From positions 18,959-82,958 of the forward strand of contig PFRX01000028.1 in assembly GCA_002788775.1 (NCBI GenBank): a stretch of DNA of 64,000 bases, written 5' to 3'. This document shows positions 1 through 64,000 of the stretch, one piece after another. Numbering within the stretch: the stretch's first letter is position 1; every line of letters begins with the position of its first letter. The stretch comes from Candidatus Peregrinibacteria bacterium CG_4_9_14_0_2_um_filter_53_11 (GTDB lineage Bacteria > Patescibacteriota > Gracilibacteria > UBA1369 > UM-FILTER-53-11). Below the pieces are notes generated by a model. The model was not told where the DNA came from and ran no database searches. It was given only the letters and a program-made list of their open reading frames with translations. The position numbers and the translations under genes are program-made.

Positions 1-36
1 ATGTCACTAAGCGGAACGTGCCCGGGAAAAGGAAAT

Positions 37-62
37 AAGCTATACTTTATGAAGTATAGCTT
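37..62. promoter_or_regulatory. Perfect 11-bp inverted repeat AAGCTATACTT-tatg-AAGTATAGCTT upstream of clpP; candidate operator or RNA hairpin
   Basis: Arms 37-47 and 52-62 are exact reverse complements. No T-run follows, so it is not a classical terminator. Lies 25 nt upstream of the clpP ATG. Confidence 0.3.
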
Positions 63-86
63 CTAACTATCTCATTAATAAATCCT

Positions 87-749
87 ATGCAAACACAGAT
101 ACAGAATGGTCAGATCGGAGGCAGCCAGACGGGCGGGGCCCAGCAGATCACCGCATCACTCCTTATACCTACGGTCATCGAAAAGACCAATCAGGGTGAG
201 CGAGCTTACGACATCTACTCGCGCCTTCTTAAGGATAGAATTATCTTTTTGGGCTCGGCCATCAACGACCAGGTTGCGAACTCGATCATCGCCCAGCTTC
301 TCTTTCTTGAGAATGAGGATCAGAAGAAAGACATTATTATGTATGTACAGAGTCCGGGCGGACATGTAACGGCGGGGCTCGCCATTTATGACACGATGCA
401 GTACATCAAGCCGGACGTTGTTACTGTCTGTATAGGTATGGCCGCCTCGATGGGTGCCGTCCTTCTTACGGGGGGAGCTACGGGCAAGCGTTTCTCACTC
501 CCCAATGCCGAGATTATGATTCATCAGCCGCTCGGAGGTGTTGAGGGCCAAGCTTCAGACATCGCCATTCATGCCGAACACATCCTCCGCACAAAAGACC
601 GTTTAAATAACATCATTGCAAAACACTCGAAGCAGAAGTTGTCCAAAGTTGAGAAGGATACCGATCGTGATAACTTCCTGACGGCGGAGCAGGCACTCTC
701 GTATGGTCTTATCGACAAGATCATCGAGAAGCACCCGGCTGCCATTTAA
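87..749 (+). CDS. clpP: ATP-dependent Clp protease proteolytic subunit ClpP
   Basis: 220-aa ORF. ClpP core runs from LIPTVIE onward. Catalytic contexts GMAASMG (Ser), IMIHQPLGG (His) and DTDRDNF (Asp). A ~25-aa Gln/Gly-rich N-terminal extension has no alternative start. Confidence 0.95.
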
Positions 750-779
750 TAGCGATCCAAGCTGAATACGAGAACTACT

Positions 780-1367
780 ATGCGCCGCATTGTCATACTC
801 ACAGCAACCTTGGGTGGTCTTGTCCTGGGAGGGATCTTCTATCTGACCATAGCGATTTACAGCATGGCAGCTCTCGACCGTGCAGCACCTGCTGATGCCA
901 TAACAGTTCTGGGAGCAGCCCAGTACGACGGCAGACCCTCTCCCGTGCTTGAAGCCCGCCTAGAACATGCGCTCGCCCTCTATAATAAGGGGCTCGCCCC
1001 TCTTATAATTACAACCGGAGGAAAGATCGAGGGGGACCGCTTCACTGAGGCTGAGGCGGGGAAGACCTACCTTGTTGAACATGGAATCCCGGAAAGTGCG
1101 ATCCTTATGGACCAGGATAGCCTGACGACAAAACAGAACCTCTCCCGCGTCAAGGAGATCATGAATGAGAACCGTCTGGTCTCAACGATTATAGTCAGCG
1201 ACCCCTTCCATATCTACCGGGCGACCTTGATCGCAAGTGACCTGGGGCTAACGGCACTCCCCTCACCGACCCGTACCAGTCCGATAGCGGAAAACCGTTG
1301 GCTCGAGTTTGAGTTCGTTATGCGCGAGGTCTTCTTAACCATCTCGCACCTCCTCTTCGAAGCCTAG
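780..1367 (+). CDS. DUF218 / YdcF-SanA-like membrane-anchored protein
   Basis: N-terminal TM helix, then ITVLGAAQYDGRPSPVLEARLEHA...IITTGG...SDPFHIYRA, typical of the YdcF/DUF218 fold. Confidence 0.75.
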   Translation: MRRIVILTATLGGLVLGGIFYLTIAIYSMAALDRAAPADAITVLGAAQYDGRPSPVLEARLEHALALYNKGLAPLIITTGGKIEGDRFTEAEAGKTYLVEHGIPESAILMDQDSLTTKQNLSRVKEIMNENRLVSTIIVSDPFHIYRATLIASDLGLTALPSPTRTSPIAENRWLEFEFVMREVFLTISHLLFEA

Positions 1368-1374
1368 TAATCTG

Positions 1375-2301
1375 CTATATCTGCTTTGTCATATCAAAGA
1401 GGCGCTCGGCGTACTCTACAATGTGACCGGCGATGTCCAGCTTGGTAGCGCCCGTAATTCCACGCAGTCCCGGATTGGCATTCACCTCTAAAATTTTAGG
1501 ACCTGTTGCAGTACGAATAAGGTCGACGCCGGCGACCGAGAGTCCCAAGATTCTGCTCGACTCAATGGCCATGATCGTCTCCTCCGGAGTAATCTCAATC
1601 GCAGTTGCACTTCCCCCTATCGCAACGTTTGCGCGGAACTCCCCACGACGTGCCTTGCGCTGCATGGCGGCAATTACCTTACCATCAACCACAAAGACTC
1701 GAAGGTCTTTCCCCTTCGCCTCACGAACATACTCCTGGATCAGAACGTGGTTGCGCTGATTCTCGCTGGGAGGACCGACAAGGTCGAGAATAGAACGAAG
1801 CGAGCGCGGAGACTCAATAATCGAGACGCCCGAGCCAAAGCTCCCCTGAGCCAGCTTGATGATCATGGGGAAGCTACCGAGCTCCTTTATTGCAGCATCA
1901 AGATAGTTCATATCGGTGACGACGAGAGTTTTAGGCACGGCGATGTTGGCGTGAGCCATGACCTGAATGGTACGGAGCTTGTTCTTAGCTCGTGCGATGG
2001 CAACGGAGCTGTTATAGAGACGGACCCCCATGAGCTCCATCTGCTTAACGAGGGCGAGATGAAGATCGATATTACTCAGGATATTCGCACTTACAATAAG
2101 TACGTCCGGTGGAATAAAGCGCTTACTCCGATAGAGAAGGCCCGGCCTGCTATTATAAAAAGTATACTGGAAGTCATTAGAGTAGTAGATGCGAGCCGCA
2201 TGCCCGCGGGCTAGTATCGCCTTTTTCACGAGCTGACTAGAATAAAGCGACTCCTTTGATACCTTAGTTTTGGTGCCGAAAAGAAGAATTCCGATTTTCA
2301 T
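1375..2301 (-). CDS. RimK-type ATP-grasp ligase (alpha-L-glutamate ligase-like)
   Basis: ATP-grasp motifs (IIKLAQGSFGSGV, LIQEYV, DLRVFVVDGKV, GVDLIRT..GPKILEVNANPG). Start placed at the MKIGILLFG ATG (2301). The track ORF extends to 2376. Confidence 0.8.
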   Translation of the reverse strand: MKIGILLFGTKTKVSKESLYSSQLVKKAILARGHAARIYYSNDFQYTFYNSRPGLLYRSKRFIPPDVLIVSANILSNIDLHLALVKQMELMGVRLYNSSVAIARAKNKLRTIQVMAHANIAVPKTLVVTDMNYLDAAIKELGSFPMIIKLAQGSFGSGVSIIESPRSLRSILDLVGPPSENQRNHVLIQEYVREAKGKDLRVFVVDGKVIAAMQRKARRGEFRANVAIGGSATAIEITPEETIMAIESSRILGLSVAGVDLIRTATGPKILEVNANPGLRGITGATKLDIAGHIVEYAERLFDMTKQI

Positions 2302-2393
2302 AGAATCGTGGGCGGTAAAAGCCCGTGCACATTCTACGAACCCCGCTCCAAAATGCAAGGAAAACTCTGCTGTCATCGAAAAAGTGCTTGGAG

Positions 2394-2399
2394 TATACT
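2394..2399 (+). promoter_or_regulatory. -10-like box TATACT, 7 nt upstream of the ATG at 2407
   Basis: gagTATACTctgaataATG. No Shine-Dalgarno sequence. Same geometry as several other unit-leading genes in the window. Confidence 0.4.
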
Positions 2400-2406
2400 C
2401 TGAATA

Positions 2407-3006
2407 ATGAGTGCACTAAGAAAAGGATCAACCATCCTACTGCTTGTTTTGAGTCTGTCGGGATGCTTCGGTGGGGGTGATTCGGCTGAGACGCCGGCAC
2501 CCGATGGCTACACCTTTTTTGAGAATGAGGAGTTCCAGATCGCACTCCCCACTGAGTGGGAGATACTCGACCCCGGAATGCTTTCCAGCTCCGTCGAGCC
2601 GACAACGGTCCTTGTGGCCCGAAGCAATCTCCGCGATCCTATCTTCACGGCAAACATCGTAATCCTGAAAAATCCCCTTGACCCCTCACCGGAGGGCCAG
2701 GCTCAGATTTCAGCTCGAGATTACGCCGGGGCCCTGCGATCAAAGCTCAAGGACACGCTCAGCAACTATCGCGAACTCACCGCCGAGGAGGTAACGGTTC
2801 CCGTTGGAGACACTCAGGTGCCGACGCTGTTTACTCAAGTTGAGGGGCGGCCTGCAAGTGAGACTGACATAAAAAACTACACCCACCTCAGCGTCGTTGT
2901 GGGCGATTACGCCTACATTGTTGTCGGAGCGGCACGAGCCGATGCCCCGGTTGAGGGAACGCTCGACAAGATCCAGTCTGCAGTCCGATCACTCAAGATT
3001 AACTAG
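2407..3006 (+). CDS. Lipoprotein, function unknown
   Basis: Signal peptide with lipobox LSLSGC. 199-aa soluble domain with no motif I recognise. Confidence 0.6.
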   Translation: MSALRKGSTILLLVLSLSGCFGGGDSAETPAPDGYTFFENEEFQIALPTEWEILDPGMLSSSVEPTTVLVARSNLRDPIFTANIVILKNPLDPSPEGQAQISARDYAGALRSKLKDTLSNYRELTAEEVTVPVGDTQVPTLFTQVEGRPASETDIKNYTHLSVVVGDYAYIVVGAARADAPVEGTLDKIQSAVRSLKIN

Positions 3007-3007
3007 G

Positions 3008-3062
3008 CCAGCCAAAAATCTCGCGGGAGCTGTCCGCGAGCCGAGACTAGGCTGGTATTTTT
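3008..3062. terminator. Compound hairpin between the convergent lipoprotein gene and tRNA-Lys
   Basis: Inner stem CTCGCGG (3020-3026) / CCGCGAG (3034-3040). Outer stem CCAGCC (3008-3013) / GGCTGG (3050-3055), followed by TATTTTT. Confidence 0.45.
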
Positions 3063-3064
3063 CA

Positions 3065-3140
3065 TGGTGGGCGAGCCGGGGCTCGAACCCGGGACCATCT
3101 CCTTAAGAGGGAGTTGCTCTACCAGCTGAGCTACTCGCCC
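3065..3140 (-). tRNA. tRNA-Lys (anticodon CTT), CCA encoded
   Basis: The reverse complement folds as a cloverleaf: acceptor GGGCGAG/CTCGCCC, D arm GCTCAGCTGGTAGAGC, anticodon loop CTCTTAA, T arm GGGTTCGAGCCCC, then A-CCA. Confidence 0.9.
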
Positions 3141-3241
3141 ACACCTACGATCCACAGTATTAGAACAAAAAATCTGCGAAAATGCAATTACTCATTTACC
3201 ACATTTTTTAAAAACGAGACAAACCCTTTACCTAAAACTAG

Positions 3242-3270
3242 TTGACGATTTTTCGAAAGTTATGTAGAGT
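3242..3270 (+). promoter_or_regulatory. Candidate sigma70-type promoter TTGACG-17-TAGAGT
   Basis: -35 at 3242-3247 and -10 at 3265-3270. Upstream of the small ORF starting at 3300. Confidence 0.4.
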
Positions 3271-3299
3271 GACACCAATATATTTTAACGTACGATCTA

Positions 3300-3499
3300 T
3301 GGCCTATTCTCATACCAACTCCCGTGGACAGACGTACTATCTCCACTCAAAGAAGGTAACACTTCGTGGAGGACGTGAGCAGACAATTTTTTACTTTGCA
3401 CGCGACGAGCGTCCAGAGGCACTCGACTCGGTCCCTGAGGGATACCAAGTTGTAGAAAACAAGAAGACAGGCCTACCAATGCTCAAGCGTGCAGCATAG
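3300..3499 (+). CDS. Small conserved hypothetical protein (66 aa)
   Basis: MAYSHTNSRGQTYYLHSKKVTLRGG...GYQVVENKKTGLPMLKR. Followed by a strong terminator. The track ORF starts at TTG 3242, which I read as the promoter -35 box instead. Confidence 0.5.
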
Positions 3500-3521
3500 T
3501 GCGATGCCTTGATTCTTAAAA

Positions 3522-3549
3522 GGTCCCCAGCAATGGGGGCCTTTTTTTT
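3522..3549 (+). terminator. Rho-independent terminator
   Basis: Stem GGTCCCC (3522-3528) / GGGGGCC (3535-3541) with one G-U pair, a 6-nt loop, then T8. Confidence 0.8.
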
Positions 3550-3610
3550 GTTTTAAATATAGACGACTACCTAGCGCTCACGGTATGCTGCACAGGTATT
3601 TAACGAGGGC

Positions 3611-3696
3611 GCCCGGGTGGTGGAATGGTAGACACGCGAGACTTAAAATCTCGTCTCCTTATGGAGGTGTGGGTTCGAGTCCCACCCCGGGCACCA
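3611..3696 (+). tRNA. tRNA-Leu (anticodon TAA), long variable arm, CCA encoded
   Basis: Acceptor GCCCGGG/CCCGGGC, anticodon stem-loop CGAGA-CTTAAAA-TCTCG, variable arm TCTCCTTATGGAGGTG, T arm TGGGTTCGAGTCCCA. Confidence 0.9.
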
Positions 3697-3792
3697 TTCT
3701 GATTCAGTAGACTCCCCAGTTAACGACTTCTCTTCACAACCTCCCCTCGCTTAGGGTATGCTACGCCCGATACGAAAGTTCAACTCCCCTGA

Positions 3793-3868
3793 GGCCGCGT
3801 AGCCAAGCGGTTAAGGCAGCGGTTTGCAAAACCGCCATGCGGCGGTTCGAATCCGCCCGCGGCCTCCA
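3793..3868 (+). tRNA. tRNA-Cys (anticodon GCA), CCA encoded
   Basis: Acceptor GGCCGCG/CGCGGCC, anticodon stem-loop GCGGT-TTGCAAA-ACCGC, T arm GGCGGTTCGAATCCGCC. Confidence 0.9.
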
Positions 3869-3962
3869 GAGTTGAGACTCGTACCTCGCCAGAAATCGAT
3901 GGTTTTCCTTGTGGGGAAAAGCGGGTACAATAATCTTACTTAATTTAATAAAAATCACCTCT

Positions 3963-4292
3963 ATGTATACTACTTCAGTTGCGCTCTCTTTACTCTGGAT
4001 GCTCCTTCATGGAATCTTTGGTGTTCTCGTCTTGGCGGGCCTCGTTAGTGCCATCATCTGGATGGTTCGCTTTGCAAAGAAGGAGATGCTCGTGAAGATT
4101 ATGCGCTGGGCCCTTGCGGTTGGACTCATTGGAATGGTCCTCATGGCGGTACTCATCAGCTTCTGGGGGTGGGGACTTGGAGGTGGTAGCGGCTTTCACT
4201 CTCGCATGATGTGGGGCGGTGATGGATTTGGCGTAATGGATAATAAGACCCTTCAGCAGATGCAGGACGTCATGAATAACCAGAATAACTAA
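3963..4292 (+). CDS. Small integral membrane protein (3 predicted TM helices, Gly/Trp-rich tail)
   Basis: Hydrophobic segments from MYTTSVALSLLWMLLHGIFGVLVLAGLV onward. The start could instead be 3909, as in the track. Confidence 0.5.
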   Translation: MYTTSVALSLLWMLLHGIFGVLVLAGLVSAIIWMVRFAKKEMLVKIMRWALAVGLIGMVLMAVLISFWGWGLGGGSGFHSRMMWGGDGFGVMDNKTLQQMQDVMNNQNN

Positions 4293-4300
4293 CTCGCGCC

Positions 4301-5032
4301 ATGAAAACTATAAAAAAAGGATCATTTTCCCTCAGGAATGTAAATCTGTGGATGATCAGCACGCTCCTTCTGGGAGGCATTGTTGTCGGCTATACCGCCG
4401 GTGGGCTTACTCCGACACCTTGGACGAGTGGAGCTAGTGTGGTAGAGGCAACTCCGAGTGAGGCACCACAAAGGCAGATTCAGATTCAACCCGTTACCGA
4501 GGAAGATAATGTTCGGGGCAGCACAAACCCAATCATAACACTAGTTGAGTACTCCGACTTTGAGTGCCCCTACTGCAAGAGCTTTCACGAGACGATGAAG
4601 TCGATTATTGCAGACTACGGTGACTCGGTTCAGTGGGTCTACCGCGACCTGCCCATTGACTCTATCCACTCAAAAGCACGAACTGAGGCCGAGGCTGCGG
4701 AGTGCGCCGGTAAGCAAGGAAAGTTCTGGGAGATGGCTGATGCTATCTTCGCCGTAACACCGTCCAACGACGGCCTCGATCTGGCACTCCTACCCGAGCT
4801 TGCACGGGAAATCGGCGTTGATATGGATGAGTATTCTCAGTGTGTTGAAGAGCGCCAGACGCAGCAGCGTGTTGAGGATAATATCCGTGACGCCGCTCAA
4901 GCGGGAGCCACCGGAACACCGTTTAATGTGGTAATGGCAGAGGGAGAGCTCATTCCTGCTGCCGGGGCCCTATCAAAGGCTCAACTGGTTCAGTTTATCG
5001 AGGGAGTTCTCAGCCGAGCAGAAGCTCAGTAG
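4301..5032 (+). CDS. DsbA-family thiol:disulfide oxidoreductase, membrane anchored
   Basis: N-terminal TM helix. Thioredoxin-fold CxxC motif FECPYCKSF. DsbA-like tail GATGTPFNVV. Confidence 0.8.
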   Translation: MKTIKKGSFSLRNVNLWMISTLLLGGIVVGYTAGGLTPTPWTSGASVVEATPSEAPQRQIQIQPVTEEDNVRGSTNPIITLVEYSDFECPYCKSFHETMKSIIADYGDSVQWVYRDLPIDSIHSKARTEAEAAECAGKQGKFWEMADAIFAVTPSNDGLDLALLPELAREIGVDMDEYSQCVEERQTQQRVEDNIRDAAQAGATGTPFNVVMAEGELIPAAGALSKAQLVQFIEGVLSRAEAQ

Positions 5033-5054
5033 CTCAATGAAACAGAGTAACTTC

Positions 5055-5100
5055 GGCCACGATCAGTAGACTCTCCGTCGTCTGATCGTGGCCTTTTTTT
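5055..5100 (+). terminator. Rho-independent terminator
   Basis: Perfect 12-bp stem GGCCACGATCAG (5055-5066) / CTGATCGTGGCC (5082-5093), followed by T7. Confidence 0.85.
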
Positions 5101-5170
5101 ATGAATAATTTATGAAAAATACCTGCGCAAAATCTTGCGCGTGTACACTCACATGCCGTAAGCTGGGCTT

Positions 5171-6283
5171 ATGCGCGTAGGAGTCGACACACAGGCACTA
5201 AATGGGGCCTTTACAGGCCACCGAATCTACCTCGACGGCCTTATGAAAGGTTTCGAAGAGCTATATAAACTAAACACCCGCGAGCTCAATCTGAACGAAC
5301 AACGAGAGGGGGCCAATGGTAACCACCAGCTTATTCGCCTAAACCTCGTCTCGCACGAGCTGCGGACGGCTCGGCGTATTCTGCATGACCAGATTCAGCT
5401 TCCCTGGGCGGCTTGGCGCAGCAAACTCGACCTGCTCTTCGTTCCGGCCTTTTCTGTCCCACTCCTCTACCCCGGGAAGATTGTCGCAACCGTCCACGAT
5501 CTAACCGCGCTGGACTATCCTGAGAACTTCCCCGCCGTCTCGCGCTTCTACTGGACGCGTCTGGTCCCCTACTCATTGAGACGTGCCGATCGCCTTATAG
5601 CAATCTCCCAGTATACAAAAGACTGGGTCGTGGAGCGGCTCGGAATTGATCCTGAAAAGATAGATGTCGTTCACTCCGCCTGCGATCAACGGTATTTCCG
5701 CACCGTCTCTTCCCAGGAACAGAAGGAAGCCTGCACGCGCAACAACCTCCCTGAAGAGTTTGTTATGATGGTGGGAACGATTGAGAAAAAACGCAATCAT
5801 GAGACTTTGATCAGGGCATATAGCCAGCTCAAGGACGCCCCACCTCTCCTCCTCGTCGGTAAGAAGGCCCACGCCTGGCCCGCACTGGAGGAGCTGATCC
5901 ATGAACTGAAACTTGAAGACCGTCTACTCGTGCGTAGCGAGATCAGTTCCAAGGATCTCCCCGCTCTTTATCAGAGAGCAGCACTGACCGTCGTCCCCTC
6001 TCTCTCGGAGGGTTTTGGCCTTCCTGTCTTGGAGTCGATGGCCAGCGGCACTCCCGTTGTCGTTGCAAAGAGCACGGCTCTCCCAGAGATTGCCGGCTCT
6101 GCCGCCCTCTTCTTCGATCCACACGCTCCTGAGGAGTTGGCAGACCAGATGGCGAAGCTCCTTCACGACTCAGCACTTCGCGAGAAGTTGAGCCAGCTGG
6201 GGAAAACCCGTGCAACAGAGTTCACCTGGCTTAGAACAGCTCAACAGACCTCTGCCGTCTTCAGCTCCATTACCACCATATAA
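5171..6283 (+). CDS. GT4-family glycosyltransferase
   Basis: C-terminal GT-B signature PSLSEGFGLPVLESMASGTPVVV (E-x7-E) and typical length. Confidence 0.8.
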   Translation: MRVGVDTQALNGAFTGHRIYLDGLMKGFEELYKLNTRELNLNEQREGANGNHQLIRLNLVSHELRTARRILHDQIQLPWAAWRSKLDLLFVPAFSVPLLYPGKIVATVHDLTALDYPENFPAVSRFYWTRLVPYSLRRADRLIAISQYTKDWVVERLGIDPEKIDVVHSACDQRYFRTVSSQEQKEACTRNNLPEEFVMMVGTIEKKRNHETLIRAYSQLKDAPPLLLVGKKAHAWPALEELIHELKLEDRLLVRSEISSKDLPALYQRAALTVVPSLSEGFGLPVLESMASGTPVVVAKSTALPEIAGSAALFFDPHAPEELADQMAKLLHDSALREKLSQLGKTRATEFTWLRTAQQTSAVFSSITTI

Positions 6284-6293
6284 TCCCAACACC

Positions 6294-7610
6294 ATGAAAA
6301 TTAAAACAATCTACACCTGTGGGAGCTGCGCCTATCAAGTATCAAAATGGGTTGGGCGCTGCCCGTCCTGTGAGGAGTGGAACAGCTTTTCCGAGGAGGA
6401 GGTGAAGAAAGAGTCGGCGCAGAGCAAGAAGGTAGCCTCACATGCGCGAACGCCTCAGGCCTATGAGACGCTCCTCAATGAGGCTGCTCGTGAGTTCAGG
6501 ATGCCTCTGGGAATGGGCGAGGTGGACCGCGTCCTGGGTGGCGGAATCGTCCCCTCCTCGCTCACACTTCTAACGGGAGAGCCCGGCATTGGTAAGTCCA
6601 CTCTAACTCTCCAGATTGCCGACAAACTTTGCTCCGGCGGGAAGCGCGTCTTGTACATATCCGGAGAAGAAGCCGAACGGCAGATCGCCATGCGTGGCAA
6701 GCGCCTGGGCCTTGAGCTTAAGGGCCTAAATCTGCTGTGCGAGTCTGATCTTGAAACGGCTTTAGCCACGGCCGAAGGCGTTAAGGCGGAGTTCATCATC
6801 GTCGACTCGATTCAGGTTATGCACAGCGGAAGTGCCCCTGGAAATGCGGGTGCCGTATCACAGGTTCGCTTTTGTACTGAAGTAATAATGGAGTGGGCAA
6901 AACGACGAGGCACGAGCGCCCTCCTCATCGGACACGTTACTAAAGATGGGACTCTCGCTGGACCACGCGTCCTGGAGCACCTTGTAGACACGGTCATCTA
7001 CCTTGAGGGAAGTCGTCAGGGCGAACTCCGCATCCTCCGAAGTGTGAAAAATCGCTTTGGGAGCACAAGCGAGGTCGGCCTCTTTGAGATGAGTCAGGAG
7101 GGCCTCCTAGAGGTTACCGATCCCGCCGCCCTCTTCGTCCAGGAGCACGACTCGAAAAGTTTTGGCACCGCGCTTACAATGACCTACGAGGGAAGCCGGC
7201 CCCTAATCCTCGAGATTCAGGCACTCACGAATACGACCGTTTTTGGCTACCCCCAGCGAACTACGAGTGGCTTTGATGGCAAGCGGCTCCAGCTCCTCGT
7301 TGCTGTTCTTGAAAAATATATGGGTGCCAAGTTGGGAAATCAGGATATCTACATCAACGTCGTCTCGGGCTACAAGCTCACCGACCCCCGTGCTGATCTG
7401 GCTCTCTGTCTTGCGATCCTCTCGTCCTACTACAAAAAGCCTCTTCCCCAGCAGACGGTCTTCATCGGGGAGGTTGGCCTTGCCGGAGAGGTAAGAAGTG
7501 CTACGCGTGCTGCAGCCAAGTACCAGAAACACCTAGCCCAGCAGGGCTTCAAACTCTTCGAGACGCCAAAAGCTATGCGCGCCCTCTCCAAGCTGCTCTT
7601 CTCTGCCTAG
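6294..7610 (+). CDS. radA: DNA repair protein RadA
   Basis: Zn-finger CGSCAYQVSKWVGRCPSC, Walker A GEPGIGKST, KNRFG motif and a Lon-like C-terminal domain. Start placed at MKIKTIY (6294). Confidence 0.95.
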   Translation: MKIKTIYTCGSCAYQVSKWVGRCPSCEEWNSFSEEEVKKESAQSKKVASHARTPQAYETLLNEAAREFRMPLGMGEVDRVLGGGIVPSSLTLLTGEPGIGKSTLTLQIADKLCSGGKRVLYISGEEAERQIAMRGKRLGLELKGLNLLCESDLETALATAEGVKAEFIIVDSIQVMHSGSAPGNAGAVSQVRFCTEVIMEWAKRRGTSALLIGHVTKDGTLAGPRVLEHLVDTVIYLEGSRQGELRILRSVKNRFGSTSEVGLFEMSQEGLLEVTDPAALFVQEHDSKSFGTALTMTYEGSRPLILEIQALTNTTVFGYPQRTTSGFDGKRLQLLVAVLEKYMGAKLGNQDIYINVVSGYKLTDPRADLALCLAILSSYYKKPLPQQTVFIGEVGLAGEVRSATRAAAKYQKHLAQQGFKLFETPKAMRALSKLLFSA

Positions 7611-7648
7611 CGCTCATGCTGAAGTTATGTAAGAGCTTCGGCAAGAGC

Positions 7649-9457
7649 CTACTGAAGCAGTGCGGCCAGACGCTCGGGATCCATAGCTCCTGAACCAAGA
7701 GGTGGGAAGATGTCTTGGGGCCCGATGCGTCGAGGCATAACCGCTCCTGCGACCGTCTCAACCTGTCGCTCTTTGTAAGCACTTACACCGGTCTTCCCCG
7801 GAAGCTGTTTGCGCAGATGTGTCTCAGCAGCCAAAATTTGGACCTCGACAGGAACACGGACGGGCTTTTTTGATGAAGCTTCTCCGCCTGCGAGCGGCCG
7901 TGCAAGCTCAACAGGATACATCCCCTGCAGCTTTGCAACTCTGAACCCACCGGATGAGTGCGTATTGCCCTCGTTTGAGTCCCACAGATAATTCTCAAAC
8001 TGTACGTCTTGCAGGCCAAGCTGTTCGGTGAGATACCGCGACAGGCTCGTCATAACGTCCGTAAGTTGATTCCTCTCCGTTTGATCGAACTGATCAAGAG
8101 GCTTACTAATGTTCACTACGAGAGTAAACCCAACGTTGTCATCAATACTTTCGAGCGAGACGGGGCGGACGTCAATAGTGGCATCCGGTAGACCCTGATT
8201 AGCAAGCCGTGCCCTCATTTCAGCCAACTTTTTCCGAGCGAACCCTCTCGCCTCATCATCCGCGTCATAAGAGGTAAGGATACCTTCGCAAACAGCCCTG
8301 TGGGCATCACGGGTAACCAGCTTGAGGACAGCTGAGAGGGGGGTCTTCGCACGAGCTGCATAAAGTAGGCGGTCCGGCTGGGATATCAGCTCACCCGCCT
8401 CGGCTAAGATTTGGCGAGTCTGATGACTCACAAGACGGGCACGCTGCCCAATCTCTCCCTCCTGCCCCCAGTCGGCACTGGCAGTCATCCCCTCTTCCCC
8501 AAGCTCTTCCTGCATGAGATGAGCAACAACCGAGCGCGGAATAGCCATGGGCCCCAGAGCATTTCCACTATCCCAGACAGATTCAGCAAGAAGGTCCTCG
8601 ACCTCGGCACGAACCTGGTTATGAGCCTCGAAGATAGGATTTGAGCGGATAGAATAGAGAGCGATACCCCAGATCAAAAGCCTCAGCGCTTCGAATCTCT
8701 TACGCATAGATTGTTCACGATCCCAAAAGATATCCATTAAGTTGGTAAGACCACGTGTCGAGAGGTCGGCGAAGCTGCTGAAAGGTTGACGAGCGGATTC
8801 GTTGGTAACAAGCTTTGGGATGAGCGTACCGTCAATGAAGGAGAAGGCCTCATCGAGGGATTCACGAACATCTGCTTGTGCGTCTCGCATCCAGCGGACC
8901 AGACGGATGAGCCGCGGAGACTGGGCCATCTGATCCTGTGTCAGCGTAGGCAGGACCTCCGCATAATGGTCAATCCTATCAACGGGAAACCAGTTGGGAA
9001 TAAGAGTTGCAAGAGGTGCCGTAGCAACATCGTGCTCACTGTGCCCTCCCTCAGCGACACTGCGTCCCCGTGAAAAGGTACTTTTGGGCAAAAAGCCGAG
9101 GACGTCGAGGATTTCCGCATCGGCAACTCTCTCTGCCTCATGGCGCGCACGTATCTGTCCTATACGAGCAGCGGCGGGGGTCTCACTGCGGCTACTACTC
9201 CTTCTGGAACTTGCAGAAGTGAACTGAGCGGCATGCTCACCGTAGTGAGCCATAATATCTTGGATACGCTCGACACGCGTAGGCATCTCCTCTCTTCCCA
9301 GTACTTCGGGAGAGAGAAATGGCCGCAGCCGCTCGATCAAAAGGTTCACGAGCTGAGCGTCGGTCACCTCGGGATGAGCCATGAGGTCATAGGCACGCTC
9401 GGGGTCGTAGGCCCGGGGCAGGCTCAGAGGTGTTGGAGTTGAGTCCTCTCGTTGCAT
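7649..9457 (-). CDS. Hypothetical protein (602 aa) with a possible degenerate RelA/SpoT-like nucleotidyltransferase C-terminus
   Basis: Long ORF with its own promoter. The C-terminal strings DDNVGFTLVV ... GGFRVAKL ... VEVQILAAETH ... SAYKER resemble the RSH synthetase motif order. This resemblance is weak. Confidence 0.6.
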   Translation of the reverse strand: MQREDSTPTPLSLPRAYDPERAYDLMAHPEVTDAQLVNLLIERLRPFLSPEVLGREEMPTRVERIQDIMAHYGEHAAQFTSASSRRSSSRSETPAAARIGQIRARHEAERVADAEILDVLGFLPKSTFSRGRSVAEGGHSEHDVATAPLATLIPNWFPVDRIDHYAEVLPTLTQDQMAQSPRLIRLVRWMRDAQADVRESLDEAFSFIDGTLIPKLVTNESARQPFSSFADLSTRGLTNLMDIFWDREQSMRKRFEALRLLIWGIALYSIRSNPIFEAHNQVRAEVEDLLAESVWDSGNALGPMAIPRSVVAHLMQEELGEEGMTASADWGQEGEIGQRARLVSHQTRQILAEAGELISQPDRLLYAARAKTPLSAVLKLVTRDAHRAVCEGILTSYDADDEARGFARKKLAEMRARLANQGLPDATIDVRPVSLESIDDNVGFTLVVNISKPLDQFDQTERNQLTDVMTSLSRYLTEQLGLQDVQFENYLWDSNEGNTHSSGGFRVAKLQGMYPVELARPLAGGEASSKKPVRVPVEVQILAAETHLRKQLPGKTGVSAYKERQVETVAGAVMPRRIGPQDIFPPLGSGAMDPERLAALLQ

Positions 9458-9490
9458 GACTTAGATAATATTATTAGATTGCAGCAAGCT

Positions 9491-9519
9491 ATTACATCAC
9501 AATAGTACCCGCCTGTCAA
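9491..9519 (-). promoter_or_regulatory. sigma70-type promoter TTGACA-17-TGTAAT (minus strand)
   Basis: Plus-strand tgtcaa at 9514-9519 and attaca at 9491-9496. About 27-nt leader to the ATG at 9457. Confidence 0.55.
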
Positions 9520-9538
9520 GTTCAGGCGAGGGTGGGGT

Positions 9539-10300
9539 CTAAAGTCCGAAAAGGACCTGGACGTTCGTGCTAATGCTCACCTCAAGGACCTGAGCATCAG
9601 CAGGGCGAAGAGACTTAATCATCTCGAAGGTCTCAACCATAAAAGCCGGCTCGTTCCGCTCGCCCCGGTGAGACTGAGGTGCAAGGTAGGGACAGTCTGT
9701 TTCTACGATGAGCTTGTCGAGCGGACAGGTTCGAGCAACCTCTCTCAAAGCCTCAGCGGATGGGTAGGTGATAATACCCGTAAAAGCAGTGTAGTACCCC
9801 CGGTCCCAGGCCATCTCCGCCTCTTTCATCGTGCCCGTGAAGCAATGAATGAGCGCGCGCTCAGTCCCCTCCTGATCCATAATCTCGTAGGCGTCAGCAA
9901 AAGCGTCACGGCAGTGGACGATAACAGGGAGGCCCAGATTTTTCGCAAGACGCAGCTGGGCTCGAAAGACCGTCTGCTGAAGCTCAACGGGCTCGAAGGT
10001 TTTGTAGTAGTCCAGCCCCATCTCGCCAAGAGCCACGATTTTTGACTCAATCTTGCAGGTCTTGAGGATCTCGCTGGCAACCTCCTCATTCCACTCTGAG
10101 GCGCAGTGAGGGTGAATTCCCATCGTGCTGTACATAAACTCGTAGTCCTGCGCGAGCGCGAGCGAGCGGAAGTTCCCCTCAACATCGAAACCCACATTGA
10201 TCAGCTTTTCAACGCCTGCCGCGCGTGCGCGTGCGACTGCCTGAGCCCGATCCGAGTCGAAGGCGTCTACATGAAGGTGAGCATGACAGTCGATAAGCAT
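9539..10300 (-). CDS. tatD: TatD-family metal-dependent deoxyribonuclease/hydrolase
   Basis: N-terminal IDCHAHLH. Conserved HCR, HCF and ETDCPYL motifs. Confidence 0.9.
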   Translation of the reverse strand: MLIDCHAHLHVDAFDSDRAQAVARARAAGVEKLINVGFDVEGNFRSLALAQDYEFMYSTMGIHPHCASEWNEEVASEILKTCKIESKIVALGEMGLDYYKTFEPVELQQTVFRAQLRLAKNLGLPVIVHCRDAFADAYEIMDQEGTERALIHCFTGTMKEAEMAWDRGYYTAFTGIITYPSAEALREVARTCPLDKLIVETDCPYLAPQSHRGERNEPAFMVETFEMIKSLRPADAQVLEVSISTNVQVLFGL

Positions 10301-10367
10301 TGTGCAGTGGGGCGAAGAAGCGTTAATCTAGAGCAGGCACCAAGTTAATACACTATTATGGTACACG

Positions 10368-10396
10368 TTGATACAAGCTTTAAGGAGAATTATAAG
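10368..10396 (+). promoter_or_regulatory. sigma70-type promoter TTGATA-17-TATAAG
   Basis: -35 at 10368-10373 and -10 at 10391-10396. Upstream of the 10426/10447 ORF. Confidence 0.5.
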
Positions 10397-10446
10397 AGAG
10401 TTCGACAAAACTGCAAGAAGATAGGTTGATCCTTCCACCATTCAGA

Positions 10447-11517
10447 ATGAAAATAACCACCCTGCTCTGGGAGCTCTATGCTCTCTTCACCCCCTATGTA
10501 AGCCCTTTCGAACGACGCGTCGATCGCTTCTTTCTCTGGGTTAACTCATCAAGAAGCCGGGGGGAGGTGGAGCGTCGCATGAGGGAGTTGATGAGTGAAG
10601 ACATGATCACCTTCTCGGTCTGGGTTGAGAAACGCTTCAAAAACTACCACTACCTCACCAAGCGCCACCGACGTCAGATGTACCGTAATGCTGAGGCGAT
10701 CAAGGTGCAGTTTAAAGCTTTCGCTCAGAGCCAGTTGGTGAGTGGTAAAGCACTCGAAGAGGAGCTTGCGCGGGCCCGCGTTGCCGTCGCCCCCACTCGG
10801 CTTCCCGAACTCCAACATCTCGTCAGCATCATGCGGTATCTCGATCCACGCAGCCGCTTCCGCTATGAGGAGAGCCGCAGCTTCGGAAAGCTCCTCGCCG
10901 ACCCGAACAGCGCGCGACTCGTGGGCGACTGCAACCAGATCGTCACGCTCTATGCCGCCCTCTTCTCCCTCAAGTTCCCGCTCCGTGAACTACAGATAAA
11001 ACTTCTTCCAAAGCACGTCTGCCTCCACCTGGATGGAGTGGATATCGAGGCCACCAATGCGACTTTTCAGAACTACACCGAGTACGAGTATATCGCCCCA
11101 CTAACCGAGATCGTCGCCACAAACCTCTTGGATGTTAACGACCCCGATGAGCTCGTCATGAGTGTCGAGCCGGAGGTTTTCGTGAAGGGTGCCCAGCTCG
11201 CCTTCGCACTTTCGCAAAAACGAGAGGTTGTTGAGCACAATATCCGCGTCGCCTATCATAACCTCGCCCTTGCGGCCCTTAAGAGCCGCAACTTCACACG
11301 CGCTTACTTCTACGCTGACAAGATCCGTGACCCCAAGCTCTTACGGAGCTGTCAGGCGGCCGAGTACAACTCACTCGTGGCAAAAGTGTCACACGTTAAA
11401 ACTCTCAAGGAGGCCAAGGGCTATCGCTCAGTCTACCGCCGAATGATGACACTGGCCCGCGCGATGGGCGACAGTCAAGCGGCAGACCAGATAGGCAAAA
11501 CACTCGGAAAGATTTAG
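10447..11517 (+). CDS. Transglutaminase-like (SirB1/YchA-like) protein with helical C-terminal region
   Basis: Cys-His-Asp arrangement GDCNQIVTLYAALF ... PKHVCLHLDGVDIEATN, followed by a TPR-like helical tail. Start at MKITTLL; the track lists a TTG at 10426. Confidence 0.45.
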   Translation: MKITTLLWELYALFTPYVSPFERRVDRFFLWVNSSRSRGEVERRMRELMSEDMITFSVWVEKRFKNYHYLTKRHRRQMYRNAEAIKVQFKAFAQSQLVSGKALEEELARARVAVAPTRLPELQHLVSIMRYLDPRSRFRYEESRSFGKLLADPNSARLVGDCNQIVTLYAALFSLKFPLRELQIKLLPKHVCLHLDGVDIEATNATFQNYTEYEYIAPLTEIVATNLLDVNDPDELVMSVEPEVFVKGAQLAFALSQKREVVEHNIRVAYHNLALAALKSRNFTRAYFYADKIRDPKLLRSCQAAEYNSLVAKVSHVKTLKEAKGYRSVYRRMMTLARAMGDSQAADQIGKTLGKI

Positions 11518-11548
11518 GCTTGGCCCACTCCCCCCAAAAGACCGGAAG

Positions 11549-11577
11549 TTGACAACACCCCGAAACTACCTTACTAT
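11549..11577 (+). promoter_or_regulatory. sigma70-type promoter TTGACA-17-TACTAT driving the aro leader
   Basis: Consensus -35 at 11549-11554, exact 17-nt spacer, -10 at 11572-11577. The ATG of the leader ORF begins 7 nt after the -10 box. Confidence 0.65.
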
Positions 11578-11584
11578 GCCCACG

Positions 11585-11638
11585 ATGAAGCGCACTCCTG
11601 CAACCAACTGGTTTTATTTTTTTACCCTGACGGCTTAG
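11585..11638 (+). CDS. Aromatic-amino-acid leader peptide MKRTPATNWFYFFTLTA (17 aa)
   Basis: ATG AAG CGC ACT CCT GCA ACC AAC TGG TTT TAT TTT TTT ACC CTG ACG GCT TAG. Five consecutive aromatic codons (W-F-Y-F-F) sit directly upstream of the shikimate operon. Confidence 0.6.
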   Translation: MKRTPATNWFYFFTLTA

Positions 11639-11679
11639 GGAGAGCTTTTCGTATCACGAAAAACACTAATCCCTAGGTC
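11632..11679 (+). promoter_or_regulatory. Candidate antiterminator helix of the aro attenuator
   Basis: GGCTTAGGGA (11632-11641, containing the leader stop TAG) pairs over 10 bp (2 G-U) with TCCCTAGGTC (11670-11679). It shares 11670-11677 with the terminator 5' arm. Confidence 0.5.
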
Positions 11680-11699
11680 ACCCGCCGGGGATTTTTTTT
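11668..11699 (+). terminator. Intrinsic terminator of the aro attenuator
   Basis: AATCCCT(A)GG (11668-11677) pairs with CCGGGGATT (11685-11693), with one bulge and one G-U. The 3' arm runs into T8 (11692-11699). Confidence 0.6.
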
Positions 11700-11838
11700 A
11701 TTTATTACCTTTTTACTATGAACACACCGGGTATCAGATCATCGTTTAGACTGGCAGGCGCTCCTACGAGCACAGCCTGCCTTTGGCGAAGCAACGCTAC
11801 GAACTACCTTTATCGATAAGACCACTAACCCCACACCC

Positions 11839-12861
11839 ATGATTATCGTAATGAAACGTCATGCGCCCGAGGAGACGATCCAGCGCGTCATAGACGAGAT
11901 TGAAAAAGCAGGAATGCAGCCGGTTCCCCTCATCGGTACCGAGCGCACGGTCATAGCCATTATCGGAGATGAGCGGGGGCTCGACGAAGCTCATTTCAGA
12001 AGTTTACCGCATGTCTCAACCGTTATGCCGGTCCTACGACCGTACAAGCTCGCGAGCCGTGAGACAAAGCACGAATCGACGATCATACGCGTTGGAAATG
12101 TGGAGATCGGAGGCCAGACCATTGCCATGATGGCCGGCCCCTGCTCCGTGGAAAATGAAGACCAGATTGAAGAGTCAACGCGCGGTGTAAAGGCTCTCGG
12201 AGCTAACATTCTCCGCGGCGGCGCCTTCAAGCCAAGAACCGGCCCTTACGCCTTCCAGGGACTGGGTCGTGAGGGTATCGACCTTCTCTCGGCCGCCGGC
12301 AAGCGCCACGACATGGTGACCGTCTCAGAAATTATGGATGTTCGTGATGTTGAGTTCACCGCCTCAAAAATTGATATCCTACAGATTGGTGCACGCAACA
12401 TGCAGAACTTCGACCTTCTTAAGGAAGTGGGCCGTCTACAAAATCCCATCCTTCTAAAGCGCGGCATGTCGGCGACCATTAAAGAGTTCCTCCTCGCGGC
12501 CGAGTACATCCTCGCTCAGGGAAATCCCAACGTCATTCTCTGTGAACGTGGCATCCGCACCTTTGAAGACGAGACGCGCAACACACTCTGCATCGCGACC
12601 GTGCCTATCGTAAAAGAGCTCTCCCACCTTCCGATTATCGTAGACCCCAGCCATGGAACGGGCAAGGTCCAGCTGATCCCACCGATGGCAAAGGCTGCCA
12701 TTGCAGCCGGCGCTGATGGTATTATGGTGGAGGTCCATCCGAATCCGGATGTCGCCCTGTCAGATGCCGATCAGGCCCTCGACCTCGAGCGCTTTGGCGC
12801 TCTGATGAATGAGCTCGGCCCGATCACTCATGCGGTCAACCGCACCCTTCCCAATGACTAA
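11839..12861 (+). CDS. aroF: 3-deoxy-7-phosphoheptulonate (DAHP) synthase, type I-beta, with N-terminal ferredoxin/ACT-like regulatory domain
   Basis: Collinear, from my recollection of the Thermotoga-type enzyme: MIIVMKR...[12 protein letters not shown] regulatory domain, then [40 protein letters not shown]. Confidence 0.9.
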
Positions 12862-13906
12862 GATCCAGCAACAACCTCAGCTTATTATTCGCACGAAGGC
12901 CGTGGGCGAGCTCCCTCGGCTCGTGAGAAAAGCTGGGCACCAGTGCGTCGTTATTACCGACAGCCATCTTCGGAGCAAAGCCAACGAGCTCTCTCTGGAG
13001 ATCAAAAAAGCGGGCCTCCCCTGCTCCCTCCTTACCGTCCCCGCTGGAGAGAAGAGTAAGTCCCTCGTGGTGGTCGAAGAGCTGTGTGAGGCTCTGGTTA
13101 AAACCGGCCTGGGGCGGGATGGTGTTCTTGTGGCCCTGGGAGGCGGGGTTATAGGTGATCTTGCGGGATTTGTCGCATCGGTTTACATGCGAGGCATACC
13201 TTTTATCTCGGTACCGACCACTGTCATCGCGATGGCTGACTCGAGTCTGGGAGGCAAGACGGGAGTCGATCTCGCAAGTGGAAAAAATCTTGTGGGAACC
13301 TTCTATCCTCCGATGGCGATCCTGATGGACCCCACCCTGCTTGAAACCCTACCCGACCGTGAGTTCAAAGCCGGCTGTGCCGAGATCATCAAGCATGGTG
13401 TCATACATGACGAACGGTTCTTCACCTTTCTCGAGAAGAACCGAGAGAGTATTCTGGCCCGCAAACCAGCCCTCATTCTGAAAATGCTCAAGCAAAGTGC
13501 CAAGGTCAAGCTCACCATTGTGGGGGAAGATCCCCGGGAGGCACTACCGGCACGCCCGAACTCAACCAACCGGTCACGCATGCTCCTAAACTATGGACAC
13601 ACCATCGGCCATGCCCTCGAGAAGCTAAGCGAGTACACTCTTCCCCACGGGGAGGCGGTGGCCATTGGCATGATCGAGGAGAATAGGATTGCAGTGAAAA
13701 AGGGAATACTCACAAAAGACGCAGCGACTCGGATCAGCACCCTTATAGAGAACTTCGGCCTACCAACCAAGCTCCCCAAGGAGGCCACAATGGCACGCAT
13801 GAAAAAGCTCATCGCCCGCGACAAGAAAAAGGTGGGGAGCAGTATTTACTTCGCACTTCCCACCGGGATTGGAAGTGCTGACCTCTTCCCCTATGATCTC
13901 GCTTAA
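12854..13906 (+). CDS. aroB: 3-dehydroquinate synthase
   Basis: GGGVIGDLAGFVA, VPTT..A..DSS.GGKTG, and HGHT.GHA.E metal ligands. The ATG at 12854 overlaps the aroF stop (ATGACTAA). Confidence 0.9.
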   Translation: MTKIQQQPQLIIRTKAVGELPRLVRKAGHQCVVITDSHLRSKANELSLEIKKAGLPCSLLTVPAGEKSKSLVVVEELCEALVKTGLGRDGVLVALGGGVIGDLAGFVASVYMRGIPFISVPTTVIAMADSSLGGKTGVDLASGKNLVGTFYPPMAILMDPTLLETLPDREFKAGCAEIIKHGVIHDERFFTFLEKNRESILARKPALILKMLKQSAKVKLTIVGEDPREALPARPNSTNRSRMLLNYGHTIGHALEKLSEYTLPHGEAVAIGMIEENRIAVKKGILTKDAATRISTLIENFGLPTKLPKEATMARMKKLIARDKKKVGSSIYFALPTGIGSADLFPYDLA

Positions 13907-15653
13907 GGTTCCTGGTTCCAAAAGTTTGACCAATAGAGCGCTCATCATCGCCGCTCTTGCCACCACAAAGACGCGTCTCAATGGCTGCCTTTTCAGTGAT
14001 GACACGCGGGCTATGATAAAGTCACTTAAAGCGCTGGGGGTTGGTATTGAGCGGGAGGGCAGCAGCGTCATCGTCAGACCACCTAAAGGCGGCCGGCTCA
14101 CCAAGCCACGAGGCAGACTGAGCTGTGGAAACTCGGGAACGAGTGTGCGTTTTTTAAGCGCCCTTTTAGCCACACAGCCCTTCTCAACACTGATCGATGG
14201 AGACAACCGCATGCGCGAGCGCCCTCTTAAAGACCTCACCGATGCCCTCAGTCAGCTGGGAGCCTCGGTTGGCTTTTTACAGAGCTCCAACTGCCCGCCG
14301 GTGGAGATTGCCGGCCCCCTTGCGGGAGGAGCATGCACTCTTCGAGGGACGATGAGCAGCCAGTACCTCTCCGCCCTCCTCATGGCCGCCCCCTATGCAC
14401 AGAAGAGTGTCACGATAAGTGTTAAAGGCGGCCTCAGCTCAAAACCCTATGTTGACCTGACGATCGCCCTGATGGCGGAGTTTGGAGTTGTGGTTGGACG
14501 GGAGGGCTACCGACGGTTCACCATCAAGGCCGGCCAGCGCTACCGGCGGGCTCGAGCGCTTGATATCGAAGGAGACGCCTCAGCCGCGAGCTACTTCTGG
14601 GCTCTGGGAGCTCTGCTCGACGAACCTATCGACATAACCAACGTCCCTGATACGACGCTCCAACCCGACAAAGGCGCCTTCCTGAAAGCACTCCACCGCG
14701 TCATGCGCACCAAGAGTGAGGGGGGCCTTGAGCTCAGTGGTGAGGCCTTTCCCGATGCCGCTATGACGCTGGCGGTCGTCTGCGCTCTCCGCCCCGGACA
14801 GTGGAGACTGAGCGGCCTGCACACCCTCCGCGTTAAGGAGTGCGACCGCCTGAGAGCTCTCGCTACAGAGCTCAGAAAGCTCGGGGTTAAGGTAAAAGAA
14901 GAGGCAGAGGCCCTCACGATAAACGGCCGTGAGCCCACTAAACTTCATGGTGCTACCATCGAGACCTACAACGACCACCGGATGGCCATGTGCTTCGGAC
15001 TGGCCGGACTCCTCATCCCCGGAGTGACCGTCCTCAACCCCGGCTGCGTACGCAAGACCTACCCAACGTTTTGGAAAGATCTGAAGATGATCCAGAAGCG
15101 ACTCGACGAGCGACTGATCGTCATCAGTGGTATGCGTGGGACCGGCAAGAGCACTCTGGGGAGGGAGCTCGCGCAGAGGCTCAGACGGCCCTTTTACGAT
15201 CTCGATGAGGAGGTGGAGAGGCGGCTCGGGAAGAAGATTGTGGACCTGGTAGCAGAAAAAGGCTGGGAGGCATTTCGTGAAGAGGAGAGAAAAACCGTCG
15301 CGCTTTTTGTAAAAAAGAGGGGGGCGGTGCTGGCCACGGGAGGGGGAACCCTGATGGATGAGTCCAGCCAGCTCACGCTTAAGGCCGTCGGAAAGATACT
15401 CATTCTAGATGCTCCCCCGGAAGTTCTTATCAAGCGCCTTAAAAAAAGTAAAAACCGCCCCTCGCTTACCGGTACACAGACATTTCTGGATGAGTTGAGT
15501 AGTGTCTACCAAGAGAGGAAGGCTCGCTATCTCGCCGCGGCCGACTCGGTCTTTGACGTCTCCATCACTACGACTAACAAACAAGCCGACCGGATGAAGA
15601 AGGTAAAAGGGCTCGTGGAGATCGTCCGAATGCTCGGCTTTTCCACAGAATAA
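13893..15653 (+). CDS. aroA: Bifunctional EPSP synthase / shikimate kinase fusion (AroA-AroK)
   Basis: N-terminal ~430 aa is EPSPS (LKVPGSKSLTNRALIIAAL, NSGTSVRFL, KECDR, DHRMAM). The C-terminal ~165 aa is shikimate kinase (Walker A GMRGTGKST, DLD, ATGGG). The start may be 13869; either choice overlaps the aroB end. Confidence 0.9.
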   Translation: MISLKVPGSKSLTNRALIIAALATTKTRLNGCLFSDDTRAMIKSLKALGVGIEREGSSVIVRPPKGGRLTKPRGRLSCGNSGTSVRFLSALLATQPFSTLIDGDNRMRERPLKDLTDALSQLGASVGFLQSSNCPPVEIAGPLAGGACTLRGTMSSQYLSALLMAAPYAQKSVTISVKGGLSSKPYVDLTIALMAEFGVVVGREGYRRFTIKAGQRYRRARALDIEGDASAASYFWALGALLDEPIDITNVPDTTLQPDKGAFLKALHRVMRTKSEGGLELSGEAFPDAAMTLAVVCALRPGQWRLSGLHTLRVKECDRLRALATELRKLGVKVKEEAEALTINGREPTKLHGATIETYNDHRMAMCFGLAGLLIPGVTVLNPGCVRKTYPTFWKDLKMIQKRLDERLIVISGMRGTGKSTLGRELAQRLRRPFYDLDEEVERRLGKKIVDLVAEKGWEAFREEERKTVALFVKKRGAVLATGGGTLMDESSQLTLKAVGKILILDAPPEVLIKRLKKSKNRPSLTGTQTFLDELSSVYQERKARYLAAADSVFDVSITTTNKQADRMKKVKGLVEIVRMLGFSTE

Positions 15654-15722
15654 CTACCGCACTGAGACCTTGCCCGCCACACCAAAAGGAGTACTCTTAT
15701 ACCAGAACCACAACACACTCTT

Positions 15723-17240
15723 GTGAAGACACCCTCCCCTTTTGACGCAATCATCATCGGCTCGGGCATTGCCGGCCTCCACTCGGCACTCAGACTCGCT
15801 GAGACGGGGAGAGCGGTCCTCGTCGTGACCAAGAAGAAGATCGCACATACCGCCACAAACTTCGCCCAAGGCGGAATAGCCGCCGTCCTCTCACAAACGG
15901 ATGATGTTGAGAAGCATAGTGAGGATACGCTCGAGGCCGGAGCCTTTCACAACAACAAGCGTGCCGTAAGCTACATGGTCAAACATGGAGCTGCTTCGAT
16001 CCGACGTCTTATTGAGTACGGCGTCCCCTTTGCAACTCACGGAGGCGAGCTCCTCCTTACGCGCGAAGGCGGCCACAGTGAGCGCCGCATCGTCTTCGTC
16101 TCGGACTATACCGGTAAGGCAGTCGAAGAGGTTCTTGTCAAAAGGGCAAAAAAGCATCCGCTCATTACAATTTGGGAGGATGCCACCGCGGGCGACTTCA
16201 TCGTTAGAGACGGGCACTGTTTAGGCGTTGAGGTCATCCAAGAGGGGGAAGTTACAAAGATCTACGCCTCAGCCGTTATACTAGCCAGCGGAGGCGTGGG
16301 CCAGATATACGCATACACGACCAACCCCCTCATCTCTACCGGTGACGGAATCGCCATGGCTCACCGCGCGGGCTGCACAACCCGCGACCTCGAGTTCATA
16401 CAGTTCCACCCCACAGCCTTCCATCACGGCGGCAAGACCCGCTTTCTCATCTCTGAGGCGGTCCGGGGCGAGGGAGCTCACCTTCTCAATAGTAAGCACA
16501 AGCGCTTCATGGTTGGGCGCCATCCCCGAGCTGAGCTCGCCCCACGTGATATCGTCAGTCGTGAGATCTATAAGGAAGAGCGCGACGGCCCCGTCTACCT
16601 CGACCTCCGGCACAAAGATCCCGTAAAGGTCCATACCCGCTTCCCTCAGATCAGCGCCGCGCTCAAAAAATACGGCTTCGATATGGCACGTGACCTCATC
16701 CCGATCTCACCGGCCGCCCACTATCTCTGTGGAGGAGTAGAGGTGGACCTCAAGGGCCGCACCAGCCTCCCGGGCCTCTTTGCCTTTGGCGAGGTCGCCT
16801 GGACGGGTGTCCATGGAGCCAACCGCCTCGCCAGCAACTCTCTCCTCGAGGCTCTGGTCTTCTCCGAGCGCATCGTAGATGAGATACGCGGAACAGTCAG
16901 GGGGGATAAAAGTATGAACAGCCAGATAAACGGGCCACCCCCCAGCGCACGGGGTACAAACCTTCCCCCCTGCACGCCATCACAAAAGCGCCTCTACGCA
17001 AAACTACGCCGCTCACTCCAGAAGACGATGTGGGAGTCGGCCGGCATTATTCGCACTGAGGAGGGACTCAAGAAGGGGTTGAGCGAGGTCAAGGCAGCCG
17101 AAAAACTCATCCAAAACCCGGACTCTCTTGAGGGCCGGGAGCTAAGCAACATGCTCACTGCAAGTGAGCTCATTATTCTGGCTGCACTAAGACGAAAGAC
17201 CTCACTCGGCTGCCACTTTAGAAGCGACTCAGAAGACTGA
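15723..17240 (+). CDS. nadB: L-aspartate oxidase
   Basis: FAD fold DAIIIGSGIAGL; NadB/succinate-dehydrogenase flavoprotein-like motifs (FAQGGIAA, QFHPT, GGV.VD, GANRLASNSLLE). GTG start. Confidence 0.9.
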   Translation: MKTPSPFDAIIIGSGIAGLHSALRLAETGRAVLVVTKKKIAHTATNFAQGGIAAVLSQTDDVEKHSEDTLEAGAFHNNKRAVSYMVKHGAASIRRLIEYGVPFATHGGELLLTREGGHSERRIVFVSDYTGKAVEEVLVKRAKKHPLITIWEDATAGDFIVRDGHCLGVEVIQEGEVTKIYASAVILASGGVGQIYAYTTNPLISTGDGIAMAHRAGCTTRDLEFIQFHPTAFHHGGKTRFLISEAVRGEGAHLLNSKHKRFMVGRHPRAELAPRDIVSREIYKEERDGPVYLDLRHKDPVKVHTRFPQISAALKKYGFDMARDLIPISPAAHYLCGGVEVDLKGRTSLPGLFAFGEVAWTGVHGANRLASNSLLEALVFSERIVDEIRGTVRGDKSMNSQINGPPPSARGTNLPPCTPSQKRLYAKLRRSLQKTMWESAGIIRTEEGLKKGLSEVKAAEKLIQNPDSLEGRELSNMLTASELIILAALRRKTSLGCHFRSDSED

Positions 17241-17471
17241 GCTCTCCTCGTGGGCCAGGGCCTCCAAAAACTTCCCGAGGGCCTCCTGTGTGAGCGCAAC
17301 TTCAAACTCTGCCTCGCGCTCAAGGTTACCGCGCAGCTCATTCTTTTCCTCATCCTCCATCGCCGGAAGAATCGTCAGCCAGAGCTGCTTTTCAACGGTT
17401 GGAAGGTTGGTCACCGCCAGAAGGCTGACGATTGTTCGATCCAGTTCGTTTTGTAGGAGTGGATGATCCAT
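17229..17471 (-). CDS. Small acidic hypothetical protein (80 aa)
   Basis: ORF begins at MDHPLLQNELD, 4 nt after the stop of the upstream gene. Its 3' end overlaps the convergent nadB stop by 12 nt. Confidence 0.45.
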   Translation of the reverse strand: MDHPLLQNELDRTIVSLLAVTNLPTVEKQLWLTILPAMEDEEKNELRGNLEREAEFEVALTQEALGKFLEALAHEESSVF

Positions 17472-17475
17472 AAGT

Positions 17476-18927
17476 TTAGGTGAGGGCGGCCTGGCAGGCC
17501 TCATTAATAAGCTGCTCAGCCTCGGCAGAGCGAACTACTTTATCGGGAGCATTTGTTGCCTCTCCGTCGATAGACTGCTGTGAAGAATCCTTGAAGAAGG
17601 CACGGCCGGGAATCAGTGAGCGACCAACATGTCTGAGGCGATCCTTCATAACCTCGGCGGCTCCTTTTCGTGAGAAGAGAAGTTTAGCGGCGATATTCTC
17701 TGTGGCAAGGCGCTTCATCAGCTTCCAGGCACTGCCCTTTTCATAGGCCTCAGCAACATCTGCGGGCGTAATACCTGTCGTCGCCTCTAAAGCACCTTTA
17801 GCTGCCAACAGACCAAAGCCGACACCGAATGAGCCGGCAAGAATCGCACCAGTTGCTCCGGTATGCACTGCGATGTCGAGCATCCGTCCCTTTCCTCCAC
17901 CCTTCATTCTATCCAGAAGGTTCCGCTTTGTGGGATCAACCCTTTTTACCACACGCTCGAGTAGATCACGACGCTGCTTTTCGAGCTCTGGACTGCGACG
18001 ATCCATCTCCGCCACACTCGCGAAAGCGACGGGCAGATGGGGAGAGAGCAGGCCCAGATCACGCTGGGAACAGAGGCGATCGAAGAGCTCACGTGACGAG
18101 GCATCACTAAAGGCTCCACCACCCGGCTTATACTCAGCGGTTGGCTTGATTCCCAAAACCTCAGCAGCACGGGGATTCTGCTTCATTTTAGCAAAAACCT
18201 TGCGACGGTAGAGGTCGCTCCCCTTTGTGATGCGAGACTGAAGGTCTGCCATAGAGGTCACAGGGCGGTTTGGGGGGAACTCGGCTCTGAGGGCCTGAGG
18301 AAAGGCGTTATCTTCCCAAATGGCCTCACCGAGAAGCTGAATAAGCAGAGGTGTCATATTCGACATGCTCTCGGGGTTTCGCGAAGCGTCACGTATCTGC
18401 TCAAGGGTAAGCCCAAGCTCATCAAAGATACCGTCGAGAGTTGTACTCCCCTCAGGTGTCTGAGTCCGCTTGAGAAGGGTCTGAAGGGGCCCCTTTACGC
18501 GGGAGCGGAGCGAGTCGACAGGTGTTAGGGACTGGCCCGGACGACCTCCTGAAGGTGGCAAAGAAGAGAGGCTTACACCAGGTGCAGCTGCTCCGGCACG
18601 TGGCGATACGGGTGCGGGTGAGCCAGGAGCCTGTGGAGAGGCGGGCTGGGCCAGCCCGAGCTGAGGCGTCGCAGGCTTCAGCTGTGGATTTTTTCCCGGC
18701 TCGGTAATCTCAAACTGATAGTAAAACTGTGCCCCTTCGGGCATCTCAACTGTGGTCTCAAAGAGGCCATTATTATCGGTGAGCTGCTGATCCTGCCAGG
18801 ACTGGCCGGGGAGCGCAAAACGAATGCGAACCGTGGAGCCCGGGAGGTGAGGGGCACGGTAGATAAAAGGCACGGTTATCTGACCGGGAGCTTCATTAAA
18901 CTCAATGGGGTGTGCACGTTGGGACAT
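17476..18927 (-). CDS. Hypothetical protein (483 aa): N-terminal beta-sandwich-like module, Pro-rich linker, C-terminal Gly-rich hydrophobic segment
   Basis: Long ORF in an operon context. A -10-like TATAAA sits 7 nt upstream of the ATG. I recognise no catalytic motif. Confidence 0.6.
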   Translation of the reverse strand: MSQRAHPIEFNEAPGQITVPFIYRAPHLPGSTVRIRFALPGQSWQDQQLTDNNGLFETTVEMPEGAQFYYQFEITEPGKNPQLKPATPQLGLAQPASPQAPGSPAPVSPRAGAAAPGVSLSSLPPSGGRPGQSLTPVDSLRSRVKGPLQTLLKRTQTPEGSTTLDGIFDELGLTLEQIRDASRNPESMSNMTPLLIQLLGEAIWEDNAFPQALRAEFPPNRPVTSMADLQSRITKGSDLYRRKVFAKMKQNPRAAEVLGIKPTAEYKPGGGAFSDASSRELFDRLCSQRDLGLLSPHLPVAFASVAEMDRRSPELEKQRRDLLERVVKRVDPTKRNLLDRMKGGGKGRMLDIAVHTGATGAILAGSFGVGFGLLAAKGALEATTGITPADVAEAYEKGSAWKLMKRLATENIAAKLLFSRKGAAEVMKDRLRHVGRSLIPGRAFFKDSSQQSIDGEATNAPDKVVRSAEAEQLINEACQAALT

Positions 18928-18974
18928 AGATTTGTTTATATTTCTTTTTATTCTACCATTTTTAGCCTATTTCA

Positions 18975-20039
18975 TCAACCTGCCTCGGCCAGAAGCCGCG
19001 CCTGATCTTCCATCATCAACTTTTGCATAATATCCTCAATATTTCCCTCCATAATACCGGGCAGGTTACTAAAGCTTGCCCCAATGCGATGATCTGTGAC
19101 CCGATCCTGGGGGAAGTTGTAGGTTCGGATTTTTTCGCTTCGCTCACCCGTGCCAATCTGAGCGAGGCGCGTGTTGCGTCGTTCTCGGTCGCGCACCTCT
19201 TTCTGATGGACATAGACACGTGAACGCATGATATCCATGGCCTTAGCTCGGTTCTGCAGCTGTGAGCGCTCATCCTGACAGGCGACGATAATTCCGGTGG
19301 GCTTGTGAGTGATACGAACGGCCGACTCTGTCTTGTTAACGTGCTGGCCTCCGGCACCACCGGCACGGTAGGTATCAAACTCAAGGTCATCTGCCTTGAG
19401 CTCAATATCGACGGGCTCAACCTCGGGAAGGACGGCGACCGTTGCCGTAGAAGTGTGGATGCGCCCTTTTGCCTCCGTCGCCGGAATGCGCTGGACACGG
19501 TGCACACCACTCTCGTACTTCAATTTTCCATAGGCGCCGTTGCCCTTAATCGAGAAGATCATCTCCTTTGTTCCACCGGCCGAGGCCTCGCTCTGACTCA
19601 TCAGTTCAACCTTCCAACGCTGCCCCTCGGCAAAGCGCATGTACATACGACCAAGCTCACCGGCAAAAAGAGCCGCCTCCTCACCTCCCGTTCCGGCCCT
19701 AACCTCCATAATACAGTCTTTAGAGTCATCGGGATCTTTTGGGATGAGCTCAACTCGGAGCTTCTCCTCAAGCTCTTCAACCTTCTTTTTGCCTTCGTAA
19801 TACTCATCAGAGGCGAGCTCGCGCATCTCGGCATCGGACCCCTCCATAAGCTCATGAGCCTCGCCGACCTCCTGTCGCGCCTTTTTCAGCTCCCTATACA
19901 GAAAAACCGCTCCCTCGATCTCACTTTTACGCTGTCCGCAGTGCTTGTATTCCTGCTGGTTGCTCAGAATTGCCGGATCGCTCATTTTTGCGATCAGCTC
20001 CTCATATTCGGAATCAAGTTGTTCAAGTTTTTCTAGCAT
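18975..20039 (-). CDS. prfA: Peptide chain release factor 1
   Basis: GGQHVNKT (GGQ) and the RF1 tripeptide context RIPATE (PxT). Confidence 0.95.
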
Positions 20040-20042
20040 GGT

Positions 20043-20900
20043 TCAGTTGAGCTCGGCGATACAAATACGGGGAATACCCGCCAGATCATTCTTCCATATG
20101 ATGGGAGTTTGGGCAAAGTGCTTTTCCAGAAGGGCAGTAAAGGCTTCTTTCTGGTCGAAGCCGACTTCAACAATCAACCAGCGTGGTTTGTGGCTGAGGC
20201 CCTTGATCTCTTCAAGAAGCCGCCCATAGAGTTCGAGCCCATCAACACCGCCAAAAAGCGCACTGTGTGGCTCGGAGTTAAGGACTCCGCGCTCAATATA
20301 AGAAGGAGCGGCTTCCGGCTCACCTCCCGGAGCGAGCTCAGCTATGTAGGGGAGGTTGGCAACAATTCCGGTGAAAGCGGGCTCGTGGAGAGCGGAAAGC
20401 AGATCACTCTCAATAAAGTTGATACGTGACTCAACACCGTGAGTTCGTGCATTCCGCTGTGCCACCTTAAGTGCCCCGGGAGAGATCTCCAGAGCAGTTA
20501 TCTGAGCATCGGGAAGCCCAAGCGCCAGAGAGATTGCAATACAACCCGAACCGGTTCCGATATCACAGATAGTTGGAGCCGACTCACTCTCAGCGTACTC
20601 AAGGGCCATCTCAACGAGCAGCTCCGTCTCGGGACGGGGGATCAAGACGTTCTCATCGACGTAAAAATTGCGACCATAAAAAGAACGCCTATTGTGCAGG
20701 TAAGCCAGTGGCCTACCTGCTTTAAGCTGGCTCATAAGCTCACCGAGCGCCTCAGCCTCAGCCGTCGAGACCTCCCTCTCAGGGTAGGCTATAAGCCGCT
20801 CTCTTGAGACTCCCAAGACGTGCGCCAATAAGAGCTCCGCCTCCAGACCGGCCAGCCCCCGTTCACGCGCATCCTGACGAATAGCCTCAACTGTCTTCAC
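20043..20900 (-). CDS. prmC: Release-factor glutamine N5-methyltransferase PrmC/HemK
   Basis: SAM site DIGTGSGCIA. Substrate motif IVANLPYI, i.e. NLPY in place of the canonical NPPY. Sits 3 nt upstream of prfA. Confidence 0.9.
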   Translation of the reverse strand: MKTVEAIRQDARERGLAGLEAELLLAHVLGVSRERLIAYPEREVSTAEAEALGELMSQLKAGRPLAYLHNRRSFYGRNFYVDENVLIPRPETELLVEMALEYAESESAPTICDIGTGSGCIAISLALGLPDAQITALEISPGALKVAQRNARTHGVESRINFIESDLLSALHEPAFTGIVANLPYIAELAPGGEPEAAPSYIERGVLNSEPHSALFGGVDGLELYGRLLEEIKGLSHKPRWLIVEVGFDQKEAFTALLEKHFAQTPIIWKNDLAGIPRICIAELN

Positions 20901-20915
20901 AAAAAATTTCAGTTA

Positions 20916-20942
20916 CGCAAAAGACATCACCGTAGGGCGATG
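20916..20942 (-). terminator. Weak hairpin plus T-stretch after rpsU (minus strand)
   Basis: Minus strand reads CATCGCC-ctac-GGTGATG (one G-U) followed by TCTTTT. May act as a partial terminator inside the gyrB-prfA block. Confidence 0.35.
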
Positions 20943-20959
20943 CTTCTGTCTAAGTAGGA

Positions 20960-21163
20960 CTATCGGTACTTCTTCTTTTCCCGAAGGTCGCGGTAGTGCT
21001 CACGCATCATGGCCGCATTGCGGACATAGCGCTTCGTTGAAGGTTTTTTGAAGTACATACGCTCCTTTGCAATGGAGAGGATGCGCTTTCCCTGAACCTT
21101 CTTCTGAAAGCGAGAGATGAGCTTCTCGTTGGACTCTTTGGGGTCTCGGTAGAGAACGATCAT
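20960..21163 (-). CDS. rpsU: 30S ribosomal protein S21
   Basis: 67-aa highly basic protein with an S21-like pattern (ESNEKLISRFQKKV...KPSTKRYVRNAAMMRE). Confidence 0.85.
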   Translation of the reverse strand: MIVLYRDPKESNEKLISRFQKKVQGKRILSIAKERMYFKKPSTKRYVRNAAMMREHYRDLREKKKYR

Positions 21164-21175
21164 GAGGTAAATAAG

Positions 21176-23110
<1,935 letters not shown>

Positions 23111-23234
23111 TCAGGCAGACTCTAGGCAAAACCAATTATGAAAAACGGGCCGGATAAACTCATCTCAGTCTAGATTACAAGCCGGCGCATTCTTGAGCCT
23201 TAGGCACCAGAGAGCCGCACTTACACCGGTGCCA

Positions 23235-25655
23235 TCAAGCCCCGGGGGTTCCTTGGAGAAGACGCTTGACCTCGTCATCCTTCTCTTTCTCAAAAAGAGC
23301 ACGCTGGTAGACCTGCTCTACTCGATTGGGGAGTTCGGCAAGAGAGAAGGTGTCGTTAACCGGTATTGGTCCGGCAACAGTCTGGATTTCAAGGCGAGAG
23401 ACCCGTGATGCCTTACTATCAATATCGAAGGAGAAGAGCCGAGTTGACTCCCCCTCTCCAAGACGTGCGAGCCGAATATGAATAACATCAGATGCGAGGT
23501 CTGAAAGATCAAGGTACTGCTCCTCTACCTTAACCCCAACACGAGCCAGCGCGTTCGCGAGAGTGATATGTGCAACGCGCTCAAAATCAGACTGCGCATC
23601 CTGTTCAACGAGCGTCTCAGTAGTTTTGCCGTCCTTGAGGACCAGCTTGCCGAGAGTGACGAGCATGTAGGTCTTGAGATTTTCAAGTCTGATCGAGTTC
23701 CCCACTTCTTGCCCCCTGAAGACTACCTCGGAAAAGAGCTTGCGGTTGGTGTCGTAATTGGCTGAAAAGGTGGCCGACTCGAACTTCGCGGTAACGATAC
23801 GCACAACCGGATTCTGTTCGGAGTCGGGCAGCTGGACCTTAATATCCTTGAGACCTATACCATAGAGGTCCTTTGAGACCTCGGCGGCAAGCTCCTCGCG
23901 GCGGAAGGGCGAGATAGCTCCGCCTCCATCGGCTGAAGAGAGAAGTTCTCGAATCTTCTGCGCCTCCTCAACGGCCTTCTTGTAAACGTCGAGCTCCTCG
24001 GTAAAACTGCCATTTGCCTGCTCACCCTCTGGAGAGCGGACAAAGGCGATAAAGTCGGCGAGCTGCATCAGCTGGCTATCGACATAGGTCAGATAGGCCG
24101 CCTCGGAGAAGACAGGACGTACCGCATCAATACGAGAGACTAAGTACAGAAGAGCGCGGCGCGTGGGCTGGAAGTCTATCTTCTCGGCCTCAAGCTGTGC
24201 CTTGAGAAACTTTATGAGCGAGAGCTTCTCGGAAACAAAGTACTGCTGACGATCGACGGCATCCGCACGAGAGAGGAAGTTCAGGTGAACTTCCTGCAGC
24301 TTCTCGTTAACCGTAAGAAACTCCTCCGTGATAAGCATCGGCTGATTACGTAACAAGCTCATGTATCGAGTTGAAAAGAGCAGAAGCTCCTCTGCATCGG
24401 CCTGACCAAGTGATGAGAGAAAACTCCCATCGATCGCCTGGGTAAGACGCCGCATACCAAGGGTCATCTGCTCATTCCTTTCCGTAGCGGGATCACTGAC
24501 GGCAGCGTCCAGAACATCATTAAACAGTCGCCCGAGCTTCTTTATTGACGTGTCCGCACTGAGCTTACGAACAGCCTCACGGGCCTTGAAAAAAGCATCC
24601 CGGGGTTGAGCGAAAGCCAGCCGAGCACGATAGCTTGCCATGAGAGGATCCGAGGGCGCTACTCCCGCCGCAGTCGCCTCTTGATTGAAACGATTCAGAA
24701 AGAGATCCGCAGCACGCTGATTGCCGACAACGAGGGCGTACAGCGCCGTATCCAGATAGTCGAAGATCGTCTGAGTTGAGCGCTCAAGGCGTTTTTTCCC
24801 ATCAAAAGTAAGCGAGAGAGAGATACTTTTCAGAACGCCCTCAAAAGACGAGAGGAGGTTTTCGCCGCTGAGCGGGAAGCGAGGCCCCGAGGTTCGAACG
24901 TGGTCGGCAAAGCTCAACCTGACTTTTTGGGCGTGGGCCTCATCCTCACGAGTATTGTAGCTCGTCCAGGGATCCGATTTGTCCAAAACGTCCAGTGGAA
25001 ATTCTTTTATAAGCTTGTCGTAGTGAAGCTGTGCAAGCTCCTTCTGTGAGCGCTGAATCTTTGCCAGTAGGAGAGAGAGCTGCCTGTCTTGAGGGACAAG
25101 GATCGTCTTATTGGCAAAAGTGGCGCGCGCGTCATGACGTACCGATGCGATGAGGAGCTTCCCCTCACCGAGCTGAAGGTCCACAACGCCCGGCTCAAAG
25201 AGAGCGGAGACCATCGGGCCTGCGGTTACATTCGTCGAGGTCGTATGATTCTGTGTATTAACCCAGAGCCTCCCGGCGGTGAGCTCAAGATTTAGACCGT
25301 CCAAGGGGCTGAGCCGTTCCCAGCTCACCTCAGCCTTCGTTCCGGGAGAGAAGCGCAGCACAATCGTCCGGTCCAGAGTGAGAACGAGAGGTTCTTGAGA
25401 GGTGACCGCGACACTCAGACCGCGCTCAGTCTCAGTTACGGCTGCCGACTCCCCGGCTAGCGCCGTGAGAGCTGAGCTCTGAGCATACTGCACTTTAGCT
25501 GAGAAGAAGCCGTCCATAAAGTACCCTCCAGCAAGCAAGATAAACGCTGTGGCGACCACACCGAATCTGAAGATTTTCCGGCGATCGGGACCCTGACTGT
25601 TTTTTTGTAGCTGCTCCATTTTTGACCTTTTTATGCTCGCGCCTTTTACACTCAA
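23235..25655 (-). CDS. Membrane-anchored hypothetical protein with FecR-like beta domain and long helical region
   Basis: Single N-terminal TM (FGVVATAFILLAGGYF), then a FecR-like segment and ~550 aa of helical repeats. The start is TTG 25655 or ATG 25619. Confidence 0.65.
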   Translation of the reverse strand: MSVKGASIKRSKMEQLQKNSQGPDRRKIFRFGVVATAFILLAGGYFMDGFFSAKVQYAQSSALTALAGESAAVTETERGLSVAVTSQEPLVLTLDRTIVLRFSPGTKAEVSWERLSPLDGLNLELTAGRLWVNTQNHTTSTNVTAGPMVSALFEPGVVDLQLGEGKLLIASVRHDARATFANKTILVPQDRQLSLLLAKIQRSQKELAQLHYDKLIKEFPLDVLDKSDPWTSYNTREDEAHAQKVRLSFADHVRTSGPRFPLSGENLLSSFEGVLKSISLSLTFDGKKRLERSTQTIFDYLDTALYALVVGNQRAADLFLNRFNQEATAAGVAPSDPLMASYRARLAFAQPRDAFFKAREAVRKLSADTSIKKLGRLFNDVLDAAVSDPATERNEQMTLGMRRLTQAIDGSFLSSLGQADAEELLLFSTRYMSLLRNQPMLITEEFLTVNEKLQEVHLNFLSRADAVDRQQYFVSEKLSLIKFLKAQLEAEKIDFQPTRRALLYLVSRIDAVRPVFSEAAYLTYVDSQLMQLADFIAFVRSPEGEQANGSFTEELDVYKKAVEEAQKIRELLSSADGGGAISPFRREELAAEVSKDLYGIGLKDIKVQLPDSEQNPVVRIVTAKFESATFSANYDTNRKLFSEVVFRGQEVGNSIRLENLKTYMLVTLGKLVLKDGKTTETLVEQDAQSDFERVAHITLANALARVGVKVEEQYLDLSDLASDVIHIRLARLGEGESTRLFSFDIDSKASRVSRLEIQTVAGPIPVNDTFSLAELPNRVEQVYQRALFEKEKDDEVKRLLQGTPGA

Positions 25656-25667
25656 GATAATCTGTTA

Positions 25668-25696
25668 ATTATACTCTTTTGTGCCTCCGGTGTCAA
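25668..25696 (-). promoter_or_regulatory. Perfect consensus sigma70 promoter TTGACA-17-TATAAT (minus strand)
   Basis: Plus-strand tgtcaa at 25691-25696 and attata at 25668-25673, with an exact 17-nt spacer. Confidence 0.75.
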
Positions 25697-25743
25697 AGGT
25701 GTAGAGTCCCACGCAAAGAGGCTGGGAATCAAGCGAAAAGCGG

Positions 25744-25772
25744 TAGTCAACGTCGTTGAAGAGCGTTATAGT
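25744..25772 (+). promoter_or_regulatory. Promoter TAGTCA-17-TATAGT, -10 box 6 nt upstream of the ATG at 25779
   Basis: -10 at 25767-25772, then tgcacc and the ATG. No Shine-Dalgarno sequence. Confidence 0.5.
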
Positions 25773-25778
25773 TGCACC

Positions 25779-27473
25779 ATGAAAAAACTAATCGCTCTCG
25801 CAACCGGCCTTCTCTTCTTTGTTAACGGCGCCCTGACGACACTGGCACAGTTCGAAGACGTCACGAGTACGACTCTCTACCGCGAAGATATTCAGTACCT
25901 CTGGGACAGCGGCATCGTAACCGGCACGCTCTTCGACCCCCTTCACTCGATCTCGCGTGAAGATTATGCCGAGTGGATCTTACGCAATGCGGGATTTTCA
26001 CCTCTGGACTACACTCCTCAGACTGAAGAGCGCTTCGATGATGTCTCCATGAAGCTCGATCCTCAGGCCCCTTTCGTCTACCGCCTTGTTGATCTTGGTA
26101 TTATTACGATCGGTGAGTCTAAAAAATTCCGTCCAAATCGGGCCCTCTATAAGGCGGAAGCCCTCGACTGGCTCTTCCAGCTTGAGGGGATACCCGTTCC
26201 AAAAATCTTTGAGGAAGACAGCTTTCAGGCCACAGATCTTAAAACCAAGGATAAACTGGCACCGATAGTCAATAAAAGTATCGAGCTCGGCCTGCTCGAG
26301 CCGGGCAAGGTTTGGATAAAACGTCGCCTTACTCGCGCACAAGCGGCTCACTTCCTCCACCAGGTAAAGTCACGGACGGGCGTCCTTACAATTACAGTGG
26401 CCCCGACAGTGAATAGTGAGCTCATTAGCGAGCCACAGTTCAATACCTTCGCCGCTGCCTGGAACAGCATAACTCGCGACTACCTCCACAAAGATAAGGT
26501 AAATAAAAAAGACCTCATCTACGCGGCCATCGAAGGCATGGTGCGTGAGCTCGGTGACAAGCACACGACTTTTGAGCGGCCCGGCGACCCCAGTGTCGCG
26601 GACTCACTGAGCGGACAGGTCGAGGGCATCGGCGTCATCATCCAAGATCAGGAGGGTGAGATTGTCGTCGTCACTCCTCTGGAAGGCTCACCGGCCTTTA
26701 AGGCCGGCCTCAAGCCACACGACGTCTTCACGAACATCGACGGGAAGCCTCTTGATGGGCTCAGCCTCACCGACGTTGCCCGGCTGATTAAAGGTGAGCG
26801 AGGCACATCTGTAAAAATTACCGTTAAGCGTGGGGCGCTCCTAAAGAGTTTCACTATAAAGCGTGAGGTGATCATCGTTCACTCCGTTACTGAACGCCGA
26901 ACCGACGACAACTACAGTATTATAAAGATTAACAACTTTGCTCAAAATACCAACGAGGAGTTCGCCAAGATCGTAGCGGGCATGGAGACAAATGCTCCAA
27001 AAGGTATCGTCCTCGACCTACGCAACAACCCGGGAGGGTTCCTCACGACAGCCGTCGACCTCGCGAGCTACTTCGTCCTTAACGGAGACCTTGTAACAAC
27101 CATTCGCTACCCGAATCGCAACGAGCCCCTCGCCGCAAATGGCGCTGCACAACTCCACGACACAAAGGTAGTCGTCTTGATTAACGCGGGCAGCGCCTCG
27201 GCCTCTGAGATTCTTGCCGGCGCTCTTCGCGACTACAATCTTGCGAAAATTGTGGGGGAGACGAGTTACGGAAAGGGAACGGTTCAGGAGCTCGATCAGT
27301 ACTACGACGGCTCAACACTCAAGTTAACGATTGCAGAGTGGCTGACTCCAAATGGAGTGAGCATCGACGGCAAGGGAATCGTTCCTGACGTCCTTGTCCC
27401 CCTCAGTGATGAAGAGCGATTTGACGACTCAGCAGACCGACAGCTCCAAGAGGCCCTCAACCAGCTCCGCTAA
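25779..27473 (+). CDS. S41 carboxy-terminal processing peptidase with N-terminal SLH-like repeats and a PDZ domain
   Basis: Signal peptide. SLH-like FEDVTSTTLYREDIQYLWDSGIVTG. PDZ (GSPAFKAGLKPHDVFTNIDG). Catalytic GSASASEILAGAL (Ser) and SYGKGTVQ (Lys). Confidence 0.85.
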   Translation: MKKLIALATGLLFFVNGALTTLAQFEDVTSTTLYREDIQYLWDSGIVTGTLFDPLHSISREDYAEWILRNAGFSPLDYTPQTEERFDDVSMKLDPQAPFVYRLVDLGIITIGESKKFRPNRALYKAEALDWLFQLEGIPVPKIFEEDSFQATDLKTKDKLAPIVNKSIELGLLEPGKVWIKRRLTRAQAAHFLHQVKSRTGVLTITVAPTVNSELISEPQFNTFAAAWNSITRDYLHKDKVNKKDLIYAAIEGMVRELGDKHTTFERPGDPSVADSLSGQVEGIGVIIQDQEGEIVVVTPLEGSPAFKAGLKPHDVFTNIDGKPLDGLSLTDVARLIKGERGTSVKITVKRGALLKSFTIKREVIIVHSVTERRTDDNYSIIKINNFAQNTNEEFAKIVAGMETNAPKGIVLDLRNNPGGFLTTAVDLASYFVLNGDLVTTIRYPNRNEPLAANGAAQLHDTKVVVLINAGSASASEILAGALRDYNLAKIVGETSYGKGTVQELDQYYDGSTLKLTIAEWLTPNGVSIDGKGIVPDVLVPLSDEERFDDSADRQLQEALNQLR

Positions 27474-27524
27474 GGCGCAGTAAGAAACCGCGAGCAGGCC
27501 CGGGGAGAAATAACGAAAAAACCC

Positions 27525-27555
27525 AAAAGCTAGCTACCGAAAGGGGCTAGCTTTT
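27525..27555. terminator. Bidirectional terminator between the convergent protease and VirB4-like genes
   Basis: AAAAGCTAGC (27525-27534) / GCTAGCTTTT (27546-27555), with an inner CC-GAAA-GG. A/T runs on both sides. The right arm overlaps the last codons of the minus-strand gene. Confidence 0.7.
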
Positions 27556-29895
27556 TGCGAGCTGCTCTTCATTGCTAATGACCTCCTGAGGGTTGGTCGT
27601 GACCAGCTTGTCCTCACTATACGAGGCGATGATCTGTATCGCCGCATGCTGGAGGCCGGCGAAGAAAAGTCCCTGGCCCACGCCTGAGTTAAGAAGAAGG
27701 TAGCGCTCCCCTTCTGTGAGATTGAAGACTTTGGCGAGCGGCTCAATCGCCGACGGTGCCTGCTTCAAGAGCAGCTGCATGGAGGAGTTGGTGATGATCG
27801 GCTTACCGAACTCACTCTTCACAAAATCCTCAACATCCTGCGTTATCGTCGTCACACCAAGGTAGTACTTACGAGCCCGCTTCACCAAACCGAAAAGGAA
27901 GCGCGCCGAGTCTTCGTGCTGCATGAGCGACCAGGCCTCATCAATAATAAGGAGACGACGCTTCAGATTAGAGCGGACGCGCGTCCATATGTAATTCAAA
28001 ATAATATACATGGCGATCGGCCGGAGAGCATCCTCAAGATCTCTTATACAGAAGACCATCAGCCCGTTGCTCAGATCGACATTCGAGGGCTTGTTGAATA
28101 TTCCCGAGTAGGTACCGGTCGTGTACTTCTGGAGGCGCTGAGCAAGATCTTGAGCTCCATCCATCGAGGAGAGAATCGACTCGAGATCCTCCATGGTCGG
28201 TGGCGTCTTTTGGGAAGGATCAAGATCGTCCATGGTAATACCCTTAACCGCGTAGGTGTCGTTGAGGGCCTTATCGAGGAGCGCCTCCTCTTGGGGCGAT
28301 AGCTCCCCCATCATAAGCTTGAGCAGGCCCTGGAGGGTTATAATATTACTTCGAAGCAGATCACCGGGCTGAACCTCCTCATTTTCAAGAGGCGGTGGGA
28401 TATCAAAAGGATTAATGCGACGATCTGAGGTAAGAGAGACGCGGAGGTAGGTTCCCCCCACTGTCTGGGTCAGCGTCTCGTACTCGTTTTCAGGGTCGAT
28501 AATAATCACATCGGTTCCGAACATAAGGCTGCGCAAAATCTCCAGCTTAACTGCGTAAGATTTTCCCGCACCGGACTTTGCAAAGACGACCGAGTTGGCA
28601 TTCTCAAGGGTAAAGCGGTCGAAGATGATAAGGCTGTCATTGTGCCGGTTGATACCATAGAGGATTCCATCGTTCCCCGTGAGTGTTGAGGAGTTGAAGG
28701 GGAAGGTGGAAGAAAGAGGCGAGGTGTTCATGTTACGCGTAACCTCGATCTCATCGAGCCCCATGGGCAAGGTTGAGTTGAGGCCCTGCTCGGAGCGAAG
28801 CTCCGTTCCCCGAGTGAGGATCAGCTTTCCTCCCAGTAGACTCTCGATGCGTTTGACGGTCTTATCGAGTAATTTCTCGGACTTTGCATAAAGAGTTATG
28901 TACATCCCGAACTGAAAAAACTTCTCCTGGCCACGCTGGAGCTGCGTGCGCAACTCCTCCGCATCCTGGAGAGCCGTCTCTAGACCGGGATCTCGGACAT
29001 TTCCCTTCTCGGCATCAATTCTCAGTGAGGACTGCATCTGGGCTACCTTGCGCTTAAGCACACGCATAATCGCGGCCGAGTCGATCGGATAGACAAACTG
29101 AGCTACATCCATGGTTGCGTCGAAATTTACCAGTGGACTGAGCCAGTTGGTATCGAGAAAGCGCGGATAGGTAAAGATCACAAATGTCTTGGCATACATG
29201 CCAGAGAGCTTCACTTGGTTGTAACCGATGTCCATCGAAGAAGGAGCGATAAGATCGCGAATACTGGCGAGACCATCTTGAAAGACCTTCTCGGCGTCGA
29301 GAATATCTTTGCGCTCCTCTGTCGTGAGTTTCTCACTGGAGCTCAGAGTTTTCTCTATGGTTTTGCCGGCCTCGTCGCCGGCCTTGGAAGCTTCGGCCTT
29401 CGCCTTATTTTTCTCAACGTGGGCAGCCCACTGTGCCTTTAGTGAGCCGAGGAAGCCAAGCTTTTTGTCTTCCAGCTTCTCGGCCTTTTCCTTGCTGGTT
29501 GGCGTTGCGGTGGAGGCGGGAAGACCGGTGGGAACCTGTGGAGCTTGGGGCGCGACAGCCGGTACTACCGGGGGCGACTCTGGAGTGGGGACCGAGGGAG
29601 GAGAGGCTACCGCGACTGGTTCCGCAGCGGGATTTTCTGGTGGGACTGCTGGGGCATCGACAGAGGCAGAGCTCGCTGAAGGCAGCTCGGGCGTGGGAGC
29701 CGGAGCTTCTGATGGAGCCTCGGCGGGAGTCGCCGGAAGCTCCACCGGAGCAGGCTCGGGAGCAGAAACCTGAACCACCGCCGGTACTGGCGGTGCGAGT
29801 GTCGCAGCGGGAACGGGCAGAGGTGTGTCTGCACTTGCCGGATCACCCGTCTGGCCGCTCGAACTTCCTGTTTGTTTTTGTTCTAGTTCAGACAT
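27547..29895 (-). CDS. VirB4/TrbE/PrgJ-family type IV secretion-like ATPase with Pro/Ala-rich N-terminal extension
   Basis: Walker A VFAKSGAGKSY, Walker B RLLIIDEAWSL, and VirB4-like blocks (GINRHNDSLIIFD, TQDVEDF). The first ~135 aa are low-complexity P/A/E/V. Confidence 0.8.
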   Translation of the reverse strand: MSELEQKQTGSSSGQTGDPASADTPLPVPAATLAPPVPAVVQVSAPEPAPVELPATPAEAPSEAPAPTPELPSASSASVDAPAVPPENPAAEPVAVASPPSVPTPESPPVVPAVAPQAPQVPTGLPASTATPTSKEKAEKLEDKKLGFLGSLKAQWAAHVEKNKAKAEASKAGDEAGKTIEKTLSSSEKLTTEERKDILDAEKVFQDGLASIRDLIAPSSMDIGYNQVKLSGMYAKTFVIFTYPRFLDTNWLSPLVNFDATMDVAQFVYPIDSAAIMRVLKRKVAQMQSSLRIDAEKGNVRDPGLETALQDAEELRTQLQRGQEKFFQFGMYITLYAKSEKLLDKTVKRIESLLGGKLILTRGTELRSEQGLNSTLPMGLDEIEVTRNMNTSPLSSTFPFNSSTLTGNDGILYGINRHNDSLIIFDRFTLENANSVVFAKSGAGKSYAVKLEILRSLMFGTDVIIIDPENEYETLTQTVGGTYLRVSLTSDRRINPFDIPPPLENEEVQPGDLLRSNIITLQGLLKLMMGELSPQEEALLDKALNDTYAVKGITMDDLDPSQKTPPTMEDLESILSSMDGAQDLAQRLQKYTTGTYSGIFNKPSNVDLSNGLMVFCIRDLEDALRPIAMYIILNYIWTRVRSNLKRRLLIIDEAWSLMQHEDSARFLFGLVKRARKYYLGVTTITQDVEDFVKSEFGKPIITNSSMQLLLKQAPSAIEPLAKVFNLTEGERYLLLNSGVGQGLFFAGLQHAAIQIIASYSEDKLVTTNPQEVISNEEQLAKS
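29490..29895 (-). repeat. Low-complexity Pro/Ala/Val/Glu-rich coding tract (N-terminus of the VirB4-like protein)
   Basis: PVPAATLAPPVPAVVQVSAPEPAPVELPATPAEAPSEAPAPTPELP... This tract generates spurious long ORFs in other frames. Confidence 0.7.
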
Positions 29896-29908
29896 AATTT
29901 ATCTAATG

Positions 29909-29937
29909 AGTATAGCAAAAAATGAGAGTTTTTTCCA
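29909..29937 (-). promoter_or_regulatory. Promoter TGGAAA-17-(TGc)TATACT, minus strand, for the VirB4-like gene
   Basis: Extended -10 TGCTATACT (plus-strand agtatagca at 29909-29917). The ATG lies 13 nt downstream of the -10 box. Confidence 0.55.
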
Positions 29938-29976
29938 GCCCTAGTGCTGATTACGACGATAGACTACGAGACGAAA

Positions 29977-30005
29977 TTGCTAATTAAAAATAAAAGTGCT
30001 ATAAT
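29977..30005 (+). promoter_or_regulatory. Promoter TTGCTA-17-(TGc)TATAAT, plus strand
   Basis: -35 at 29977-29982 and consensus -10 at 30000-30005, preceded by TGC. Divergent from the VirB4-like promoter. Confidence 0.7.
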
Positions 30006-30049
30006 GTCAATAGCCCTAGCAGAACCCTCCCCCAACTAAAAACAAAACT

Positions 30050-31075
30050 ATGCCCGCTCCGGAAAATAACGAACAGGTGGACTCCAGCAAGTATCAACGC
30101 GCCAAAAATGAGACGAGCAGAGATCCCGACCAAGTAGGTCAGGATCTTATTGAAGATGCCCTCGGCAAGTGCACTGATGCTCAGGCTCTGGAAAAAACCG
30201 AAGCTGACCCGCGCGCTAGAGCCGTCATCACGAGCATCGTTCGACGCGCCATTCAGCACCAAAAGGCCCAGCAGGAGGAGAATTACTACGACGAGAACCG
30301 AGAAGAGCTCAGCGCCCTCTCCCAATCGGGTGAGCTTCGCGCTCGGATCGCCAACAGCCGGCTCATGCAGGAGACTATCATCCCTGCCCTCAACGCTGCC
30401 TACCAGAGCGGCACCCCCTACCGCTACATTCCCTATTACACCTGGGAAGATGAGGCGGCTCCACATGATGGCTTCGTCCTAAAAGCCGACGACAAGATGA
30501 AAGAAAAGGGCTTTCAAGATATCGACGTCGACTTTGATGAGGAGTTCGGGGAGCTGCTTCCTGCAAAGAGCGCCGTCGCCTCGACCACAGCGAACGAAGC
30601 GGGGGCGGAAGCCCATGAGGTGAGTGGCACAACGTGGAGTGAGGATGAGGGGCGGCTTAACGAAGCTGCAAGTGGGCTCGTTGATAGTGCTACTCCACTC
30701 TTCCCTGAAGATATCGCCGAACTCTGGAAGAAAGTAGAGGCGACGGGGCGGACGATGCCCGAGATTATTGCGGGTTTTTCGGGCACGAGCATGACGCCGG
30801 CAAAGCTCACGGCGATCCTCAACCAGCGGACTAAACTCAGTCCCGACGACTCGCCCGCAGAGCTCGCCGACTTCATCCAAGACCTTCAGGATGCCAACAA
30901 TACGATGGCGACTTATGGAGACATGATGGTTGACCAGAATAGCTACAGAGAGGGGCGTATTCGCCTGGAGATTCTGAGTGAAGGAGTCCAGCCGACCGAC
31001 GAACTCATACAGACAAGGCGTCAGAAAGAAGACCCAACGGATGAAGAGCTCGACTCAATCCCGGAGCTGCGATAA
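30050..31075 (+). CDS. Acidic hypothetical protein (341 aa), no TM or signal peptide
   Basis: ORF downstream of a near-consensus promoter. Glu/Asp-rich. I recognise no motif. Confidence 0.5.
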   Translation: MPAPENNEQVDSSKYQRAKNETSRDPDQVGQDLIEDALGKCTDAQALEKTEADPRARAVITSIVRRAIQHQKAQQEENYYDENREELSALSQSGELRARIANSRLMQETIIPALNAAYQSGTPYRYIPYYTWEDEAAPHDGFVLKADDKMKEKGFQDIDVDFDEEFGELLPAKSAVASTTANEAGAEAHEVSGTTWSEDEGRLNEAASGLVDSATPLFPEDIAELWKKVEATGRTMPEIIAGFSGTSMTPAKLTAILNQRTKLSPDDSPAELADFIQDLQDANNTMATYGDMMVDQNSYREGRIRLEILSEGVQPTDELIQTRRQKEDPTDEELDSIPELR

Positions 31076-31185
31076 GAAAGCCCCACTCCGCGACCAAAAA
31101 AAGTGGATTTTTTGATTGAAAAACTATACAGTCTATAAGGCTGTATTTTCGAGATGGATCTCGCAGCCCTAGAAGAAATCAACTT

Positions 31186-33810
31186 ATGCCACGAAAGACC
31201 ACAATTAAAAGCGACGATCAGGAGAATGAGCTTCCCGAGGATGAACAGTCTGACGGAAACGACGATGGAGAGGGGCAGACCCAGCTTCAGGTAGACGCCG
31301 AGTACGAGAATCGCGACGTTACCAAAGAGATGGAAGAGAGCTACCTCGACTATGCGATGAGCGTTATCGTCTCACGTGCTCTTCCCGATGTCCGTGACGG
31401 TCTCAAGCCGGTACACCGACGTATCTTATATGCCATGCACGAGCTGGGCCTCTCTTCGAGTGCCAAGTTCCGAAAGTCGGCTGCGGTCGTTGGAGACGTG
31501 CTCGGTAAATACCACCCCCATGGCGACAGCGCCGTTTACGACTCCTTGGTTCGTATGGCTCAGGATTTTGCCATGCGCTATCCCCTCGTTCGCGGCCAGG
31601 GTAACTTCGGCTCGATCGACGGAGACTCCGCAGCTGCCATGCGTTATACCGAGGCAAAGCTGGAAGCGCTTGCCGAAGAGATGATGGCAGACATAGAAAA
31701 GGAGACGGTCGACTTCCACGACAACTACGACGGAACGCGCAAAGAGCCGTCCGTTCTTCCTACAAAGGTTCCCCAGCTCCTCCTTAATGGTGTTTCCGGT
31801 ATCGCCGTTGGTATGGCTACCTCGATCCCCCCACACAATCTCACTGAGCTGGTCGATGGGATCTCTCACCTCGCAGATAACCCGGAGGCGACTATTGAAG
31901 ATCTGATGGAGTTCATCAAGGGCCCTGACTTCCCCACCTCCGGCATGATCTATGATCTCAATGCTATAAAAAATATGTACCTCAATGGTCGCGGTGGCAT
32001 TATCATGCGCGCAAAGGCCGAGATCGTAGAGCGGAAGAACGACCGCTTCGACATTATGGTCACCGAGATCCCTTACCAAGTTAACAAGTCCAACCTCATT
32101 TTGAAGATGGCAGATCTCGTCCGCGACAAAAAGATCGTCGGAATTAGTGATATACGAGATCAGTCCAGTAGTAAGGGAATCGAGGTGGTTATTGAGCTCA
32201 AGAAAGATGCCTACCCTCGCAAGATCCTCAATCAGCTCTTCAAGATGACCGACTTGCAGACGAGCTTTAATATGAACATGATAGCGCTCGTCGATGGCAT
32301 TCAGCCCCGCCTCCTCAACCTCAAGCAGGTTTTGGAGTACTTCATCGCGCACCGCAAGGTTACGATCACGCGTCGCACCGAGTACGAGCTTAAGATTGCC
32401 GAAGCCCGCGCTCATATCCTCGAAGGACTGGAGATCGCACTCAACAATATTGATGCGGTTATCGAGACCATTAAGAAGTCCGAGACAAAGGAGATTGCTC
32501 ATGAGGCGTTGATGAAAAAGTTTAAGCTCAGCGAGAAACAGGCCTCGGCCATTCTCGAGATGCGTCTTCAGACTCTTGCCGGACTTGAGCAGCAGAAGAT
32601 CACCGACGAGCTCGCCGAGAAAAAGTTGCTCATTGAAGAGCTCAAGGGCATTTTGGCTGACACGAGCAAGGTCCTCCAAATCATGAAGGACGAGCTGCAG
32701 GAGCTCAAAAAGAAGTTTGGTGATGAGCGCCGCACCAAGATCATTCCTCACGCCGTTGGCGAGATCTCAAGCAAAGATACGATCCCCAATGAGCCGATGG
32801 TAGTTGTCCTGACACGCGAGAACTATATTAAACGAATTCCTCCATCGACCTTCCGCACCCAGCACAGGGGGGGCAAGGGTATTATTGGAATGAAGACCAA
32901 GGATGCCGACGAGATCAAGATCATCCGTCACACACGCAATCACGAAGATCTTCTCTTCTTTACCGACCGAGGGCGCGTCTTTAAACTCCCCGTCTACGAG
33001 ATCCAACAGTCTTCACGAACGGCAAAGGGCCAGGCGATCGTAAACCTCCTGCAGCTCGAGGAGAATGAGGTTGTTACCGCTATTCTTAACATTCCCGAGA
33101 AGTTCACCGGCCAGTACCTCTGTATGGCAACCCGCAAAGGCACCATCAAGAAAACACCGGTAACTGACTTCTCAAATGTCCGCCGAAACGGACTGATCGC
33201 CATCAAGCTTCGCGACGACGATGCACTCGAGTGGGTTCGTGAGCTCAACGAGGGCGAGCAGATTTTCATGGCAACATCAGATGGAAAGAGCATCCGCTTT
33301 AATCAAGATGACGTCCGCCCGATGGGACGCGTCAGCATGGGTGTCCGAGGTATTAGAACCAAGGGCGAGGACTACTGTGTCGATATGGATGTCGTTCGCG
33401 ATCCCGAGAATGCCGAGGTTCTCATCATCATGCAGAATGGTCTTGGCAAGTCGACGAAGATTAGCAACTACCGCCTGCAGGGACGTGGAGGAAGCGGCGT
33501 AAAGACGGCTCGTGTGACAGCCAAGACCGGAAAGATCATTGGAGCAAAGGTGCTTTCTTCCGGTGCAGAGGAAGCCGACCTGATCATGGTGTCAAAGGGT
33601 GGCGTCGTCATACGTCTCAACCTCAACGACATTCCTTCTCAGGGGCGTGCAACTCAGGGGGTTTACCTTATGCGTCTTGAAAAAAATGACTACGTCGCCT
33701 CGACCTCCCTCATCACCCATGAATTTGACGAAGAGACCGAAGTCGACGCTGAGGGTAAGCCTATTGTGAAGCCGGTCAAAACGACTGAAGAACAAGAGGC
33801 ACTTCTCTAA
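31186..33810 (+). CDS. gyrA: DNA gyrase subunit A
   Basis: [19 protein letters not shown], active-site region AAMRYTE, beta-pinwheel C-terminal domain. Acidic ~35-aa N-terminal extension. Confidence 0.97.
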
Positions 33811-33828
33811 GAATTTCTCTATCTGTTG

Positions 33829-33837
33829 TGCTATAGT
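33829..33837 (+). promoter_or_regulatory. Extended -10 element TGcTATAGT, 6 nt upstream of the ATG at 33844
   Basis: gtTGCTATAGTcagaccATG. No Shine-Dalgarno sequence. Confidence 0.5.
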
Positions 33838-33843
33838 CAGACC

Positions 33844-35100
33844 ATGAAACGAATATCAATCACCTCGCTCACTGTCGGTCTTCTTACTCTCGCTTTGGCG
33901 CAGGGCGTTTTCGCAAACGACTTGATAATTGATGACGCTCACGTCTCTCTCTCTACCCAAACGCTGATCGAGGGAAAGTCCGTTCGAGTTTACGCGACGG
34001 TCCGCAACGAGGGGACGAGCGACCTTCTGGGTTTTGTCCGCTTCCTCTCAAACAACAGCCCCATTGGAGCAGACCAGCCGATCTCGGTTGTGGCGGGAAA
34101 AGATGACACGGTCTTTGTTGACTGGTCCCCCGTCCCCGGCCCTCAGAATCTCCGCGTGACGATCGTCTCATTCGATGGAAAAGATCAGAATCCTAACAAT
34201 AATGAGGTGAGTAAGGCGGTCTCGGTTCTGGCTGATACCGATAGAGATGGAGTTCCCAACATTAACGATGATGACGATGACAATGATGGCGTGCCGGACG
34301 CACAGGATGCCTTCCCTCTAAATAAAAACGAGTGGCTCGACTCTGACGGCGATGGAGTTGGGGACAACGCTGATCCTGATGATGACAATGATGGCACCCC
34401 AGATGAGCTGGACAACCTTCCACTCAATGCAAACGAGGTACTCGACAACGATAAAGATGGAGTGGGAGACAACCAGGATCCCGATGACGATAATGATGGA
34501 TGGAGCGACATTGAGGAGGTTGCTTATGGTACCGATCCCTTCAAAGCGGATACAGACGGTGATGGGGTTAACGACCCTCAGGATCTCTTCCCTCTAGACC
34601 CAAGCCAGACGCTCGACACGGACGGTGATGGAATCAGCGACGAGCGCGACCTCGACGCGGATAATGATGGAATCCCAAAAGATGAGGACGTCGATGACTC
34701 CAACCAAGGTCCCGATATCGTCATTGACTCCGAAGGCACGACCTTTCAGAGGATAGCCTTCGTCGGCGACCCTATCCGTTTTGAGACGGGTAACTCCCGC
34801 GACCCGGATGGAGAGATAACCAAAGTTGAGTGGAAGATAAACGGTATCAGCGTTGAGAGCAAGGGGGCTGAGCTCCAGCAAAGTTTCGCCGAGTCCGGCC
34901 GTCAGCTCATAACCGTAAAACTCACAGACGATAAAGGCGAGTCACGTGAGAAGGAGTTTGCCATCTATGTTATTACTCCCACTGTACCTTGGATCTCGCT
35001 CCTCATTCTGCTCCTGCTTGTAGCCCTTGCAATTTGGGGAATAGTTACCTATAGTAAGCGTCGTCCCACTAAGGCGGCAAAAAGATCCAAGAACTCCTAA
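33844..35100 (+). CDS. Surface protein: signal peptide, CARDB-like domain, thrombospondin type-3 Ca-binding repeats, PKD-like domain, C-terminal TM anchor
   Basis: MKRISITSLTVGLLTLALAQG signal. Repeated DxDxDGxxDxxD units. PKD-like GDPIRFETGNSRDPDGEI...WKING. C-terminal ISLLILLLLVALAIWGIV followed by a basic tail. Confidence 0.75.
   Translation: MKRISITSLTVGLLTLALAQGVFANDLIIDDAHVSLSTQTLIEGKSVRVYATVRNEGTSDLLGFVRFLSNNSPIGADQPISVVAGKDDTVFVDWSPVPGPQNLRVTIVSFDGKDQNPNNNEVSKAVSVLADTDRDGVPNINDDDDDNDGVPDAQDAFPLNKNEWLDSDGDGVGDNADPDDDNDGTPDELDNLPLNANEVLDNDKDGVGDNQDPDDDNDGWSDIEEVAYGTDPFKADTDGDGVNDPQDLFPLDPSQTLDTDGDGISDERDLDADNDGIPKDEDVDDSNQGPDIVIDSEGTTFQRIAFVGDPIRFETGNSRDPDGEITKVEWKINGISVESKGAELQQSFAESGRQLITVKLTDDKGESREKEFAIYVITPTVPWISLLILLLLVALAIWGIVTYSKRRPTKAAKRSKNS
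34234..34698 (+). repeat. Tandem thrombospondin type-3-like repeat coding units
   Basis: About 6 iterations of D-D/P-DDDNDG-x-PD ... PLN-x-NE-x-LD-x-D-x-DGVGDN. Confidence 0.8.
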
Positions 35101-35109
35101 CGAACTCCC

Positions 35110-35481
35110 ATGAAGACAGCTATACATCCCACCTACTACACAGAAGCAACCGTTATCTGCTCATGCGGCAGCACGACTACGGTCGGCTCCACACAGAAAG
35201 AGCTCAAGACTGAGTTGTGCTCACAGTGCCACCCTTTCTACACAGGTCAGCAGAAGCTCGTTGATACTGCCGGTCGTGTTGATAAGTTTGAGCTCAAGCG
35301 AAAGCGCGCAGAGGCCCTTAAGGCCGAGAAAGAGAAGCGTACCGCCGATAAGAAGGCACCAAAGGTATACAAGGAGAAAGAGGTTCCGGCTGAGGTTTTG
35401 GAGCGTGCTATGGGAGCAAAGGCAGCCGCCGATGAGACTGCTCCTGAAGTGGAGGCTCCCAAGGAAGAGACGGCTGAGTAA
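35110..35481 (+). CDS. rpmE: 50S ribosomal protein L31 (Zn-binding type) with ~55-aa Lys/Glu/Ala-rich C-terminal tail
   Basis: [10 protein letters not shown]...CSCGS...[13 protein letters not shown] core, followed by a long charged extension. Confidence 0.9.
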
Positions 35482-35490
35482 GACAGCTCC

Positions 35491-35519
35491 TTGCCCGACT
35501 AAACTAGCTGAACTATACT
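35491..35519 (+). promoter_or_regulatory. Promoter TTGCCC-17-TATACT, -10 box 7 nt upstream of the aroC ATG
   Basis: -35 at 35491-35496 and -10 at 35514-35519, then gagacca and the ATG at 35527. Confidence 0.5.
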
Positions 35520-35526
35520 GAGACCA

Positions 35527-36663
35527 ATGGGTAATACCTTTGGTCTCTTTTTTCGGGTAACAACATTCGGCGAGTCACACGGAGCCGGCCTTGGCTGTGT
35601 TATCGACGGCTGCCCTCCCAACCTCCCGATCGATCTTGAGCTTCTTCAGCATGAGATGGATCGCCGGCGGCCCGGCCAGTCGGATATTACGACGCCCCGA
35701 AACGAGGGAGACAAGGTGAAGGTACTCTCGGGCATTTTTGAGGGAGTAACCCTCGGAACGCCGATCGCCCTTATGATCGAGAATACCAACCAGCAGTCAA
35801 AGGACTACAGTAAGCTCAAAGACGTCTTCAGACCCGGCCACGCCGACTACACCTGGCAGATGAAGTATGGCATCAGAGATTACCGTGGCGGTGGCCGCTC
35901 ATCGGGCCGCGAGACCTCAGCACGCGTTATGGCCGGTGCCATTGCAAAACAGATTCTGGGCCAGCTGGGGATCAGCGTGATCGCCTTTAGCAGGCAGATC
36001 GGGGAGATTCGAGCTGAAAAAATAGACCTCAGCACCATTGAGAAGAATCTAGTTCGGACGGCAGACCCCGACAAGGCCCCCCTTATGGAGGAGCTTGTCC
36101 TCAAGGCAAAAGAGGAGGGTGACTCGGTTGGTGGGATCGTCGAGCTCCTGATCCAAAACGCGCCCGTGGGTCTGGGTGAGCCGGTTTTCGACAAGATCAA
36201 TGCCGACCTGGCCAAGGCGATCGTCTCTATTCCAACGGTAAAGGGGATTGAGTTCGGCGCGGGATTCGACGTGGCGACAAAAAAGGGCTCGGAAAATAAC
36301 GACACATTTGTTGCCGATAAGGAGAGCGAGGCGGGCATCGGACTGGCTAAAAATGATGCGGGCGGGATCGCCGGAGGCATTACAACCGGCCAGGATATCG
36401 TCATGCGCATAGCGGTCAAGCCCCCTTCCAGCATAAACAAAGAGCAGAAGACGGTGGATGCCCATGGAAACCCGATCACGCTCGAAGTGGGCGGGCGACA
36501 CGACCCCTGCATAATCCCCCGCTTTATACCTGTTGCGGAGAGCATGGCGGCGATCGTCATTCTAGACCACCTCCTCCGCTATCGGGCTCTCTGTCCAGAT
36601 AAAGTCCCCTTCCCCGCGGTGTCTGCTACGTCCCCCAAGGCCGCGCGATCTTCCCGAGCATGA
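35527..36663 (+). CDS. aroC: Chorismate synthase
   Basis: FRVTTFGESHG, RRPGQS, RPGHAD, GGGRSSGRET, GGRHDPC. The last ~20 codons are read out of frame through the livF-like relic. Confidence 0.93.
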   Translation: MGNTFGLFFRVTTFGESHGAGLGCVIDGCPPNLPIDLELLQHEMDRRRPGQSDITTPRNEGDKVKVLSGIFEGVTLGTPIALMIENTNQQSKDYSKLKDVFRPGHADYTWQMKYGIRDYRGGGRSSGRETSARVMAGAIAKQILGQLGISVIAFSRQIGEIRAEKIDLSTIEKNLVRTADPDKAPLMEELVLKAKEEGDSVGGIVELLIQNAPVGLGEPVFDKINADLAKAIVSIPTVKGIEFGAGFDVATKKGSENNDTFVADKESEAGIGLAKNDAGGIAGGITTGQDIVMRIAVKPPSSINKEQKTVDAHGNPITLEVGGRHDPCIIPRFIPVAESMAAIVILDHLLRYRALCPDKVPFPAVSATSPKAARSSRA

Positions 36664-36900
36664 CCGTTGAGGAGAACCTCAAGATGGGGGGCTACATTAT
36701 GAGTGACAGAGAGACCGTAACAGCCGCTATCGACTACGTTTATGAGAAGTAGCGCCGTCAGCAGAAGGCCAAGCTGATGTCGGGTTGAGAGCAGCAGATG
36801 CTCGCTCTGGGCCGCGCTCTCATCCTCAAACCACGACTCATTCTTCTTGATGAGCCCTCGATCGGCCTGGCTCCAAAGATTGTCGAGGAGGTCTTTAAGC
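36603..36900 (+). pseudogene. Relic of a LivF-type branched-chain amino acid ABC transporter ATPase (internal fragment, two in-frame stops)
   Basis: Frame reads GVCYVPQGRAIFPSMTVEENLKMGGY...[51 protein letters not shown]. It keeps the Q-loop, ABC signature and Walker B but lacks Walker A and the C-terminus. TAG at 36750-36752 and TGA at 36786-36788. Confidence 0.75.
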
Positions 36901-36960
36901 CTACCTGGGCAAGAGTGCCGCCTAACAGGTTTGATAGAGCTGCAGTGCGAGGAGCAGTAA

Positions 36961-36989
36961 TTGACATAATTAGCCTAAAGTGCTATTAT
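36961..36989 (+). promoter_or_regulatory. Promoter TTGACA-17-(TGc)TATTAT
   Basis: Consensus -35 at 36961-36966 and -10 at 36984-36989, preceded by TGC. Upstream of the ORF at 37030. Confidence 0.7.
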
Positions 36990-37029
36990 ATTCAACTGAG
37001 AGGCTTGAATACTATTTAGTACTACACCC

Positions 37030-37545
37030 ATGGCAGAAAATGCAGAAGAAAAAGTAGAGTCAGGTAAAGCTGAAAAAGGGCGCCTCATCGTTGAGGGGCC
37101 AAAAGCGCTTGGACGTGGTCTGTGGAAAGGTGTTAAAGGTGTAACCGGTTTTGTTAGTCGACGCGTAAAGGGCGCGGTTGGCGGAGCCGTGGATGCAACG
37201 TACGGACAGGTTACCGGAGAGTTAGCTGAAGCCGCCCAGCGCATGGGCTTTGAGCAGAAGGGGACCGGTCCCTTCAGACGGGTTGGTGATGTCGTAGAGA
37301 GAACAAACAGTGCAGTAAGTAAGGCCGTCGGGGGAACAATTGACTATGCCACCAGCATCCCCGGACGTGTTACGAGCAGAACAACCGCAGCCGTACAGCG
37401 TGTCTGGGATGCCTTCTTTGGAATCGATCGTCCTGCAAAGGATGCGGAGCTGGCAAAGAGAGTTGCAGCCAGACGAGCGCGCAAACAGCGTGTGGCCGAG
37501 GCTCTTGCCGGTGATGATCTTAGTGGAGCGGCCGGTGCGCACTAA
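37030..37545 (+). CDS. Hypothetical protein (171 aa), Gly/Ala/Val/Lys-rich
   Basis: ORF downstream of a consensus promoter. Preferred over the overlapping antisense ORF 37222-37941, which would also run across the gshA 5' end. Confidence 0.5.
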   Translation: MAENAEEKVESGKAEKGRLIVEGPKALGRGLWKGVKGVTGFVSRRVKGAVGGAVDATYGQVTGELAEAAQRMGFEQKGTGPFRRVGDVVERTNSAVSKAVGGTIDYATSIPGRVTSRTTAAVQRVWDAFFGIDRPAKDAELAKRVAARRARKQRVAEALAGDDLSGAAGAH

Positions 37546-37590
37546 GGCCGTGAGAGAGTGAAGAGCTCTCGAAGTTTTCCGCCAGCACGG

Positions 37591-37596
37591 TATACT
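37591..37596 (+). promoter_or_regulatory. -10-like TATACT, 6 nt upstream of the gshA ATG
   Basis: cggTATACTtgaggcATG. The -35 region is weak. Confidence 0.4.
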
Positions 37597-37602
37597 TGAG
37601 GC

Positions 37603-38883
37603 ATGCTTCCCTACCTTGTCGAACAGTTCAAAAAACATGACTCTAAAATTCAGGAGTGGTTTTCCTACTACGAGAGCCAGATCGGCTCCGAGCCTATCTA
37701 TGCCTCGGTGGACTTGAGGAATGCCGGATACAAGATCGCTCCGGTAGACACGAACATCTTCCCCGCAGGCTTTAATAACCTCTGCCCCAGCTTCCAGCGC
37801 GAGGCGACTCGGCTTTTCAAGGAGGCTCTTAGCGCGCCCGGAATCGACCGAAAGCTGCTCGGAGGCCGTGGCGAGATAAAAAAGATCCTGATTTTGGCCG
37901 AGGAACACACCCGGAATCTCTTCTACTTCGACCATCTGCACGCACTCAAATCTATTGTTGAGGCGGCGGGCATAGAGGTTGTCGTGGGGAGCTTATCCAC
38001 GGATCTACCCGCTGAAGAAAACTTTTTCGAGAACGCTTCGGGCAAGAAGGTGACGATCGCTCGTGCTGCCGAGAAGAACGGCAAACTCCAGACCTCGACC
38101 TTCCTCCCCGACCTCATCCTGATCAACAACGACTTCTCAGCCGGCCTCCCCGAGGTCATTAGACGGGTCAAACAGCCCATGGTTCCCACTCCGCATATTG
38201 GCTGGCACAGAAGGAAAAAGAGCGACCACTTCACCCACTACCGGAAGTTCATCGAAAACTTTGCGGAGCACATCGAGATCGACCCTTGGCTCATGCTTGC
38301 AGAGTTCAGTATGGTTGACGAGCTGAATCTCAGTGAGAGCTCGAGCACCGAGCGGTTGGCCGCAGAAGTTGACCGCCTCCTTGCCATCATTCGAGAGAAG
38401 CACCACGCTCACGGAGTTTCAGATGAGCCCTTCGTCTTTGTCAAAAACAATGCGGGAACCTACGGTATGGCCATCATGACCGCCCACTCGGGCGATGAGT
38501 TTCTTCAGCTGAATAAGAAGCAGCGCAAAAACATGAAAACGGGCAAAGGAAGTCAGTCCGTAACGAGCCTCATTATTCAAGAGGGGCTCGTTACCGTCGA
38601 CCGCTTTCAAGGACTCGTCGCCGAGCCGGTCGTCTACCTTGTAAACAACCAAGCCTGTGGCGGCTTCTTCCGCCTTCACGACTCCGTTGATGAGCGCGGG
38701 AACCTGAATCAGCCGGGCATGCGTTTCAGTAAGCTCTGCTTCCACGAGCTAACAGGCTATGAAAACGTCTACGAGAAGGCCTGTGACATGGACTGCCTCA
38801 GCATGGTCTACAAGTATACTGCTCGCATTGCCTCACTGGCAGCCGGTTGTGAAATTAACTCTATCCCACTTCATGAGATCTAA
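37603..38883 (+). CDS. gshA: Glutamate--cysteine ligase, GshA (Acidithiobacillus-type, Pfam GshA / TIGR02049-like)
   Basis: The N-terminal block IYASVDLRNAGYKIAPVDTNIFPAGFNNL matches my recollection of this family. Its 3' end overlaps the start of gshB, a coupling that supports the call. Confidence 0.7.
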   Translation: MLPYLVEQFKKHDSKIQEWFSYYESQIGSEPIYASVDLRNAGYKIAPVDTNIFPAGFNNLCPSFQREATRLFKEALSAPGIDRKLLGGRGEIKKILILAEEHTRNLFYFDHLHALKSIVEAAGIEVVVGSLSTDLPAEENFFENASGKKVTIARAAEKNGKLQTSTFLPDLILINNDFSAGLPEVIRRVKQPMVPTPHIGWHRRKKSDHFTHYRKFIENFAEHIEIDPWLMLAEFSMVDELNLSESSSTERLAAEVDRLLAIIREKHHAHGVSDEPFVFVKNNAGTYGMAIMTAHSGDEFLQLNKKQRKNMKTGKGSQSVTSLIIQEGLVTVDRFQGLVAEPVVYLVNNQACGGFFRLHDSVDERGNLNQPGMRFSKLCFHELTGYENVYEKACDMDCLSMVYKYTARIASLAAGCEINSIPLHEI

Positions 38884-39829
38884 ACTCCTCTTTATCATCG
38901 ATCCCCTTCCGACCTTTCACTTTGAGACGGATACGACTTTCGTCATCATGGCCGAGGCACAGCGACGGGGCCACGAGGTCTGGACGACTACCATCGATGA
39001 GCTGATGATGGCTGGCTCTCGACCGACGGCACCGATGCGCAGACTGAATATAACTAACCCGGCAGAGTTTGAGTGGCAGGAGTCAGAGGAGACGAAGCGC
39101 CCTCTTGATGAGATGGAGCTTATCTTCATGCGCAAAGATCCGCCCTTCAACATGGACTACATTATGGCGACCTACATCCTCTCTCTAGTGGATGAGGAAA
39201 AGACGCTCATCTTCAACAAGCCTTCGGGGCTCCGCGAGTTTAGTGAGAAGATGGGAATTTTCCTCTTCCCCGAACTCATCCCCGAGACTATTGTTGCCAA
39301 GAAAAAGGCCGAGCTCCGCGCCTTCCAAGAGACACAGGGGACGATCGTCCTCAAGACGCTTGACGGTTTTGCGGGAAGCAATATTTTCGTCCTGCACAAG
39401 GATGACAAGAACCGCAATGTCATTCTAGAGACAATGACCCGTGGGGAGCAGCGCTATGTTATGGCTCAGCGCTTTCTGCCCGAGATAAGTCAGGGCGACC
39501 GACGTGTCCTCGTTCTCAACGGGGAGATTCTGGGAGTCCACAACCGGCTGGCGGCTATCGATGACTACCGAAGCAATATCTCCGCAGGCGGGAGGAGTGC
39601 CGCCGCCAGGCTCAGTGAAAAAGAAGAGGAAATCTGCCTCACGATCGCACAGCGCCTCCGCAAACTGGGAATCGTCTTCGCGGGAATAGACCTGATTGGA
39701 ACCTTTGTAACCGAGATTAACGTTACAAGTCCCACAGGCCTGGTTCTCATAAACAGTCATGAGGGAGTACATCTTGAGGCCCACGTCCTCGACTTCTTCG
39801 AACAGGCCATCGCAGCTCATACGGCATGA
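38873..39829 (+). CDS. gshB: Glutathione synthetase (prokaryotic ATP-grasp GshB)
   Basis: Collinear with E. coli GshB: FIIDPL..DT.F..MAEAQRRGHEV, MRKDPPF, KTLDGFAGSNIF, DRRVLVLNGE, AGGR, EINVTSPTG. The ATG at 38873 overlaps the gshA end by 11 nt. Confidence 0.88.
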   Translation: MRSKLLFIIDPLPTFHFETDTTFVIMAEAQRRGHEVWTTTIDELMMAGSRPTAPMRRLNITNPAEFEWQESEETKRPLDEMELIFMRKDPPFNMDYIMATYILSLVDEEKTLIFNKPSGLREFSEKMGIFLFPELIPETIVAKKKAELRAFQETQGTIVLKTLDGFAGSNIFVLHKDDKNRNVILETMTRGEQRYVMAQRFLPEISQGDRRVLVLNGEILGVHNRLAAIDDYRSNISAGGRSAAARLSEKEEEICLTIAQRLRKLGIVFAGIDLIGTFVTEINVTSPTGLVLINSHEGVHLEAHVLDFFEQAIAAHTA

Positions 39830-39878
39830 TAGCAAAAAATAAGAATACCCGACCCGTCGCCTAAACCTATACCCCCTA

Positions 39879-40673
39879 ATGTTTTCAAAATACCTCTCCA
39901 TTATGCGGCTCGGCTGGCTCGACGCCATTGAGTATCGGACGGAGTTTTTTATCGGAATATTTGGCTGGAGTATCAGGCTCGTTATAGCCCTCTTTCTCTG
40001 GGCGGCGGTCGCACAAGCCTCTGGTGGAACGGTCGGCGGCTACACCTTCCCGGAAATAATGGTCTACTTCTTGGTCGTCCAGATTCTCTCGAGCTTTATC
40101 TTCTCGAGGGTCTCGTTTGTAATGGCGATGGATATCTATCGTGGCGACTTCGTGAACTTCCTCCTCAAACCCATCAACTATGTCGGGATGAGAATGGTCC
40201 ATGAGCTGACACGTAATGCCTTCCGGACGATCCTAACCTTCCTCCTCTTTGGGGTCGTCATAGCTTTTGTCGGAGAACTTCCCGGGCTAACGGCTACACG
40301 CCTGGGGATCGCAATTCTGAGTATGATCGGGGCCTACCTCCTCAACTTCTTCATCGTGGGGATCATTGCACTAAGCGCCTTCTGGATCACGAGCAGTAAC
40401 CGCCTCACCTTCATCTACTTTGGCATTCTGACCATCTTCTCGGGCATGATGATACCCCTCGACCTGTTTCCCGAGCCCTTTAAGGAGATCGTCCTCAACC
40501 TGCCCTTCGCTTTTATCTTCTACTTCCCGGCGAAGGTCTTTCAGAACCCGGCCGACCCCCTAACGTTTCTGCCCCAGCTTGGGCTTCAGTGGCTTTACCT
40601 TAGCCTTATAGGCCTGCTCATGTGGTTCCTCTACAGGCGCGGCGTCCGCCACTTCGAGGCCGTTGGACGATAG
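39879..40673 (+). CDS. ABC-2 type transporter permease (DUF990-like)
   Basis: 6 predicted TM helices. First of two paralogous permeases followed by an ATPase. Confidence 0.7.
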   Translation: MFSKYLSIMRLGWLDAIEYRTEFFIGIFGWSIRLVIALFLWAAVAQASGGTVGGYTFPEIMVYFLVVQILSSFIFSRVSFVMAMDIYRGDFVNFLLKPINYVGMRMVHELTRNAFRTILTFLLFGVVIAFVGELPGLTATRLGIAILSMIGAYLLNFFIVGIIALSAFWITSSNRLTFIYFGILTIFSGMMIPLDLFPEPFKEIVLNLPFAFIFYFPAKVFQNPADPLTFLPQLGLQWLYLSLIGLLMWFLYRRGVRHFEAVGR

Positions 40674-40698
40674 TGCACGGGCGATAAGATCTTCCTTT

Positions 40699-41484
40699 AT
40701 GCGACACACCTTCATCATCTTCAGTAAGCTCTGCGACCTTAACTTTAAAAGGCTGCTGACCTACCGCGCGAGCTTCCTTATCTCGATGCTTTTGATGGGA
40801 ATGTGGGTCTTTGCCTACGCGCTACTGATCGAGGTGATCTTCAGCCACACACCAGACCTTGCCGGCTGGGGGAAGGGAGAGGTTCTTATGATTATGACCT
40901 TCTACTACTTGGTTCAGAACCTAAGTGACATCTTCTTCAAGGACGATATCGAAAACTTTGGCGAGCTGGTTCGGCGAGGCGACCTCGACCTGCGTATAAC
41001 AAAGCCGGCCCCCACACGCCTCCTCTCTTTTTTCTGGACGATGCGTTTCGATCACACCGCCAGCCTGATCTCCACGGGCCTCCTCTTCGCCTATGCCCTT
41101 CACAACCTGGAAGTTCTCCCCACACTTACACAACTGGCCGCGGGCTTTGGACTCATGCTCGTCGCCCTCCTCCTCTACTTCAGCATTCTCTCACTCATCG
41201 CCACCTTCACCTTCTGGATCAGCAAAAACGACAGCTTCAACTCGCTCATCTTCAACCTCTCCCAGCTAGCTCGCTACCCACGTCAGATCTACACCTCCTT
41301 CTTTTCACGCTTCATTACCTTTGGGCTTCCTCTAGCCCTGATCGCAACTGTTCCCGCCGAGGCCGCCCTCGATCGATCGGAGGCCTTCGTACCACTTTAC
41401 CTGATCGGCATAACGGTTGTTTTCTACGCCGGCAGTCGGCTCTTCTGGTACTATGGCATGCGTCACTACACCTCGGCCAACTAA
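40699..41484 (+). CDS. ABC-2 type transporter permease (DUF990-like), second subunit
   Basis: Multi-TM protein, paralogous architecture. The start is ATG 40699 or TTG 40663. Confidence 0.7.
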   Translation: MRHTFIIFSKLCDLNFKRLLTYRASFLISMLLMGMWVFAYALLIEVIFSHTPDLAGWGKGEVLMIMTFYYLVQNLSDIFFKDDIENFGELVRRGDLDLRITKPAPTRLLSFFWTMRFDHTASLISTGLLFAYALHNLEVLPTLTQLAAGFGLMLVALLLYFSILSLIATFTFWISKNDSFNSLIFNLSQLARYPRQIYTSFFSRFITFGLPLALIATVPAEAALDRSEAFVPLYLIGITVVFYAGSRLFWYYGMRHYTSAN

Positions 41485-41501
41485 ACGGCACCCGACACCC
41501 C

Positions 41502-42515
41502 ATGAGTCTTATACACGTACAGAATCTCACAAAACAGTTCGTCCAGTACAAGCGAAAGGCCGGCATCTGGGGCTCCATACGGGGCCTCTTCCACCGCGAG
41601 TCGAGCCTTGTCGAGGCTGTAAAAGAGATCTCTTTCGATATAAAGAAAGGTGAGTTTGTGGGATTTGTGGGGCCAAATGGTGCGGGAAAGACGACCACGC
41701 TCAAGATGCTCTCGGGCATCCTGACCCCAACCACAGGTGAGGCGACGGTGATGGGGTTTACTCCATGGAAGCGTGCCGACGAGTTCAAAAGACGCTTTGC
41801 TCTTGTTATGGGGCAGAAGAACCAGCTCTGGTGGGATCTCCCCGTTGTTGAGAGCCTTGAGTTCAACCGCGTCATGTACGATATTCCAAAAACGACCTAC
41901 ACGAGCCAGAAAGATACTCTCGTGAAGCTTCTTAACATCGAGCATGTACTCGAAACTCAGGTACGTAAGCTCTCTCTGGGTGAGCGCATGAAGTGTGAGC
42001 TTGCAGCTGCACTCCTACACCGTCCGGAGGTCCTGTTTCTGGATGAGCCGACGATCGGGCTGGATGTGGTCTCGCAACAAAATATCCGGGAGTTCCTCCG
42101 TAGCTACAACAAAGAGGAGGGCGCGACGATAATCCTCACCTCCCACTACATGGAGGACATCCGCCGTCTCTGCGAGCGCGTCATAATAATTTCAACGGGA
42201 ATGATTCTCTATGATGGCGATTATCAGCGACTCGTGGAGCACTTTGCCGATAGTAAATTAATTGAGATGAGCTTCAGGGAGGAGGTCTCACGCTCTGAGG
42301 TCGAGCGTTTTGGCGAGCTAGTGGAGTATAGTAAGACCCTCTGCAAGCTGGCGGTTCCGCGCAACGAGGTGAGAGAAAAAACCGCTCAGCTCCTGGAGCA
42401 CCTTCCCATCGAAGATATCTCGATCCGGGAGGAGTCGATGGAAGACATCGTCAGTGATATCTTTCAGGGAAAGAAGCTCGCCCCACACGATAACCCACCC
42501 CGGCAGATACCCTAA
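41502..42515 (+). CDS. ABC transporter ATP-binding protein
   Basis: Walker A GPNGAGKTT, signature LSLGERMK, Walker B LFLDEPTIGLD, H-loop TSHYM. Confidence 0.9.
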   Translation: MSLIHVQNLTKQFVQYKRKAGIWGSIRGLFHRESSLVEAVKEISFDIKKGEFVGFVGPNGAGKTTTLKMLSGILTPTTGEATVMGFTPWKRADEFKRRFALVMGQKNQLWWDLPVVESLEFNRVMYDIPKTTYTSQKDTLVKLLNIEHVLETQVRKLSLGERMKCELAAALLHRPEVLFLDEPTIGLDVVSQQNIREFLRSYNKEEGATIILTSHYMEDIRRLCERVIIISTGMILYDGDYQRLVEHFADSKLIEMSFREEVSRSEVERFGELVEYSKTLCKLAVPRNEVREKTAQLLEHLPIEDISIREESMEDIVSDIFQGKKLAPHDNPPRQIP

Positions 42516-44166
<1,651 letters not shown>

Positions 44167-44172
44167 CACTCC

Positions 44173-44751
44173 ATGATCGCCTATCTCGACGGAACCATTA
44201 TCGACAAGCACGAGCGCACGCTGATTATCGGCGTGGGCGGGGTGGGCTATCTGGTACACGTCTCACGCGCCATTCACGACCTCCACAACAAAGGTCAGGC
44301 CGTTGAACTCTTCATACATACCAACGTCAGAGAGGACGACCTCTCGCTCTACGGCTTCCCCGAGATGCGCCAGCTCGAGTTCTTTAAGCTCCTCATCGGG
44401 GTTTCAGGAGTTGGGCCGAGGAGCGCACTTGAGATTATGAACACGCCCCTTGAGCGCCTCCGCTCGGCGATCGCCCGCAAAGAGATCTTAGTCCTCACAA
44501 AGATACAGGGGATCGGGAAGAAGACGGCGGAGCGAATCTGTGTAGACCTTGAAAACAAGATGAGCCAGGAGGAGCTGACCGCACGCGCGGAGGAGGCTGA
44601 GCCCGATGAGCTAAGAGTGGGCGAGGACATAATCCAGGCCCTCATCTCTCTGGGCTACAAACGGCACCACGTCATGCACGGCCTGAAGGACATTCCCGAG
44701 ACGATCAGCAAAGAAGAAGATGTGATAAAATACTTCCTTCAACACGCCTAA
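44173..44751 (+). CDS. ruvA: Holliday junction DNA helicase subunit RuvA
   Basis: MIAYLDGTI..., tandem HhH motifs (LIGVSGVGPRSALEI, LTKIQGIGKKTAERI). Confidence 0.9.
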   Translation: MIAYLDGTIIDKHERTLIIGVGGVGYLVHVSRAIHDLHNKGQAVELFIHTNVREDDLSLYGFPEMRQLEFFKLLIGVSGVGPRSALEIMNTPLERLRSAIARKEILVLTKIQGIGKKTAERICVDLENKMSQEELTARAEEAEPDELRVGEDIIQALISLGYKRHHVMHGLKDIPETISKEEDVIKYFLQHA

Positions 44752-44754
44752 TCG

Positions 44755-45900
44755 ATGAAGATCCGCTACTCGCAAACGAGCACCACAGATAAGGCTGCAC
44801 TCAAGAGTCTCCGAGCTAAGCTCGACCTCCAGCGCGGCACGATCCAGGGACTCCCCTTTGCACGACTAAAGGACAACGACCCCGAGGAGATAATCAAGCT
44901 AGCCGCTCCCTACAAGCACTTTTCTCATATCTGCCTGGTGGGCCTCGGCGGCTCGAGCCTGGGAGTAAAGGCCATTGCTCATGCCCTGGGAGTGAGTAAG
45001 ATAACCTTTCTGGACAATATCGACCCACAGATGGTGAGTCAGCTCCTGGCCGGCCTCGATCCCAAAGAAACACTCTTTATCATTAGTAGTAAGTCGGGAG
45101 GAACGATTGAGGTGATAAGTCTTGCACGGATTCTGCTCGAAAAGATCGCCCGCCCCTCACAGGTTGTAATCATCACAGACCCAACTCCAAGCCCTCTGAT
45201 GGAGCTGGCAGAGAAGCACAAGATACGTCAGATCATCAACTCTCCTGCCGACGTGCCCGGACGATTCTCGCTCCTGAGTGAGACGGGCCTCTTTCCCCTG
45301 GCCTGTGCCGGAGTTCCCATTGAAAAACTTGTGGAGGGTGCCCGCCAGACCAAGTGGAAGCAGGTTACAGAGCTCGCCGCACAGACCTACCTCAACGCAA
45401 AAAAAGGCCGCACGACCCTCCCCCTCTTCGTCTACAGCGAGCGCCTCTCAAAGCTCACCGACTGGTACATACAGCTCCTGGCGGAGAGCATCGGCAAGCG
45501 GCGTACCGTCGGCATCACTCCTCTTAAGGCGGTTGGAGTTAAGGACCAGCATGCCCAGCTTCAACTGTTTTTAGATGGCCCACGTGACAAGTTCTTCCTC
45601 TTTGTTAAGGCGGAAAACGATGGTCCCCAGCTCACGATTCCCGGTGAAGGCTACTCGCTCAATGCTCTCTTTGATGCGGAGTATCGCGGCGTAATAGGGG
45701 CCTTTAAGAAGCGGAAAAACTCATTTGGGGAGCTTGTCATTGAGGAGGTAGCCACAACGCAGCTTGGAGAACTCGTTTACCTTCTAGAACTGCAGGTTGC
45801 CTGTCTCGGCTCCCTCTACGGAATCAACTTTCAGAACCAGCCGGCCGTGGAGCTCAGTAAGCAGCTCACAAAACTGAGCCTGTCTAAACTCGTGCCATAA
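44755..45900 (+). CDS. pgi: Glucose-6-phosphate isomerase (short SIS-type)
   Basis: GLGGSSLG, SKSGGTIE, GRFS, and an ES.GK-type block (LAESIGKR). Confidence 0.8.
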   Translation: MKIRYSQTSTTDKAALKSLRAKLDLQRGTIQGLPFARLKDNDPEEIIKLAAPYKHFSHICLVGLGGSSLGVKAIAHALGVSKITFLDNIDPQMVSQLLAGLDPKETLFIISSKSGGTIEVISLARILLEKIARPSQVVIITDPTPSPLMELAEKHKIRQIINSPADVPGRFSLLSETGLFPLACAGVPIEKLVEGARQTKWKQVTELAAQTYLNAKKGRTTLPLFVYSERLSKLTDWYIQLLAESIGKRRTVGITPLKAVGVKDQHAQLQLFLDGPRDKFFLFVKAENDGPQLTIPGEGYSLNALFDAEYRGVIGAFKKRKNSFGELVIEEVATTQLGELVYLLELQVACLGSLYGINFQNQPAVELSKQLTKLSLSKLVP

Positions 45901-45992
45901 GATGAGTTTGTGTTGTTAAAAAAAAACGACACGGGCATATTTTGTTTCTGTGAAGCCCCATAAACCCCTCACTCTATAACTAGTACATCAGT

Positions 45993-46020
45993 TTGACTAT
46001 ACGACAACAAGCAGTAGAAT
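45993..46020 (+). promoter_or_regulatory. Promoter TTGACT-16-TAGAAT (distal of two tandem promoters)
   Basis: -35 at 45993-45998 and -10 at 46015-46020. Confidence 0.45.
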
Positions 46021-46044
46021 GCTTAAATAGGAGTCCAAACAAAA

Positions 46045-46073
46045 TTGACATCCTCCCTCATGCCCTCTAACAT
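46045..46073 (+). promoter_or_regulatory. Promoter TTGACA-17-TAACAT, -10 box 9 nt upstream of the ATG at 46083
   Basis: Consensus -35 at 46045-46050 and -10 at 46068-46073. Confidence 0.55.
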
Positions 46074-46082
46074 CGTGTTATT

Positions 46083-47147
46083 ATGTTTACGACCCAAGAC
46101 GATACGCAAGCTGTGACTGCAATACCAGCAGTTAAGGAGCTTGTAAACAACTTGCTCATCCTCCTCTCCCCCAAAGAAAAACATATTATAGAAAATCGCT
46201 ACAGTCTGAATGGGCGGCCCCACTCAACGCTGGAGCGGATTGGCCAGGAGTTCGGCGTCACCCGGGAGCGCATTAGGCAGATCGAAAAAAATGCACTTAA
46301 GAAGCTCTCAAGAAACGTCGTCAACACAAAGCTCAACATCTTCAATCAGCTCGGCAATACGATCATACAAAAATACGAAGGACTCGTCCTCGAAGAAAGA
46401 ATCATCAGTGAGATACTAAGCCTCGTGAGCTCTCCCGAGACTGTTGACCGATCCTCAATTCGCCTCTCACTCGAGCTGGACAGCAATCTTGAGCGCGTTC
46501 CAAATACCATCAACTGCTATCCCTACTTCAAGCTAAAGACACTCGAGAAGAGTGAGATCAATCGTATCGCCAGCTGGGCCCTTAAGTATCTGACCAAGAA
46601 AAAAACTGTCGAGGCCCTCGATGCTCTGGTTGCAGCTTACTCAAAGGAGTTTGCAAAGAATATCAGCAAGCAGTTTATGAGCTCAGCCCTCTCCCTCGAT
46701 CGACGGCTGAAGCTCCTCAAAAAGGGCGTGGGACTCGCTTCATGGCGCTCGATTAATCCACGCACACTCCGTGACAAGATAACCTACATCCTCAAGGATC
46801 ATGGGAAGTCCCTTCACTACGTTGAAATTGCAAATCGCATTGCCGAGAGCAAGTTCGACAAGAAGATGATCAACGTACAGGCTGTTCACAACGAGCTGAT
46901 TCGCGATGAGACCTTCGTTCTTATCGGCAGAGGGATCTATGCGCTCCGTGCATGGGGATATGTTGATGGGACGGTCGCTGATGTCATTGCGGATATCCTC
47001 CGCACCAATGGTTCTCTCGAGCGCGACGCCATCATAGCTGAAGTACTGAAGCGACGGCAGGTTAAGCGGATCACGATCATTCTCAACCTTAAGAACAAGC
47101 CTATATTCGAGCGTGTGGGACGTAACGTCTACTCTCTCAAGGGTTAA
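46083..47147 (+). CDS. Sigma-70 region-4-like HTH protein with C-terminal HARE-HTH domain
   Basis: N-terminal LSPKEKHIIENRYSL...TLERIGQEFGVTRERIRQIEKNALKKL (region 4.2-like). C-terminal ILKDHGKSLHYVEIANRI...VHNELIRDETFVLIGRGIYALRAWGY (HARE-HTH, as in RpoE-delta). Confidence 0.6.
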   Translation: MFTTQDDTQAVTAIPAVKELVNNLLILLSPKEKHIIENRYSLNGRPHSTLERIGQEFGVTRERIRQIEKNALKKLSRNVVNTKLNIFNQLGNTIIQKYEGLVLEERIISEILSLVSSPETVDRSSIRLSLELDSNLERVPNTINCYPYFKLKTLEKSEINRIASWALKYLTKKKTVEALDALVAAYSKEFAKNISKQFMSSALSLDRRLKLLKKGVGLASWRSINPRTLRDKITYILKDHGKSLHYVEIANRIAESKFDKKMINVQAVHNELIRDETFVLIGRGIYALRAWGYVDGTVADVIADILRTNGSLERDAIIAEVLKRRQVKRITIILNLKNKPIFERVGRNVYSLKG

Positions 47148-47407
47148 GACGGCGCGAAGGACAGGCACGACGGGAGGTTCACAAATGATTAGGGGCTCTT
47201 TTGGCAGCAGCAATAAATTAACGGTAGCTTTTTGCTATACTCAGCCCCAGAGCGGTGCCTATCAGCCCGCCGGCTACCGCATCCGAGAGCGTCCGTAAGG
47301 GCCATGTAGGATGAGGAGACGAGCCAGCCGAGGACAACTGCCTGAACGACGGCGGACGCAGTCCTAATGGCCTTGGGGCTTCCTGTGAGGGGGCCACCCT
47401 ATTGGGC

Positions 47408-50230
47408 CTACTCTACCTCGACAATCTCCACGTCATCGATCCACAGCTCGCCGACCTCGTGGTCGATGTAGCGGAGGCCATCGGCGGAGACCTCTCCGTC
47501 AGAAGAACGGAAAATTAGGCGGAAGTCTGACTCGTAGTTGTTGGGAACCGTGAAGGTTCGCTCGTAGTAGGTCCAGTCGTTCACGGTATAGAGAATAGGC
47601 AGCTCCTCAAAGGCAACGAGCTCAAAGTCCTGGTTTGAGTTGGCGATACCTAGACGAGGCGTCACCGAGCCGGTTACCTTGTACCAGAAGGAGAAGGTAT
47701 ACTGTTGGCCGGCTCTAACGGGAATGCCAAGTTGCTGCGTACCGGCATCGTCGCGGCGCTGGGGGATCGGATCAGGTGGCGTCGTAATGTAGAGAGCCTG
47801 CTCACCGGAGTGAACAACATCTCTCACTTTCTGGAAGATACCGGGGCCGGCAAAAGGCAGCCACTGATCGACACCATCAGCTTCCATATCACCATCTCGG
47901 ACAAAGGCGAGCTCGGGAACCTCCTCGATCAGCACCTCATCTAGGTACCCCTCACCATTGTTAATGCGGATAACGAGACGGAAGTCCTTGATAGTACCAT
48001 CGGCATTTACGCCGATAGCCTCGGGCGTGAAAAAGCGTTCGTAGGTCTTCCAGTCACCATTCGTTGGTTGGAGGTTGACCTGTACTCCTTCAATATCCAC
48101 ATTTGATGAGCGGTTACCAAGCGTGGTCGAGAGCTTACCCGAAACCAGCTTGTATTTGAAGGCATAGCGGTAGGTTTTTCCGGCAACAACCGGGAGGTAG
48201 AGCTGCTGAACTCCCGCGTTCTTACCACGTGTATCGAGGTAGATGCCCTGGGAGGCACTCGACGCCTCTGCCGAGGTCTTTTCAAGAGTGACAGGCCTGC
48301 CCCAACTCTTCCAAGCGTCCAGCCCCGGAAGCTCCATATCTCCATCACTCACATACTCTATGGCATCCACCGCTTCAATATTCACATCATCAAGGAAGGC
48401 CTCACCACCACGGACTCTGAGTACCATTCGGAAGTCCGGAATGATTACACCCTCGCCCGCTAGAGCTGACGGAGCCATAAAGTAGCGCTCATAGGTACGC
48501 CACTCATCCGGCGCTGCACTCAGAACGGTCACCTTGCTTTCGAGGTCACCATTCGAGGTGTGGATGCCCAAGTTCGTTTCGAGGGTTCCCGACTTGAGTT
48601 TGTATCTGAAGCTGTATTTGTAAGCCTGTCCTCCCAGTACGGCAAGACCAAGCTGCTGCACTCCGGCATGCCTATTTCTCGCATCAAGATAGAGACTCTG
48701 GCGTCCGGCTGAGAACTCAGTCGTGCTCTTAGATTTGGCCGTTGGCGTTCCCCAGCTGCGCCATGCGGCGACGCCGGCAGACTCCATCGTTCCATCATTA
48801 ACCAAGTTTGTTGAGACCTGCGCCTTCAAGTTGATGACAAATGAAGGAACCAGTGGGTCGTTTAAGTTGATCGTCATCCGGGCAGTACGCTCACCAAGAT
48901 TGGGCTGGGAGAAGCGCACTTTAAATTCGGTTGAGGCACCAACGACAAGAGCATCATTAGGCACTCCCACCAAAGTGAAGAGCTCAGCCTCAGCTCCGGT
49001 AAGAGCTACCCGTGGATTACCGGTAAGCAAGAGGGTATCGGTTCCCAGATTTGAAAGGCGAATCGTAACTTCTCCAACCTCATCGGGCGCCAAGATACCG
49101 AAACTCGCCTCACCTCCTGTAGAACGAACGGAGTCATTCACCGTCAGCTTAATGCTGGGCTGCCCTTCGACAACCGGAATCTTAATGCGTCCCAGATAAG
49201 TCGCAACGCGCGTAATATTACCGTCAAAAATCCTTATAAAGAAACCACGGAGGAGGTTGAAGCGAGCACGTGCGACCACATCAGCGGTATCGAGCCCCAG
49301 AGAGGCGAAGTTCACGCCGGAGCCATCGGGCAGAACGACTCCATCACCGGCAACGACCACAGCCGAGCCATCGGAGCGCGTCACGACGATCTCATTCCCC
49401 TGAGCTCCCTGATTAACATCTCCAACAGCCGGAGCACCAACAGACTGACCTACGTTCACCGGAAAGCCGGCCAGCGCCTGCCCTGTGGCTTTACTCAAGC
49501 CGAGCAGAGTTCCATTTCGCGTAACACCAAAAAGTTTATCTCCATCCTCAGCAAGAGGTTCTACAACTGCTGAAGGCGTTGCAAACTGAGCCGTTCGGGC
49601 CCACTGACCATTAGTTTCGGCATACAGTTCAATGCGATTTTGTCCGGGAAGAGCGACGGCAAGACCCCCCTCCGATGGTGCAGTGAGGGCCCCGGCCTCA
49701 CCCAGATTGAAGAGAGGTAGAGAAGTCCAGGTACCGTTCACCAAAGAATAGTCATAACGAACAACAGCCCCACCTGTTGTCGAAAGTACAACTGAATCCA
49801 AAGCACCAGCTACGCCACGTAAGACGACGGGATCATAGTGAACATCACCCGCGATAAGTGCGCTAACAACCTCATTGCCGCCTGATGAAAAGGCATTAAG
49901 GCTGTAGACGTTCTGGGCGGTTCGCGTGACTACAACGACCTCGTTAAGTCCATTCCCCGCCACATTGGCCATCACCGGTGAGGAGACGACCACGGCATTA
50001 TCTATAAAGATCGGAAAGCCGCTCAGGAGGTTCCCCTCATATGAGTAGCCCTGAAGAGCTCCATCGCTGCTTGTTGCGAAGCGTTCGGCTCCGGGAGAGG
50101 TAGTATCGAGCTCACCGAGGGTGGGCAGAAAACTGCTCTCACGCGCGAGCGCCGTTGTGGAAGCCACGATTAGTGAGGTGAGCGCCAGCAGAGCCAGCAG
50201 ACCGAGTTTTTTACGGATTGGGATAACCAT
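47408..50230 (-). CDS. Secreted 940-aa protein: FG-GAP/VCBS-like N-terminal region, ASH/choice-of-anchor-D-like domain, three CBM-like jelly-roll modules
   Basis: Signal peptide. LLSGFPIF...ANVAGNGLNEVVVV motifs. LSNLGTDTLLLTG. Three ~150-aa paralogous modules. Confidence 0.7.
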   Translation of the reverse strand: MVIPIRKKLGLLALLALTSLIVASTTALARESSFLPTLGELDTTSPGAERFATSSDGALQGYSYEGNLLSGFPIFIDNAVVVSSPVMANVAGNGLNEVVVVTRTAQNVYSLNAFSSGGNEVVSALIAGDVHYDPVVLRGVAGALDSVVLSTTGGAVVRYDYSLVNGTWTSLPLFNLGEAGALTAPSEGGLAVALPGQNRIELYAETNGQWARTAQFATPSAVVEPLAEDGDKLFGVTRNGTLLGLSKATGQALAGFPVNVGQSVGAPAVGDVNQGAQGNEIVVTRSDGSAVVVAGDGVVLPDGSGVNFASLGLDTADVVARARFNLLRGFFIRIFDGNITRVATYLGRIKIPVVEGQPSIKLTVNDSVRSTGGEASFGILAPDEVGEVTIRLSNLGTDTLLLTGNPRVALTGAEAELFTLVGVPNDALVVGASTEFKVRFSQPNLGERTARMTINLNDPLVPSFVINLKAQVSTNLVNDGTMESAGVAAWRSWGTPTAKSKSTTEFSAGRQSLYLDARNRHAGVQQLGLAVLGGQAYKYSFRYKLKSGTLETNLGIHTSNGDLESKVTVLSAAPDEWRTYERYFMAPSALAGEGVIIPDFRMVLRVRGGEAFLDDVNIEAVDAIEYVSDGDMELPGLDAWKSWGRPVTLEKTSAEASSASQGIYLDTRGKNAGVQQLYLPVVAGKTYRYAFKYKLVSGKLSTTLGNRSSNVDIEGVQVNLQPTNGDWKTYERFFTPEAIGVNADGTIKDFRLVIRINNGEGYLDEVLIEEVPELAFVRDGDMEADGVDQWLPFAGPGIFQKVRDVVHSGEQALYITTPPDPIPQRRDDAGTQQLGIPVRAGQQYTFSFWYKVTGSVTPRLGIANSNQDFELVAFEELPILYTVNDWTYYERTFTVPNNYESDFRLIFRSSDGEVSADGLRYIDHEVGELWIDDVEIVEVE
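47411..48808 (-). repeat. Three tandem ~450-nt paralogous coding modules (CBM-like)
   Basis: Each module starts with x-DG(T/D)ME-x-x-G-x-x-x-W and contains AG(V/T)QQLG/Y and W(R/K/T)TYER. Modules begin near 48808, 48357 and 47910. Confidence 0.75.
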
Positions 50231-50255
50231 AAAGTGGGGGAAATTAAGGGGTCAG

Positions 50256-51788
50256 TTACTGTTGTAGGTCGATATCTTCTTGCTCTCTCTCCCATGGAGC
50301 GATCCACTGGTCGAGCTGCTGCTGAGAGATTGTTGCGGGGAGTTTAAAGAGGAAGGGAAGGGGCGTGTAATCTTTTTTATTGGCAACTCCCATAATATAG
50401 CCCTCGTCGTTGATCGACTGGACCGTGTAACTGAACGGCCCCCACTCGTAGGTCTGCCAGTCCAGATTTTCGGGAAGAAGTTTCTCAATCTGCACAACCT
50501 TCTCGCCATCCCATAACAGAGGACGCATGCGGGGATAAAAGGCCTTATCCTCAACAAGGCCCGATCCAACCACCTGCCCCTTGTTATTGAGGCTGAGGTT
50601 TTCTGCACCCTCCCAGAGCTTCTTCATTACACCATCCTGCCAAAGATAGGTAGCGGAGGGAAATGCGTTATCAGGCTCGGCAGGCTCCTCGGCAAATCCC
50701 ACCACCTGCCCCTGTTCGTTGATCTCGAGCGGGGTGTTCCTCGCGCCGCCAAAGGTCGGTAAGACGGTTAGCGTGCCATGATCAAATAAGAAACCTATAT
50801 CGTAGGCAGAATCCGGCTTACTCGGCATCGTGCCGATCATCTGGCCCTTGTTATTGATGCGAAAGACGGAGATGTTTTTACCTTTGTTTGGAAGCTCATC
50901 ATTATGAAATGCCCCATCGTACCAGAGGAAGCTGGCAGACTCGGCTCCGCCCCTCAAGACTTGATCCCCAACAACCTGTCCAAGATCGTTAATTGAAGTA
51001 GCTGTGCCTTCAAAACCGCGGCCGCCAATTAAGGTGATCTTGCCATCGTCCCAGAGGAAGGGGCGATTAGGAGTGTCTCCTTCTCTGCCACCAACAACTC
51101 CCACAACCTGCCCCTTACTATTAACATCGAAAGGCACGTAGTAGTAGTTGGAGTCGGTAGAATAGGCCCGGGAGCTACCATTGCTCCAGAGATGGCCCTC
51201 AAAGGCCAGTGCTCCTTCACTATTAAGGTGGAGGTCGCCATTTGAAAGATGATCGGTCCCCAACTCCAGCTCGAGCACTCCCCCCTCGGGAAGGTAGAGC
51301 TTGGGTAGCTTCCGACTCTGCTGGATCGTATAAGCCTCCTCCTTATAAGTCTTGAGCTGAACCTCCGGAAGAGTTACCACATCTTTTTCAGAGTGGCGCT
51401 GATCGGCCTCCAGATAGCCCTGATCAATTGCGACCTTCTGAGCAGACTGAATAAGATAGAGCTGCTCCGTCTCAGCCGACCGAACAAAAGTCGTTCGTCG
51501 CAGCCTTAGGAGCTCGCGGAACGAGACCTGCCGAGCATCACGATAGCTGAGTCCCAACTCTCTGAGTGTTTTTGAAGAAATAGCCACCCGCCTGCCCTTT
51601 TCTACGACGTAAACGGTACGACGATTTTTAGCCCGCACCAGATCGACTCCCAGTGCCGTTGCCTTTTCAGAGACGACGCTGAGCTGCCCGCTCTCGCCTC
51701 CCGCACCAACGGCCGCATGAGCGGGAAGAGTCCCGACAAGAAGGGTTAGAAGCAGAAGTCCGCTGGTGAGTGAGATGGATTTTTTCAT
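50256..51788 (-). CDS. Secreted HAF-repeat-like (beta-propeller) protein
   Basis: Signal peptide, then repeated units ...INDLGQVVG..., NNKGQMIG, NEQGQVVG, NNKGQVVG, NDEGYIMG alternating with FLW-DG / YLWQDG / LLWDG. This is the pattern of the HAF extracellular repeat. Confidence 0.7.
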   Translation of the reverse strand: MKKSISLTSGLLLLTLLVGTLPAHAAVGAGGESGQLSVVSEKATALGVDLVRAKNRRTVYVVEKGRRVAISSKTLRELGLSYRDARQVSFRELLRLRRTTFVRSAETEQLYLIQSAQKVAIDQGYLEADQRHSEKDVVTLPEVQLKTYKEEAYTIQQSRKLPKLYLPEGGVLELELGTDHLSNGDLHLNSEGALAFEGHLWSNGSSRAYSTDSNYYYVPFDVNSKGQVVGVVGGREGDTPNRPFLWDDGKITLIGGRGFEGTATSINDLGQVVGDQVLRGGAESASFLWYDGAFHNDELPNKGKNISVFRINNKGQMIGTMPSKPDSAYDIGFLFDHGTLTVLPTFGGARNTPLEINEQGQVVGFAEEPAEPDNAFPSATYLWQDGVMKKLWEGAENLSLNNKGQVVGSGLVEDKAFYPRMRPLLWDGEKVVQIEKLLPENLDWQTYEWGPFSYTVQSINDEGYIMGVANKKDYTPLPFLFKLPATISQQQLDQWIAPWEREQEDIDLQQ

Positions 51789-51807
51789 GGGGGTGGTTAA
51801 GATAGTA

Positions 51808-52215
51808 CTAATTGGCTTGGATTAGGTGTGCATCGGGAGAAGGCACTGCTTCAGGCTTCTGCTCATCTTCGTCAAAAAAAATCTTATCTTCCAAATCGAT
51901 ACAGGGCCCCATTTTCGTTATATTAGGGCTCGTCGTGTCGAATAGGCAGACGTAACGAGCATTATCACTTAGACGTAGTTCAATACGGCCGTATCCCGCA
52001 TGGTTCTGCCCAAAACTATAGGCTTGGTGCTCTCCGTCCGGATAGACTACCTCCAACCTCTTAGTATCGTCTCGGCCCGGTGAATCATTCTCAACCCTGC
52101 TGAACGACACCCTGGTTCCATCCGGTGTGATCCAAAGGGTACCGGAAGATCGTCCGCAGGCAGCCACGAGTATCAGTAGTGTAAGTGAGAGAAGTGTTAT
52201 TATGGTGATTTTCAT
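51808..52215 (-). CDS. Small lipoprotein (135 aa), function unknown
   Basis: Lipobox LVAACG. Lies in the Rhs operon, 31 nt downstream of the preceding gene. Confidence 0.6.
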   Translation of the reverse strand: MKITIITLLSLTLLILVAACGRSSGTLWITPDGTRVSFSRVENDSPGRDDTKRLEVVYPDGEHQAYSFGQNHAGYGRIELRLSDNARYVCLFDTTSPNITKMGPCIDLEDKIFFDEDEQKPEAVPSPDAHLIQAN

Positions 52216-52246
52216 GCTTTAGGTTTTGAAAATAATCATATACGGA

Positions 52247-52828
52247 TTAATAGATTTTAATATAAACCCACTCATCATCAATTCTTTCAGGTGCTAACTC
52301 TCTCCTTTCAAGTACAACTTTTCCACGAACCGTCATAGGAAAATTGACCTCGTAAAGACATGAAAAAATTTGCGGACAATAAAGTATCATCTTTTCTCCA
52401 CCTATTGCTCCAAAACTTTTAAAAAAACTGAGTGCGAAGGCTGGACTTGAGCCAATAATTGAAACCTCCTTGCTCGCGGTAACGCTGGGTTCGTATGTGA
52501 GGAGATCATATCCTAGCGCATCGTCTGGATCGGGAACAGATACAACATACTTGGGAACCAAATCTGAGATACCCACAGGATATTCACCAAGATCCAATTT
52601 ATATTGATTTATTGCCTGTACGAGTGGGGAGTATTGAGCCAATGAACGAGACAGAAATGCGTTCTCAATAAATGGCGATAGTACCATAAATAAGAATAAC
52701 AAAAATACATTACTCAGTAGCAGCATATATTTTCTAGGGAAAAAAATTATCTCCGCATACCTTTTTTGCAAAAAATGGTTGATAACATTAAGTGCCGATA
52801 AAAATAGGAGAAAGTAAAGGTATGTCAT
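52247..52828 (-). CDS. AT-rich small membrane protein (193 aa); candidate immunity protein for the Rhs toxin
   Basis: Starts 8 nt after the Rhs stop. Two N-terminal TM helices. Shares the low G+C of the toxin tip. Confidence 0.55.
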   Translation of the reverse strand: MTYLYFLLFLSALNVINHFLQKRYAEIIFFPRKYMLLLSNVFLLFLFMVLSPFIENAFLSRSLAQYSPLVQAINQYKLDLGEYPVGISDLVPKYVVSVPDPDDALGYDLLTYEPSVTASKEVSIIGSSPAFALSFFKSFGAIGGEKMILYCPQIFSCLYEVNFPMTVRGKVVLERRELAPERIDDEWVYIKIY

Positions 52829-52836
52829 GCTAGTGC

Positions 52837-55800
52837 TTATTTAGTCTTCCAGTAATCATAGCCGGGAGCAGAAATAAAAGTGTACCCTAACTCATATTCA
52901 AGTGCTTTGTTGAGTTTTTGGTCATCAATATTTAAACCGTATTTTTGGTACAAAGTTATGCCGGTTTTAATAAGCATCTGATCCGTTGGATCGTCAAAAT
53001 AAGATGCATACCAGTCGGTGTCAGAAGTACGGCTATATATTTGTGCGGCACCAGCACCGGAAAGCAATGTAGTGGAGGGTATTCCAGCTGCTGCGCCTGT
53101 GTAACCAAAATTTATATTGCCTCTGGCATCAAAAAGCACTCTGTTGTCAGTTACACCAGCTAATGTAACCGGCTCTGTAGAACCAAAACGTTTTACATCC
53201 TGAATTTTATAATCCCAATCTCCACCTGGTTTGACGTGATTAAAAAACTGAATATATGTTGATGCTCTTTCCGCCTCATATAGTAACCCGGCTGCAGCTT
53301 TTGCCCCCACTCTTGCTCCGGGCCTCCACCATGGTATCTTATTCGCCTCTTTCAGTGCTTCCGCACGTACTAACAAGTCGTGCTGATAAGCATTAGCCAT
53401 CTCTTTCCCGTTAGCTTTCAACTTCTGGATAAGATCACTCGTTGGGTCAAAACAGATGGAGCAAACTGATGTTGCAGATGCTGAGGAACTGGCAAGTAAG
53501 ATAGGTGTCGAGGCATAACTTGAGTTATCTTCTATAATCTGTTCCGTTACCGCCTCCGACTCATTTCCCGTCGGGTCAGTATACCTTAAGGGGTTATTAT
53601 TTGCGTAAGCGTAGGAGTTCCTTGAGATCAGACTACCAACTGCCCCCATGTACTTGTCGCGGCTTATAAAGCGGCCCGTTGTTGGGTTGTAGTAGCGGGC
53701 GTTGTAGTAGAAGAGGTTGGACTCGGAGTCGTACTCCTGGCCCGTAAAGAGGTAGCGGGTCTCATCACTTCCAAGCGAACCGATAATCTCTCCGTAGGGA
53801 TCGTAGTCGTACTGCTGAGTGATCTCACCGGCTTCATTACTCAACATAACGGCGGAGCCGAGGGCATCGGAGTGTACGAAGATGATTCGTCCTTGGGCGT
53901 CAATCTCTGCCACCTCTCCAACTCCCTGAACGATCGTCCTTTCCACTCCACCATTGGTGTTGAGCTCGTTCAGGACGGTCAGCCCATCATTGAAGTAGTA
54001 GGTCGAGTCGGAGCCGTTGACGGTCTTCTTGATTCGATTGCCCGCGTCATCATAGGCAAAGGTCAGGCTGTTCTCATTGAGCTGAGGCATGAAGTTGGGA
54101 CGAGAGGCGTCCGTGTAGCGAATCTGGGAGAGTCGGTTCTGAACATCCCAGCTGTAGCTGACGTTCTTGAGTGGCTGGCCCAGACGAGAGTAGCTCTCAC
54201 GGGTGAGTGAGCCGTTGCCGTCATACTCCATCGCAACGGTCAGACGGCCGTTGGTCGTGTAGGAGCGGAGCTCCTCAGAGTCGTTTGCGTAACTGTAAGA
54301 GGTCGAGCCGAGCGCCGAGCCCAGGCTCAGACGATTTCCTTGAGCGTCATAGTTAAAGCGGAGGTCCTGAGCTCCGGCTACGTCGGTATAGTCGACAGTC
54401 TTGAGCTGATCGAGAAGATCATAGGTGTAGTTGATAGTTCGGTCGGTATCGGTACCATCCACAGAGGTGCGCTCCACAAGCTGAGTTCTATTACTCTGAG
54501 CATCGAAGTCGTACTCGTGAGCGAAGAGCTCGTTGTTCTGAGCGTCACGGAGGGTAATGTTATCGAGACGATTCAGTGAGTCATAGCCGTAGCTTGTGGC
54601 CAAGCCGTTCCCATAGGTAAGTTCGGTTGGCTGGGCGAGGGCGTTGTACTCATAGGTCGCGAGTGCACTTCCACCGAAGGTCACAGTGTCGAGCAGGCCT
54701 CGGCTGTCGTAGTTGTAGTCCAGGAGCCGTCCGGCGGCATCCGTTAGAGTGTTGAGCTTACCATCGGCCGTGTAGGTGCGGTTCACAGCATACGACTGAC
54801 CGTTGAGGTCGGTGTAGGTTTTCGTCTCACGGGTTCTCAGGTTGAGGAGGTCATACTGATAGCTGGTTGTACCAACAGGCTCGACGAGCTGGGTAAGCTG
54901 ATCCCAGTTATCGTAGCTGTAGTTGAAGATTGAGCCATCATCAAGAGCCTTGCGGGTAAGGCGACTCTTAGCGTCGTAGGCGAAGGTCGTGAGCTGCCCC
55001 TCTCCATCGGTCTTCTGAGTAATGTTCCCCAGAGCATCATAGTCAAAGCCTTCCGTCTTATTGCCCGGGTGGGTTATCTGCGTAACGCGGTTAAGGGCAT
55101 CGTAACTAAAGGCGGTGACAGTACCCCCCGTCGTCTCGGCGAGACGATTACCGTTGTTATCATAGGTGTAGCTGGTGACTGTTTCTACTGCGTTGCTCTC
55201 TGTTAAGAGGCGGTTGAGCTTGTCGTAGGTGTAGGTCGTCGTGTGATTGAGCCAGTCGCTCTCGCTGGTGGTGTTGCCCGCGGCATCGTAGAGATAGTCG
55301 AGAGTAGCTCCCGAGACGTTGGTAACGGTTGTGAGACGGTTCGCATTGTCATAGTCGTAATTGGTAACGGTGTTATCCGGGGCTGTAACCTGCACCTTGT
55401 TGCCGTTGCCATCAAAGACTGTGACCGTAAGATTCTGGTCGGCATCACGCTGCTGGATGGCTCTGCCGAAGTCGTCATAGGTAGAGCTGACCGTGCGTCC
55501 AAGCTCATCAGTCCTGCTCGTCAGATTAGAGAGCGCGTCGTAGGTGTAGCTAACATGGGCCCCCTTGGCATCCGTCGTCTGAGTCTTTCGATCAAGATTA
55601 TCGTAGGTGTGAGTGGTGACGTGGGCACTGTTGTTACCATTGGCATCCTTGCGGTCAACAACCTGCAGCAGATTGTTCTGCTTGTCATAGGTGAAGGTCG
55701 TCTCTTTGTTCAAAGAGTTCCGCTCCAAGATGAGGCGGTTCATCTCGTCATAGCCATAAGTTGCCGTATTCCCATCCGCATTGCGCAGAGCGGGGTCGGC

Positions 55801-58800
55801 GTTGGCACGGGCATCGCGAACACCTGTTCTATTACCGTTCGCATCATAGGTGTAGGAGGTGAGGCCACCCGCCGTATCAGTTACGGAGGTCAGGCGTCCA
55901 AGGAGGTCATAGGTCGTGGTCGTCGTCTGCCCCTTGGGATCGGTCGTACTTACGAGCTCATCAAAGCCATCATAAGTGTAGGTGGTCTCAACAAATGAGG
56001 TCTGACCGGCATCAACGAACTTCTTCGATGAGAGGAGGTTGTTACGACCATCATAGCTAAAGACTGAAGACTGGCCCTGAGTGTTGCTCTCGCTCACCTT
56101 GTTACCATTGCGGTCGTACTGAAACGTCGTCGTATTATAGGGGGCAGCTATAGCTGAGACACGATTGGCATCGTCATAGCTGTAGCTGGTGACAACATCG
56201 CGCGCATCAACATCCCTCACCTTGTTGCCAACGAAGTCGTACTCACTACTCGTGAAGATGGTCTCACCGCGAGGGCCTGTGATCGACGTTGAGAGAAGGC
56301 TCTCCTCGATGTCAGTGTCGTAAACATAGGTCGTGACACGTCCCTGTGGATCGTTCTTCTGGATAAGATGGTCCTCACTGTCGTAGATGTAGGTCGTGAC
56401 ATTTCCCGCCGGATCCTGGGCCCGCTTCAGGTTGCCGTGACTATCGTACTGGAACTGAGAGACAAAGCCGCGCGCGTTGGTCACACTCGTCTTGTTACCA
56501 AAAACATCGTAGACGTAGCTTCGCTGAACCAGCTGAGTTGAGCCATCGGGAAGGGTTACCGTAATCGACTCCCCCGTTCTGTAGTTCTGGGCGGCATCGT
56601 AGGTGTAGTCGGTGACGTTGTTGTTCTTATCCCATGAGCGGAGGATGTTTCCCCTATTGTCATAACTAAAGCGCTCCTGCCCACCGAGATCGTAGTTGAT
56701 GGTAAGGAGGTTTCCGTTACTCTGGTCGTAAACAAAGTTGGCAGATCGGATAACAACCGTTGCCGGGTTGACGAGAGAGGTTGCCGTCTTGGTCTGAACA
56801 CTGACCTTGTTAACTACGGGGTGGTACTGATAGGTCGTGACCGTGTTCCAGCCGTGACTAAATGGTTGCTGCTGACGGGTTACTCTGCGGTACTGATCAT
56901 AGTCGTAGAGCGTCGCATTGCCGTTTGGATCGGTAACACGCGTGGCCATGCCATCAGGATTATACTGGTATGAGGTCGCTCCACCATTATCGCCTTCTTT
57001 TTCGTAGATCTTAAGACCCTCCTGATCAAAACAGGTATAGGTCTTGTAGAAGTCGGGATCATCACCTGAGCGGAAGTTTTTCACGGTCGTACATGAGGTG
57101 CTTCCGGGGACGTTTCCGTCGGGAGCATCCGTGTAGCTCAAGGTGTAGATGCGTCGTTGATCGTTGGCACCGAGACGAGGGTTCTTTTCGTCCTGGCGGA
57201 TGACACGTCCTTGATCGTCATAGGTATTGTAGAGGACCGTTCCACGCGCATCCGTATAGGTGGCCATACGGTCGTTATCATAGGTGAAGGTTCGAACGAG
57301 ATTTTCAGTTGAGCCGTTAAACGAGCGGACATTGGTCACCGTGGTAAGGAAGCCACTTTCGTAACCATAGCGAACCAGCCGGTGGTCCTGAGTATTCAGA
57401 TTATCGTGAACTTCGGTAATCTTATCGAACATCTCCCCATCATCCTCTGCACCATAAACGAAGCTGACCGTTCGGCCCGAGGCATCGGTAATAGTTGTAA
57501 GAAGTGGAATATCGCGACGCTGAATATAAGTGAAAGCGGTGACATTTCCCTTAAGATCAGTAATCTGCTCAACCATGCCGAGCTGCGTTGTCCTCTTATA
57601 GGTAAAGTCATAGCGAACGCCATCAAATGTGGTGTAAGTCAGGAGGGCATTGTCCGGCGTTCCGTTGTTGACCAAGGTTCCATCAACACCTTTCGGTGCA
57701 ACGAAGGTCGCGCCGTTATCATTGGTCGTAAAGAGGGCCGCGAGGGTACCTCCAAGATAGACGAGAACATTTCTCGTAGCTGGATCCTGGTAGTAGTACA
57801 TGTTGGTGGAGTGATTCCATCCAAAACCGATACGGTTATTCTTGTCGACCACGCGGCTGTTGTAGCTGCGCGTTATGTTTATGGGAATACCACGCCCCTT
57901 GAGCTCAAGATCGGTCTGAATGAACTCAAAGACTCCCGTACGGATGTTAACCGGATCGGCGGCGTAGTTGATTGCCAGCTTGTCAACCAAGGTCGAAAGC
58001 CAGTTTGAGGCATTCAGCTGGAAGAGGGAGACCGTCTGAGCACCATTAACATTAGTTCCGACATACTTCTCTTCAAGATCAGAGAAGGTGTCTCTATCGG
58101 TATCAGAGAGCTCTTCCGGATCTGGTGGGGGGGTTGCACCTCCTCCGCCACCTCCGCCCGGGCTACAGTTTCCACAGTAGCCGCTGCGCTCAACGGTAAA
58201 GATCTGATCCGAGTCAACCGCATTGTTGTTGTAGTTACGCTCGCTCAAACTGTTTGCGGTGTTCATGCCAAGGACAAGCACATAGCTATCGTTGAAGGGA
58301 ATATTTCCGGGCACAACACCTGAGAGCGTCCTCAAAACATTGGCACCGGCAGAGATATCGAGGGAGGCCGGATTGTGCGACGTTAACTGGTAAAGCTCCC
58401 CTGTGCTCGTCGACTGGAGTACAAGAATGTAGGGAAGACCGATGGCCGTGATATTGCCCGAGTTCATGATACGAGCCTGCGCCTCGAGACGCTCGCCTGA
58501 GATAAATGTGTGGACGTTCTGAACGTCCAGATTGACGGGGTAGATATCGCGAGTCTCAGGGACGGTAAAGCTCACTGAGCTCTTATTGTTACCTTCACTG
58601 CTCTCATTGGTGATCTCGTCCAGATTGTCGACCCAGAAGGAGAAGTAGTAGGTCCCCGAGGCAGTCCCCTCCGGAACGGTATAACTTATAGATTCGCTGC
58701 TCGTATTACTTCCGCTACCACTGGCCTGAAGAGTTCCAAACGAGTCATTTCCTATGCTATTTCCATCTGAGTAAGAAGGGTTGGAGCGACTAATATAATA

Positions 58801-61284
58801 GCGCACGTGGCCGGAGTCGTTCGCCGCACCCTGACCATTATTTCGAACCTGCAGGCTGAGCGTCGTGGAGTCACCGGGATAGACCGAATTATCCGTTAGG
58901 CTGGCATTGGCGTAGGTGATATCAGAAAGTTGCGCACGCGCATTTACGGTAAGCGCACGCGTGAACTTGTTATTGCTCTCGTTCGACTCGGCAATCTGTT
59001 GCAGTGAGTCTATCCAGTAGTAAAAAGTGTAGTTTCCGGGAGCCAGATCATTGGGGATTGTATAGCTGAAGCTAACCTGAGTCGTGCTATTTGCATTAAT
59101 CGCGTTAAATGTCCGGTAGCCGACATAGTAGGTACCGGAATAATCCTCGCCAACTCCACTGGGTCTCAGGTAGTAAGAGATGCGCCCGGTCCGTCCGGTG
59201 CTAACACTCCCACGGTTGGAGATCGTATTTGTGATAGTGTAAACCTCGCCTTGATCGATACTTGCCACAGCGGATGAGCCCCCGGAAGTAAGATCCGGGA
59301 AGAGAGCCGGTGCCGTGGTATTTACCTTAAGGTAAGGACCGTTGTCATTAGCATTCCGTGAAGAGCTGAAAATCATCAACTTGTCGGGCCAAGCGGGGCG
59401 GGCACCGCTGTTCCACGTGGGTGTTGGCTCAACCAAGAGGCCATAGTTATTTCGAGCACCACTGAACCAGTCACGAACGAGGTTACTGACCGTCCAGCTG
59501 TACCAGCCGATGCTCTGAGTGTTTACATCTCGAAAACCGATGTCGGTCATCCTACCTCGGATGTCATTGTAGTGGAAGTCCCAATCACGTTGCCAGAAAG
59601 TATCAATCCTTCGCGCAACCGTCGAGACGCTTCCCCTGAAACTACCATTCCCCAGAGTCGTTCGGAGATACATTAAGAGGAAGGCGGAGTTGATCGTGTA
59701 GTTCGCGGGGATCGCACTGATATTGAACTTCATGATCGGATGACGTGTCGCGAGGTCACGACTGGAATAGCCCATATAAAGATCGGCTGATTCGGTCCAG
59801 CTACCAGCTATATACCTAAGGTAAAAGTCAGTTGTCGAAAAGCTATTGTTCTGACAAGAAAGCCCGTTCCCATTGAGGTCGCGATTTCCTGCAAGACAGA
59901 AGTAGTACTCGGGATCGATCGTGACCGGGTACTGGCGCTCTTTGGACAAAAGGTAGTCGGCGCTAAGCTTGAGCCCGATCCTCACGACACTCTGAGTGTA
60001 GTCGATATCGACAATCTGCTTAACAGGGAAAACCTGATCGGAGAGCTCGAGCTCTTCCGGGGTGGTGCCGGCACTTTTATCATAGACTAAAGCATCGGTG
60101 ATCCTGAAGAGACTTCCACTGGGAGTCTTAACATTCAGAGTAGTCTTCTCCATCTCAGTCCGGCCGGCCTCAAGAGGCTTTCCGTTGGAATCGATCAGGA
60201 GCGACCCCGCAGGAAGCTTATACTGCTCCCAGAATACGGCATCCTCGCCTTCCTTCAAATTAGTGGGAAGAGAGTTGAGTATAATTTTTCGCTCTCGGTA
60301 CGCTCCCTTATCGGCGAACTGTACGTCGATTCCCTTATAGACGTTCTCCAAGGTAGTCACCGTGGCCGTATCCTCATCTCTCTGGCTAAACTGAGGCTTG
60401 AGTACGGGCCAGTTCGTCGCCCCTTCCTCGTAAGCGCCCGGCATAATGGTAATGGCCTCACCATCTTCCAGCGGAACACTGAAGAAGTAACCTTCATCGA
60501 CGGCCTCGTTGAACTGGGTGCCCTGAAGCTCATTAAACAAGTTCCAGCCGGCTTCTCGGACCATGAGCTTCTCCCCATCTTTGTAGAGAAGTCGAGGCTC
60601 AGAGAAAAGGCGGTACTCATACTCGCCATTTCCCAGATCGACCACATCAGTCATCTGGTCTACGACTTGCAGATGGTCCGCGATGAACTCGGGTGAGTCT
60701 TTGGTGTAGTCATCGAGTTTGTAGTAGGGATAGATCTTAGTCTCTTGAGGATTAATCGTCGCCTCCGGGTCGGCCTTGACCTCTGTGTCAGCCTCCACCT
60801 CAGGTTCGGTAAGCGGAGTGGCATCTTCTTCTTCTGGGAAGGGACCATAGTAGAGCTGCTCGCCGCTGTCATCCAAGACCTCTGGAGAGTAGGGGCCGTC
60901 CGGATTAGCGAGAGCTTCCTCGACAGCCGATTCTGCGATGGGCTCGGCAAGAGGGAGTTCTTCAGAGTCGTCCTGGACGACCGGGGCGACGGGCTCGACG
61001 GGAAGTTCAACCACCGGAGCCGGCTCGACAGGCTCTTCCACAAGCTCCACGGGAGCCTCTGCGGGCTCGACGGGCTCCTCTGCAACCGGTGCCGCATCTT
61101 CTTTCGCCGGCGCGGGTGTCTCTTCTTCCACAACCGGCTCGGCGGGAGGCGCCTCCACGGCGGGAAGCTCCACTTGAGTCAAGGGAGGTTCTGAGACCGT
61201 CGTCTGAGCAAGGGCTGGAAGCAGCGACTCAGCTACGAGCAAAAAGCTAAAGAAAACCGACGTGGCTACCTTCAAAAGTTTCAT
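52837..61284 (-). CDS. Rhs/YD-repeat polymorphic toxin (about 2815 aa) with Sec signal peptide
   Basis: MKLLKVATSVFFSFLLVAESLLPALAQ signal. P/E/A/V-rich spacer, DNRLRE-like and about 4 CARDB-like domains, poly-Gly linker. Rhs shell runs from DPVNIRTGVFEF through tens of YD repeats to YYNARYYNPTTGRFISRD...NNPLRYTDPTG, then a 242-aa C-terminal tip. The track ORF extends to 61317. Confidence 0.92.
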   Translation of the reverse strand: MKLLKVATSVFFSFLLVAESLLPALAQTTVSEPPLTQVELPAVEAPPAEPVVEEETPAPAKEDAAPVAEEPVEPAEAPVELVEEPVEPAPVVELPVEPVAPVVQDDSEELPLAEPIAESAVEEALANPDGPYSPEVLDDSGEQLYYGPFPEEEDATPLTEPEVEADTEVKADPEATINPQETKIYPYYKLDDYTKDSPEFIADHLQVVDQMTDVVDLGNGEYEYRLFSEPRLLYKDGEKLMVREAGWNLFNELQGTQFNEAVDEGYFFSVPLEDGEAITIMPGAYEEGATNWPVLKPQFSQRDEDTATVTTLENVYKGIDVQFADKGAYRERKIILNSLPTNLKEGEDAVFWEQYKLPAGSLLIDSNGKPLEAGRTEMEKTTLNVKTPSGSLFRITDALVYDKSAGTTPEELELSDQVFPVKQIVDIDYTQSVVRIGLKLSADYLLSKERQYPVTIDPEYYFCLAGNRDLNGNGLSCQNNSFSTTDFYLRYIAGSWTESADLYMGYSSRDLATRHPIMKFNISAIPANYTINSAFLLMYLRTTLGNGSFRGSVSTVARRIDTFWQRDWDFHYNDIRGRMTDIGFRDVNTQSIGWYSWTVSNLVRDWFSGARNNYGLLVEPTPTWNSGARPAWPDKLMIFSSSRNANDNGPYLKVNTTAPALFPDLTSGGSSAVASIDQGEVYTITNTISNRGSVSTGRTGRISYYLRPSGVGEDYSGTYYVGYRTFNAINANSTTQVSFSYTIPNDLAPGNYTFYYWIDSLQQIAESNESNNKFTRALTVNARAQLSDITYANASLTDNSVYPGDSTTLSLQVRNNGQGAANDSGHVRYYISRSNPSYSDGNSIGNDSFGTLQASGSGSNTSSESISYTVPEGTASGTYYFSFWVDNLDEITNESSEGNNKSSVSFTVPETRDIYPVNLDVQNVHTFISGERLEAQARIMNSGNITAIGLPYILVLQSTSTGELYQLTSHNPASLDISAGANVLRTLSGVVPGNIPFNDSYVLVLGMNTANSLSERNYNNNAVDSDQIFTVERSGYCGNCSPGGGGGGGATPPPDPEELSDTDRDTFSDLEEKYVGTNVNGAQTVSLFQLNASNWLSTLVDKLAINYAADPVNIRTGVFEFIQTDLELKGRGIPINITRSYNSRVVDKNNRIGFGWNHSTNMYYYQDPATRNVLVYLGGTLAALFTTNDNGATFVAPKGVDGTLVNNGTPDNALLTYTTFDGVRYDFTYKRTTQLGMVEQITDLKGNVTAFTYIQRRDIPLLTTITDASGRTVSFVYGAEDDGEMFDKITEVHDNLNTQDHRLVRYGYESGFLTTVTNVRSFNGSTENLVRTFTYDNDRMATYTDARGTVLYNTYDDQGRVIRQDEKNPRLGANDQRRIYTLSYTDAPDGNVPGSTSCTTVKNFRSGDDPDFYKTYTCFDQEGLKIYEKEGDNGGATSYQYNPDGMATRVTDPNGNATLYDYDQYRRVTRQQQPFSHGWNTVTTYQYHPVVNKVSVQTKTATSLVNPATVVIRSANFVYDQSNGNLLTINYDLGGQERFSYDNRGNILRSWDKNNNVTDYTYDAAQNYRTGESITVTLPDGSTQLVQRSYVYDVFGNKTSVTNARGFVSQFQYDSHGNLKRAQDPAGNVTTYIYDSEDHLIQKNDPQGRVTTYVYDTDIEESLLSTSITGPRGETIFTSSEYDFVGNKVRDVDARDVVTSYSYDDANRVSAIAAPYNTTTFQYDRNGNKVSESNTQGQSSVFSYDGRNNLLSSKKFVDAGQTSFVETTYTYDGFDELVSTTDPKGQTTTTTYDLLGRLTSVTDTAGGLTSYTYDANGNRTGVRDARANADPALRNADGNTATYGYDEMNRLILERNSLNKETTFTYDKQNNLLQVVDRKDANGNNSAHVTTHTYDNLDRKTQTTDAKGAHVSYTYDALSNLTSRTDELGRTVSSTYDDFGRAIQQRDADQNLTVTVFDGNGNKVQVTAPDNTVTNYDYDNANRLTTVTNVSGATLDYLYDAAGNTTSESDWLNHTTTYTYDKLNRLLTESNAVETVTSYTYDNNGNRLAETTGGTVTAFSYDALNRVTQITHPGNKTEGFDYDALGNITQKTDGEGQLTTFAYDAKSRLTRKALDDGSIFNYSYDNWDQLTQLVEPVGTTSYQYDLLNLRTRETKTYTDLNGQSYAVNRTYTADGKLNTLTDAAGRLLDYNYDSRGLLDTVTFGGSALATYEYNALAQPTELTYGNGLATSYGYDSLNRLDNITLRDAQNNELFAHEYDFDAQSNRTQLVERTSVDGTDTDRTINYTYDLLDQLKTVDYTDVAGAQDLRFNYDAQGNRLSLGSALGSTSYSYANDSEELRSYTTNGRLTVAMEYDGNGSLTRESYSRLGQPLKNVSYSWDVQNRLSQIRYTDASRPNFMPQLNENSLTFAYDDAGNRIKKTVNGSDSTYYFNDGLTVLNELNTNGGVERTIVQGVGEVAEIDAQGRIIFVHSDALGSAVMLSNEAGEITQQYDYDPYGEIIGSLGSDETRYLFTGQEYDSESNLFYYNARYYNPTTGRFISRDKYMGAVGSLISRNSYAYANNNPLRYTDPTGNESEAVTEQIIEDNSSYASTPILLASSSASATSVCSICFDPTSDLIQKLKANGKEMANAYQHDLLVRAEALKEANKIPWWRPGARVGAKAAAGLLYEAERASTYIQFFNHVKPGGDWDYKIQDVKRFGSTEPVTLAGVTDNRVLFDARGNINFGYTGAAAGIPSTTLLSGAGAAQIYSRTSDTDWYASYFDDPTDQMLIKTGITLYQKYGLNIDDQKLNKALEYELGYTFISAPGYDYWKTK
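52840..53565 (-). other. C-terminal toxin domain of the Rhs protein (polymorphic toxin type 44 / Ntox44-like?)
   Basis: The 242 aa after the DPTG cleavage motif. KPGGDWDYK ... GNINFGYTGAAAGIPSTTLLSGAGAAQI resembles the motif pattern I associate with the Ntox44 family. Lower G+C than the Rhs core. Confidence 0.5.
53566..57957 (-). other. Rhs shell (YD-repeat core plus RHS-associated core domain)
   Basis: Bounded by the N-terminal plug motif ADPVNIRTG (57957) and C-terminal PxxxxDPxG (NNPLRYTDPTG, 53566-53577). Repeated xxGxxxxYxYDxxGNL units throughout. Confidence 0.85.
60925..61200 (-). repeat. Low-complexity Pro/Glu/Val/Ala-rich tandem coding repeats (Rhs N-terminal spacer)
   Basis: VEEPVEPAEAPVELVEEPVEPAPVVELPVEPVAPV. 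Creates spurious ORFs in several frames. Confidence 0.75.
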
Positions 61285-61412
61285 ATGAGGGAGGATAAAA
61301 ATGTTCGTAACACACAATGTCCCGCCGGAAGGCGAGTGACATTAGTGGCATAATATATCACGAACTCGGCCCAAAGCCAGCAAAGCCAAAGGAAAACGGT
61401 GGCCTGACCAGG

Positions 61413-62114
61413 CTAATTATTGTCTGGGCGCGAGGGCTCGAATCTAATAATGCAGTTTAGGCAGATCTCCTCGGAATTGTCGTCACTGGGGCTCTCGGTC
61501 GGCTCTTCTACGGTCATCCCGGCCTCAGTAACCAGAGCGATGATCTCCTCCTTTGTGAAAAAGTTAAAAAGGCGGTTTGAGTTGACGCGCCTTTCGCCGC
61601 CACTTCTGAGGTACTTCTCGCCCCCGAGACGTTTTTTAACTCGGATAAAACCCCGAGCTCCCGGCCTGGCAACCCGCCGCACCTCAGCCAAAACCTCGGA
61701 CACCATCTCATCAGGCATATGAAGTAGAACGGAACGGAGACAGACAGCATCAAATGAGGCTTCCGCAAAGGGAAGGGCACGACCATTGGCCACGACAAAA
61801 CTCACATGAGGATGAGCGCGTCGAGCCTCCTCAATAAACTCGGGGACCGGATCAGCCCCGACAGCCCGGTGTCTCTGAGCAAAAAAAGCCGTATCCCTAC
61901 CCCCGGCACATCCCAGATCGAGCACAGTGCCGCCTTCGGGAAGACCCTTATCGAAAGCGCGGATCTCAGCCGGCTGGAGCCCCGCTATCTTAGAAACATA
62001 CTCGGCGGCATGAGCTCGATACCAAGCGAGGGTCTGGTCATGGGCGACCACAGGGTCAAGGCCCGCTGTCGGGGTCTCACCATCGGAATGGGATGTAGCT
62101 TCTGGCGGTCTCAT
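61413..62114 (-). CDS. Class I SAM-dependent methyltransferase
   Basis: Motif I VLDLGCAGGRD, with post-I and motif II spacing typical of Methyltransf_11/25. Confidence 0.8.
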   Translation of the reverse strand: MRPPEATSHSDGETPTAGLDPVVAHDQTLAWYRAHAAEYVSKIAGLQPAEIRAFDKGLPEGGTVLDLGCAGGRDTAFFAQRHRAVGADPVPEFIEEARRAHPHVSFVVANGRALPFAEASFDAVCLRSVLLHMPDEMVSEVLAEVRRVARPGARGFIRVKKRLGGEKYLRSGGERRVNSNRLFNFFTKEEIIALVTEAGMTVEEPTESPSDDNSEEICLNCIIRFEPSRPDNN

Positions 62115-62123
62115 AGGCGGGCT

Positions 62124-62152
62124 AATCTACGCCTTTTCGCTACGCCCGTCAA
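62124..62152 (-). promoter_or_regulatory. Promoter TTGACG-17-TAGATT (minus strand), -10 box 9 nt upstream of the ATG at 62114
   Basis: Plus-strand cgtcaa at 62147-62152 and aatcta at 62124-62129. Confidence 0.5.
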
Positions 62153-62235
62153 TTCAGCCTAGAGGGGCCTCAGACAAGCTTCACTCCAGTTGCCAGAACG
62201 ATTGCCCCATCTGCCACAGCAGTTCAGCCGGGTCA

Positions 62236-62263
62236 TTGACAAATCCCCCGCCCCAGATAAAAT
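62236..62263 (+). promoter_or_regulatory. Promoter TTGACA-16-TAAAAT
   Basis: -35 at 62236-62241 and -10 at 62258-62263. Upstream of the YerC/TrpR-like gene. Confidence 0.55.
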
Positions 62264-62268
62264 AATAC

Positions 62269-62288
62269 CGTTTTAGCACATTAAAACG
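62269..62288 (+). promoter_or_regulatory. Perfect 7-bp inverted repeat CGTTTTA-gcacat-TAAAACG between promoter and start codon; candidate operator
   Basis: Arms 62269-62275 and 62282-62288. Lies in the short 5' UTR of a TrpR-family gene. Confidence 0.35.
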
Positions 62289-62299
62289 ATACAGGTTCT

Positions 62300-62593
62300 A
62301 TGAATACACAGCTCAACAACAAGGCAGCTAAAGACCTCTTTAAGGCACTCGCCTCACTCGAAACGGCCGAGGAGTGCAAGAAGTTTATGCGAGACCTCTG
62401 CACCCTGGCCGAGCTCGGTGCCATGGCTGAGCGCTGGCAGGTTGTTCAACAAATAGACAAAAAAATCCCCTACCGAACAATCGCAAAAAATACCGGCAGC
62501 AGCACGGCAACAATTACCCGAATAGCCCACTGGCTCAACCACGGGACTGGTGGATACCGGCTTATGCTCAAGCGTCTTTCAGCTCCTGAATAA
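62300..62593 (+). CDS. YerC/YecD (TrpR-related) family DNA-binding protein
   Basis: 97 aa. DLCTLAELGAMAERWQV...IPYRTIAKNTGSSTATITRI is the TrpR-like HTH pattern. Confidence 0.75.
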   Translation: MNTQLNNKAAKDLFKALASLETAEECKKFMRDLCTLAELGAMAERWQVVQQIDKKIPYRTIAKNTGSSTATITRIAHWLNHGTGGYRLMLKRLSAPE

Positions 62594-63419
62594 CGATCTT
62601 CTTCATCTTGAGCATGGCCTGTTCGGCCGCCTTGCTGCTCATGAGCTCGCCCATCTTCTCGGGGACGATCTGCCAGCTCACCCCAAATTTATCTTTAATC
62701 CAGCCACACTGTTCGGACTCGGGCACGGCTGAGAGCGTACCCCAGAAGTAGTCGATTTCTTCCTGGTCCTTGCAGTTCACCATCAGAGAGACGGCCTCAC
62801 TAAAGCTAAAGTCGTGCATTCTGGCCGAGTCCATCGCTCCAAACTCCTGGCCGGCGAGTACGAACTGGGCATATTTCACACTTCCCTCCGCGTCCGGCTC
62901 CTCTCCCTTTTCATAGCGGGCCAAAACCTGGGCGGTTCCGCCCGGAAAGACCGAGGCGTAAAAGTTAATCGCCTCTTCCGCCTTACTGCAGAGGCCTTTG
63001 GTAAACATCAAGACGGGCGTGACCCTCTCCTCATACTCCCCCTCAGTACAGATAACCTGCCAGGAGACGCCGAACTTGTCCTGGATCCAGCCGTATTTCT
63101 TGCTGAAGGGATACTCGCCCAGCTCCATCATCACGGTCCCTCCGGGCGTGAGCTTGCTCCAGATGGCCTCGACCTCCTGGGGAGTCTTAAACTTCGCATG
63201 AAATGAGATTGAGGGATTGATACTAAAGTAAGGGCCGGCGCTAATCGACATAAACTGATAGCCCATAATCTCAAAAGCTACAATGTCGCAGTCACCCGAG
63301 GGCGTATCCTTAATCTCAGTTTTTAGGGTAATTTTTGAGTCGGGGAAGGTCGCCGCATAAAACTCAGCGGCCGCTACAGCCTCCTTATCGAACCATAAAT
63401 GGGGTACTATTTTCTGCAT
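62568..63419 (-). CDS. VOC-superfamily protein, tandem PhnB/3-demethylubiquinone-9 3-methyltransferase-like domains
   Basis: Two copies of the I.P.LWF...A..FY...F ... D.FGVSWQ(V/I) pattern. Confidence 0.75.
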   Translation of the reverse strand: MQKIVPHLWFDKEAVAAAEFYAATFPDSKITLKTEIKDTPSGDCDIVAFEIMGYQFMSISAGPYFSINPSISFHAKFKTPQEVEAIWSKLTPGGTVMMELGEYPFSKKYGWIQDKFGVSWQVICTEGEYEERVTPVLMFTKGLCSKAEEAINFYASVFPGGTAQVLARYEKGEEPDAEGSVKYAQFVLAGQEFGAMDSARMHDFSFSEAVSLMVNCKDQEEIDYFWGTLSAVPESEQCGWIKDKFGVSWQIVPEKMGELMSSKAAEQAMLKMKKIVIQELKDA

Positions 63420-63507
63420 AAAAGTAGGTTAAAGGATTTTAGTAGAGTATTAACAATACTAAGCCTCTTTGAGACCGGGTGCAAGCAAGGGGCAAGGGGC
63501 TCGCCGC

Positions 63508-63774
63508 CTACTTCCGAAGCCGCCTAAGCCACCAGTCCTTAACAAAAGGCACGGTGAGAGTCGAAAGCACAAAGGCCACCGAGGGCACGAGCGCGTTCAC
63601 AAATGGGTTGGGGAGCTCAACCACCAAGAACAACACAACGATCACCAAGTAAGTAAACACGAGAACGAGCAGCCTACGAGTCCAGCTCGTCTCCCACGCC
63701 TTATCAAACTCTACACGCCTGTTGCGCTCTTTGATCTCCTCTAACTGCTTTTCTAGTTCCTGAATACTGGCCAT
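63508..63774 (-). CDS. Small membrane protein (88 aa): N-terminal coiled-coil, two TM helices
   Basis: MASIQELEKQLEEIKERNRR, followed by two hydrophobic segments. Confidence 0.5.
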   Translation of the reverse strand: MASIQELEKQLEEIKERNRRVEFDKAWETSWTRRLLVLVFTYLVIVVLFLVVELPNPFVNALVPSVAFVLSTLTVPFVKDWWLRRLRK

Positions 63775-63804
63775 AGAGTGTACCTCCGGAGCGCTTTCCG
63801 GTCA

Positions 63805-64000
63805 TTATAACTTTGTTACATCCCACCACCCAGTTGTTAGGCAGTCATTGCCCGCAGGCAGTTCCGGAGCAACATCTTGAGGGTCGTATGAAGTCACTAA
63901 CAAACCACTATCTAAGGTTAGTGCGATCTTTGGCTGACCATAAACATGGTCTGCCATCTTGGCGTAGACCTCCGGATCCATAACGCTGTAGACCCTACTC
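63805..64000 (-). CDS. Partial or small ORF at the window edge (...MDPEVYAKMADHVYGQPKIALTLDSGLLVTSYDPQDVAPELPAGNDCLTTGWWDVTKL*)
   Basis: Open minus-strand frame from the window end to TAA (63805-63807). An internal ATG at 63981 would give 58 aa. It may instead continue beyond the window. Confidence 0.3.
   Translation of the reverse strand, partial: SRVYSVMDPEVYAKMADHVYGQPKIALTLDSGLLVTSYDPQDVAPELPAGNDCLTTGWWDVTKL

What the first reader, a model, noticed from the sequence alone, without database searches (positions are those of the whole stretch)
2394..62152. Recurrent -10 box 6-9 nt upstream of ATG with no Shine-Dalgarno: widespread leaderless transcription units
At the first gene of many apparent transcription units, a TATAAT-like hexamer sits so close to the ATG that the predicted transcription start coincides with, or lies 0-3 nt before, the start codon.
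- TATACT-7-ATG at 2407.
- TACTAT-7-ATG at 11585 (aro leader peptide).
- TATAAA-7-ATG at 18927 (minus strand).
- TATAGT-6-ATG at 25779.
- TGcTATAGT-6-ATG at 33844.
- TATACT-7-ATG at 35527 (aroC).
- TATACT-6-ATG at 37603 (gshA).
- TAACAT-9-ATG at 46083.
- TAGATT-9-ATG at 62114 (minus strand).
- More weakly, TAAGCT-6-ATG at 5171.
Several of these have good -35 boxes at a 17-nt spacing. No GGAGG-like motif precedes these starts. Leaderless mRNAs are well established in Actinobacteria, Deinococcus-Thermus and archaea. This density within a single 64-kb window suggests it is a dominant initiation mode here. It also argues for the ATG starts I chose over the upstream TTG/GTG starts in the ORF track.
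Basis: partly seen in the sequence, partly recalled or inferred. Interest (0 to 1): 0.6.

Follow-up and report, generated by a model that had tools for sequence, protein, structure and literature searches.

The report
Leaderless genes in SD-less Peribacteria
In this uncultured groundwater bacterium, which does not use the usual Shine-Dalgarno ribosome-binding signal, about a quarter of genes have a promoter -10 box right against the start codon and so probably make leaderless mRNAs, while more genes carry a different TAAC-type signal at the same position.

Summary
All ten quoted sites are in the sequence as written. The pattern holds genome-wide. TANNNT lies 6-9 nt before the first ATG in 31% of operon-leading genes, against 12% background (p 2e-30). 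With the same pipeline E. coli gives 4% and a Deinococcus megaplasmid 19%. No Shine-Dalgarno signal exists, and the 16S anti-SD core is CCUCU.

The hexamer count mixes two signals at -15..-12.
- Motif A (gTAtAaT) covers about 25% of genes. It is a sigma-70 -10 box: TTG sits exactly 17 bp upstream in 30 of 170 sites, against about 3 expected. These are leaderless or near-leaderless units.
- Motif B (YTAACYY) covers about 39% of genes and has no -35 partner. It lies inside G-poor, unfolded leaders downstream of ordinary promoters, and before operon-internal genes.

Full promoters are bimodal: 6-11 nt or 21-70 nt from the ATG.

Leaderless units are therefore widespread, about 20-27% of units, as in Actinobacteria and Deinococcus. 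They are not the dominant mode. Seven of the ten sites score as A-type, two have full promoters with atypical hexamers, and one is ambiguous.

Motif A appears in the window's family and in one other family that also has CCUCU. Motif B occurs across most of the order.

No RNA data exist, so transcription starts are inferred.

The parts
2394..2409 (+). TATACT (2394-2399), 7 nt, ATG 2407. A-type leaderless promoter. The hexamer lies in the palindrome AGTATACT, inside a 30-nt divergent intergenic region.
   Evidence: (P(A)=0.97), 89
2374..2399 (-). Divergent RimK-like gene starting at 2376 (minus). The same palindromic TATACT read on the minus strand lies 15 nt before its ATG, which would give a short leader of about 8-9 nt.
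   Evidence: (P(A)=0.82), 88, 89
5159..5173 (+). TAAGCT (5159-5164), 6 nt, ATG 5171 (GT4 glycosyltransferase). Weak A-type site.
   Evidence: P(A)=0.79
6279..6296 (+). TATAAT (6279-6284), 9 nt, ATG 6294 (RadA/Sms-like). The Zn ribbon begins at residue 7, which supports this ATG over the GTG at 6210.
   Evidence: (P(A)=0.76), 88, 89
11549..11587 (+). TTGACA (11549-11554), 17 bp, TACTAT (11572-11577), 7 nt, ATG 11585. Full promoter abutting a 17-codon ORF (MKRTPATNWFYFFTLTA).
   Evidence: the hexamer scores as B in the mixture, but the -35 box marks it as a promoter
11826..11841 (+). B-type element cTAACcc starting at -13 before ATG 11839 (DAHP synthase), inside a leader.
   Evidence: (P(B)=0.97), 89
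18925..18960 (-). TATAAA (18935-18940), 7 nt, ATG 18927. Ambiguous: a better -10 (TAGAAT) lies 22 nt upstream of the ATG, and TAAAC at -13 resembles motif B.
   Evidence: (P(A)=0.35, P(B)=0.17), 89
25767..25781 (+). TATAGT (25767-25772), 6 nt, ATG 25779 (S41 peptidase; the N-terminus MKKLIALATG looks like a signal peptide). A-type.
   Evidence: P(A)=0.92
33829..33846 (+). Extended -10 TGcTATAGT (33829-33837), 6 nt, ATG 33844. A-type, 34 nt after the end of gyrA. The upstream TTG at 33826 would lie outside the transcript.
   Evidence: (P(A)=0.94), 89
35514..35529 (+). TATACT (35514-35519), 7 nt, ATG 35527 (chorismate synthase). A-type. The N-terminus MGNTFG is conserved in 24 relatives.
   Evidence: P(A)=0.88
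37591..37605 (+). TATACT (37591-37596), 6 nt, ATG 37603 (GshA-type glutamate-cysteine ligase). A-type. The N-terminus is conserved in orthologues, several of which have -10-like boxes 6-11 nt upstream.
   Evidence: (P(A)=0.99), 84
46045..46085 (+). TTGACA (46045-46050), 17 bp, TAACAT (46068-46073), 9 nt, ATG 46083 (protein with sigma region 4). Full promoter whose hexamer also fits motif B.
   Evidence: (P(B)=0.94), 89
62112..62152 (-). TTGACG (62147-62152), 17 bp, TAGATT (62124-62129), 9 nt, ATG 62114 (methyltransferase). Full promoter with a leader of about 0-3 nt.
   Evidence: (P(A)=0.54), 89
4290..4303 (+). B-type element aaCTAACtc before the operon-internal ATG at 4301.
   Evidence: (P(B)=0.92), 89
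35098..35112 (+). B-type element cCTAACga before the operon-internal ATG at 35110.
   Evidence: (P(B)=0.89), 89
44160..44175 (+). B-type element cTTAACTAACac before the operon-internal ATG at 44173.
   Evidence: (P(B)=0.90), 89
20960..21178 (-). 67-aa bS21-like ORF (ATG 21163) preceded by the B-type element tCTAACtt (21175-21178).
   Evidence: (P(B)=0.96), 87, 88, 89
62236..62302 (+). Contrast case: an ordinary leadered unit. TTGACA-16-TAAAAT lies about 40 nt before ATG 62300.
   Evidence: (class lead_leadered)

Best explanation
The genome belongs to a Peribacteria/Peregrinibacteria (CPR) bacterium that does not use Shine-Dalgarno pairing. Its 16S anti-SD core reads CCUCU.

In about a quarter of its genes, a sigma-70-type -10 hexamer (consensus gTAtAaT) ends 6-9 nt, occasionally 10-11 nt, before the ATG. 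About 28% of these hexamers have a TTGnnn -35 box 16-18 bp upstream.

RNA polymerase would therefore start at the A of the ATG or at most a few nucleotides before it. The result is a leaderless or near-leaderless mRNA. Its 5'-terminal AUG would be bound directly by the ribosome with initiator tRNA, as in Actinobacteria and Deinococcus-Thermus.

This arrangement is found at operon-leading genes and also at a minority of genes packed behind a same-strand neighbour, where it acts as an internal promoter.

The remaining genes are leadered, or internal without a promoter of their own. Instead of an SD they carry a G-poor, unfolded stretch with a YTAACYY element at the same -15..-12 position.

What is shown: the motif statistics, the -35 coupling, the absence of SD, and the start-codon positions. 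What is inferred: the transcription start points and the mode of translation.
For: - Enrichment of TANNNT at spacer 6-9, with working controls.
- A two-motif mixture beats a one-motif model by 156 log-likelihood units for about 36 extra parameters. Motif A has T .85, A .96, T .56, A .76, A/C, T .87, with lambda 0.25 (bootstrap 0.21-0.27).
- An orthogonal check not used in the fit: A sites have TTG at gaps 16/17/18 in 9/30/9 of 170, against about 2.8 per gap (p 7e-21). Operon-internal A sites alone give 9 against 1.8 (p 1e-4). B sites show at most a slight TTG excess, with no peak at 17 bp.
- The gene-call-free promoter-first peak appears only at the 17-bp gap.
- Full promoters are bimodal, with a trough at 12-20 nt.
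- TATA-type hexamers are not enriched in the demonstrably leadered class.
- Start codons next to the box are confirmed by orthologue N-termini for AroC and GshA, and by domain coordinates for RadA.
- SD 4-mers are at or below background. The anti-SD is CCUCU with a compensatory AGAG downstream, so it is not a sequencing error.
- The literature already lists Ca. Peribacter riflensis as SD-scarce and lacking CCUCC (PMC10783764).
Against: - No transcriptome exists for this organism: three run searches found no RNA run. No transcription start is mapped.
- The spacing is broader (6-9 nt) than the 6-7 nt reported for Deinococcus (PMC12340547) or the 6-8 nt for M. tuberculosis. About half of the A sites would give 1-4 nt leaders rather than none.
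- A pyrimidine at -1 is equally or more frequent in leadered genes (88%), so it is not a start-site signature.
- Genes with a strong distal promoter still have a near-ATG TANNNT in 22%, against 33% of genes without one (p 0.11, not significant).
- Gene starts come from a simple first-ATG rule.
Confidence: 0.7

Rival explanations
1. All near-ATG TA-rich hexamers are one mRNA-level, non-SD ribosome-binding signal, as in GeneMarkS-2 'group B' or Bacteroidota. Transcripts start further upstream and nothing is leaderless.
For: - A TAA/TAAC signal at -15..-12 is present in genes with a full promoter 21-70 nt upstream (44 against 14 expected) and before operon-internal genes.
- It is present in most sampled families of the order, including those with no A-type signal.
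- The -1 pyrimidine and the G depletion do not depend on the hexamer.
- GeneMarkS-2 argues that a motif shared by first and internal genes cannot be a promoter.
Against: - The A-type hexamers have a sharp -35 TTG peak at exactly 17 bp, and B-type sites show no such peak.
- TATA-type hexamers are absent from the leadered class.
- The two-motif model is far better than the one-motif model.
- Full promoters pile up at 6-11 nt with a trough at 12-20 nt.
Confidence: 0.15
2. The hexamers are real promoters, but the true start codons lie further downstream, so the mRNAs are ordinarily leadered.
For: Starts were assigned by a first-ATG rule, and no proteomic N-termini exist.
Against: - The AroC, GshA and RadA N-termini align with orthologues or Pfam profiles from the first residues.
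- Signal-peptide-like N-termini begin at 25779 and 33844.
- Later in-frame ATGs carry the motif at only 3.8%.
Confidence: 0.05
3. The pattern is chance, AT-rich intergenic composition, or an artefact of how ORFs are delimited (in-frame stop codons upstream).
For: Intergenic DNA gives 12% TANNNT per 4 positions. In-frame TAA shows a slight excess at -15, -12 and -18.
Against: - p values run from 1e-10 to 1e-30 against local backgrounds.
- The peak covers all three phases.
- E. coli, at the same GC content, gives no signal with the same pipeline.
Confidence: 0.02

Closest known systems
Leaderless transcription units of Deinococcus-Thermus and Actinobacteria (GeneMarkS-2 group C; Zheng et al. 2011, PMC3160421; Zhong et al. 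2025, PMC12340547)
   Same: A TANNNT -10 box lies a few nucleotides before the start codon in roughly a quarter to a third of genes. A -35 box is often missing. The box helps correct over-long annotated starts. The estimated share (20-27% of units) falls in the 25-50% range given for group C, or just below it.
   Different: - In those phyla the remaining and operon-internal genes use SD sites. Here no SD is used at all and the anti-SD is mutated.
- The spacing is broader (6-9 nt against 6-7 nt).
- The box also occurs before some tightly packed same-strand genes, which was 0% in the Deinococcus control.
- The lineage (CPR) is not one for which I found leaderless transcription described.
Non-SD initiation of Bacteroidota (GeneMarkS-2 group B; SD-blind ribosomes)
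   Same: A non-SD, G-poor, weakly folded region with a TAA-containing motif lies about 12-15 nt before the start of both first and internal genes (motif B here).
   Different: - The motif core is YTAAC rather than an A-run.
- No A preference is seen at -3.
- The anti-SD is mutated in this family rather than retained and masked.
- It coexists with a sizeable leaderless class.
'SD-scarce organisms lacking CCUCC' (class iv of PMC10783764, which lists Ca. Peribacter riflensis at 7% SD)
   Same: Same lineage, same altered anti-SD, same near-absence of SD pairing.
   Different: That work is thermodynamic. In the passages I read (the term matches and its class iv section) it does not say what replaces SD. 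Here the replacement is resolved into a leaderless promoter class and a TAAC-type leader element.

Membership tests
Bacterial leaderless transcription units (group C type) | A -10-like TANNNT hexamer enriched at a fixed short distance (about 6-8 nt) upstream of start codons | tested here: met
   31% against 12% in leading genes. Motif A starts at -15..-12, with spacer mode 6 and range 6-9. Positive and negative control genomes behave as expected.
Bacterial leaderless transcription units (group C type) | The hexamer is a promoter element and not an mRNA signal | tested here: met
   TTG lies 17 bp upstream in 30 of 170 A sites, against 2.8 expected, with no such peak at B sites. The gene-call-free peak appears only at the 17-bp gap.
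Bacterial leaderless transcription units (group C type) | Transcription start mapped at, or within a few nt of, the start codon | not testable with these tools
   No RNA run holds this organism.
Bacterial leaderless transcription units (group C type) | Start codon AUG (or GUG) with no SD in front | tested here: met
   Motif rate is 28% at ATG, 21% at the longest GTG and 7% at the longest TTG. SD 4-mers are at or below background.
Bacterial leaderless transcription units (group C type) | Leadered and operon-internal genes of the same genome use SD-type ribosome-binding sites | tested here: not met
   No SD occurs anywhere. Leadered and internal genes carry YTAACYY in G-poor leaders.
Non-SD RBS genomes (group B, Bacteroidota type) | One non-SD motif upstream of both first and internal genes, lying inside leaders | tested here: met
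   Motif B: P(B) is 0.57 in genes with a full promoter 21-70 nt upstream, 0.43 in internal genes and 0.34 in other leading genes. That it lies in the leader is inferred from predicted, not mapped, promoters.
Non-SD RBS genomes (group B, Bacteroidota type) | Leaderless transcription negligible | tested here: not met
   Lambda A is 0.25, with -35 coupling.
SD-scarce organisms lacking CCUCC (PMC10783764 class iv) | The 16S 3' tail lacks CCUCC and few genes can pair with it | tested here: met
   The tail reads GGAAUACCUCUUUUU, with a compensatory AGAG in the precursor hairpin. AGAG/GAGG/GGAG are not enriched.

The most novel reading that the evidence does not exclude
Within one order of CPR bacteria, a stepwise replacement of Shine-Dalgarno initiation can be read from genomes.
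- SD use is lost order-wide, even where CCUCC is kept. It is replaced by a YTAAC element in G-free, unfolded leaders whose reader is unknown.
- Then, in the window's family and in one other family, the anti-SD core itself mutates to CCUCU and leaderless promoters spread to 15-35% of genes, including genes inside former operons.

If this holds, the family is the first bacterial lineage described that runs entirely on leaderless plus a non-SD, non-Bacteroidota leader signal.
Probability: 0.4. Interest if true: 0.7.

Novelty: new member of a known kind. Interest (0 to 1): 0.5.

Why it matters
**Annotation.** Start-codon calls for Peribacteria and probably other CPR genomes made with SD-based models will be systematically off. 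Here the -10 box favours the first ATG over upstream TTG starts, 29% against 7%.

**Biology.** The result adds a CPR lineage to the short list of bacteria with a large leaderless gene set. This lineage shows no SD use. Its anti-SD core is mutated, and its bS21 is divergent and scores just below Pfam's cut-off. These features make it a natural test case for how bacterial ribosomes pick starts without SD pairing.

**The TAAC-type leader element.** Its reader is unknown and worth a dedicated study.

**Engineering.** Anyone trying to express genes in CPR bacteria, or CPR genes in model hosts, needs to know which signal a given gene relies on.

Tried and rejected
- **RNA evidence.** Three run searches found only DNA metagenomes from groundwater and aquifers and no RNA run: a 6-kb window stretch searched for any run type, then the aroC gene and the 16S searched for RNA runs. 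No read laying was possible.
- **One-motif EM.** It returned a blurred TA(A) motif for internal genes and a G-containing artefact for the leadered class. I replaced it with anchored counts and a two-motif mixture.
- **Pyrimidine at -1 as a start-site (YRY) signature.** Rejected, because it is as strong or stronger in leadered genes.
- **Stop codons of upstream genes as the source of the internal-gene signal.** This explains only part. 43 of about 190 TA anchors are upstream stop codons. TAG is not enriched and the peak is not phase-locked.
- **Pairing of UAAC with the 16S 3' tail.** No complementary GUUA is present in the tail. I did not pursue this further.
- **bS21 loss as an explanation.** Not supported. 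A divergent 67-aa bS21-like ORF exists, scoring 26.6 bits against a cut-off of 27.
- **Distal promoter against near-ATG box.** The test was not significant (22% against 33%, p 0.11).
- **Correction.** I first took the 874-aa protein at 31186-33810 for AlaRS. Pfam shows it is GyrA. This affects only the label of the query used to identify the lineage.
Full report
**What the window is**

The window is contig C25:18959-82958 of a 1.20-Mb, 99%-complete, 53% GC genome in 49 contigs. Relatives of its GyrA (31186-33810; Pfam) are Peribacteria/Peregrinibacteria MAGs of the CPR/Patescibacteria. DNA runs holding the sequence are groundwater and aquifer metagenomes. The 16S rRNA gene lies just left of the window. 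Its 3' tail reads ...GGAUGGAAUACCUCUUUUU, so the anti-SD core CCUCC is CCUCU.

**Observation**

All ten hexamer-spacer-ATG arrangements and the three -35 boxes at 17 bp are literally present. No gene finder was installed, so I wrote a codon-usage ORF caller. It gave 1050 genes and 91.6% coding. I took the first in-frame ATG as the start.

- TANNNT with its 3' end 6-9 nt from that ATG occurs in 31% of 534 operon-leading genes, against 12% in windows shifted upstream (p 2e-30).
- It occurs in 22% of 320 same-strand genes with gaps under 30 nt, against about 5% (p 8e-25).
- It occurs at 3.8% of later in-frame ATGs.

A test that needs no gene calls agrees. Among all TTGNNN-N17-TANNNT sites in the genome, an ATG follows at spacer 6-10 76 times against about 32 expected. 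Gaps of 12-16 and 19-22 bp show no such peak. 56 of the 76 ATGs are in-frame candidate starts of called genes.

The same pipeline was run on two control genomes.

| Genome | TANNNT at 6-9 | Background | SD 4-mers |
|---|---|---|---|
| E. coli K-12, 150 kb, same GC | 4% | 5% | 33-53% of genes |
| D. radiodurans MP1 (leaderless-rich), leading genes | 19% | 5% | 29-37% |
| D. radiodurans MP1, internal genes | 0% | 0% | (see above) |

The pipeline can therefore see both signals.

**No SD**

GGAG, GAGG, AGGA and AGAG are not enriched at -18..-5. They occur in 6% of genes, at or below background. G drops to 10-15% at -15..-8. The CCUCU change is not an error. In the precursor, the downstream complement co-varies: CCUCU...AGAG here, against CCUCC...GGAG in relatives. 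Ca. Peribacter riflensis is already listed as 'SD-scarce lacking CCUCC', with 7% SD genes (PMC10783764).

**Two signals, not one**

Several observations did not fit a pure promoter reading.
- The hexamer is also enriched before tightly packed same-strand genes.
- The top k-mers were TAAC, CTAAC and TTAAC rather than TATAAT.
- A pyrimidine at -1 (75%) did not depend on the hexamer.

I mapped full promoters (TTGnnn with at least 4 of 6 matches, a 16-18 bp gap, then TANNNT) upstream of leading genes. This gave a bimodal picture.
- 32 sit 6-11 nt from the ATG, about 23 above wrong-gap controls.
- There is a trough at 12-20 nt.
- 110 sit 21-70 nt away, about 86 above control.

The 101 genes of this 'leadered' class have strict TANNNT near the ATG in only 18%, close to the intergenic background, and no TATA enrichment. 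They do have TAA at -15..-12 in 44 cases against 14 expected. The TAA is followed by C or A and not by a T at hexamer position 6. They also have G at 6% and a pyrimidine at -1 in 88%.

A two-component mixture fitted to all 987 upstream regions beats a one-motif model by 156 log-likelihood units.

| Motif | Consensus | Share of genes (lambda) | Genes with P>0.7 |
|---|---|---|---|
| A | gTAtAaT | 0.25 (bootstrap 0.21-0.27) | 170 |
| B | YTAACYY | 0.39 | 252 |

Both motifs start at -15..-12.

The decisive orthogonal check uses the -35 box, which was not part of the fit.
- A sites carry TTG at gaps 16/17/18 in 9/30/9 cases, against about 2.8 per gap (p 7e-21).
- This holds within operon-internal A sites alone: 9 against 1.8 (p 1e-4).
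- B sites show no peak (5/5/7).

So A is a sigma-70 -10 box and B is not a promoter. B-type regions are almost unfolded: mean MFE is -2.4 kcal/mol for 40-nt windows, against about -7 inside genes.

**How common**

Mean P(A) by class:

| Class | Mean P(A) |
|---|---|
| Leading genes, overall | 0.27 |
| Leading genes, leadered control class | 0.12 |
| Internal genes | 0.19 |

Among promoters with a -35 box, leaderless ones are about 21%. That is the level known from Actinobacteria and Deinococcus. GeneMarkS-2 reports 25-50% of operons, and Zhong et al. report about one-third of D. radiodurans genes. It is not a dominant mode.

The spacer mode is 6 nt (51 sites), but 7-9 nt are common (22, 32 and 36 sites). 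E. coli polymerase starts best 7-8 bp after the box (PMC12641261). About half of the units would therefore have 1-4 nt leaders.

**The ten sites and the start codons**

- 2407, 25779, 33844, 35527 and 37603 are clear A-type sites (P(A) 0.88-0.99). 5171 (0.79) and 62114 (0.54, plus a -35 box) are weaker.
- 11585 and 46083 have perfect TTGACA-17 promoters, but their hexamers score as B.
- 18927 is ambiguous, with TAGAAT 22 nt upstream and TAAAC at -13.
- In the window, 9 of 51 genes are A-type and 16 are B-type.

Starts are backed by several lines of evidence.
- AroC begins MGNTFG in 24 relatives.
- GshA N-termini coincide in the orthologues where an ATG start could be placed.
- Pfam profiles begin within 9 residues of these ATGs for AroC and GshA, and the RadA Zn ribbon begins at residue 7.

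The motif is at the first ATG in 28.8% of genes whose longest ORF starts with TTG, but at that TTG in only 7.1% (p 6e-6). GTG starts keep it at 20.8%.

**Lineage**

I sampled 150-400 kb from each of 10 relatives and 60 kb from an eleventh. None uses SD. Lambda A by genome:

| Genome | Family | Anti-SD core | Lambda A |
|---|---|---|---|
| G000 (this genome) | f1 | CCUCU | 0.25 |
| G004 | f1 | further degenerate (AUCUCU) | 0.24 |
| G007 | f1 | CCUCU | 0.34 |
| G003 | f1 | CCUCU | 0.15 |
| G002 | f1 | CCUCC | 0.14 |
| G025 | f16 | CCUCU | 0.15 |
| G011, G027, G019, G013 | four other families | CCUCC | 0.00-0.05 |
| G028 | f19 | lost | 0.00 |
| E. coli | control | CCUCC | 0.00 |
| D. radiodurans MP1 | control | not examined | 0.07 |

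Motif B occurs across the order (lambda B 0.10-0.39), except in G028. It is absent from both controls. The link between an altered anti-SD and leaderless promoters is suggestive only: 12 genomes, not phylogenetically independent.

**Mechanism and limits**

The following are shown:
- two distinct sequence signals;
- the -35 coupling of motif A;
- the bimodal promoter distances;
- the absence of SD;
- the mutated anti-SD;
- the conserved N-termini.

The following are inferred:
- that transcription starts at or just before the AUG;
- that ribosomes initiate on the 5'-terminal AUG;
- that motif B acts on the mRNA, possibly through the four-domain bS1 that the genome encodes.

No RNA run holds this organism.

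In the held library I found no paper describing leaderless promoters or a TAAC-type element in CPR bacteria. That note is not independent evidence.

Noticed in passing
genome-wide; window examples 11826-11829, 4290-4293, 35098-35101, 44160-44163, 21175-21178(-): A second upstream signal, YTAACYY, starts at -15..-12 in about 39% of genes. It sits in G-poor (6% G), nearly unfolded leaders downstream of ordinary promoters, and before operon-internal genes. It has no -35 partner and no obvious complement in the 16S tail. It occurs in most sampled families of the order and is absent from E. coli and Deinococcus.
   Followed up: partly
outside the window, G000:C25:17241-18702 (minus), about 260 nt left of window base 1: The 16S anti-SD core is CCUCU, with a compensatory AGAG in the downstream precursor hairpin. 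Four of five family members with a readable 16S tail share an altered core. One other family (G025) also has CCUCU, and one (G028) has lost the core entirely.
   Followed up: partly
2377-2406: Only 30 nt separate the divergent starts at 2376 (minus; RimK-like ATP-grasp) and 2407 (plus). A palindromic AGTATACT provides a TATACT box on both strands. Genome-wide, 22 of 165 divergent pairs are at most 60 nt apart.
   Followed up: partly
11585-11638: The ATG next to the perfect TTGACA-17-TACTAT promoter opens a 17-codon ORF, MKRTPATNWFYFFTLTA, rich in aromatic residues. It lies 200 nt ahead of the DAHP synthase gene. It would be a leaderless leader peptide. The attenuator idea was not tested here.
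   Followed up: no
20960-21163 (minus): A 67-aa ORF with a borderline match to ribosomal protein bS21 (26.6 bits against a cut-off of 27). Similar weak hits occur in 11 further genomes of the 31 searched and above-cut-off hits in two more. bS21 is therefore divergent rather than absent in this lineage.
   Followed up: partly
genome-wide (leading genes): Promoter-to-ATG distances avoid 12-20 nt. Leaders too short to hold the -15..-12 element but longer than about 4 nt are rare. This fits two discrete initiation modes.
   Followed up: partly
genome-wide (same-strand neighbours): Intercistronic gaps are bimodal, with peaks at -4/+3 nt and at 8-11 nt. In the second mode the upstream stop codon is TAA far more often than TAG (84% against 16%) and falls on the -15..-12 position of the next gene.
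   Followed up: partly
36603-36900 and 29999-31075: My caller placed weak genes at 36798 and 30050. Other first-reader notes discuss these regions (a livF-like fossil and an acidic orphan protein). I did not examine them.
   Followed up: no

Follow-up and report, generated by a model that had tools for sequence, protein, structure and literature searches.

A leader-peptide attenuator ahead of a DAHP synthase gene has been shown experimentally in C. glutamicum, where the aroR leader with its Phe-Tyr-Phe sequence precedes aroF (Neshat et al. 2014, as recounted in PMC11802643 and PMC4046766). Leaderless leader peptides have been documented in Actinobacteria, namely trpL1, leuL and ilvL of S. lividans (PMC8079986), and the ilvB leader of C. 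glutamicum is also leaderless according to reference 42 in PMC4046766. The classical architecture is that of the enterobacterial trpL and pheL leaders (Rfam families Trp_leader, RF00513, and Phe_leader, RF01859), which consist of four RNA segments forming 1:2, 2:3 and 3:4 helices followed by a U-run. The regulatory codons of these leaders are located just upstream of segment 2, which is masked by a ribosome at the stop codon.

Here we analyse a 64,000-nt stretch of DNA, referred to as the window, from a metagenome-assembled genome of Candidatus Peregrinibacteria, a lineage of the candidate phyla radiation (CPR). CPR bacteria are usually portrayed as metabolically dependent, and little is known about their regulation. 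Our literature search returned nothing on Peregrinibacteria in connection with the shikimate pathway, and the results listed for attenuation or leader peptides in Patescibacteria included no paper on Patescibacteria. Judged from sequence, we estimate a probability of roughly 85% that the region upstream of the DAHP synthase gene in the window is a ribosome-mediated (leader-peptide) transcription attenuator controlling a DAHP synthase–aroB–aroA/aroK operon.

The region shares with trpL and pheL the four segments, the three helices, the U-run, the position of the regulatory codons and, as proposed below, the masking of segment 2. The enterobacterial leaders differ in that they control terminal branches, respond to one amino acid each and bear a Shine-Dalgarno sequence. 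The resemblance to aroR-aroF, as described in PMC11802643 and PMC4046766, includes mixed aromatic codons directly upstream of the DAHP synthase gene, terminator read-through dependent on ribosome stalling (proposed for Peregrinibacteria), and control at the entry of the common shikimate trunk instead of at a terminal branch. The two systems belong to different phyla and have no detected sequence relationship. Whereas aroR has no Trp codon, nine of the ten Peregrinibacteria leaders contain UGG and a longer F/Y run; furthermore, the Peregrinibacteria operon adds aroB and aroA-aroK, and past its terminator there is another conserved element, either a small ORF or a promoter-like sequence. Similarly to the actinobacterial leaderless leaders (PMC8079986), the ORF is predicted to coincide with or adjoin the start of transcription, lacks a ribosome-binding site, and has a hairpin and a U-stretch downstream. 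However, the phylum and the operons are different, and none of the leaders named in PMC8079986 precedes a DAHP synthase gene. The original prediction, for which no mixed W/F/Y leader controlling an aroF-aroB-aroAK operon was known, overstated the novelty in view of aroR-aroF (PMC11802643, PMC4046766) and of the leaderless leaders (PMC8079986). What is new is the CPR lineage, the lack of an Rfam entry for the family, the Trp codon shared by nearly all leaders, and the additional small ORF or promoter-like element conserved at 11718–11819, between the terminator and the DAHP synthase gene.

A shikimate operon downstream of the leader

The sequence elements and operon genes for which window coordinates are given here are on the + strand. 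The leader is followed by genes for DAHP synthase, AroB, an AroA-AroK fusion and NadB, in this order. The DAHP synthase (11839–12861) is of type I-beta and contains an N-terminal ferredoxin-like regulatory domain (Pfam PF18152 and PF00793, NCBIfam NF006421). It matches the T. maritima entries 1RZM and 3PG9 of the PDB along its full length. The product of C. glutamicum aroF presumably belongs to a different class of DAHP synthase. The 3-dehydroquinate synthase gene aroB (12809–13906) and the aroA-aroK fusion encoding EPSP synthase and shikimate kinase (13869–15653) were identified from Pfam and NCBIfam matches, and their coordinates use the start codons as called. The Pfam, NCBIfam and PDB matches bear out the earlier identification of the three genes, including the N-terminal domain of the DAHP synthase. 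The upstream neighbour of the leader in the window is a co-directional gene (10426–11517).

Leader ORF and mutually exclusive helices

The leader ORF (11585–11638) comprises 17 codons, encoding the peptide MKRTPATNWFYFFTLTA, and the stop codon TAG (11636–11638). Five consecutive codons, UGG UUU UAU UUU UUU (11609–11623), encode the aromatic run W-F-Y-F-F. Folding and comparisons of helix arms delimit segment 2 (11632–11644), the antiterminator 5′ arm that holds the leader stop codon, and segment 3 (11666–11679), the antiterminator 3′ arm. The antiterminator contains ten base pairs, including two G-U pairs, between GGCUUAGGGA (11632–11641) and UCCCUAGGUC (11670–11679). The most stable predicted fold of 11585–11705 includes this helix and has a minimum free energy of −32.2 kcal/mol (z = −2.75; one of 200 shuffled sequences was as good). 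An apical hairpin, UUUUCGU-AUC-ACGAAAA (11646–11662), is positioned atop the antiterminator, and its sequence is not kept in the relatives.

Seven nucleotides of segment 3 (11668–11674) are common to the 5′ arm of an intrinsic terminator (11668–11699). The stem of the terminator (11668–11678/11684–11693) is formed by pairing of AAUCCCU (11668–11674) with GGGGAUU (11687–11693) and, beyond the bulged A11675, of GGU (11676–11678) with GCC (11684–11686). The loop has five nucleotides (11679–11683), and the T8 run occupies 11692–11699. The stem is modest, with three G-C pairs within the outer seven base pairs and one bulge. A consensus terminator scanner reported no terminator in 10300–13000 because of the bulge in the stem, and therefore folding was used instead. 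When the RNA is folded up to segment 2, segment 1, CCCUGA (11625–11630), pairs with UUAGGG (11635–11640), and similar CCYU:GAGG pairings can form in most relatives. The ORF with its aromatic run and the antiterminator had been predicted at exactly these coordinates, and the terminator hairpin with its T8 run is retained with the pairing slightly refined by the bulge. The 1:2 helix does exist, but its extent had been understated, as the real helix is longer.

Conservation and covariation in related loci

Related loci were found by searching with the DAHP synthase protein and retrieving the encoding contigs; the protein search gave about 120 homologues of this clade with identities of 61–76%. 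Nine of them (L001, L161–L165 and L167–L169), with DAHP synthase identities of 63–76%, carry an orthologous leader and form, together with the window, a set of ten leader-bearing loci. The leader is absent upstream in three other related loci (L166, L170 and L171). Among the matches listed, a scan of a genome collection with the DAHP synthase identified one close relative, L001 (75%), and a scan of a metagenome collection gave none above 58%.

Each of the nine related loci contains a short ORF with a W..F-Y-F-Y-F-type run ahead of DAHP synthase–aroB–aroA/aroK. The in-frame F/Y run is present in all ten leaders, and in nine of them the UGG codon is placed one to three codons before the longer F/Y run. 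The leader peptides of the relatives are 16–30 residues long and diverge outside the aromatic run, and the F/Y codons exhibit synonymous variation between UUU and UUC and between UAU and UAC. An alternative code, in which UGA would specify Gly, was ruled out for the loci labelled Gracilibacteria, since internal TGA is absent and TGA serves as a stop.

The arrangement of codons and helices is kept in all ten loci. Between 5 and 12 nt separate the last aromatic codon from segment 2. The stop codon falls within the 5′ arm of the antiterminator or immediately 5′ of it, with 7–18 nt left to the end of segment 2, and a terminator with a T6–T8 run is located 53–66 nt past the stop codon. The antiterminator 3′ arm overlaps the terminator 5′ arm by 6–12 nt, which makes the two helices mutually exclusive. 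The antiterminator sub-folds have z-scores from −1.1 to −4.7 relative to shuffled sequences, and in nine loci at most three of 200 shuffles were as good.

MAFFT alignments of the leaders placed the 3′ arms one to two columns off because the loop lengths differ among the loci. Therefore, we used alignment-free comparisons of duplexes formed by the arms of the same locus (own) or of different loci (cross), together with a hand alignment in which the arms were checked against the sequences. The mean pairing energy was −15.9 kcal/mol for own and −9.3 kcal/mol for cross duplexes with hand-defined arms, and −19.3 and −12.9 kcal/mol, respectively, when a positional rule defined the windows; none of 20,000 permutations was as good in either comparison. 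The hand alignment, which comprises only ten sequences, contains compensatory changes on both sides of the helix in eleven antiterminator and six terminator columns. One of these changes tracks the stop codon, which is UAG in the window but UGA in L001, with a G-C pair taking the place of U-A. The mini-ORF and the compensatory changes in both helices, which the original prediction had named as the features to look for in relatives, are thus present in all ten leader-bearing loci. This comparative evidence supports the core of the proposed attenuator: an aromatic run, exclusive helices and a stop codon contained in the 5′ arm of the antiterminator.

Promoter and putative leaderless start

The best sigma-70-like match in a scan of 10300–13000 agrees with the consensus at ten of twelve positions and is located immediately upstream of the leader. 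This promoter, P1, consists of the −35 hexamer TTGACA (11549–11554), which has TTGACn counterparts at the equivalent site in related loci, and the −10 hexamer TACTAT (11572–11577), separated by a 17-nt spacer. The −10 hexamer is 7 nt from the leader ATG at 11585, at the coordinates given previously. The same distance occurs in L161, L162 and L165; it is 9–13 nt in L164, L169, L001 and L163, and the 5′ untranslated regions of L167 and L168 are apparently longer. This spacing makes it plausible that the leader mRNA is leaderless or nearly so.

The signals preceding other genes are consistent with such a start. The motif TAnnnT is present 5–9 nt before the start codon in 14 of the 44 genes of the window, Shine-Dalgarno tetramers are depleted before these genes, and TAAC/CTAA is enriched upstream of them. 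About one third of the organism's genes look leaderless, and together with the avoidance of Shine-Dalgarno motifs this makes the leaderless start of the leader plausible. The leaderless start suggested originally agrees with both the −10 spacing and the genome-wide pattern.

The position of P1 also bears on the alternative that the hairpin and T-run are the terminator of the co-directional upstream gene (10426–11517), accompanied by a chance ORF. A co-directional gene ends upstream of the leader in the window and in L162–L165, and our scan showed no other terminator between this gene and the hairpin. However, the consensus promoter intervenes between the upstream gene and the leader ORF, and the ORF and hairpins are also present next to a divergent upstream gene in L001, L161, L167, L168 and L169, that is, in five of the nine related loci. 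The likelihood that a five-residue in-frame aromatic run would be conserved by chance in ten loci appears negligible. We consider it extremely improbable that the hairpin is a mere upstream-gene terminator, a scenario already raised with the original prediction, and regard it as part of the proposed attenuator.

Conserved elements between the terminator and the DAHP synthase gene

The spacer that follows the terminator contains a candidate second small ORF, uORF2 (11718–11819), with 33 codons encoding MNTPGIRSSFRLAGAPTSTACLWRSNATNYLYR. Its ATG is kept in eleven of eleven loci, and its conserved terminal codons CUU-UAU (Leu-Tyr) are in frame at five different distances. A TTACC motif (11705–11709) lies 8 nt before the uORF2 ATG, and the relatives contain TTAACC 9–11 nt before the equivalent ATG. 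Another motif, TAACC (11826–11830), precedes the ATG of the DAHP synthase gene by 8 nt and is a candidate initiation signal of a non-Shine-Dalgarno type, given the TAAC/CTAA enrichment. We rejected the openness of uORF2 as weak proof of coding, since the spacer is poor in stop codons in all three frames. Single-sequence folds of the spacer and uORF2 region gave no conserved RNA structure. The 7-bp hairpin GGCAGGC/GCCUGCC (11753–11781, arms 11753–11759 and 11775–11781), which had been suggested as a further pause or termination element, exists but sits inside uORF2. It was rejected as a conserved element of that kind, because a clear equivalent is found only in L001, and weaker hairpins abutting a U-rich motif occur in L164 and L161.

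The invariant positions past the terminator suit a promoter better than a peptide. In seven of the ten relatives, the extended −10 consensus TGnTAnAnT occurs 20–40 nt past the T-run, and a promoter at this place could bypass the attenuator. The mini-ORF and terminator might then be an independent small unit, such as a gene for a hydrophobic micropeptide or an sRNA, with the operon expressed mainly from the second promoter. The window carries TACTAT at 11714–11719 but is itself without a clear extended −10 motif. Moreover, a plain terminator needs no antiterminator, yet ten of ten loci retain, through compensatory changes, the competing helix that includes the stop codon, and the mini-ORF and hairpins are linked to the DAHP synthase gene in every leader-bearing locus. 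Analogous aromatic leaders also precede DAHP synthase genes in unrelated lineages (loci L084, L095 and L152). An independent unit is therefore very improbable.

If uORF2 is translated, the attenuator may be the first stage of a two-stage sensor. The invariant Leu-Tyr codons would then act as a Tyr-specific stalling or arrest element, gating the translation of DAHP synthase or its Rho-sensitivity. The organism would, in this view, begin translation without recourse to Shine-Dalgarno pairing and rely on leaderless starts and an upstream motif of the CUAAC type. We offer this as a tentative speculation with a low likelihood of being correct. Such a compound architecture would be undescribed for any amino-acid operon, and would be the first case in which the cis-regulatory logic of a CPR bacterium has been elucidated.

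Proposed mechanism of attenuation

Based on the helices and their conservation, a mechanism of attenuation can be proposed, in which we infer the transcription start, the translation of the leader, the stalling of the ribosome and its effect on termination from nucleotide sequences. Transcription from P1 would begin at the leader AUG or no more than a few bases away, and the leader would be read as a leaderless mRNA. When charged tRNA-Trp, tRNA-Phe and tRNA-Tyr are ample, the ribosome would reach UAG (11636–11638) and its footprint would extend over segment 2 (11632–11644). The masking of segment 2 would allow segment 3 to pair with segment 4, forming the terminator (11668–11693 and U8), so that RNA polymerase would stop after a transcript of approximately 115 nt. 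If any of the aromatic codons (11609–11623) is slow to be decoded, the ribosome would stall 11–23 nt before segment 2, and at the later aromatic codons it would also cover segment 1. The pairing of segments 2 and 3 (approximately −15 to −25 kcal/mol) would then prevail over the terminator (approximately −8 to −12 kcal/mol) and block its formation, and transcription would run on into the operon. According to this geometry, stalling at the Trp codon would leave segment 1 uncovered by the ribosome, which makes the extent of the Trp contribution uncertain.

Folding of the naked full-length RNA favours the antiterminator in six of the ten loci. Untranslated RNA would therefore read through, unlike that of E. 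coli trp, as untranslated RNA of the trpL/pheL type terminates (superattenuation). The preference of the naked RNA in most loci is also what may be expected if the switch were set by a protein or small ligand, in a TRAP-, T-box- or riboswitch-like manner, with the small ORF being incidental, and alternative helices by themselves do not prove a role of the ribosome. However, in each of the ten leader loci the frame set by the ATG reads the U-rich run as F/Y, and the stop codon stays in place although the length and N-terminus of the peptide vary. Rfam gave no family at the gathering threshold in the window or in ten related loci, and T-box and other riboswitch models likewise failed to reach their gathering scores in these sequences and gave no hit in 10500–12500 even at E-values up to 10. 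The one match was Phe_leader (RF01859), which was below the threshold (20.3 bits, E = 2.6, gathering score 55). Together, these observations make a ligand- or protein-operated switch highly unlikely, and favour the leader-peptide attenuator.

Implications for Peregrinibacteria

The conserved attenuator would imply that some Peregrinibacteria produce chorismate or aromatic amino acids themselves, that they adjust the entry step of their shikimate pathway according to how far the tRNAs are charged, and that these uncultured bacteria couple transcription with translation. The family, with at least ten members, would join C. glutamicum aroR in leader-peptide control of the common shikimate trunk. 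The aromatic leaders before the FXD-type DAHP synthases of L084, L095 and L152 suggest that this may be a recurrent and under-annotated solution. The leader motif could aid annotation, for instance by being made into an Rfam family, and its presence could indicate that a genome of this group has a functional shikimate pathway.

Leader region and RNA folds in the window

The downstream genes, among them the shikimate operon described in the original prediction, are a type I-beta DAHP synthase with an N-terminal ferredoxin-like domain, aroB and an aroA-aroK fusion, then nadB. We interpret the region preceding them, with a probability of about 85%, as a leader-peptide transcription attenuator. 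Re-reading of the sequence confirmed all coordinates predicted for it. Promoter P1 consists of the −35 hexamer TTGACA (11549–54), a 17-nt spacer and the −10 hexamer TACTAT (11572–77); claimed as a consensus promoter, it is the top sigma-70-like match of positions 10300–13000. Seven nucleotides past TACTAT, the ATG at 11585 opens a leader ORF that encodes MKRTPATNWFYFFTLTA and stops at TAG 11636–38.

The minimum-free-energy fold of 11585–11705 (−32.2 kcal/mol; z = −2.75; 1 of 200 shuffles equal) contains the proposed antiterminator, in which 11632–41, in segment 2, pairs with 11670–79, in segment 3; the fold adds two further pairs and a small hairpin (11646–62) as a cap. The RNA 3′ of a ribosome at the stop codon folds into the predicted terminator, a stem of 11668–78 with 11684–93 containing one bulged A, followed by U8 (11692–99). 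A helix of segments 1 and 2 also forms (11625–30 with 11635–40). The gene nadB, encoding L-aspartate oxidase (15723–17240), has the same orientation and begins 0–80 nt past aroA-aroK in most loci (also L161–L165, L169 and L171), and may therefore be co-transcribed with the aro genes and co-regulated by the aromatic attenuator.

Conservation and covariation of the leader

The DAHP synthase of the window is identical to a protein assigned by NCBI to Candidatus Peregrinibacteria bacterium CG_4_9_14_0_2_um. About 120 DAHP synthase homologues have 61–76% identity, the majority from uncultured Peregrinibacteria, Gracilibacteria or Patescibacteria assemblies. The comparison set comprised L001, from a genome scan, and the eleven loci L161–L171, from exact-protein look-ups. 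The gene order TatD, variable gene, intergenic region, DAHP synthase, aroB, aroA(-aroK) and nadB is kept. An aromatic mini-ORF lies upstream of DAHP synthase in nine fetched loci, encoding MNLTSTNRVNFYFYFPTS (L001), MFASKSFQFWAFYYFPLNT (L161), MNMTAQKWGFEYFYFPSP (L162), MATGVWNNFYFYFFPS (L163), MHTAAATWSFYFYFLS (L164), MEIARKTWNYFYFFLLS (L165), MITERSQLELKNFQADWGFFYFYF (L167), MQNTQPSAAVSQKQHVQSWGFSYFYYFTRA (L168) and MKPRGTTSFWFGYFYPFS (L169). Beyond the aromatic run, the peptides of the window and these loci are related neither in sequence nor in length. The Phe and Tyr codons of the run vary synonymously among loci, and the Trp codon UGG is present in nine of the ten leaders. The leader is absent from the short intergenic regions of L166 (2922–3000), L170 (2871–3000) and L171 (2928–3000), whose DAHP synthases are 63–65% identical. 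In L166, L171 and at the P0061 place, an unannotated ORF of about 150–160 residues is directly upstream instead, and L166 has a hairpin and T-stretch immediately 5′ of the ATG.

Each of the ten leaders has its stop codon within, or a few bases 5′ of, the antiterminator 5′ arm, and the antiterminator 3′ arm has 6–12 nt in common with the 5′ arm of a terminator hairpin that is followed by T6–T8. The geometry is constant: the final aromatic codon precedes segment 2 by 5–12 nt, and the stop codon precedes the end of that segment by 7–18 nt. When the RNA before the terminator 3′ arm is folded, the antiterminator forms in ten of ten loci (−13.8 to −25.4 kcal/mol; z of −1.1 to −4.7 against shuffles, with at most 3 of 200 equal in nine loci).

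Covariation was assessed without an alignment, by comparing duplex energies of each locus's own arms with those formed with arms of other loci in 20000 permutations. When the antiterminator arms were defined by hand, own duplexes averaged −15.9 kcal/mol and cross duplexes −9.3; windows set by position rules gave means of −19.3 and −12.9. For the terminator arms the means were −10.7 and −7.2. None of the 20000 permutations matched in any of the three comparisons. A hand alignment, with arms confirmed as true substrings of the sequences, contains compensatory changes in both helices, both-sided in 11 antiterminator and 6 terminator columns. One of them follows the stop codon: where the window has UAG, L001 has UGA, which these genomes use as a genuine stop, and the U-A pair becomes G-C.

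The hairpin could alternatively have been the terminator of the upstream gene. This was ruled out, since the neighbor is on the opposite strand in L001, L161, L167, L168 and L169. In four other loci tyrA (prephenate dehydrogenase) adjoins the leader upstream on the same strand (L162 1876–2712, L163 1433–2263, L164 1621–2460, L165 188–988), where the attenuator terminator may double as that of tyrA. The attenuator regions of the window and its relatives had no above-threshold match among known RNA families. The leader region is real and conserved, and very probably functional.

Translation start and proposed mechanism

[quoted passage not shown] Upstream of about 44 long ORFs of the window, Shine-Dalgarno tetramers are depleted (GGAG 1, GAGG 0 and AGGA 0, against 3–5 expected), and the organism seems, judging from its start regions, not to use such sites. 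The motif TAnnnT occurs 5–9 nt before the start of 14 of 44 genes, against about 3 expected, which suggests leaderless mRNAs. At −22 to −3, CTAA (13 against 1.2 expected) and TAAC (9 against 1.9) are enriched. Leaderless initiation is credible for this organism from its sequence.

The comparison shows the sequence elements, how they are conserved and how they covary; we infer that transcription starts at P1, that the leader is translated, and that ribosomes stall on it and thereby affect termination. As in classical attenuation, a ribosome at the stop codon would cover segment 2, the terminator would form and transcription would stop. Stalling on Trp, Phe or Tyr codons would leave segment 2 free to pair with segment 3, and the operon would be transcribed; after a late stall in the aromatic run, the ribosome would also cover segment 1. 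Unlike in E. coli trp, the full-length naked RNA favors the antiterminator in six of ten loci, so untranslated RNA would probably read through, and a ribosome that stalls on the Trp codon would fall short of segment 1.

Second element before DAHP synthase

The spacer that separates DAHP synthase from the T-run (130–300 nt) contains a second conserved element (window 11700–11838; L001 2872–3000; equivalents in L161–L169), which may be a small ORF, an internal promoter or both. A conserved ATG lies 19–43 nt past the T-run in all ten loci and in the distant locus L084; L163 deviates because of an insertion. This G+C-rich insertion of about 180 nt (2403–2580), between terminator and second ORF, carries several hairpin-forming repeats and occurs in this locus only. 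TTAACC(C), or TTACC in the window, precedes the ATG by 8–11 nt. The candidate ORF, uORF2, has 22–45 codons (window 11718–11819) and near its end contains CUU-UAU (Leu-Tyr; UUU-UAU in L161), often preceded by Trp, Tyr, Phe or Cys and zero to nine codons from the stop (0–3 in seven loci).

The universal ATG and the in-frame CUU-UAU at five different distances argue that uORF2 may be translated, as do the TAACC before its ATG, a motif that recurs upstream of DAHP synthase in roughly half of the loci, and the enrichment of TAAC and CTAA before window genes. However, its openness is weak evidence alone, since stop codons are scarce in every frame of the spacer, and conservation is at the nucleotide level rather than in a synonymous-position pattern. 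The element may instead be a promoter, P2, because the start region reads TGnTAnAnT, an extended −10 consensus, in seven of ten loci. The hairpin at 11753–81, predicted as a further pause or termination element, is present inside uORF2 but is not conserved, which speaks against that role. A two-stage sensor involving uORF2 in a non-Shine-Dalgarno organism is unlikely.

Relation to known systems and other lineages

The original prediction held that a mixed aromatic leader controlling the common trunk of the pathway was unknown. This is incorrect, since aroR-aroF of C. glutamicum was already known. Published work describes aroR as a Phe-Tyr-Phe leader peptide before the DAHP synthase gene, with read-through enhanced by Phe limitation (PMC11802643; PMC4046766), and this is the nearest known system. 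In S. lividans, leaderless leader peptides are followed by a hairpin and U-stretch (PMC8079986). In the literature library used, a search for Peregrinibacteria and shikimate found no paper, and one for attenuation or leader peptides in Patescibacteria had no Patescibacteria work among the matches listed.

In distant lineages (DAHP synthase 51–57% identical), short ORFs with aromatic runs precede FXD-type DAHP synthases: FGFWFYFY (L084, 2106–2177), SWFYYFY (L095, 2288–2371) and YFYFYF (L152, 2347–2388), each with a downstream T-run, and SYFYFW (L140, 1761–1829). As in the Peregrinibacteria loci, antiterminator and terminator of L084 overlap, and a second ORF with an ATG start is present. Clostridium-type loci (L021, L035, L043, L046, L063, L101, L142) contain, 200–370 nt upstream of DAHP synthase, a conserved aromatic-rich ORF of 42 residues (about 34–45 across these loci; K-F/L-Y-S-F-F/Y-Y-F-x-F-W-G-F-x-F-S-A-G/S-Y) with a T-run behind it. 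Such an ORF could encode a long aromatic leader, or else a small membrane protein.

The Peregrinibacteria leaders are a new family of an already known type of regulator, and within the literature searched their lineage is new for it. Further new points are the near-constant Trp codon, the second element and the fact that Rfam has no such family. With aromatic leaders before DAHP synthase in other lineages as well, this solution seems to be recurrent and under-annotated.

Follow-up and report, generated by a model that had tools for sequence, protein, structure and literature searches.

As judged from its sequence, gene 1 of the locus described here encodes an Rhs polymorphic toxin that carries a Sec signal and, in its N-terminal part, an adhesion-type array, and a propeller gene, usually accompanied by a HAF gene, is tightly and anciently linked to this Rhs type. 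The locus probably represents a three-layer, Sec-dependent type of Rhs system consisting of an Rhs carrier, an exchangeable small-gene cassette, and conserved secreted propeller partners. The first layer would be the conserved carrier, whose shell would enclose an exchangeable C-terminal toxin (here Ntox44). The second would comprise the exchangeable small genes, including one for the cognate immunity protein, with the 193-aa protein as the likeliest and the 135-aa lipoprotein as the second candidate. Secreted partners encoded at the 3' end would form the third layer, namely a propeller/Ig protein with a variable lectin-like part, usually preceded by a HAF/DUF3466 protein.

The five genes are located on the minus strand of the window (the whole 64,000-nt stretch of DNA that was analysed), and their coordinates (Table 1) and spacing (8, 31, 19, and 25 nt) exactly match those given in an earlier note on this DNA, as do the Sec signals or lipobox in four of the five proteins, judged by eye from the sequence. 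Judged from spacing and synteny, all five genes may be co-transcribed. A scan of the locus for promoters and terminators gave counts no better than those for shuffled sequence, and Shine-Dalgarno coupling is uninformative because leaders are G-poor throughout the genome, with GGAG present in only 3%.

Table 1. Genes and protein features of the Rhs locus (positions within the window; Rhs residues are counted from the TTG at 61317)
Feature	Position	Strand	Basis or remark
Rhs toxin open frame (gene 1)	52837-61317	-
Rhs polymorphic toxin gene, ATG start	52837-61284	-	Pfam/NCBIfam domains, PDB matches
Sec-type signal peptide MKLLKVATSVFFSFLLVAESLLPALA/Q, residues 12-37	61207-61284	-	n-h-c region, ALA/Q; by eye
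Pro/Glu/Ala/Val-rich low-complexity stalk, residues 38-200	60718-61206	-	sequence, alignments to relatives
Conserved N-terminal domain, fold unknown (205-510), and DNRLRE (511-666)	59320-60705	-	profile matches, alignments
CARDB-type Ig array, residues 674-1040	58198-59298	-	Pfam; two repeats supported, third marginal
DUF6531, plug-type domain before Rhs shell, residues 1121-1178	57784-57957	-	Pfam
RHS/YD-repeat shell and Rhs-associated core, ending PLRYTDPTG near residue 2585	53566-57783	-	profiles, PDB matches
Variable C-terminal toxin tip, residues 2590-2826, with Ntox44 (2690-2792)	52840-53550	-	Pfam, motifs, GC
193-aa protein gene (gene 2)	52247-52828	-	GC 0.371
135-aa lipoprotein gene (gene 3)	51808-52215	-
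HAF/DUF3466 protein gene, 510 aa (gene 4)	50256-51788	-	conserved accessory gene 1
Propeller/Ig/CBM protein gene, 940 aa (gene 5)	47408-50230	-	conserved accessory gene 2
N-terminal beta-propeller, residues 37-300	49331-50122	-	family-defining part; AlphaFold model, HMM search
Ig-like sandwich, choice-of-anchor-D/HYDIN-type, residues 360-472	48815-49153	-	profiles, model
Three CBM_4_9-like jelly-roll modules, residues 475-940	47411-48808	-	Pfam

Full-length orthologues of the Rhs protein are present in 7 of the 11 genomes of the family, and in all six family loci with downstream DNA the Rhs gene is followed by one to eight unrelated small ORFs, the HAF gene, and the propeller gene. The linkage extends to divergent relatives, as members of the gene-5 family adjoin an Rhs gene of matching N-terminal type in 15 of the 16 readable loci (15 linked and one unlinked, with five more loci unreadable), and the linked loci include ones on metagenome contigs and in one genome of another order. 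The earlier note had named free variation of the neighbouring genes beside a retained Rhs gene as evidence against its proposal; what we found across the readable loci is retention of the propeller gene in all but one, with variation confined to the two small genes, a result in favour of the proposal. The HAF gene is located between the Rhs and propeller genes in 10 of the 15 linked loci, and an eleventh copy lies at a contig edge; since it is missing in five linked loci (L026, L027, L034, L036, and L050), it is not an obligatory component. No copy of the propeller gene was found in the four family members that lack the Rhs gene or in some 195 further genomes of the order, with the exception of G015, the sole unlinked readable locus, where a propeller-family gene occurs without any Rhs gene beside it. 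Within a sample of 61 genomes, the HAF gene is likewise absent from the four Rhs-less family members and from 50 of 50 genomes of other families, and the 14 genomes with other Rhs types contain neither the HAF nor the propeller gene. Distances computed for the Rhs shell correlate with those for the propeller (Mantel r 0.78, p about 2e-4), and neither matrix places the two loci of one genome (G004) as sisters. This is in line with inheritance as a unit, although linkage alone would also yield correlated matrices.

The downstream genes might instead form an island of ordinary surface proteins that are functionally uncoupled from the Rhs toxin. Domains of the HAF, CBM, and Ig types are common building blocks of adhesins, the CBM triple of gene 5 recurs at the end of two further large secreted proteins encoded elsewhere in this genome, and the G015 gene stands without a neighbouring Rhs gene. 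However, the adjacency has been kept at propeller identities of only 24-59% among the linked loci, where all other neighbours change, and the Rhs-propeller pairing persists where as many as nine cassette genes have been inserted and where the gene order is reversed, the latter as found in two of the linked loci from the metagenome contigs and the other-order genome. Together with the absence of the propeller family, G015 excepted, wherever this Rhs type is absent, these observations make a functionally uncoupled island very unlikely.

The reading frame of the Rhs gene is open up to the TTG from which residues are numbered, but the ATG at 61284 is the likelier start and yields a protein of 2815 aa; the same start was chosen by gene callers on 18 other contigs. 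The stalk behind the signal peptide is not conserved, with alignments to relatives beginning near residues 205-215, and residues 195-520 gave no match in Pfam. The RHS repeats, Rhs core, and DNRLRE domain named in the earlier note were all recovered by profile search, including RHS repeats in 11 stretches (PF05593, 309.9 bits; TIGR01643, 228 bits) and the Rhs-associated core at residues 2505-2584 (TIGR03696, 73.6 bits), and the protein matches Rhs shells in the PDB down to an E-value of 2e-45. About four CARDB-like repeats had been proposed, which was too generous: Pfam supports two, at residues 674-787 (strong) and 804-903 (E 1.8e-6), whereas a third at 934-1034 is marginal (E 0.39). This count rests on Pfam because self-BLAST of the region did not find internal repeats. 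The proposed TSP3-like elements had no Pfam match in the Rhs protein. Alignments to every relative end at residues 2584-2595, so that the conserved body gives way to the variable tip at the DPTG motif, beyond which the sequences diverge.

In the divergent tip, Ntox44 (PF15607) was matched over the full profile (1-104) with 64.7 bits (cut-off 24), and the motifs DxK, GNxxxG, and DxxxD are present as DYK, GNINFG, and DDPTD; these motifs and a predicted RNase activity have been given for Ntox44 (PMC3482391). A comparison of the tip with PDB sequences gave nothing significant. The GC content of the tip is 0.435, compared to 0.529 in the rest of the Rhs gene, and falls to 0.371 in the 193-aa gene, compared to 0.53 elsewhere, identifying the tip and gene 2 as a low-GC cassette of toxin and putative immunity gene. 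Because this cassette joins gene 2, which starts only 8 nt downstream of the Rhs gene, to the toxin tip, the 193-aa protein is probably the cognate immunity protein. It has two N-terminal hydrophobic helices; read from Met35, the protein would comprise 159 aa with a single signal-like helix. A faint GspG-like motif in this protein was not significant (E 0.19). The 135-aa lipoprotein, with the lipobox LVAAC, may be a second immunity protein, an orphan immunity protein, or an accessory member of the variable cassette. A word-indexed search of 5.8 billion clusters gave only the query itself for both small proteins. The same result was obtained for the propeller part of gene 5, where it reflects a limit of sensitivity, since a full HMM search found the propeller family. 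Among relatives, the tip changes freely, as do the two small genes, for which this is the pattern expected of immunity genes.

In three independent cases, a membrane protein comes after the Ntox44 tip, and no similarity was found among these proteins, the 193-aa protein included. Their recurrence calls into question the annotation of Ntox44 as an RNase, itself a prediction. As both small proteins of the present locus appear to be exported or membrane-bound, the toxin may target the cell envelope instead of the cytoplasm; an RNase, as predicted for Ntox44, would fit poorly with exported immunity candidates.

The small genes also bear on the identity of the target cell. Rather than competing relatives, the toxin could be directed at the bacterial host or prey of a presumed epibiont, where it would serve attachment, lysis, or nutrient release. 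The CPR-type genome of 1.2 Mb and the adhesion-type domains found throughout the locus are in keeping with such a role, as is the genome of another order (G396) in which the propeller gene directly follows the Rhs gene with no immunity gene between them. In contrast, this locus and most relatives carry variable small genes in the canonical position for immunity genes, and in one relative the small-gene slot is filled by a series of orphan cassettes for Rhs-core/toxin and immunity proteins (Imm44 and DUF4259, both known immunity families, and HEAT), which points to conflict between relatives. We thus regard a host or prey target as unlikely, although it and kin conflict are not mutually exclusive.

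Gene 4 was confirmed as a HAF-repeat protein by profiles above their cut-offs (TIGR02913, 67.9 bits vs. 22.65; PF11949/DUF3466, 32.4 vs. 25.1). Behind its signal peptide, it contains two tandem alpha/beta repeats of about 50 aa (residues 40-155) and a beta-propeller (190-482), the latter evident in a predicted model with a mean pLDDT of 77.5. For the 940-aa protein, the earlier assignment of three CBM-like modules and an ASH-like Ig domain was borne out by profile search, with CBM_4_9 matched in three stretches (104.8 bits) and predicted to bind glycans. The FG-GAP assignment was not reproduced: no profile matched even at E 0.5, and the AlphaFold model shows a generic beta-propeller. An HMM search of representatives assigned the propeller to a family of about 55 clusters at 50% identity, in which the N-terminal propeller is fixed and the C-terminus is variable; the weaker matches of this search were multi-repeat proteins in which single blades were matched. 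Across the family, the CBM modules at the C-terminus are replaced by Laminin_G_3 (three copies), cadherin-like, CarboxypepD_reg, or fn3 domains.

The CBM modules had been suggested to mediate target or host recognition, a possible reading, but an anchor to the producer's own surface is equally plausible because the triple also ends the two other secreted proteins mentioned above. The propeller proteins could accordingly be helpers on the producer side that fold, mature, or anchor the Rhs protein in the cell's own wall and play no part in target recognition. A C-terminal module common to three secreted proteins is typical of wall anchors, an SLH protein shows that a Gram-positive-type wall polymer occurs in this genome, and among the Foldseek neighbours of the propeller are propellers with a scaffold role, for example BamB and a YVTN+PKD protein of the S-layer. 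Yet the C-terminus of gene 5 is swapped between lineages, as in receptor-binding parts under diversifying pressure. Such swaps could also follow differences in the wall polymer. We consider a role restricted to the producer cell unlikely.

The genome is 99% complete; among named relatives, a Candidatus Peregrinibacteria MAG is the closest. CPR affiliation and the SLH protein together suggest that the organism lacks an outer membrane. As the earlier note had proposed, markers of T6SS and T7SS are missing: neither PAAR nor WXG100 was found genome-wide, with positive search controls. A search of the genome for TcA (VRP1) gave no match, control genomes being silent as well. A second, TcB/TcC-like Rhs protein with SpvB and TcdB_toxin_midN domains is encoded on another contig (C31).

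In the three-layer reading that we favour, the Sec pathway would carry all of the locus proteins into a wall not covered by an outer membrane, where the propeller proteins would bind the DNRLRE/CARDB array and keep the Rhs protein at the surface of the cell. A glycan on either the producer's own wall or the target cell would be the ligand of the variable lectin-like end. Upon contact, the Rhs core would cut the toxin tip, releasing it onto or into the neighbouring cell. As the earlier note proposed, the Rhs protein would be surface-displayed and contact-dependent. Going further, the secreted propellers might be an apparatus, not described so far, by which bacteria that lack an outer membrane deliver or target their Sec-exported Rhs toxins, a suggestion that we put forward only tentatively. 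Such trans-encoded propellers would do the job that falls to the fused NHL propeller in teneurin-like proteins (TLPs) or to TcA in Tc toxins, docking on the DNRLRE/CARDB array, with the swappable lectin-like end of the gene-5 protein setting which cells are hit. The presence of the CBM triple in two other secreted proteins weakens the idea of dedicated targeting.

Attachment to other cells is the way of life of CPR bacteria, and the molecules of this interface are little known. The Rhs gene and its partners occupy about 14 kb of the 1.2-Mb genome and are kept across genera, so the locus is likely important to the CPR lifestyle. With no injection machine at hand, how do Sec-exported toxins of the Rhs, WapA, and teneurin-like kinds get out of their shell and arrive at a target? 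To this open question, the present locus type offers two co-inherited extracellular candidate partners for such machine-less toxins. If the propellers indeed form a delivery apparatus, they would open the first way into the targeting of machine-less Rhs/YD toxins, and into the means by which a CPR epibiont attacks its neighbours or tells them apart.

Among the described systems, WapA carries wall-binding repeats in its N-terminus, and to our knowledge it has no conserved partner genes. The locus resembles WapA of Bacillus subtilis and Streptococcus suis (PMC12704120, PMC5566331) in the combination of a Sec signal with an Rhs shell and core, in a polymorphic C-terminal toxin followed by a (here putative) immunity gene, and, presumably, in operating with neither an injection machine nor an outer membrane. 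Unlike in WapA, the N-terminus consists of a Pro-rich stalk, DNRLRE, and CARDB, with no wall-binding families found by Pfam or NCBIfam in the Rhs protein, and secreted propeller genes travel along. Sec export is a listed delivery class for RHS-repeat toxins (Table 1 in PMC3482391), and both WapA (PMC12704120) and bacterial TLPs (PMC13018210) are Sec-exported, surface-associated YD/Rhs toxins; the claim of the earlier note that the gene combination is not a described Rhs delivery context was therefore overstated as regards Sec export. The conserved propeller partners appear to be undescribed.

TLPs (PMC13018210; PDB 9pt5, 9ifo) are similarly Sec-dependent, presumably surface-exposed YD-shell toxins with variable adhesion-type N-termini and polymorphic C-terminal toxins accompanied by immunity genes, and their delivery mechanism has explicitly been called unknown (PMC13018210, 2026). 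TLP-positive genomes were surveyed in six phyla, none of them CPR (PMC13018210). The defining features of TLPs are an FN-plug and a shell-fused NHL beta-propeller, whereas the propellers of the present locus are separate downstream proteins. We rejected an assignment of the Rhs protein to the TLPs, as it has no NHL or FN-plug match and carries DUF6531 in that position; TLP chains in the PDB match it weakly and in the shell alone (residues 1525-1685).

Tc toxins likewise use an Rhs/YD cocoon whose C-terminal toxin is cut off by the core, and this cocoon acts together with a beta-propeller and with a separate partner that is encoded nearby and binds the receptor. In contrast to the Tc cocoon, the Rhs protein of this locus lacks SpvB and TcdB_mid_N, and its partners are propeller proteins of about 500-940 aa instead of a pore-forming pentamer. 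The best sequence matches of the shell are T6SS Rhs effectors (PDB 8h8b, 7q97, 8cp6, and others), which share the DUF6531 plug, the core autoprotease region, the exchangeable tip, and the orphan cassettes, but in the present protein a signal peptide replaces the PAAR/VgrG adaptor. T6SS Rhs effectors also rely on conserved accessory genes (Eag chaperones), a principle shared by this locus, in which unrelated secreted propellers take the place of the accessory proteins.

The five minus-strand ORFs lie exactly where the earlier note had placed them, and its spacers of 8, 31, 19 and 25 nt were recovered as well (see table). The locus is identical on 18 contigs from several samples, and the host genome is small (1.2 Mb, 99% complete, 49 contigs); in a search of species-representative genomes, the sole match was a MAG of Candidatus Peregrinibacteria (44% identity). 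The Rhs frame opens with TTG, and eleven codons on an ATG (61284) stands ahead of a textbook signal peptide. From this ATG, the protein has 2815 aa, the gene-caller length on other contigs that carry this gene. The first gene can be read with high confidence as an Rhs polymorphic toxin, with the DNRLRE domain previously claimed and an Ntox44 domain containing the DxK, GNxxxG and DxxxD motifs given for this family (PMC3482391). About four CARDB copies had been proposed, of which two were found and a third is only marginal; the TSP3-like elements were not detected in domain searches. Sequence matches in the PDB are T6SS Rhs shells and, more weakly, bacterial teneurin-like proteins. Start-codon leaders are G-poor genome-wide (e.g. 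window 61285-61300, 51789-51800, and 50231-50250 (-)), and as just 3% of 501 long ORFs have GGAG within 18 nt of the start, Shine-Dalgarno pairing seems unused in this genome; of the five operon genes, three show CCTCCC or CCCCC, a C-rich run, just 5' of the ATG.

Features of the Rhs locus (window positions), its Rhs protein (residues counted from the TTG at 61317), and related loci (L, loci read for gene context; G, genomes; C, contigs)
Feature	Position	Remarks
Methyltransferase gene	61413-62114	(-), same strand as cluster; upstream border
Rhs ORF	52837-61317	(-)
193-aa ORF	52247-52828	(-)
135-aa ORF	51808-52215	(-)
510-aa HAF ORF	50256-51788	(-)
940-aa ORF	47408-50230	(-)
Sigma-region-4/HARE-HTH gene	46083-47147	convergent to cluster; downstream border
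Rhs signal peptide	12-37	judged by eye
Rhs stalk	up to about 200	Pro/Glu/Ala-rich, low complexity
Rhs conserved region	205-510	no family match
Rhs DNRLRE	511-666	
Rhs CARDB	674-787, 804-903	marginal third copy 934-1034
Rhs Gly-rich linker		between CARDB array and DUF6531
Rhs DUF6531	1121-1178	
RHS repeats		310 bits
Rhs-associated core	2505-2584	end motif PLRYTDPTG
Rhs Ntox44	2690-2792	C-terminal; 64.7 bits, full profile
Small multi-helix membrane proteins after Ntox44 tips	window 52247-52828; L013:8747-9376; L024:5203-5733	L013, G006 C3; L024, G043 C10
CBM triple copies	window 47411-48808; C31:10859-15091 (-); C39:16848-22559 (-)	C31 and C39, own genome; positions of the two other proteins that end in the triple
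L027		Rhs, two small ORFs, propeller gene; no HAF
L028/29		Rhs with GIY-YIG tip, LRR protein, HAF-like gene, propeller gene
L032/33		split Rhs, two small ORFs, DUF3466, propeller gene with cadherin-like and LamG end
L034		Rhs core fragment immediately upstream of propeller gene
L035		Rhs, nine ORFs, DUF3466, propeller gene with three LamG modules
L036 (G396)		Rhs, then propeller gene directly
L026, L050		reversed: propeller gene, then gene matching Rhs N-terminal array

Composition and homology set the toxin tip, the variable C-terminal part of Rhs, and the small genes apart as a variable layer. The GC content is 0.529 in the Rhs body, 0.435 in the tip, 0.371 and 0.485 in the 193-aa and 135-aa genes, and 0.53-0.54 in the two partners (the HAF and 940-aa proteins), and because of their low values the tip and the 193-aa gene look like a single imported cassette. 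Neither small protein matched a domain family or had relatives among 5.8 billion clusters. The 135-aa protein has a lipobox, and near its N-terminus the 193-aa protein has two hydrophobic helices joined by a basic loop, so that its 140-aa C-terminal part would face the outside of the cell. A faint likeness of its residues 61-91 (window 52558-52650) to the GspG pseudopilin (PF08334), around QAINQYKLDLGEYP, was discarded as not significant (E 0.19). Multi-helix membrane proteins also follow the Ntox44 tips of two other genomes, and the proteins after these three independent tips share no sequence similarity. Their recurrence sits badly with the annotation of Ntox44 as an RNase, itself a prediction, and suggests an envelope target. 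One of these loci encodes a 331-aa 'mini' toxin (L024:5735-6730 (-)), in which an Rhs core segment and Ntox44 come straight after a signal peptide, without the shell.

The partners belong to the conserved part of the locus. Domain searches matched HAF and DUF3466 in the 510-aa protein, in agreement with its HAF-repeat assignment, and the three CBM-like modules proposed for the 940-aa protein as CBM_4_9, together with a choice-of-anchor-D/HYDIN-type Ig domain; the FG-GAP repeats also proposed for it were not detected. AlphaFold2 models, built on shallow alignments of 7-9 sequences, show a beta-propeller (37-300) joined by a disordered linker to an Ig sandwich (360-472) in the 940-aa protein (mean pLDDT 70.8), and two tandem beta-beta-beta-alpha-beta-alpha repeats (40-155) and a propeller (190-482) in the HAF protein (77.5). 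As Foldseek returned only generic propellers (BamB, an archaeal S-layer YVTN+PKD protein, PknD, TolB and a trilobed protease), the modelled fold names no function. In this genome, three large secreted proteins end in the CBM_4_9-like triple at their extreme C-terminus (41-43% identity); the other two carry CARDB domains. The triple may be a common surface-anchoring module or bind a shared ligand. The genome also encodes an SLH-domain protein, with DKNYY (C39:22563-24149 (-)), directly upstream of the 1903-aa CARDB/CBM protein; it points to a Gram-positive-type wall polymer and gives evidence of an S-layer-type envelope in this CPR genome.

Full-length Rhs orthologues occur in seven of 11 same-family genomes (35-50% identity, with alignments spanning about residues 210-2590), several of which have more than one Rhs copy. 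All six family loci with downstream DNA show the same order: Rhs, between one and eight small ORFs not related to the window ones, a HAF homologue (23-32% identity) and a homologue of the last protein, conserved in its first 300-490 residues only. Neither partner was found in the four family members without a DNRLRE/CARDB-type Rhs, and both are missing from 49 of 50 genomes of 18 other families of the order. A propeller+Ig profile searched against 205 genomes of the order matched the same nine genomes and found the propeller in no additional one; a single match in G125 covers the Ig domain only. Other Rhs types (shell-only match) occur in 14 genomes of a 61-genome sample, none of which has the partners, so these accompany the DNRLRE/CARDB type rather than Rhs shells in general.

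To follow this linkage more widely, we searched 1.84 billion representatives with a 346-position propeller HMM. Among 81 matches (E<=1e-30), about 55 are single, whole-profile and at the extreme N-terminus of proteins of 425-2266 aa; weaker matches are multi-repeat proteins with single blades aligned. Gene contexts were read for eleven N-terminal matches and for a genome from a different order within the class. Counted together with the six loci of the family and that of the window, 15 loci are linked, one is unlinked (G015) and five are unreadable at contig ends. Free variation of the neighbours around a retained Rhs, which would have spoken against the earlier reading, was seen for the small genes but not for the propeller gene, which 15 of the 16 readable loci keep by Rhs. 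A HAF gene lies between the two in ten of the linked loci, and an eleventh is found at the contig edge of L022, one of the unreadable loci. Distance matrices of Rhs shell and propeller correlate (Mantel r 0.78, p about 2e-4), which linkage alone could yield, and in the one matrix as in the other, the two G004 loci are each grouped with loci from other genomes; from this, the Rhs-propeller unit is old and inherited as a block. The nine ORFs of L035 (352-7879) include four orphan cassettes starting with an Rhs-core fragment, along with Imm44, DUF4259 and HEAT proteins, and form an orphan toxin/immunity array of the classic kind, inserted 5' of the conserved partners. In L036 (4591-14717), from the other order, about 50 nt separate a 2709-aa Rhs from a propeller gene seemingly broken into several frames, with no immunity-sized ORF between.

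Three layers make up the locus: a carrier that is conserved, a toxin/immunity cassette that is exchangeable, and secreted partners that are again conserved; the genome has no known injection system. It is probable that the partners are functionally tied to the toxin, and any particular role for them is tentative. Sec would export all parts; the propeller proteins might bind the N-terminal array and hold Rhs at the surface, the lectin-like end of the last protein could bind a glycan of the cell's own wall or of the target, and the Rhs core would cut the tip free upon contact. The exported immunity candidates suggest that the toxin would act on the envelope.

Known delivery contexts were compared with this arrangement. 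Profile searches of the whole genome for PAAR and WXG100 were both empty, in line with the reported lack of T6SS and T7SS components, and we rejected the Rhs as cargo of either system; a TcA search had no match, although its control was silent too. A TcB/TcC protein was likewise rejected, since SpvB and TcdB_midN are missing. A second, different Rhs on contig C31 of the same genome (24087-28961 (+); L039:8087-12961), running off the contig end, has a signal peptide, SpvB, FG-GAP, TcdB_toxin_midN, DUF6443 and RHS repeats and thus looks like a TcB/TcC fusion; no TcA-like counterpart was found in the genome, with the same silent control. Full-text literature searches returned no paper on Rhs systems in Patescibacteria and none tying Rhs to HAF/DUF3466, and to this extent the earlier view that the context is not a described one holds; Sec export itself had already been listed for RHS toxins (PMC3482391, Table 1). 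Two Sec-exported types were rejected as the identity of the window Rhs, which lacks the NHL and FN-plug of bacterial teneurin-like proteins and has no wall-binding repeats like those of WapA. The former are YD-shell toxins, and the paper on them says outright that their delivery is unexplained (PMC13018210); WapA has been studied experimentally (PMC12704120, PMC5566331).
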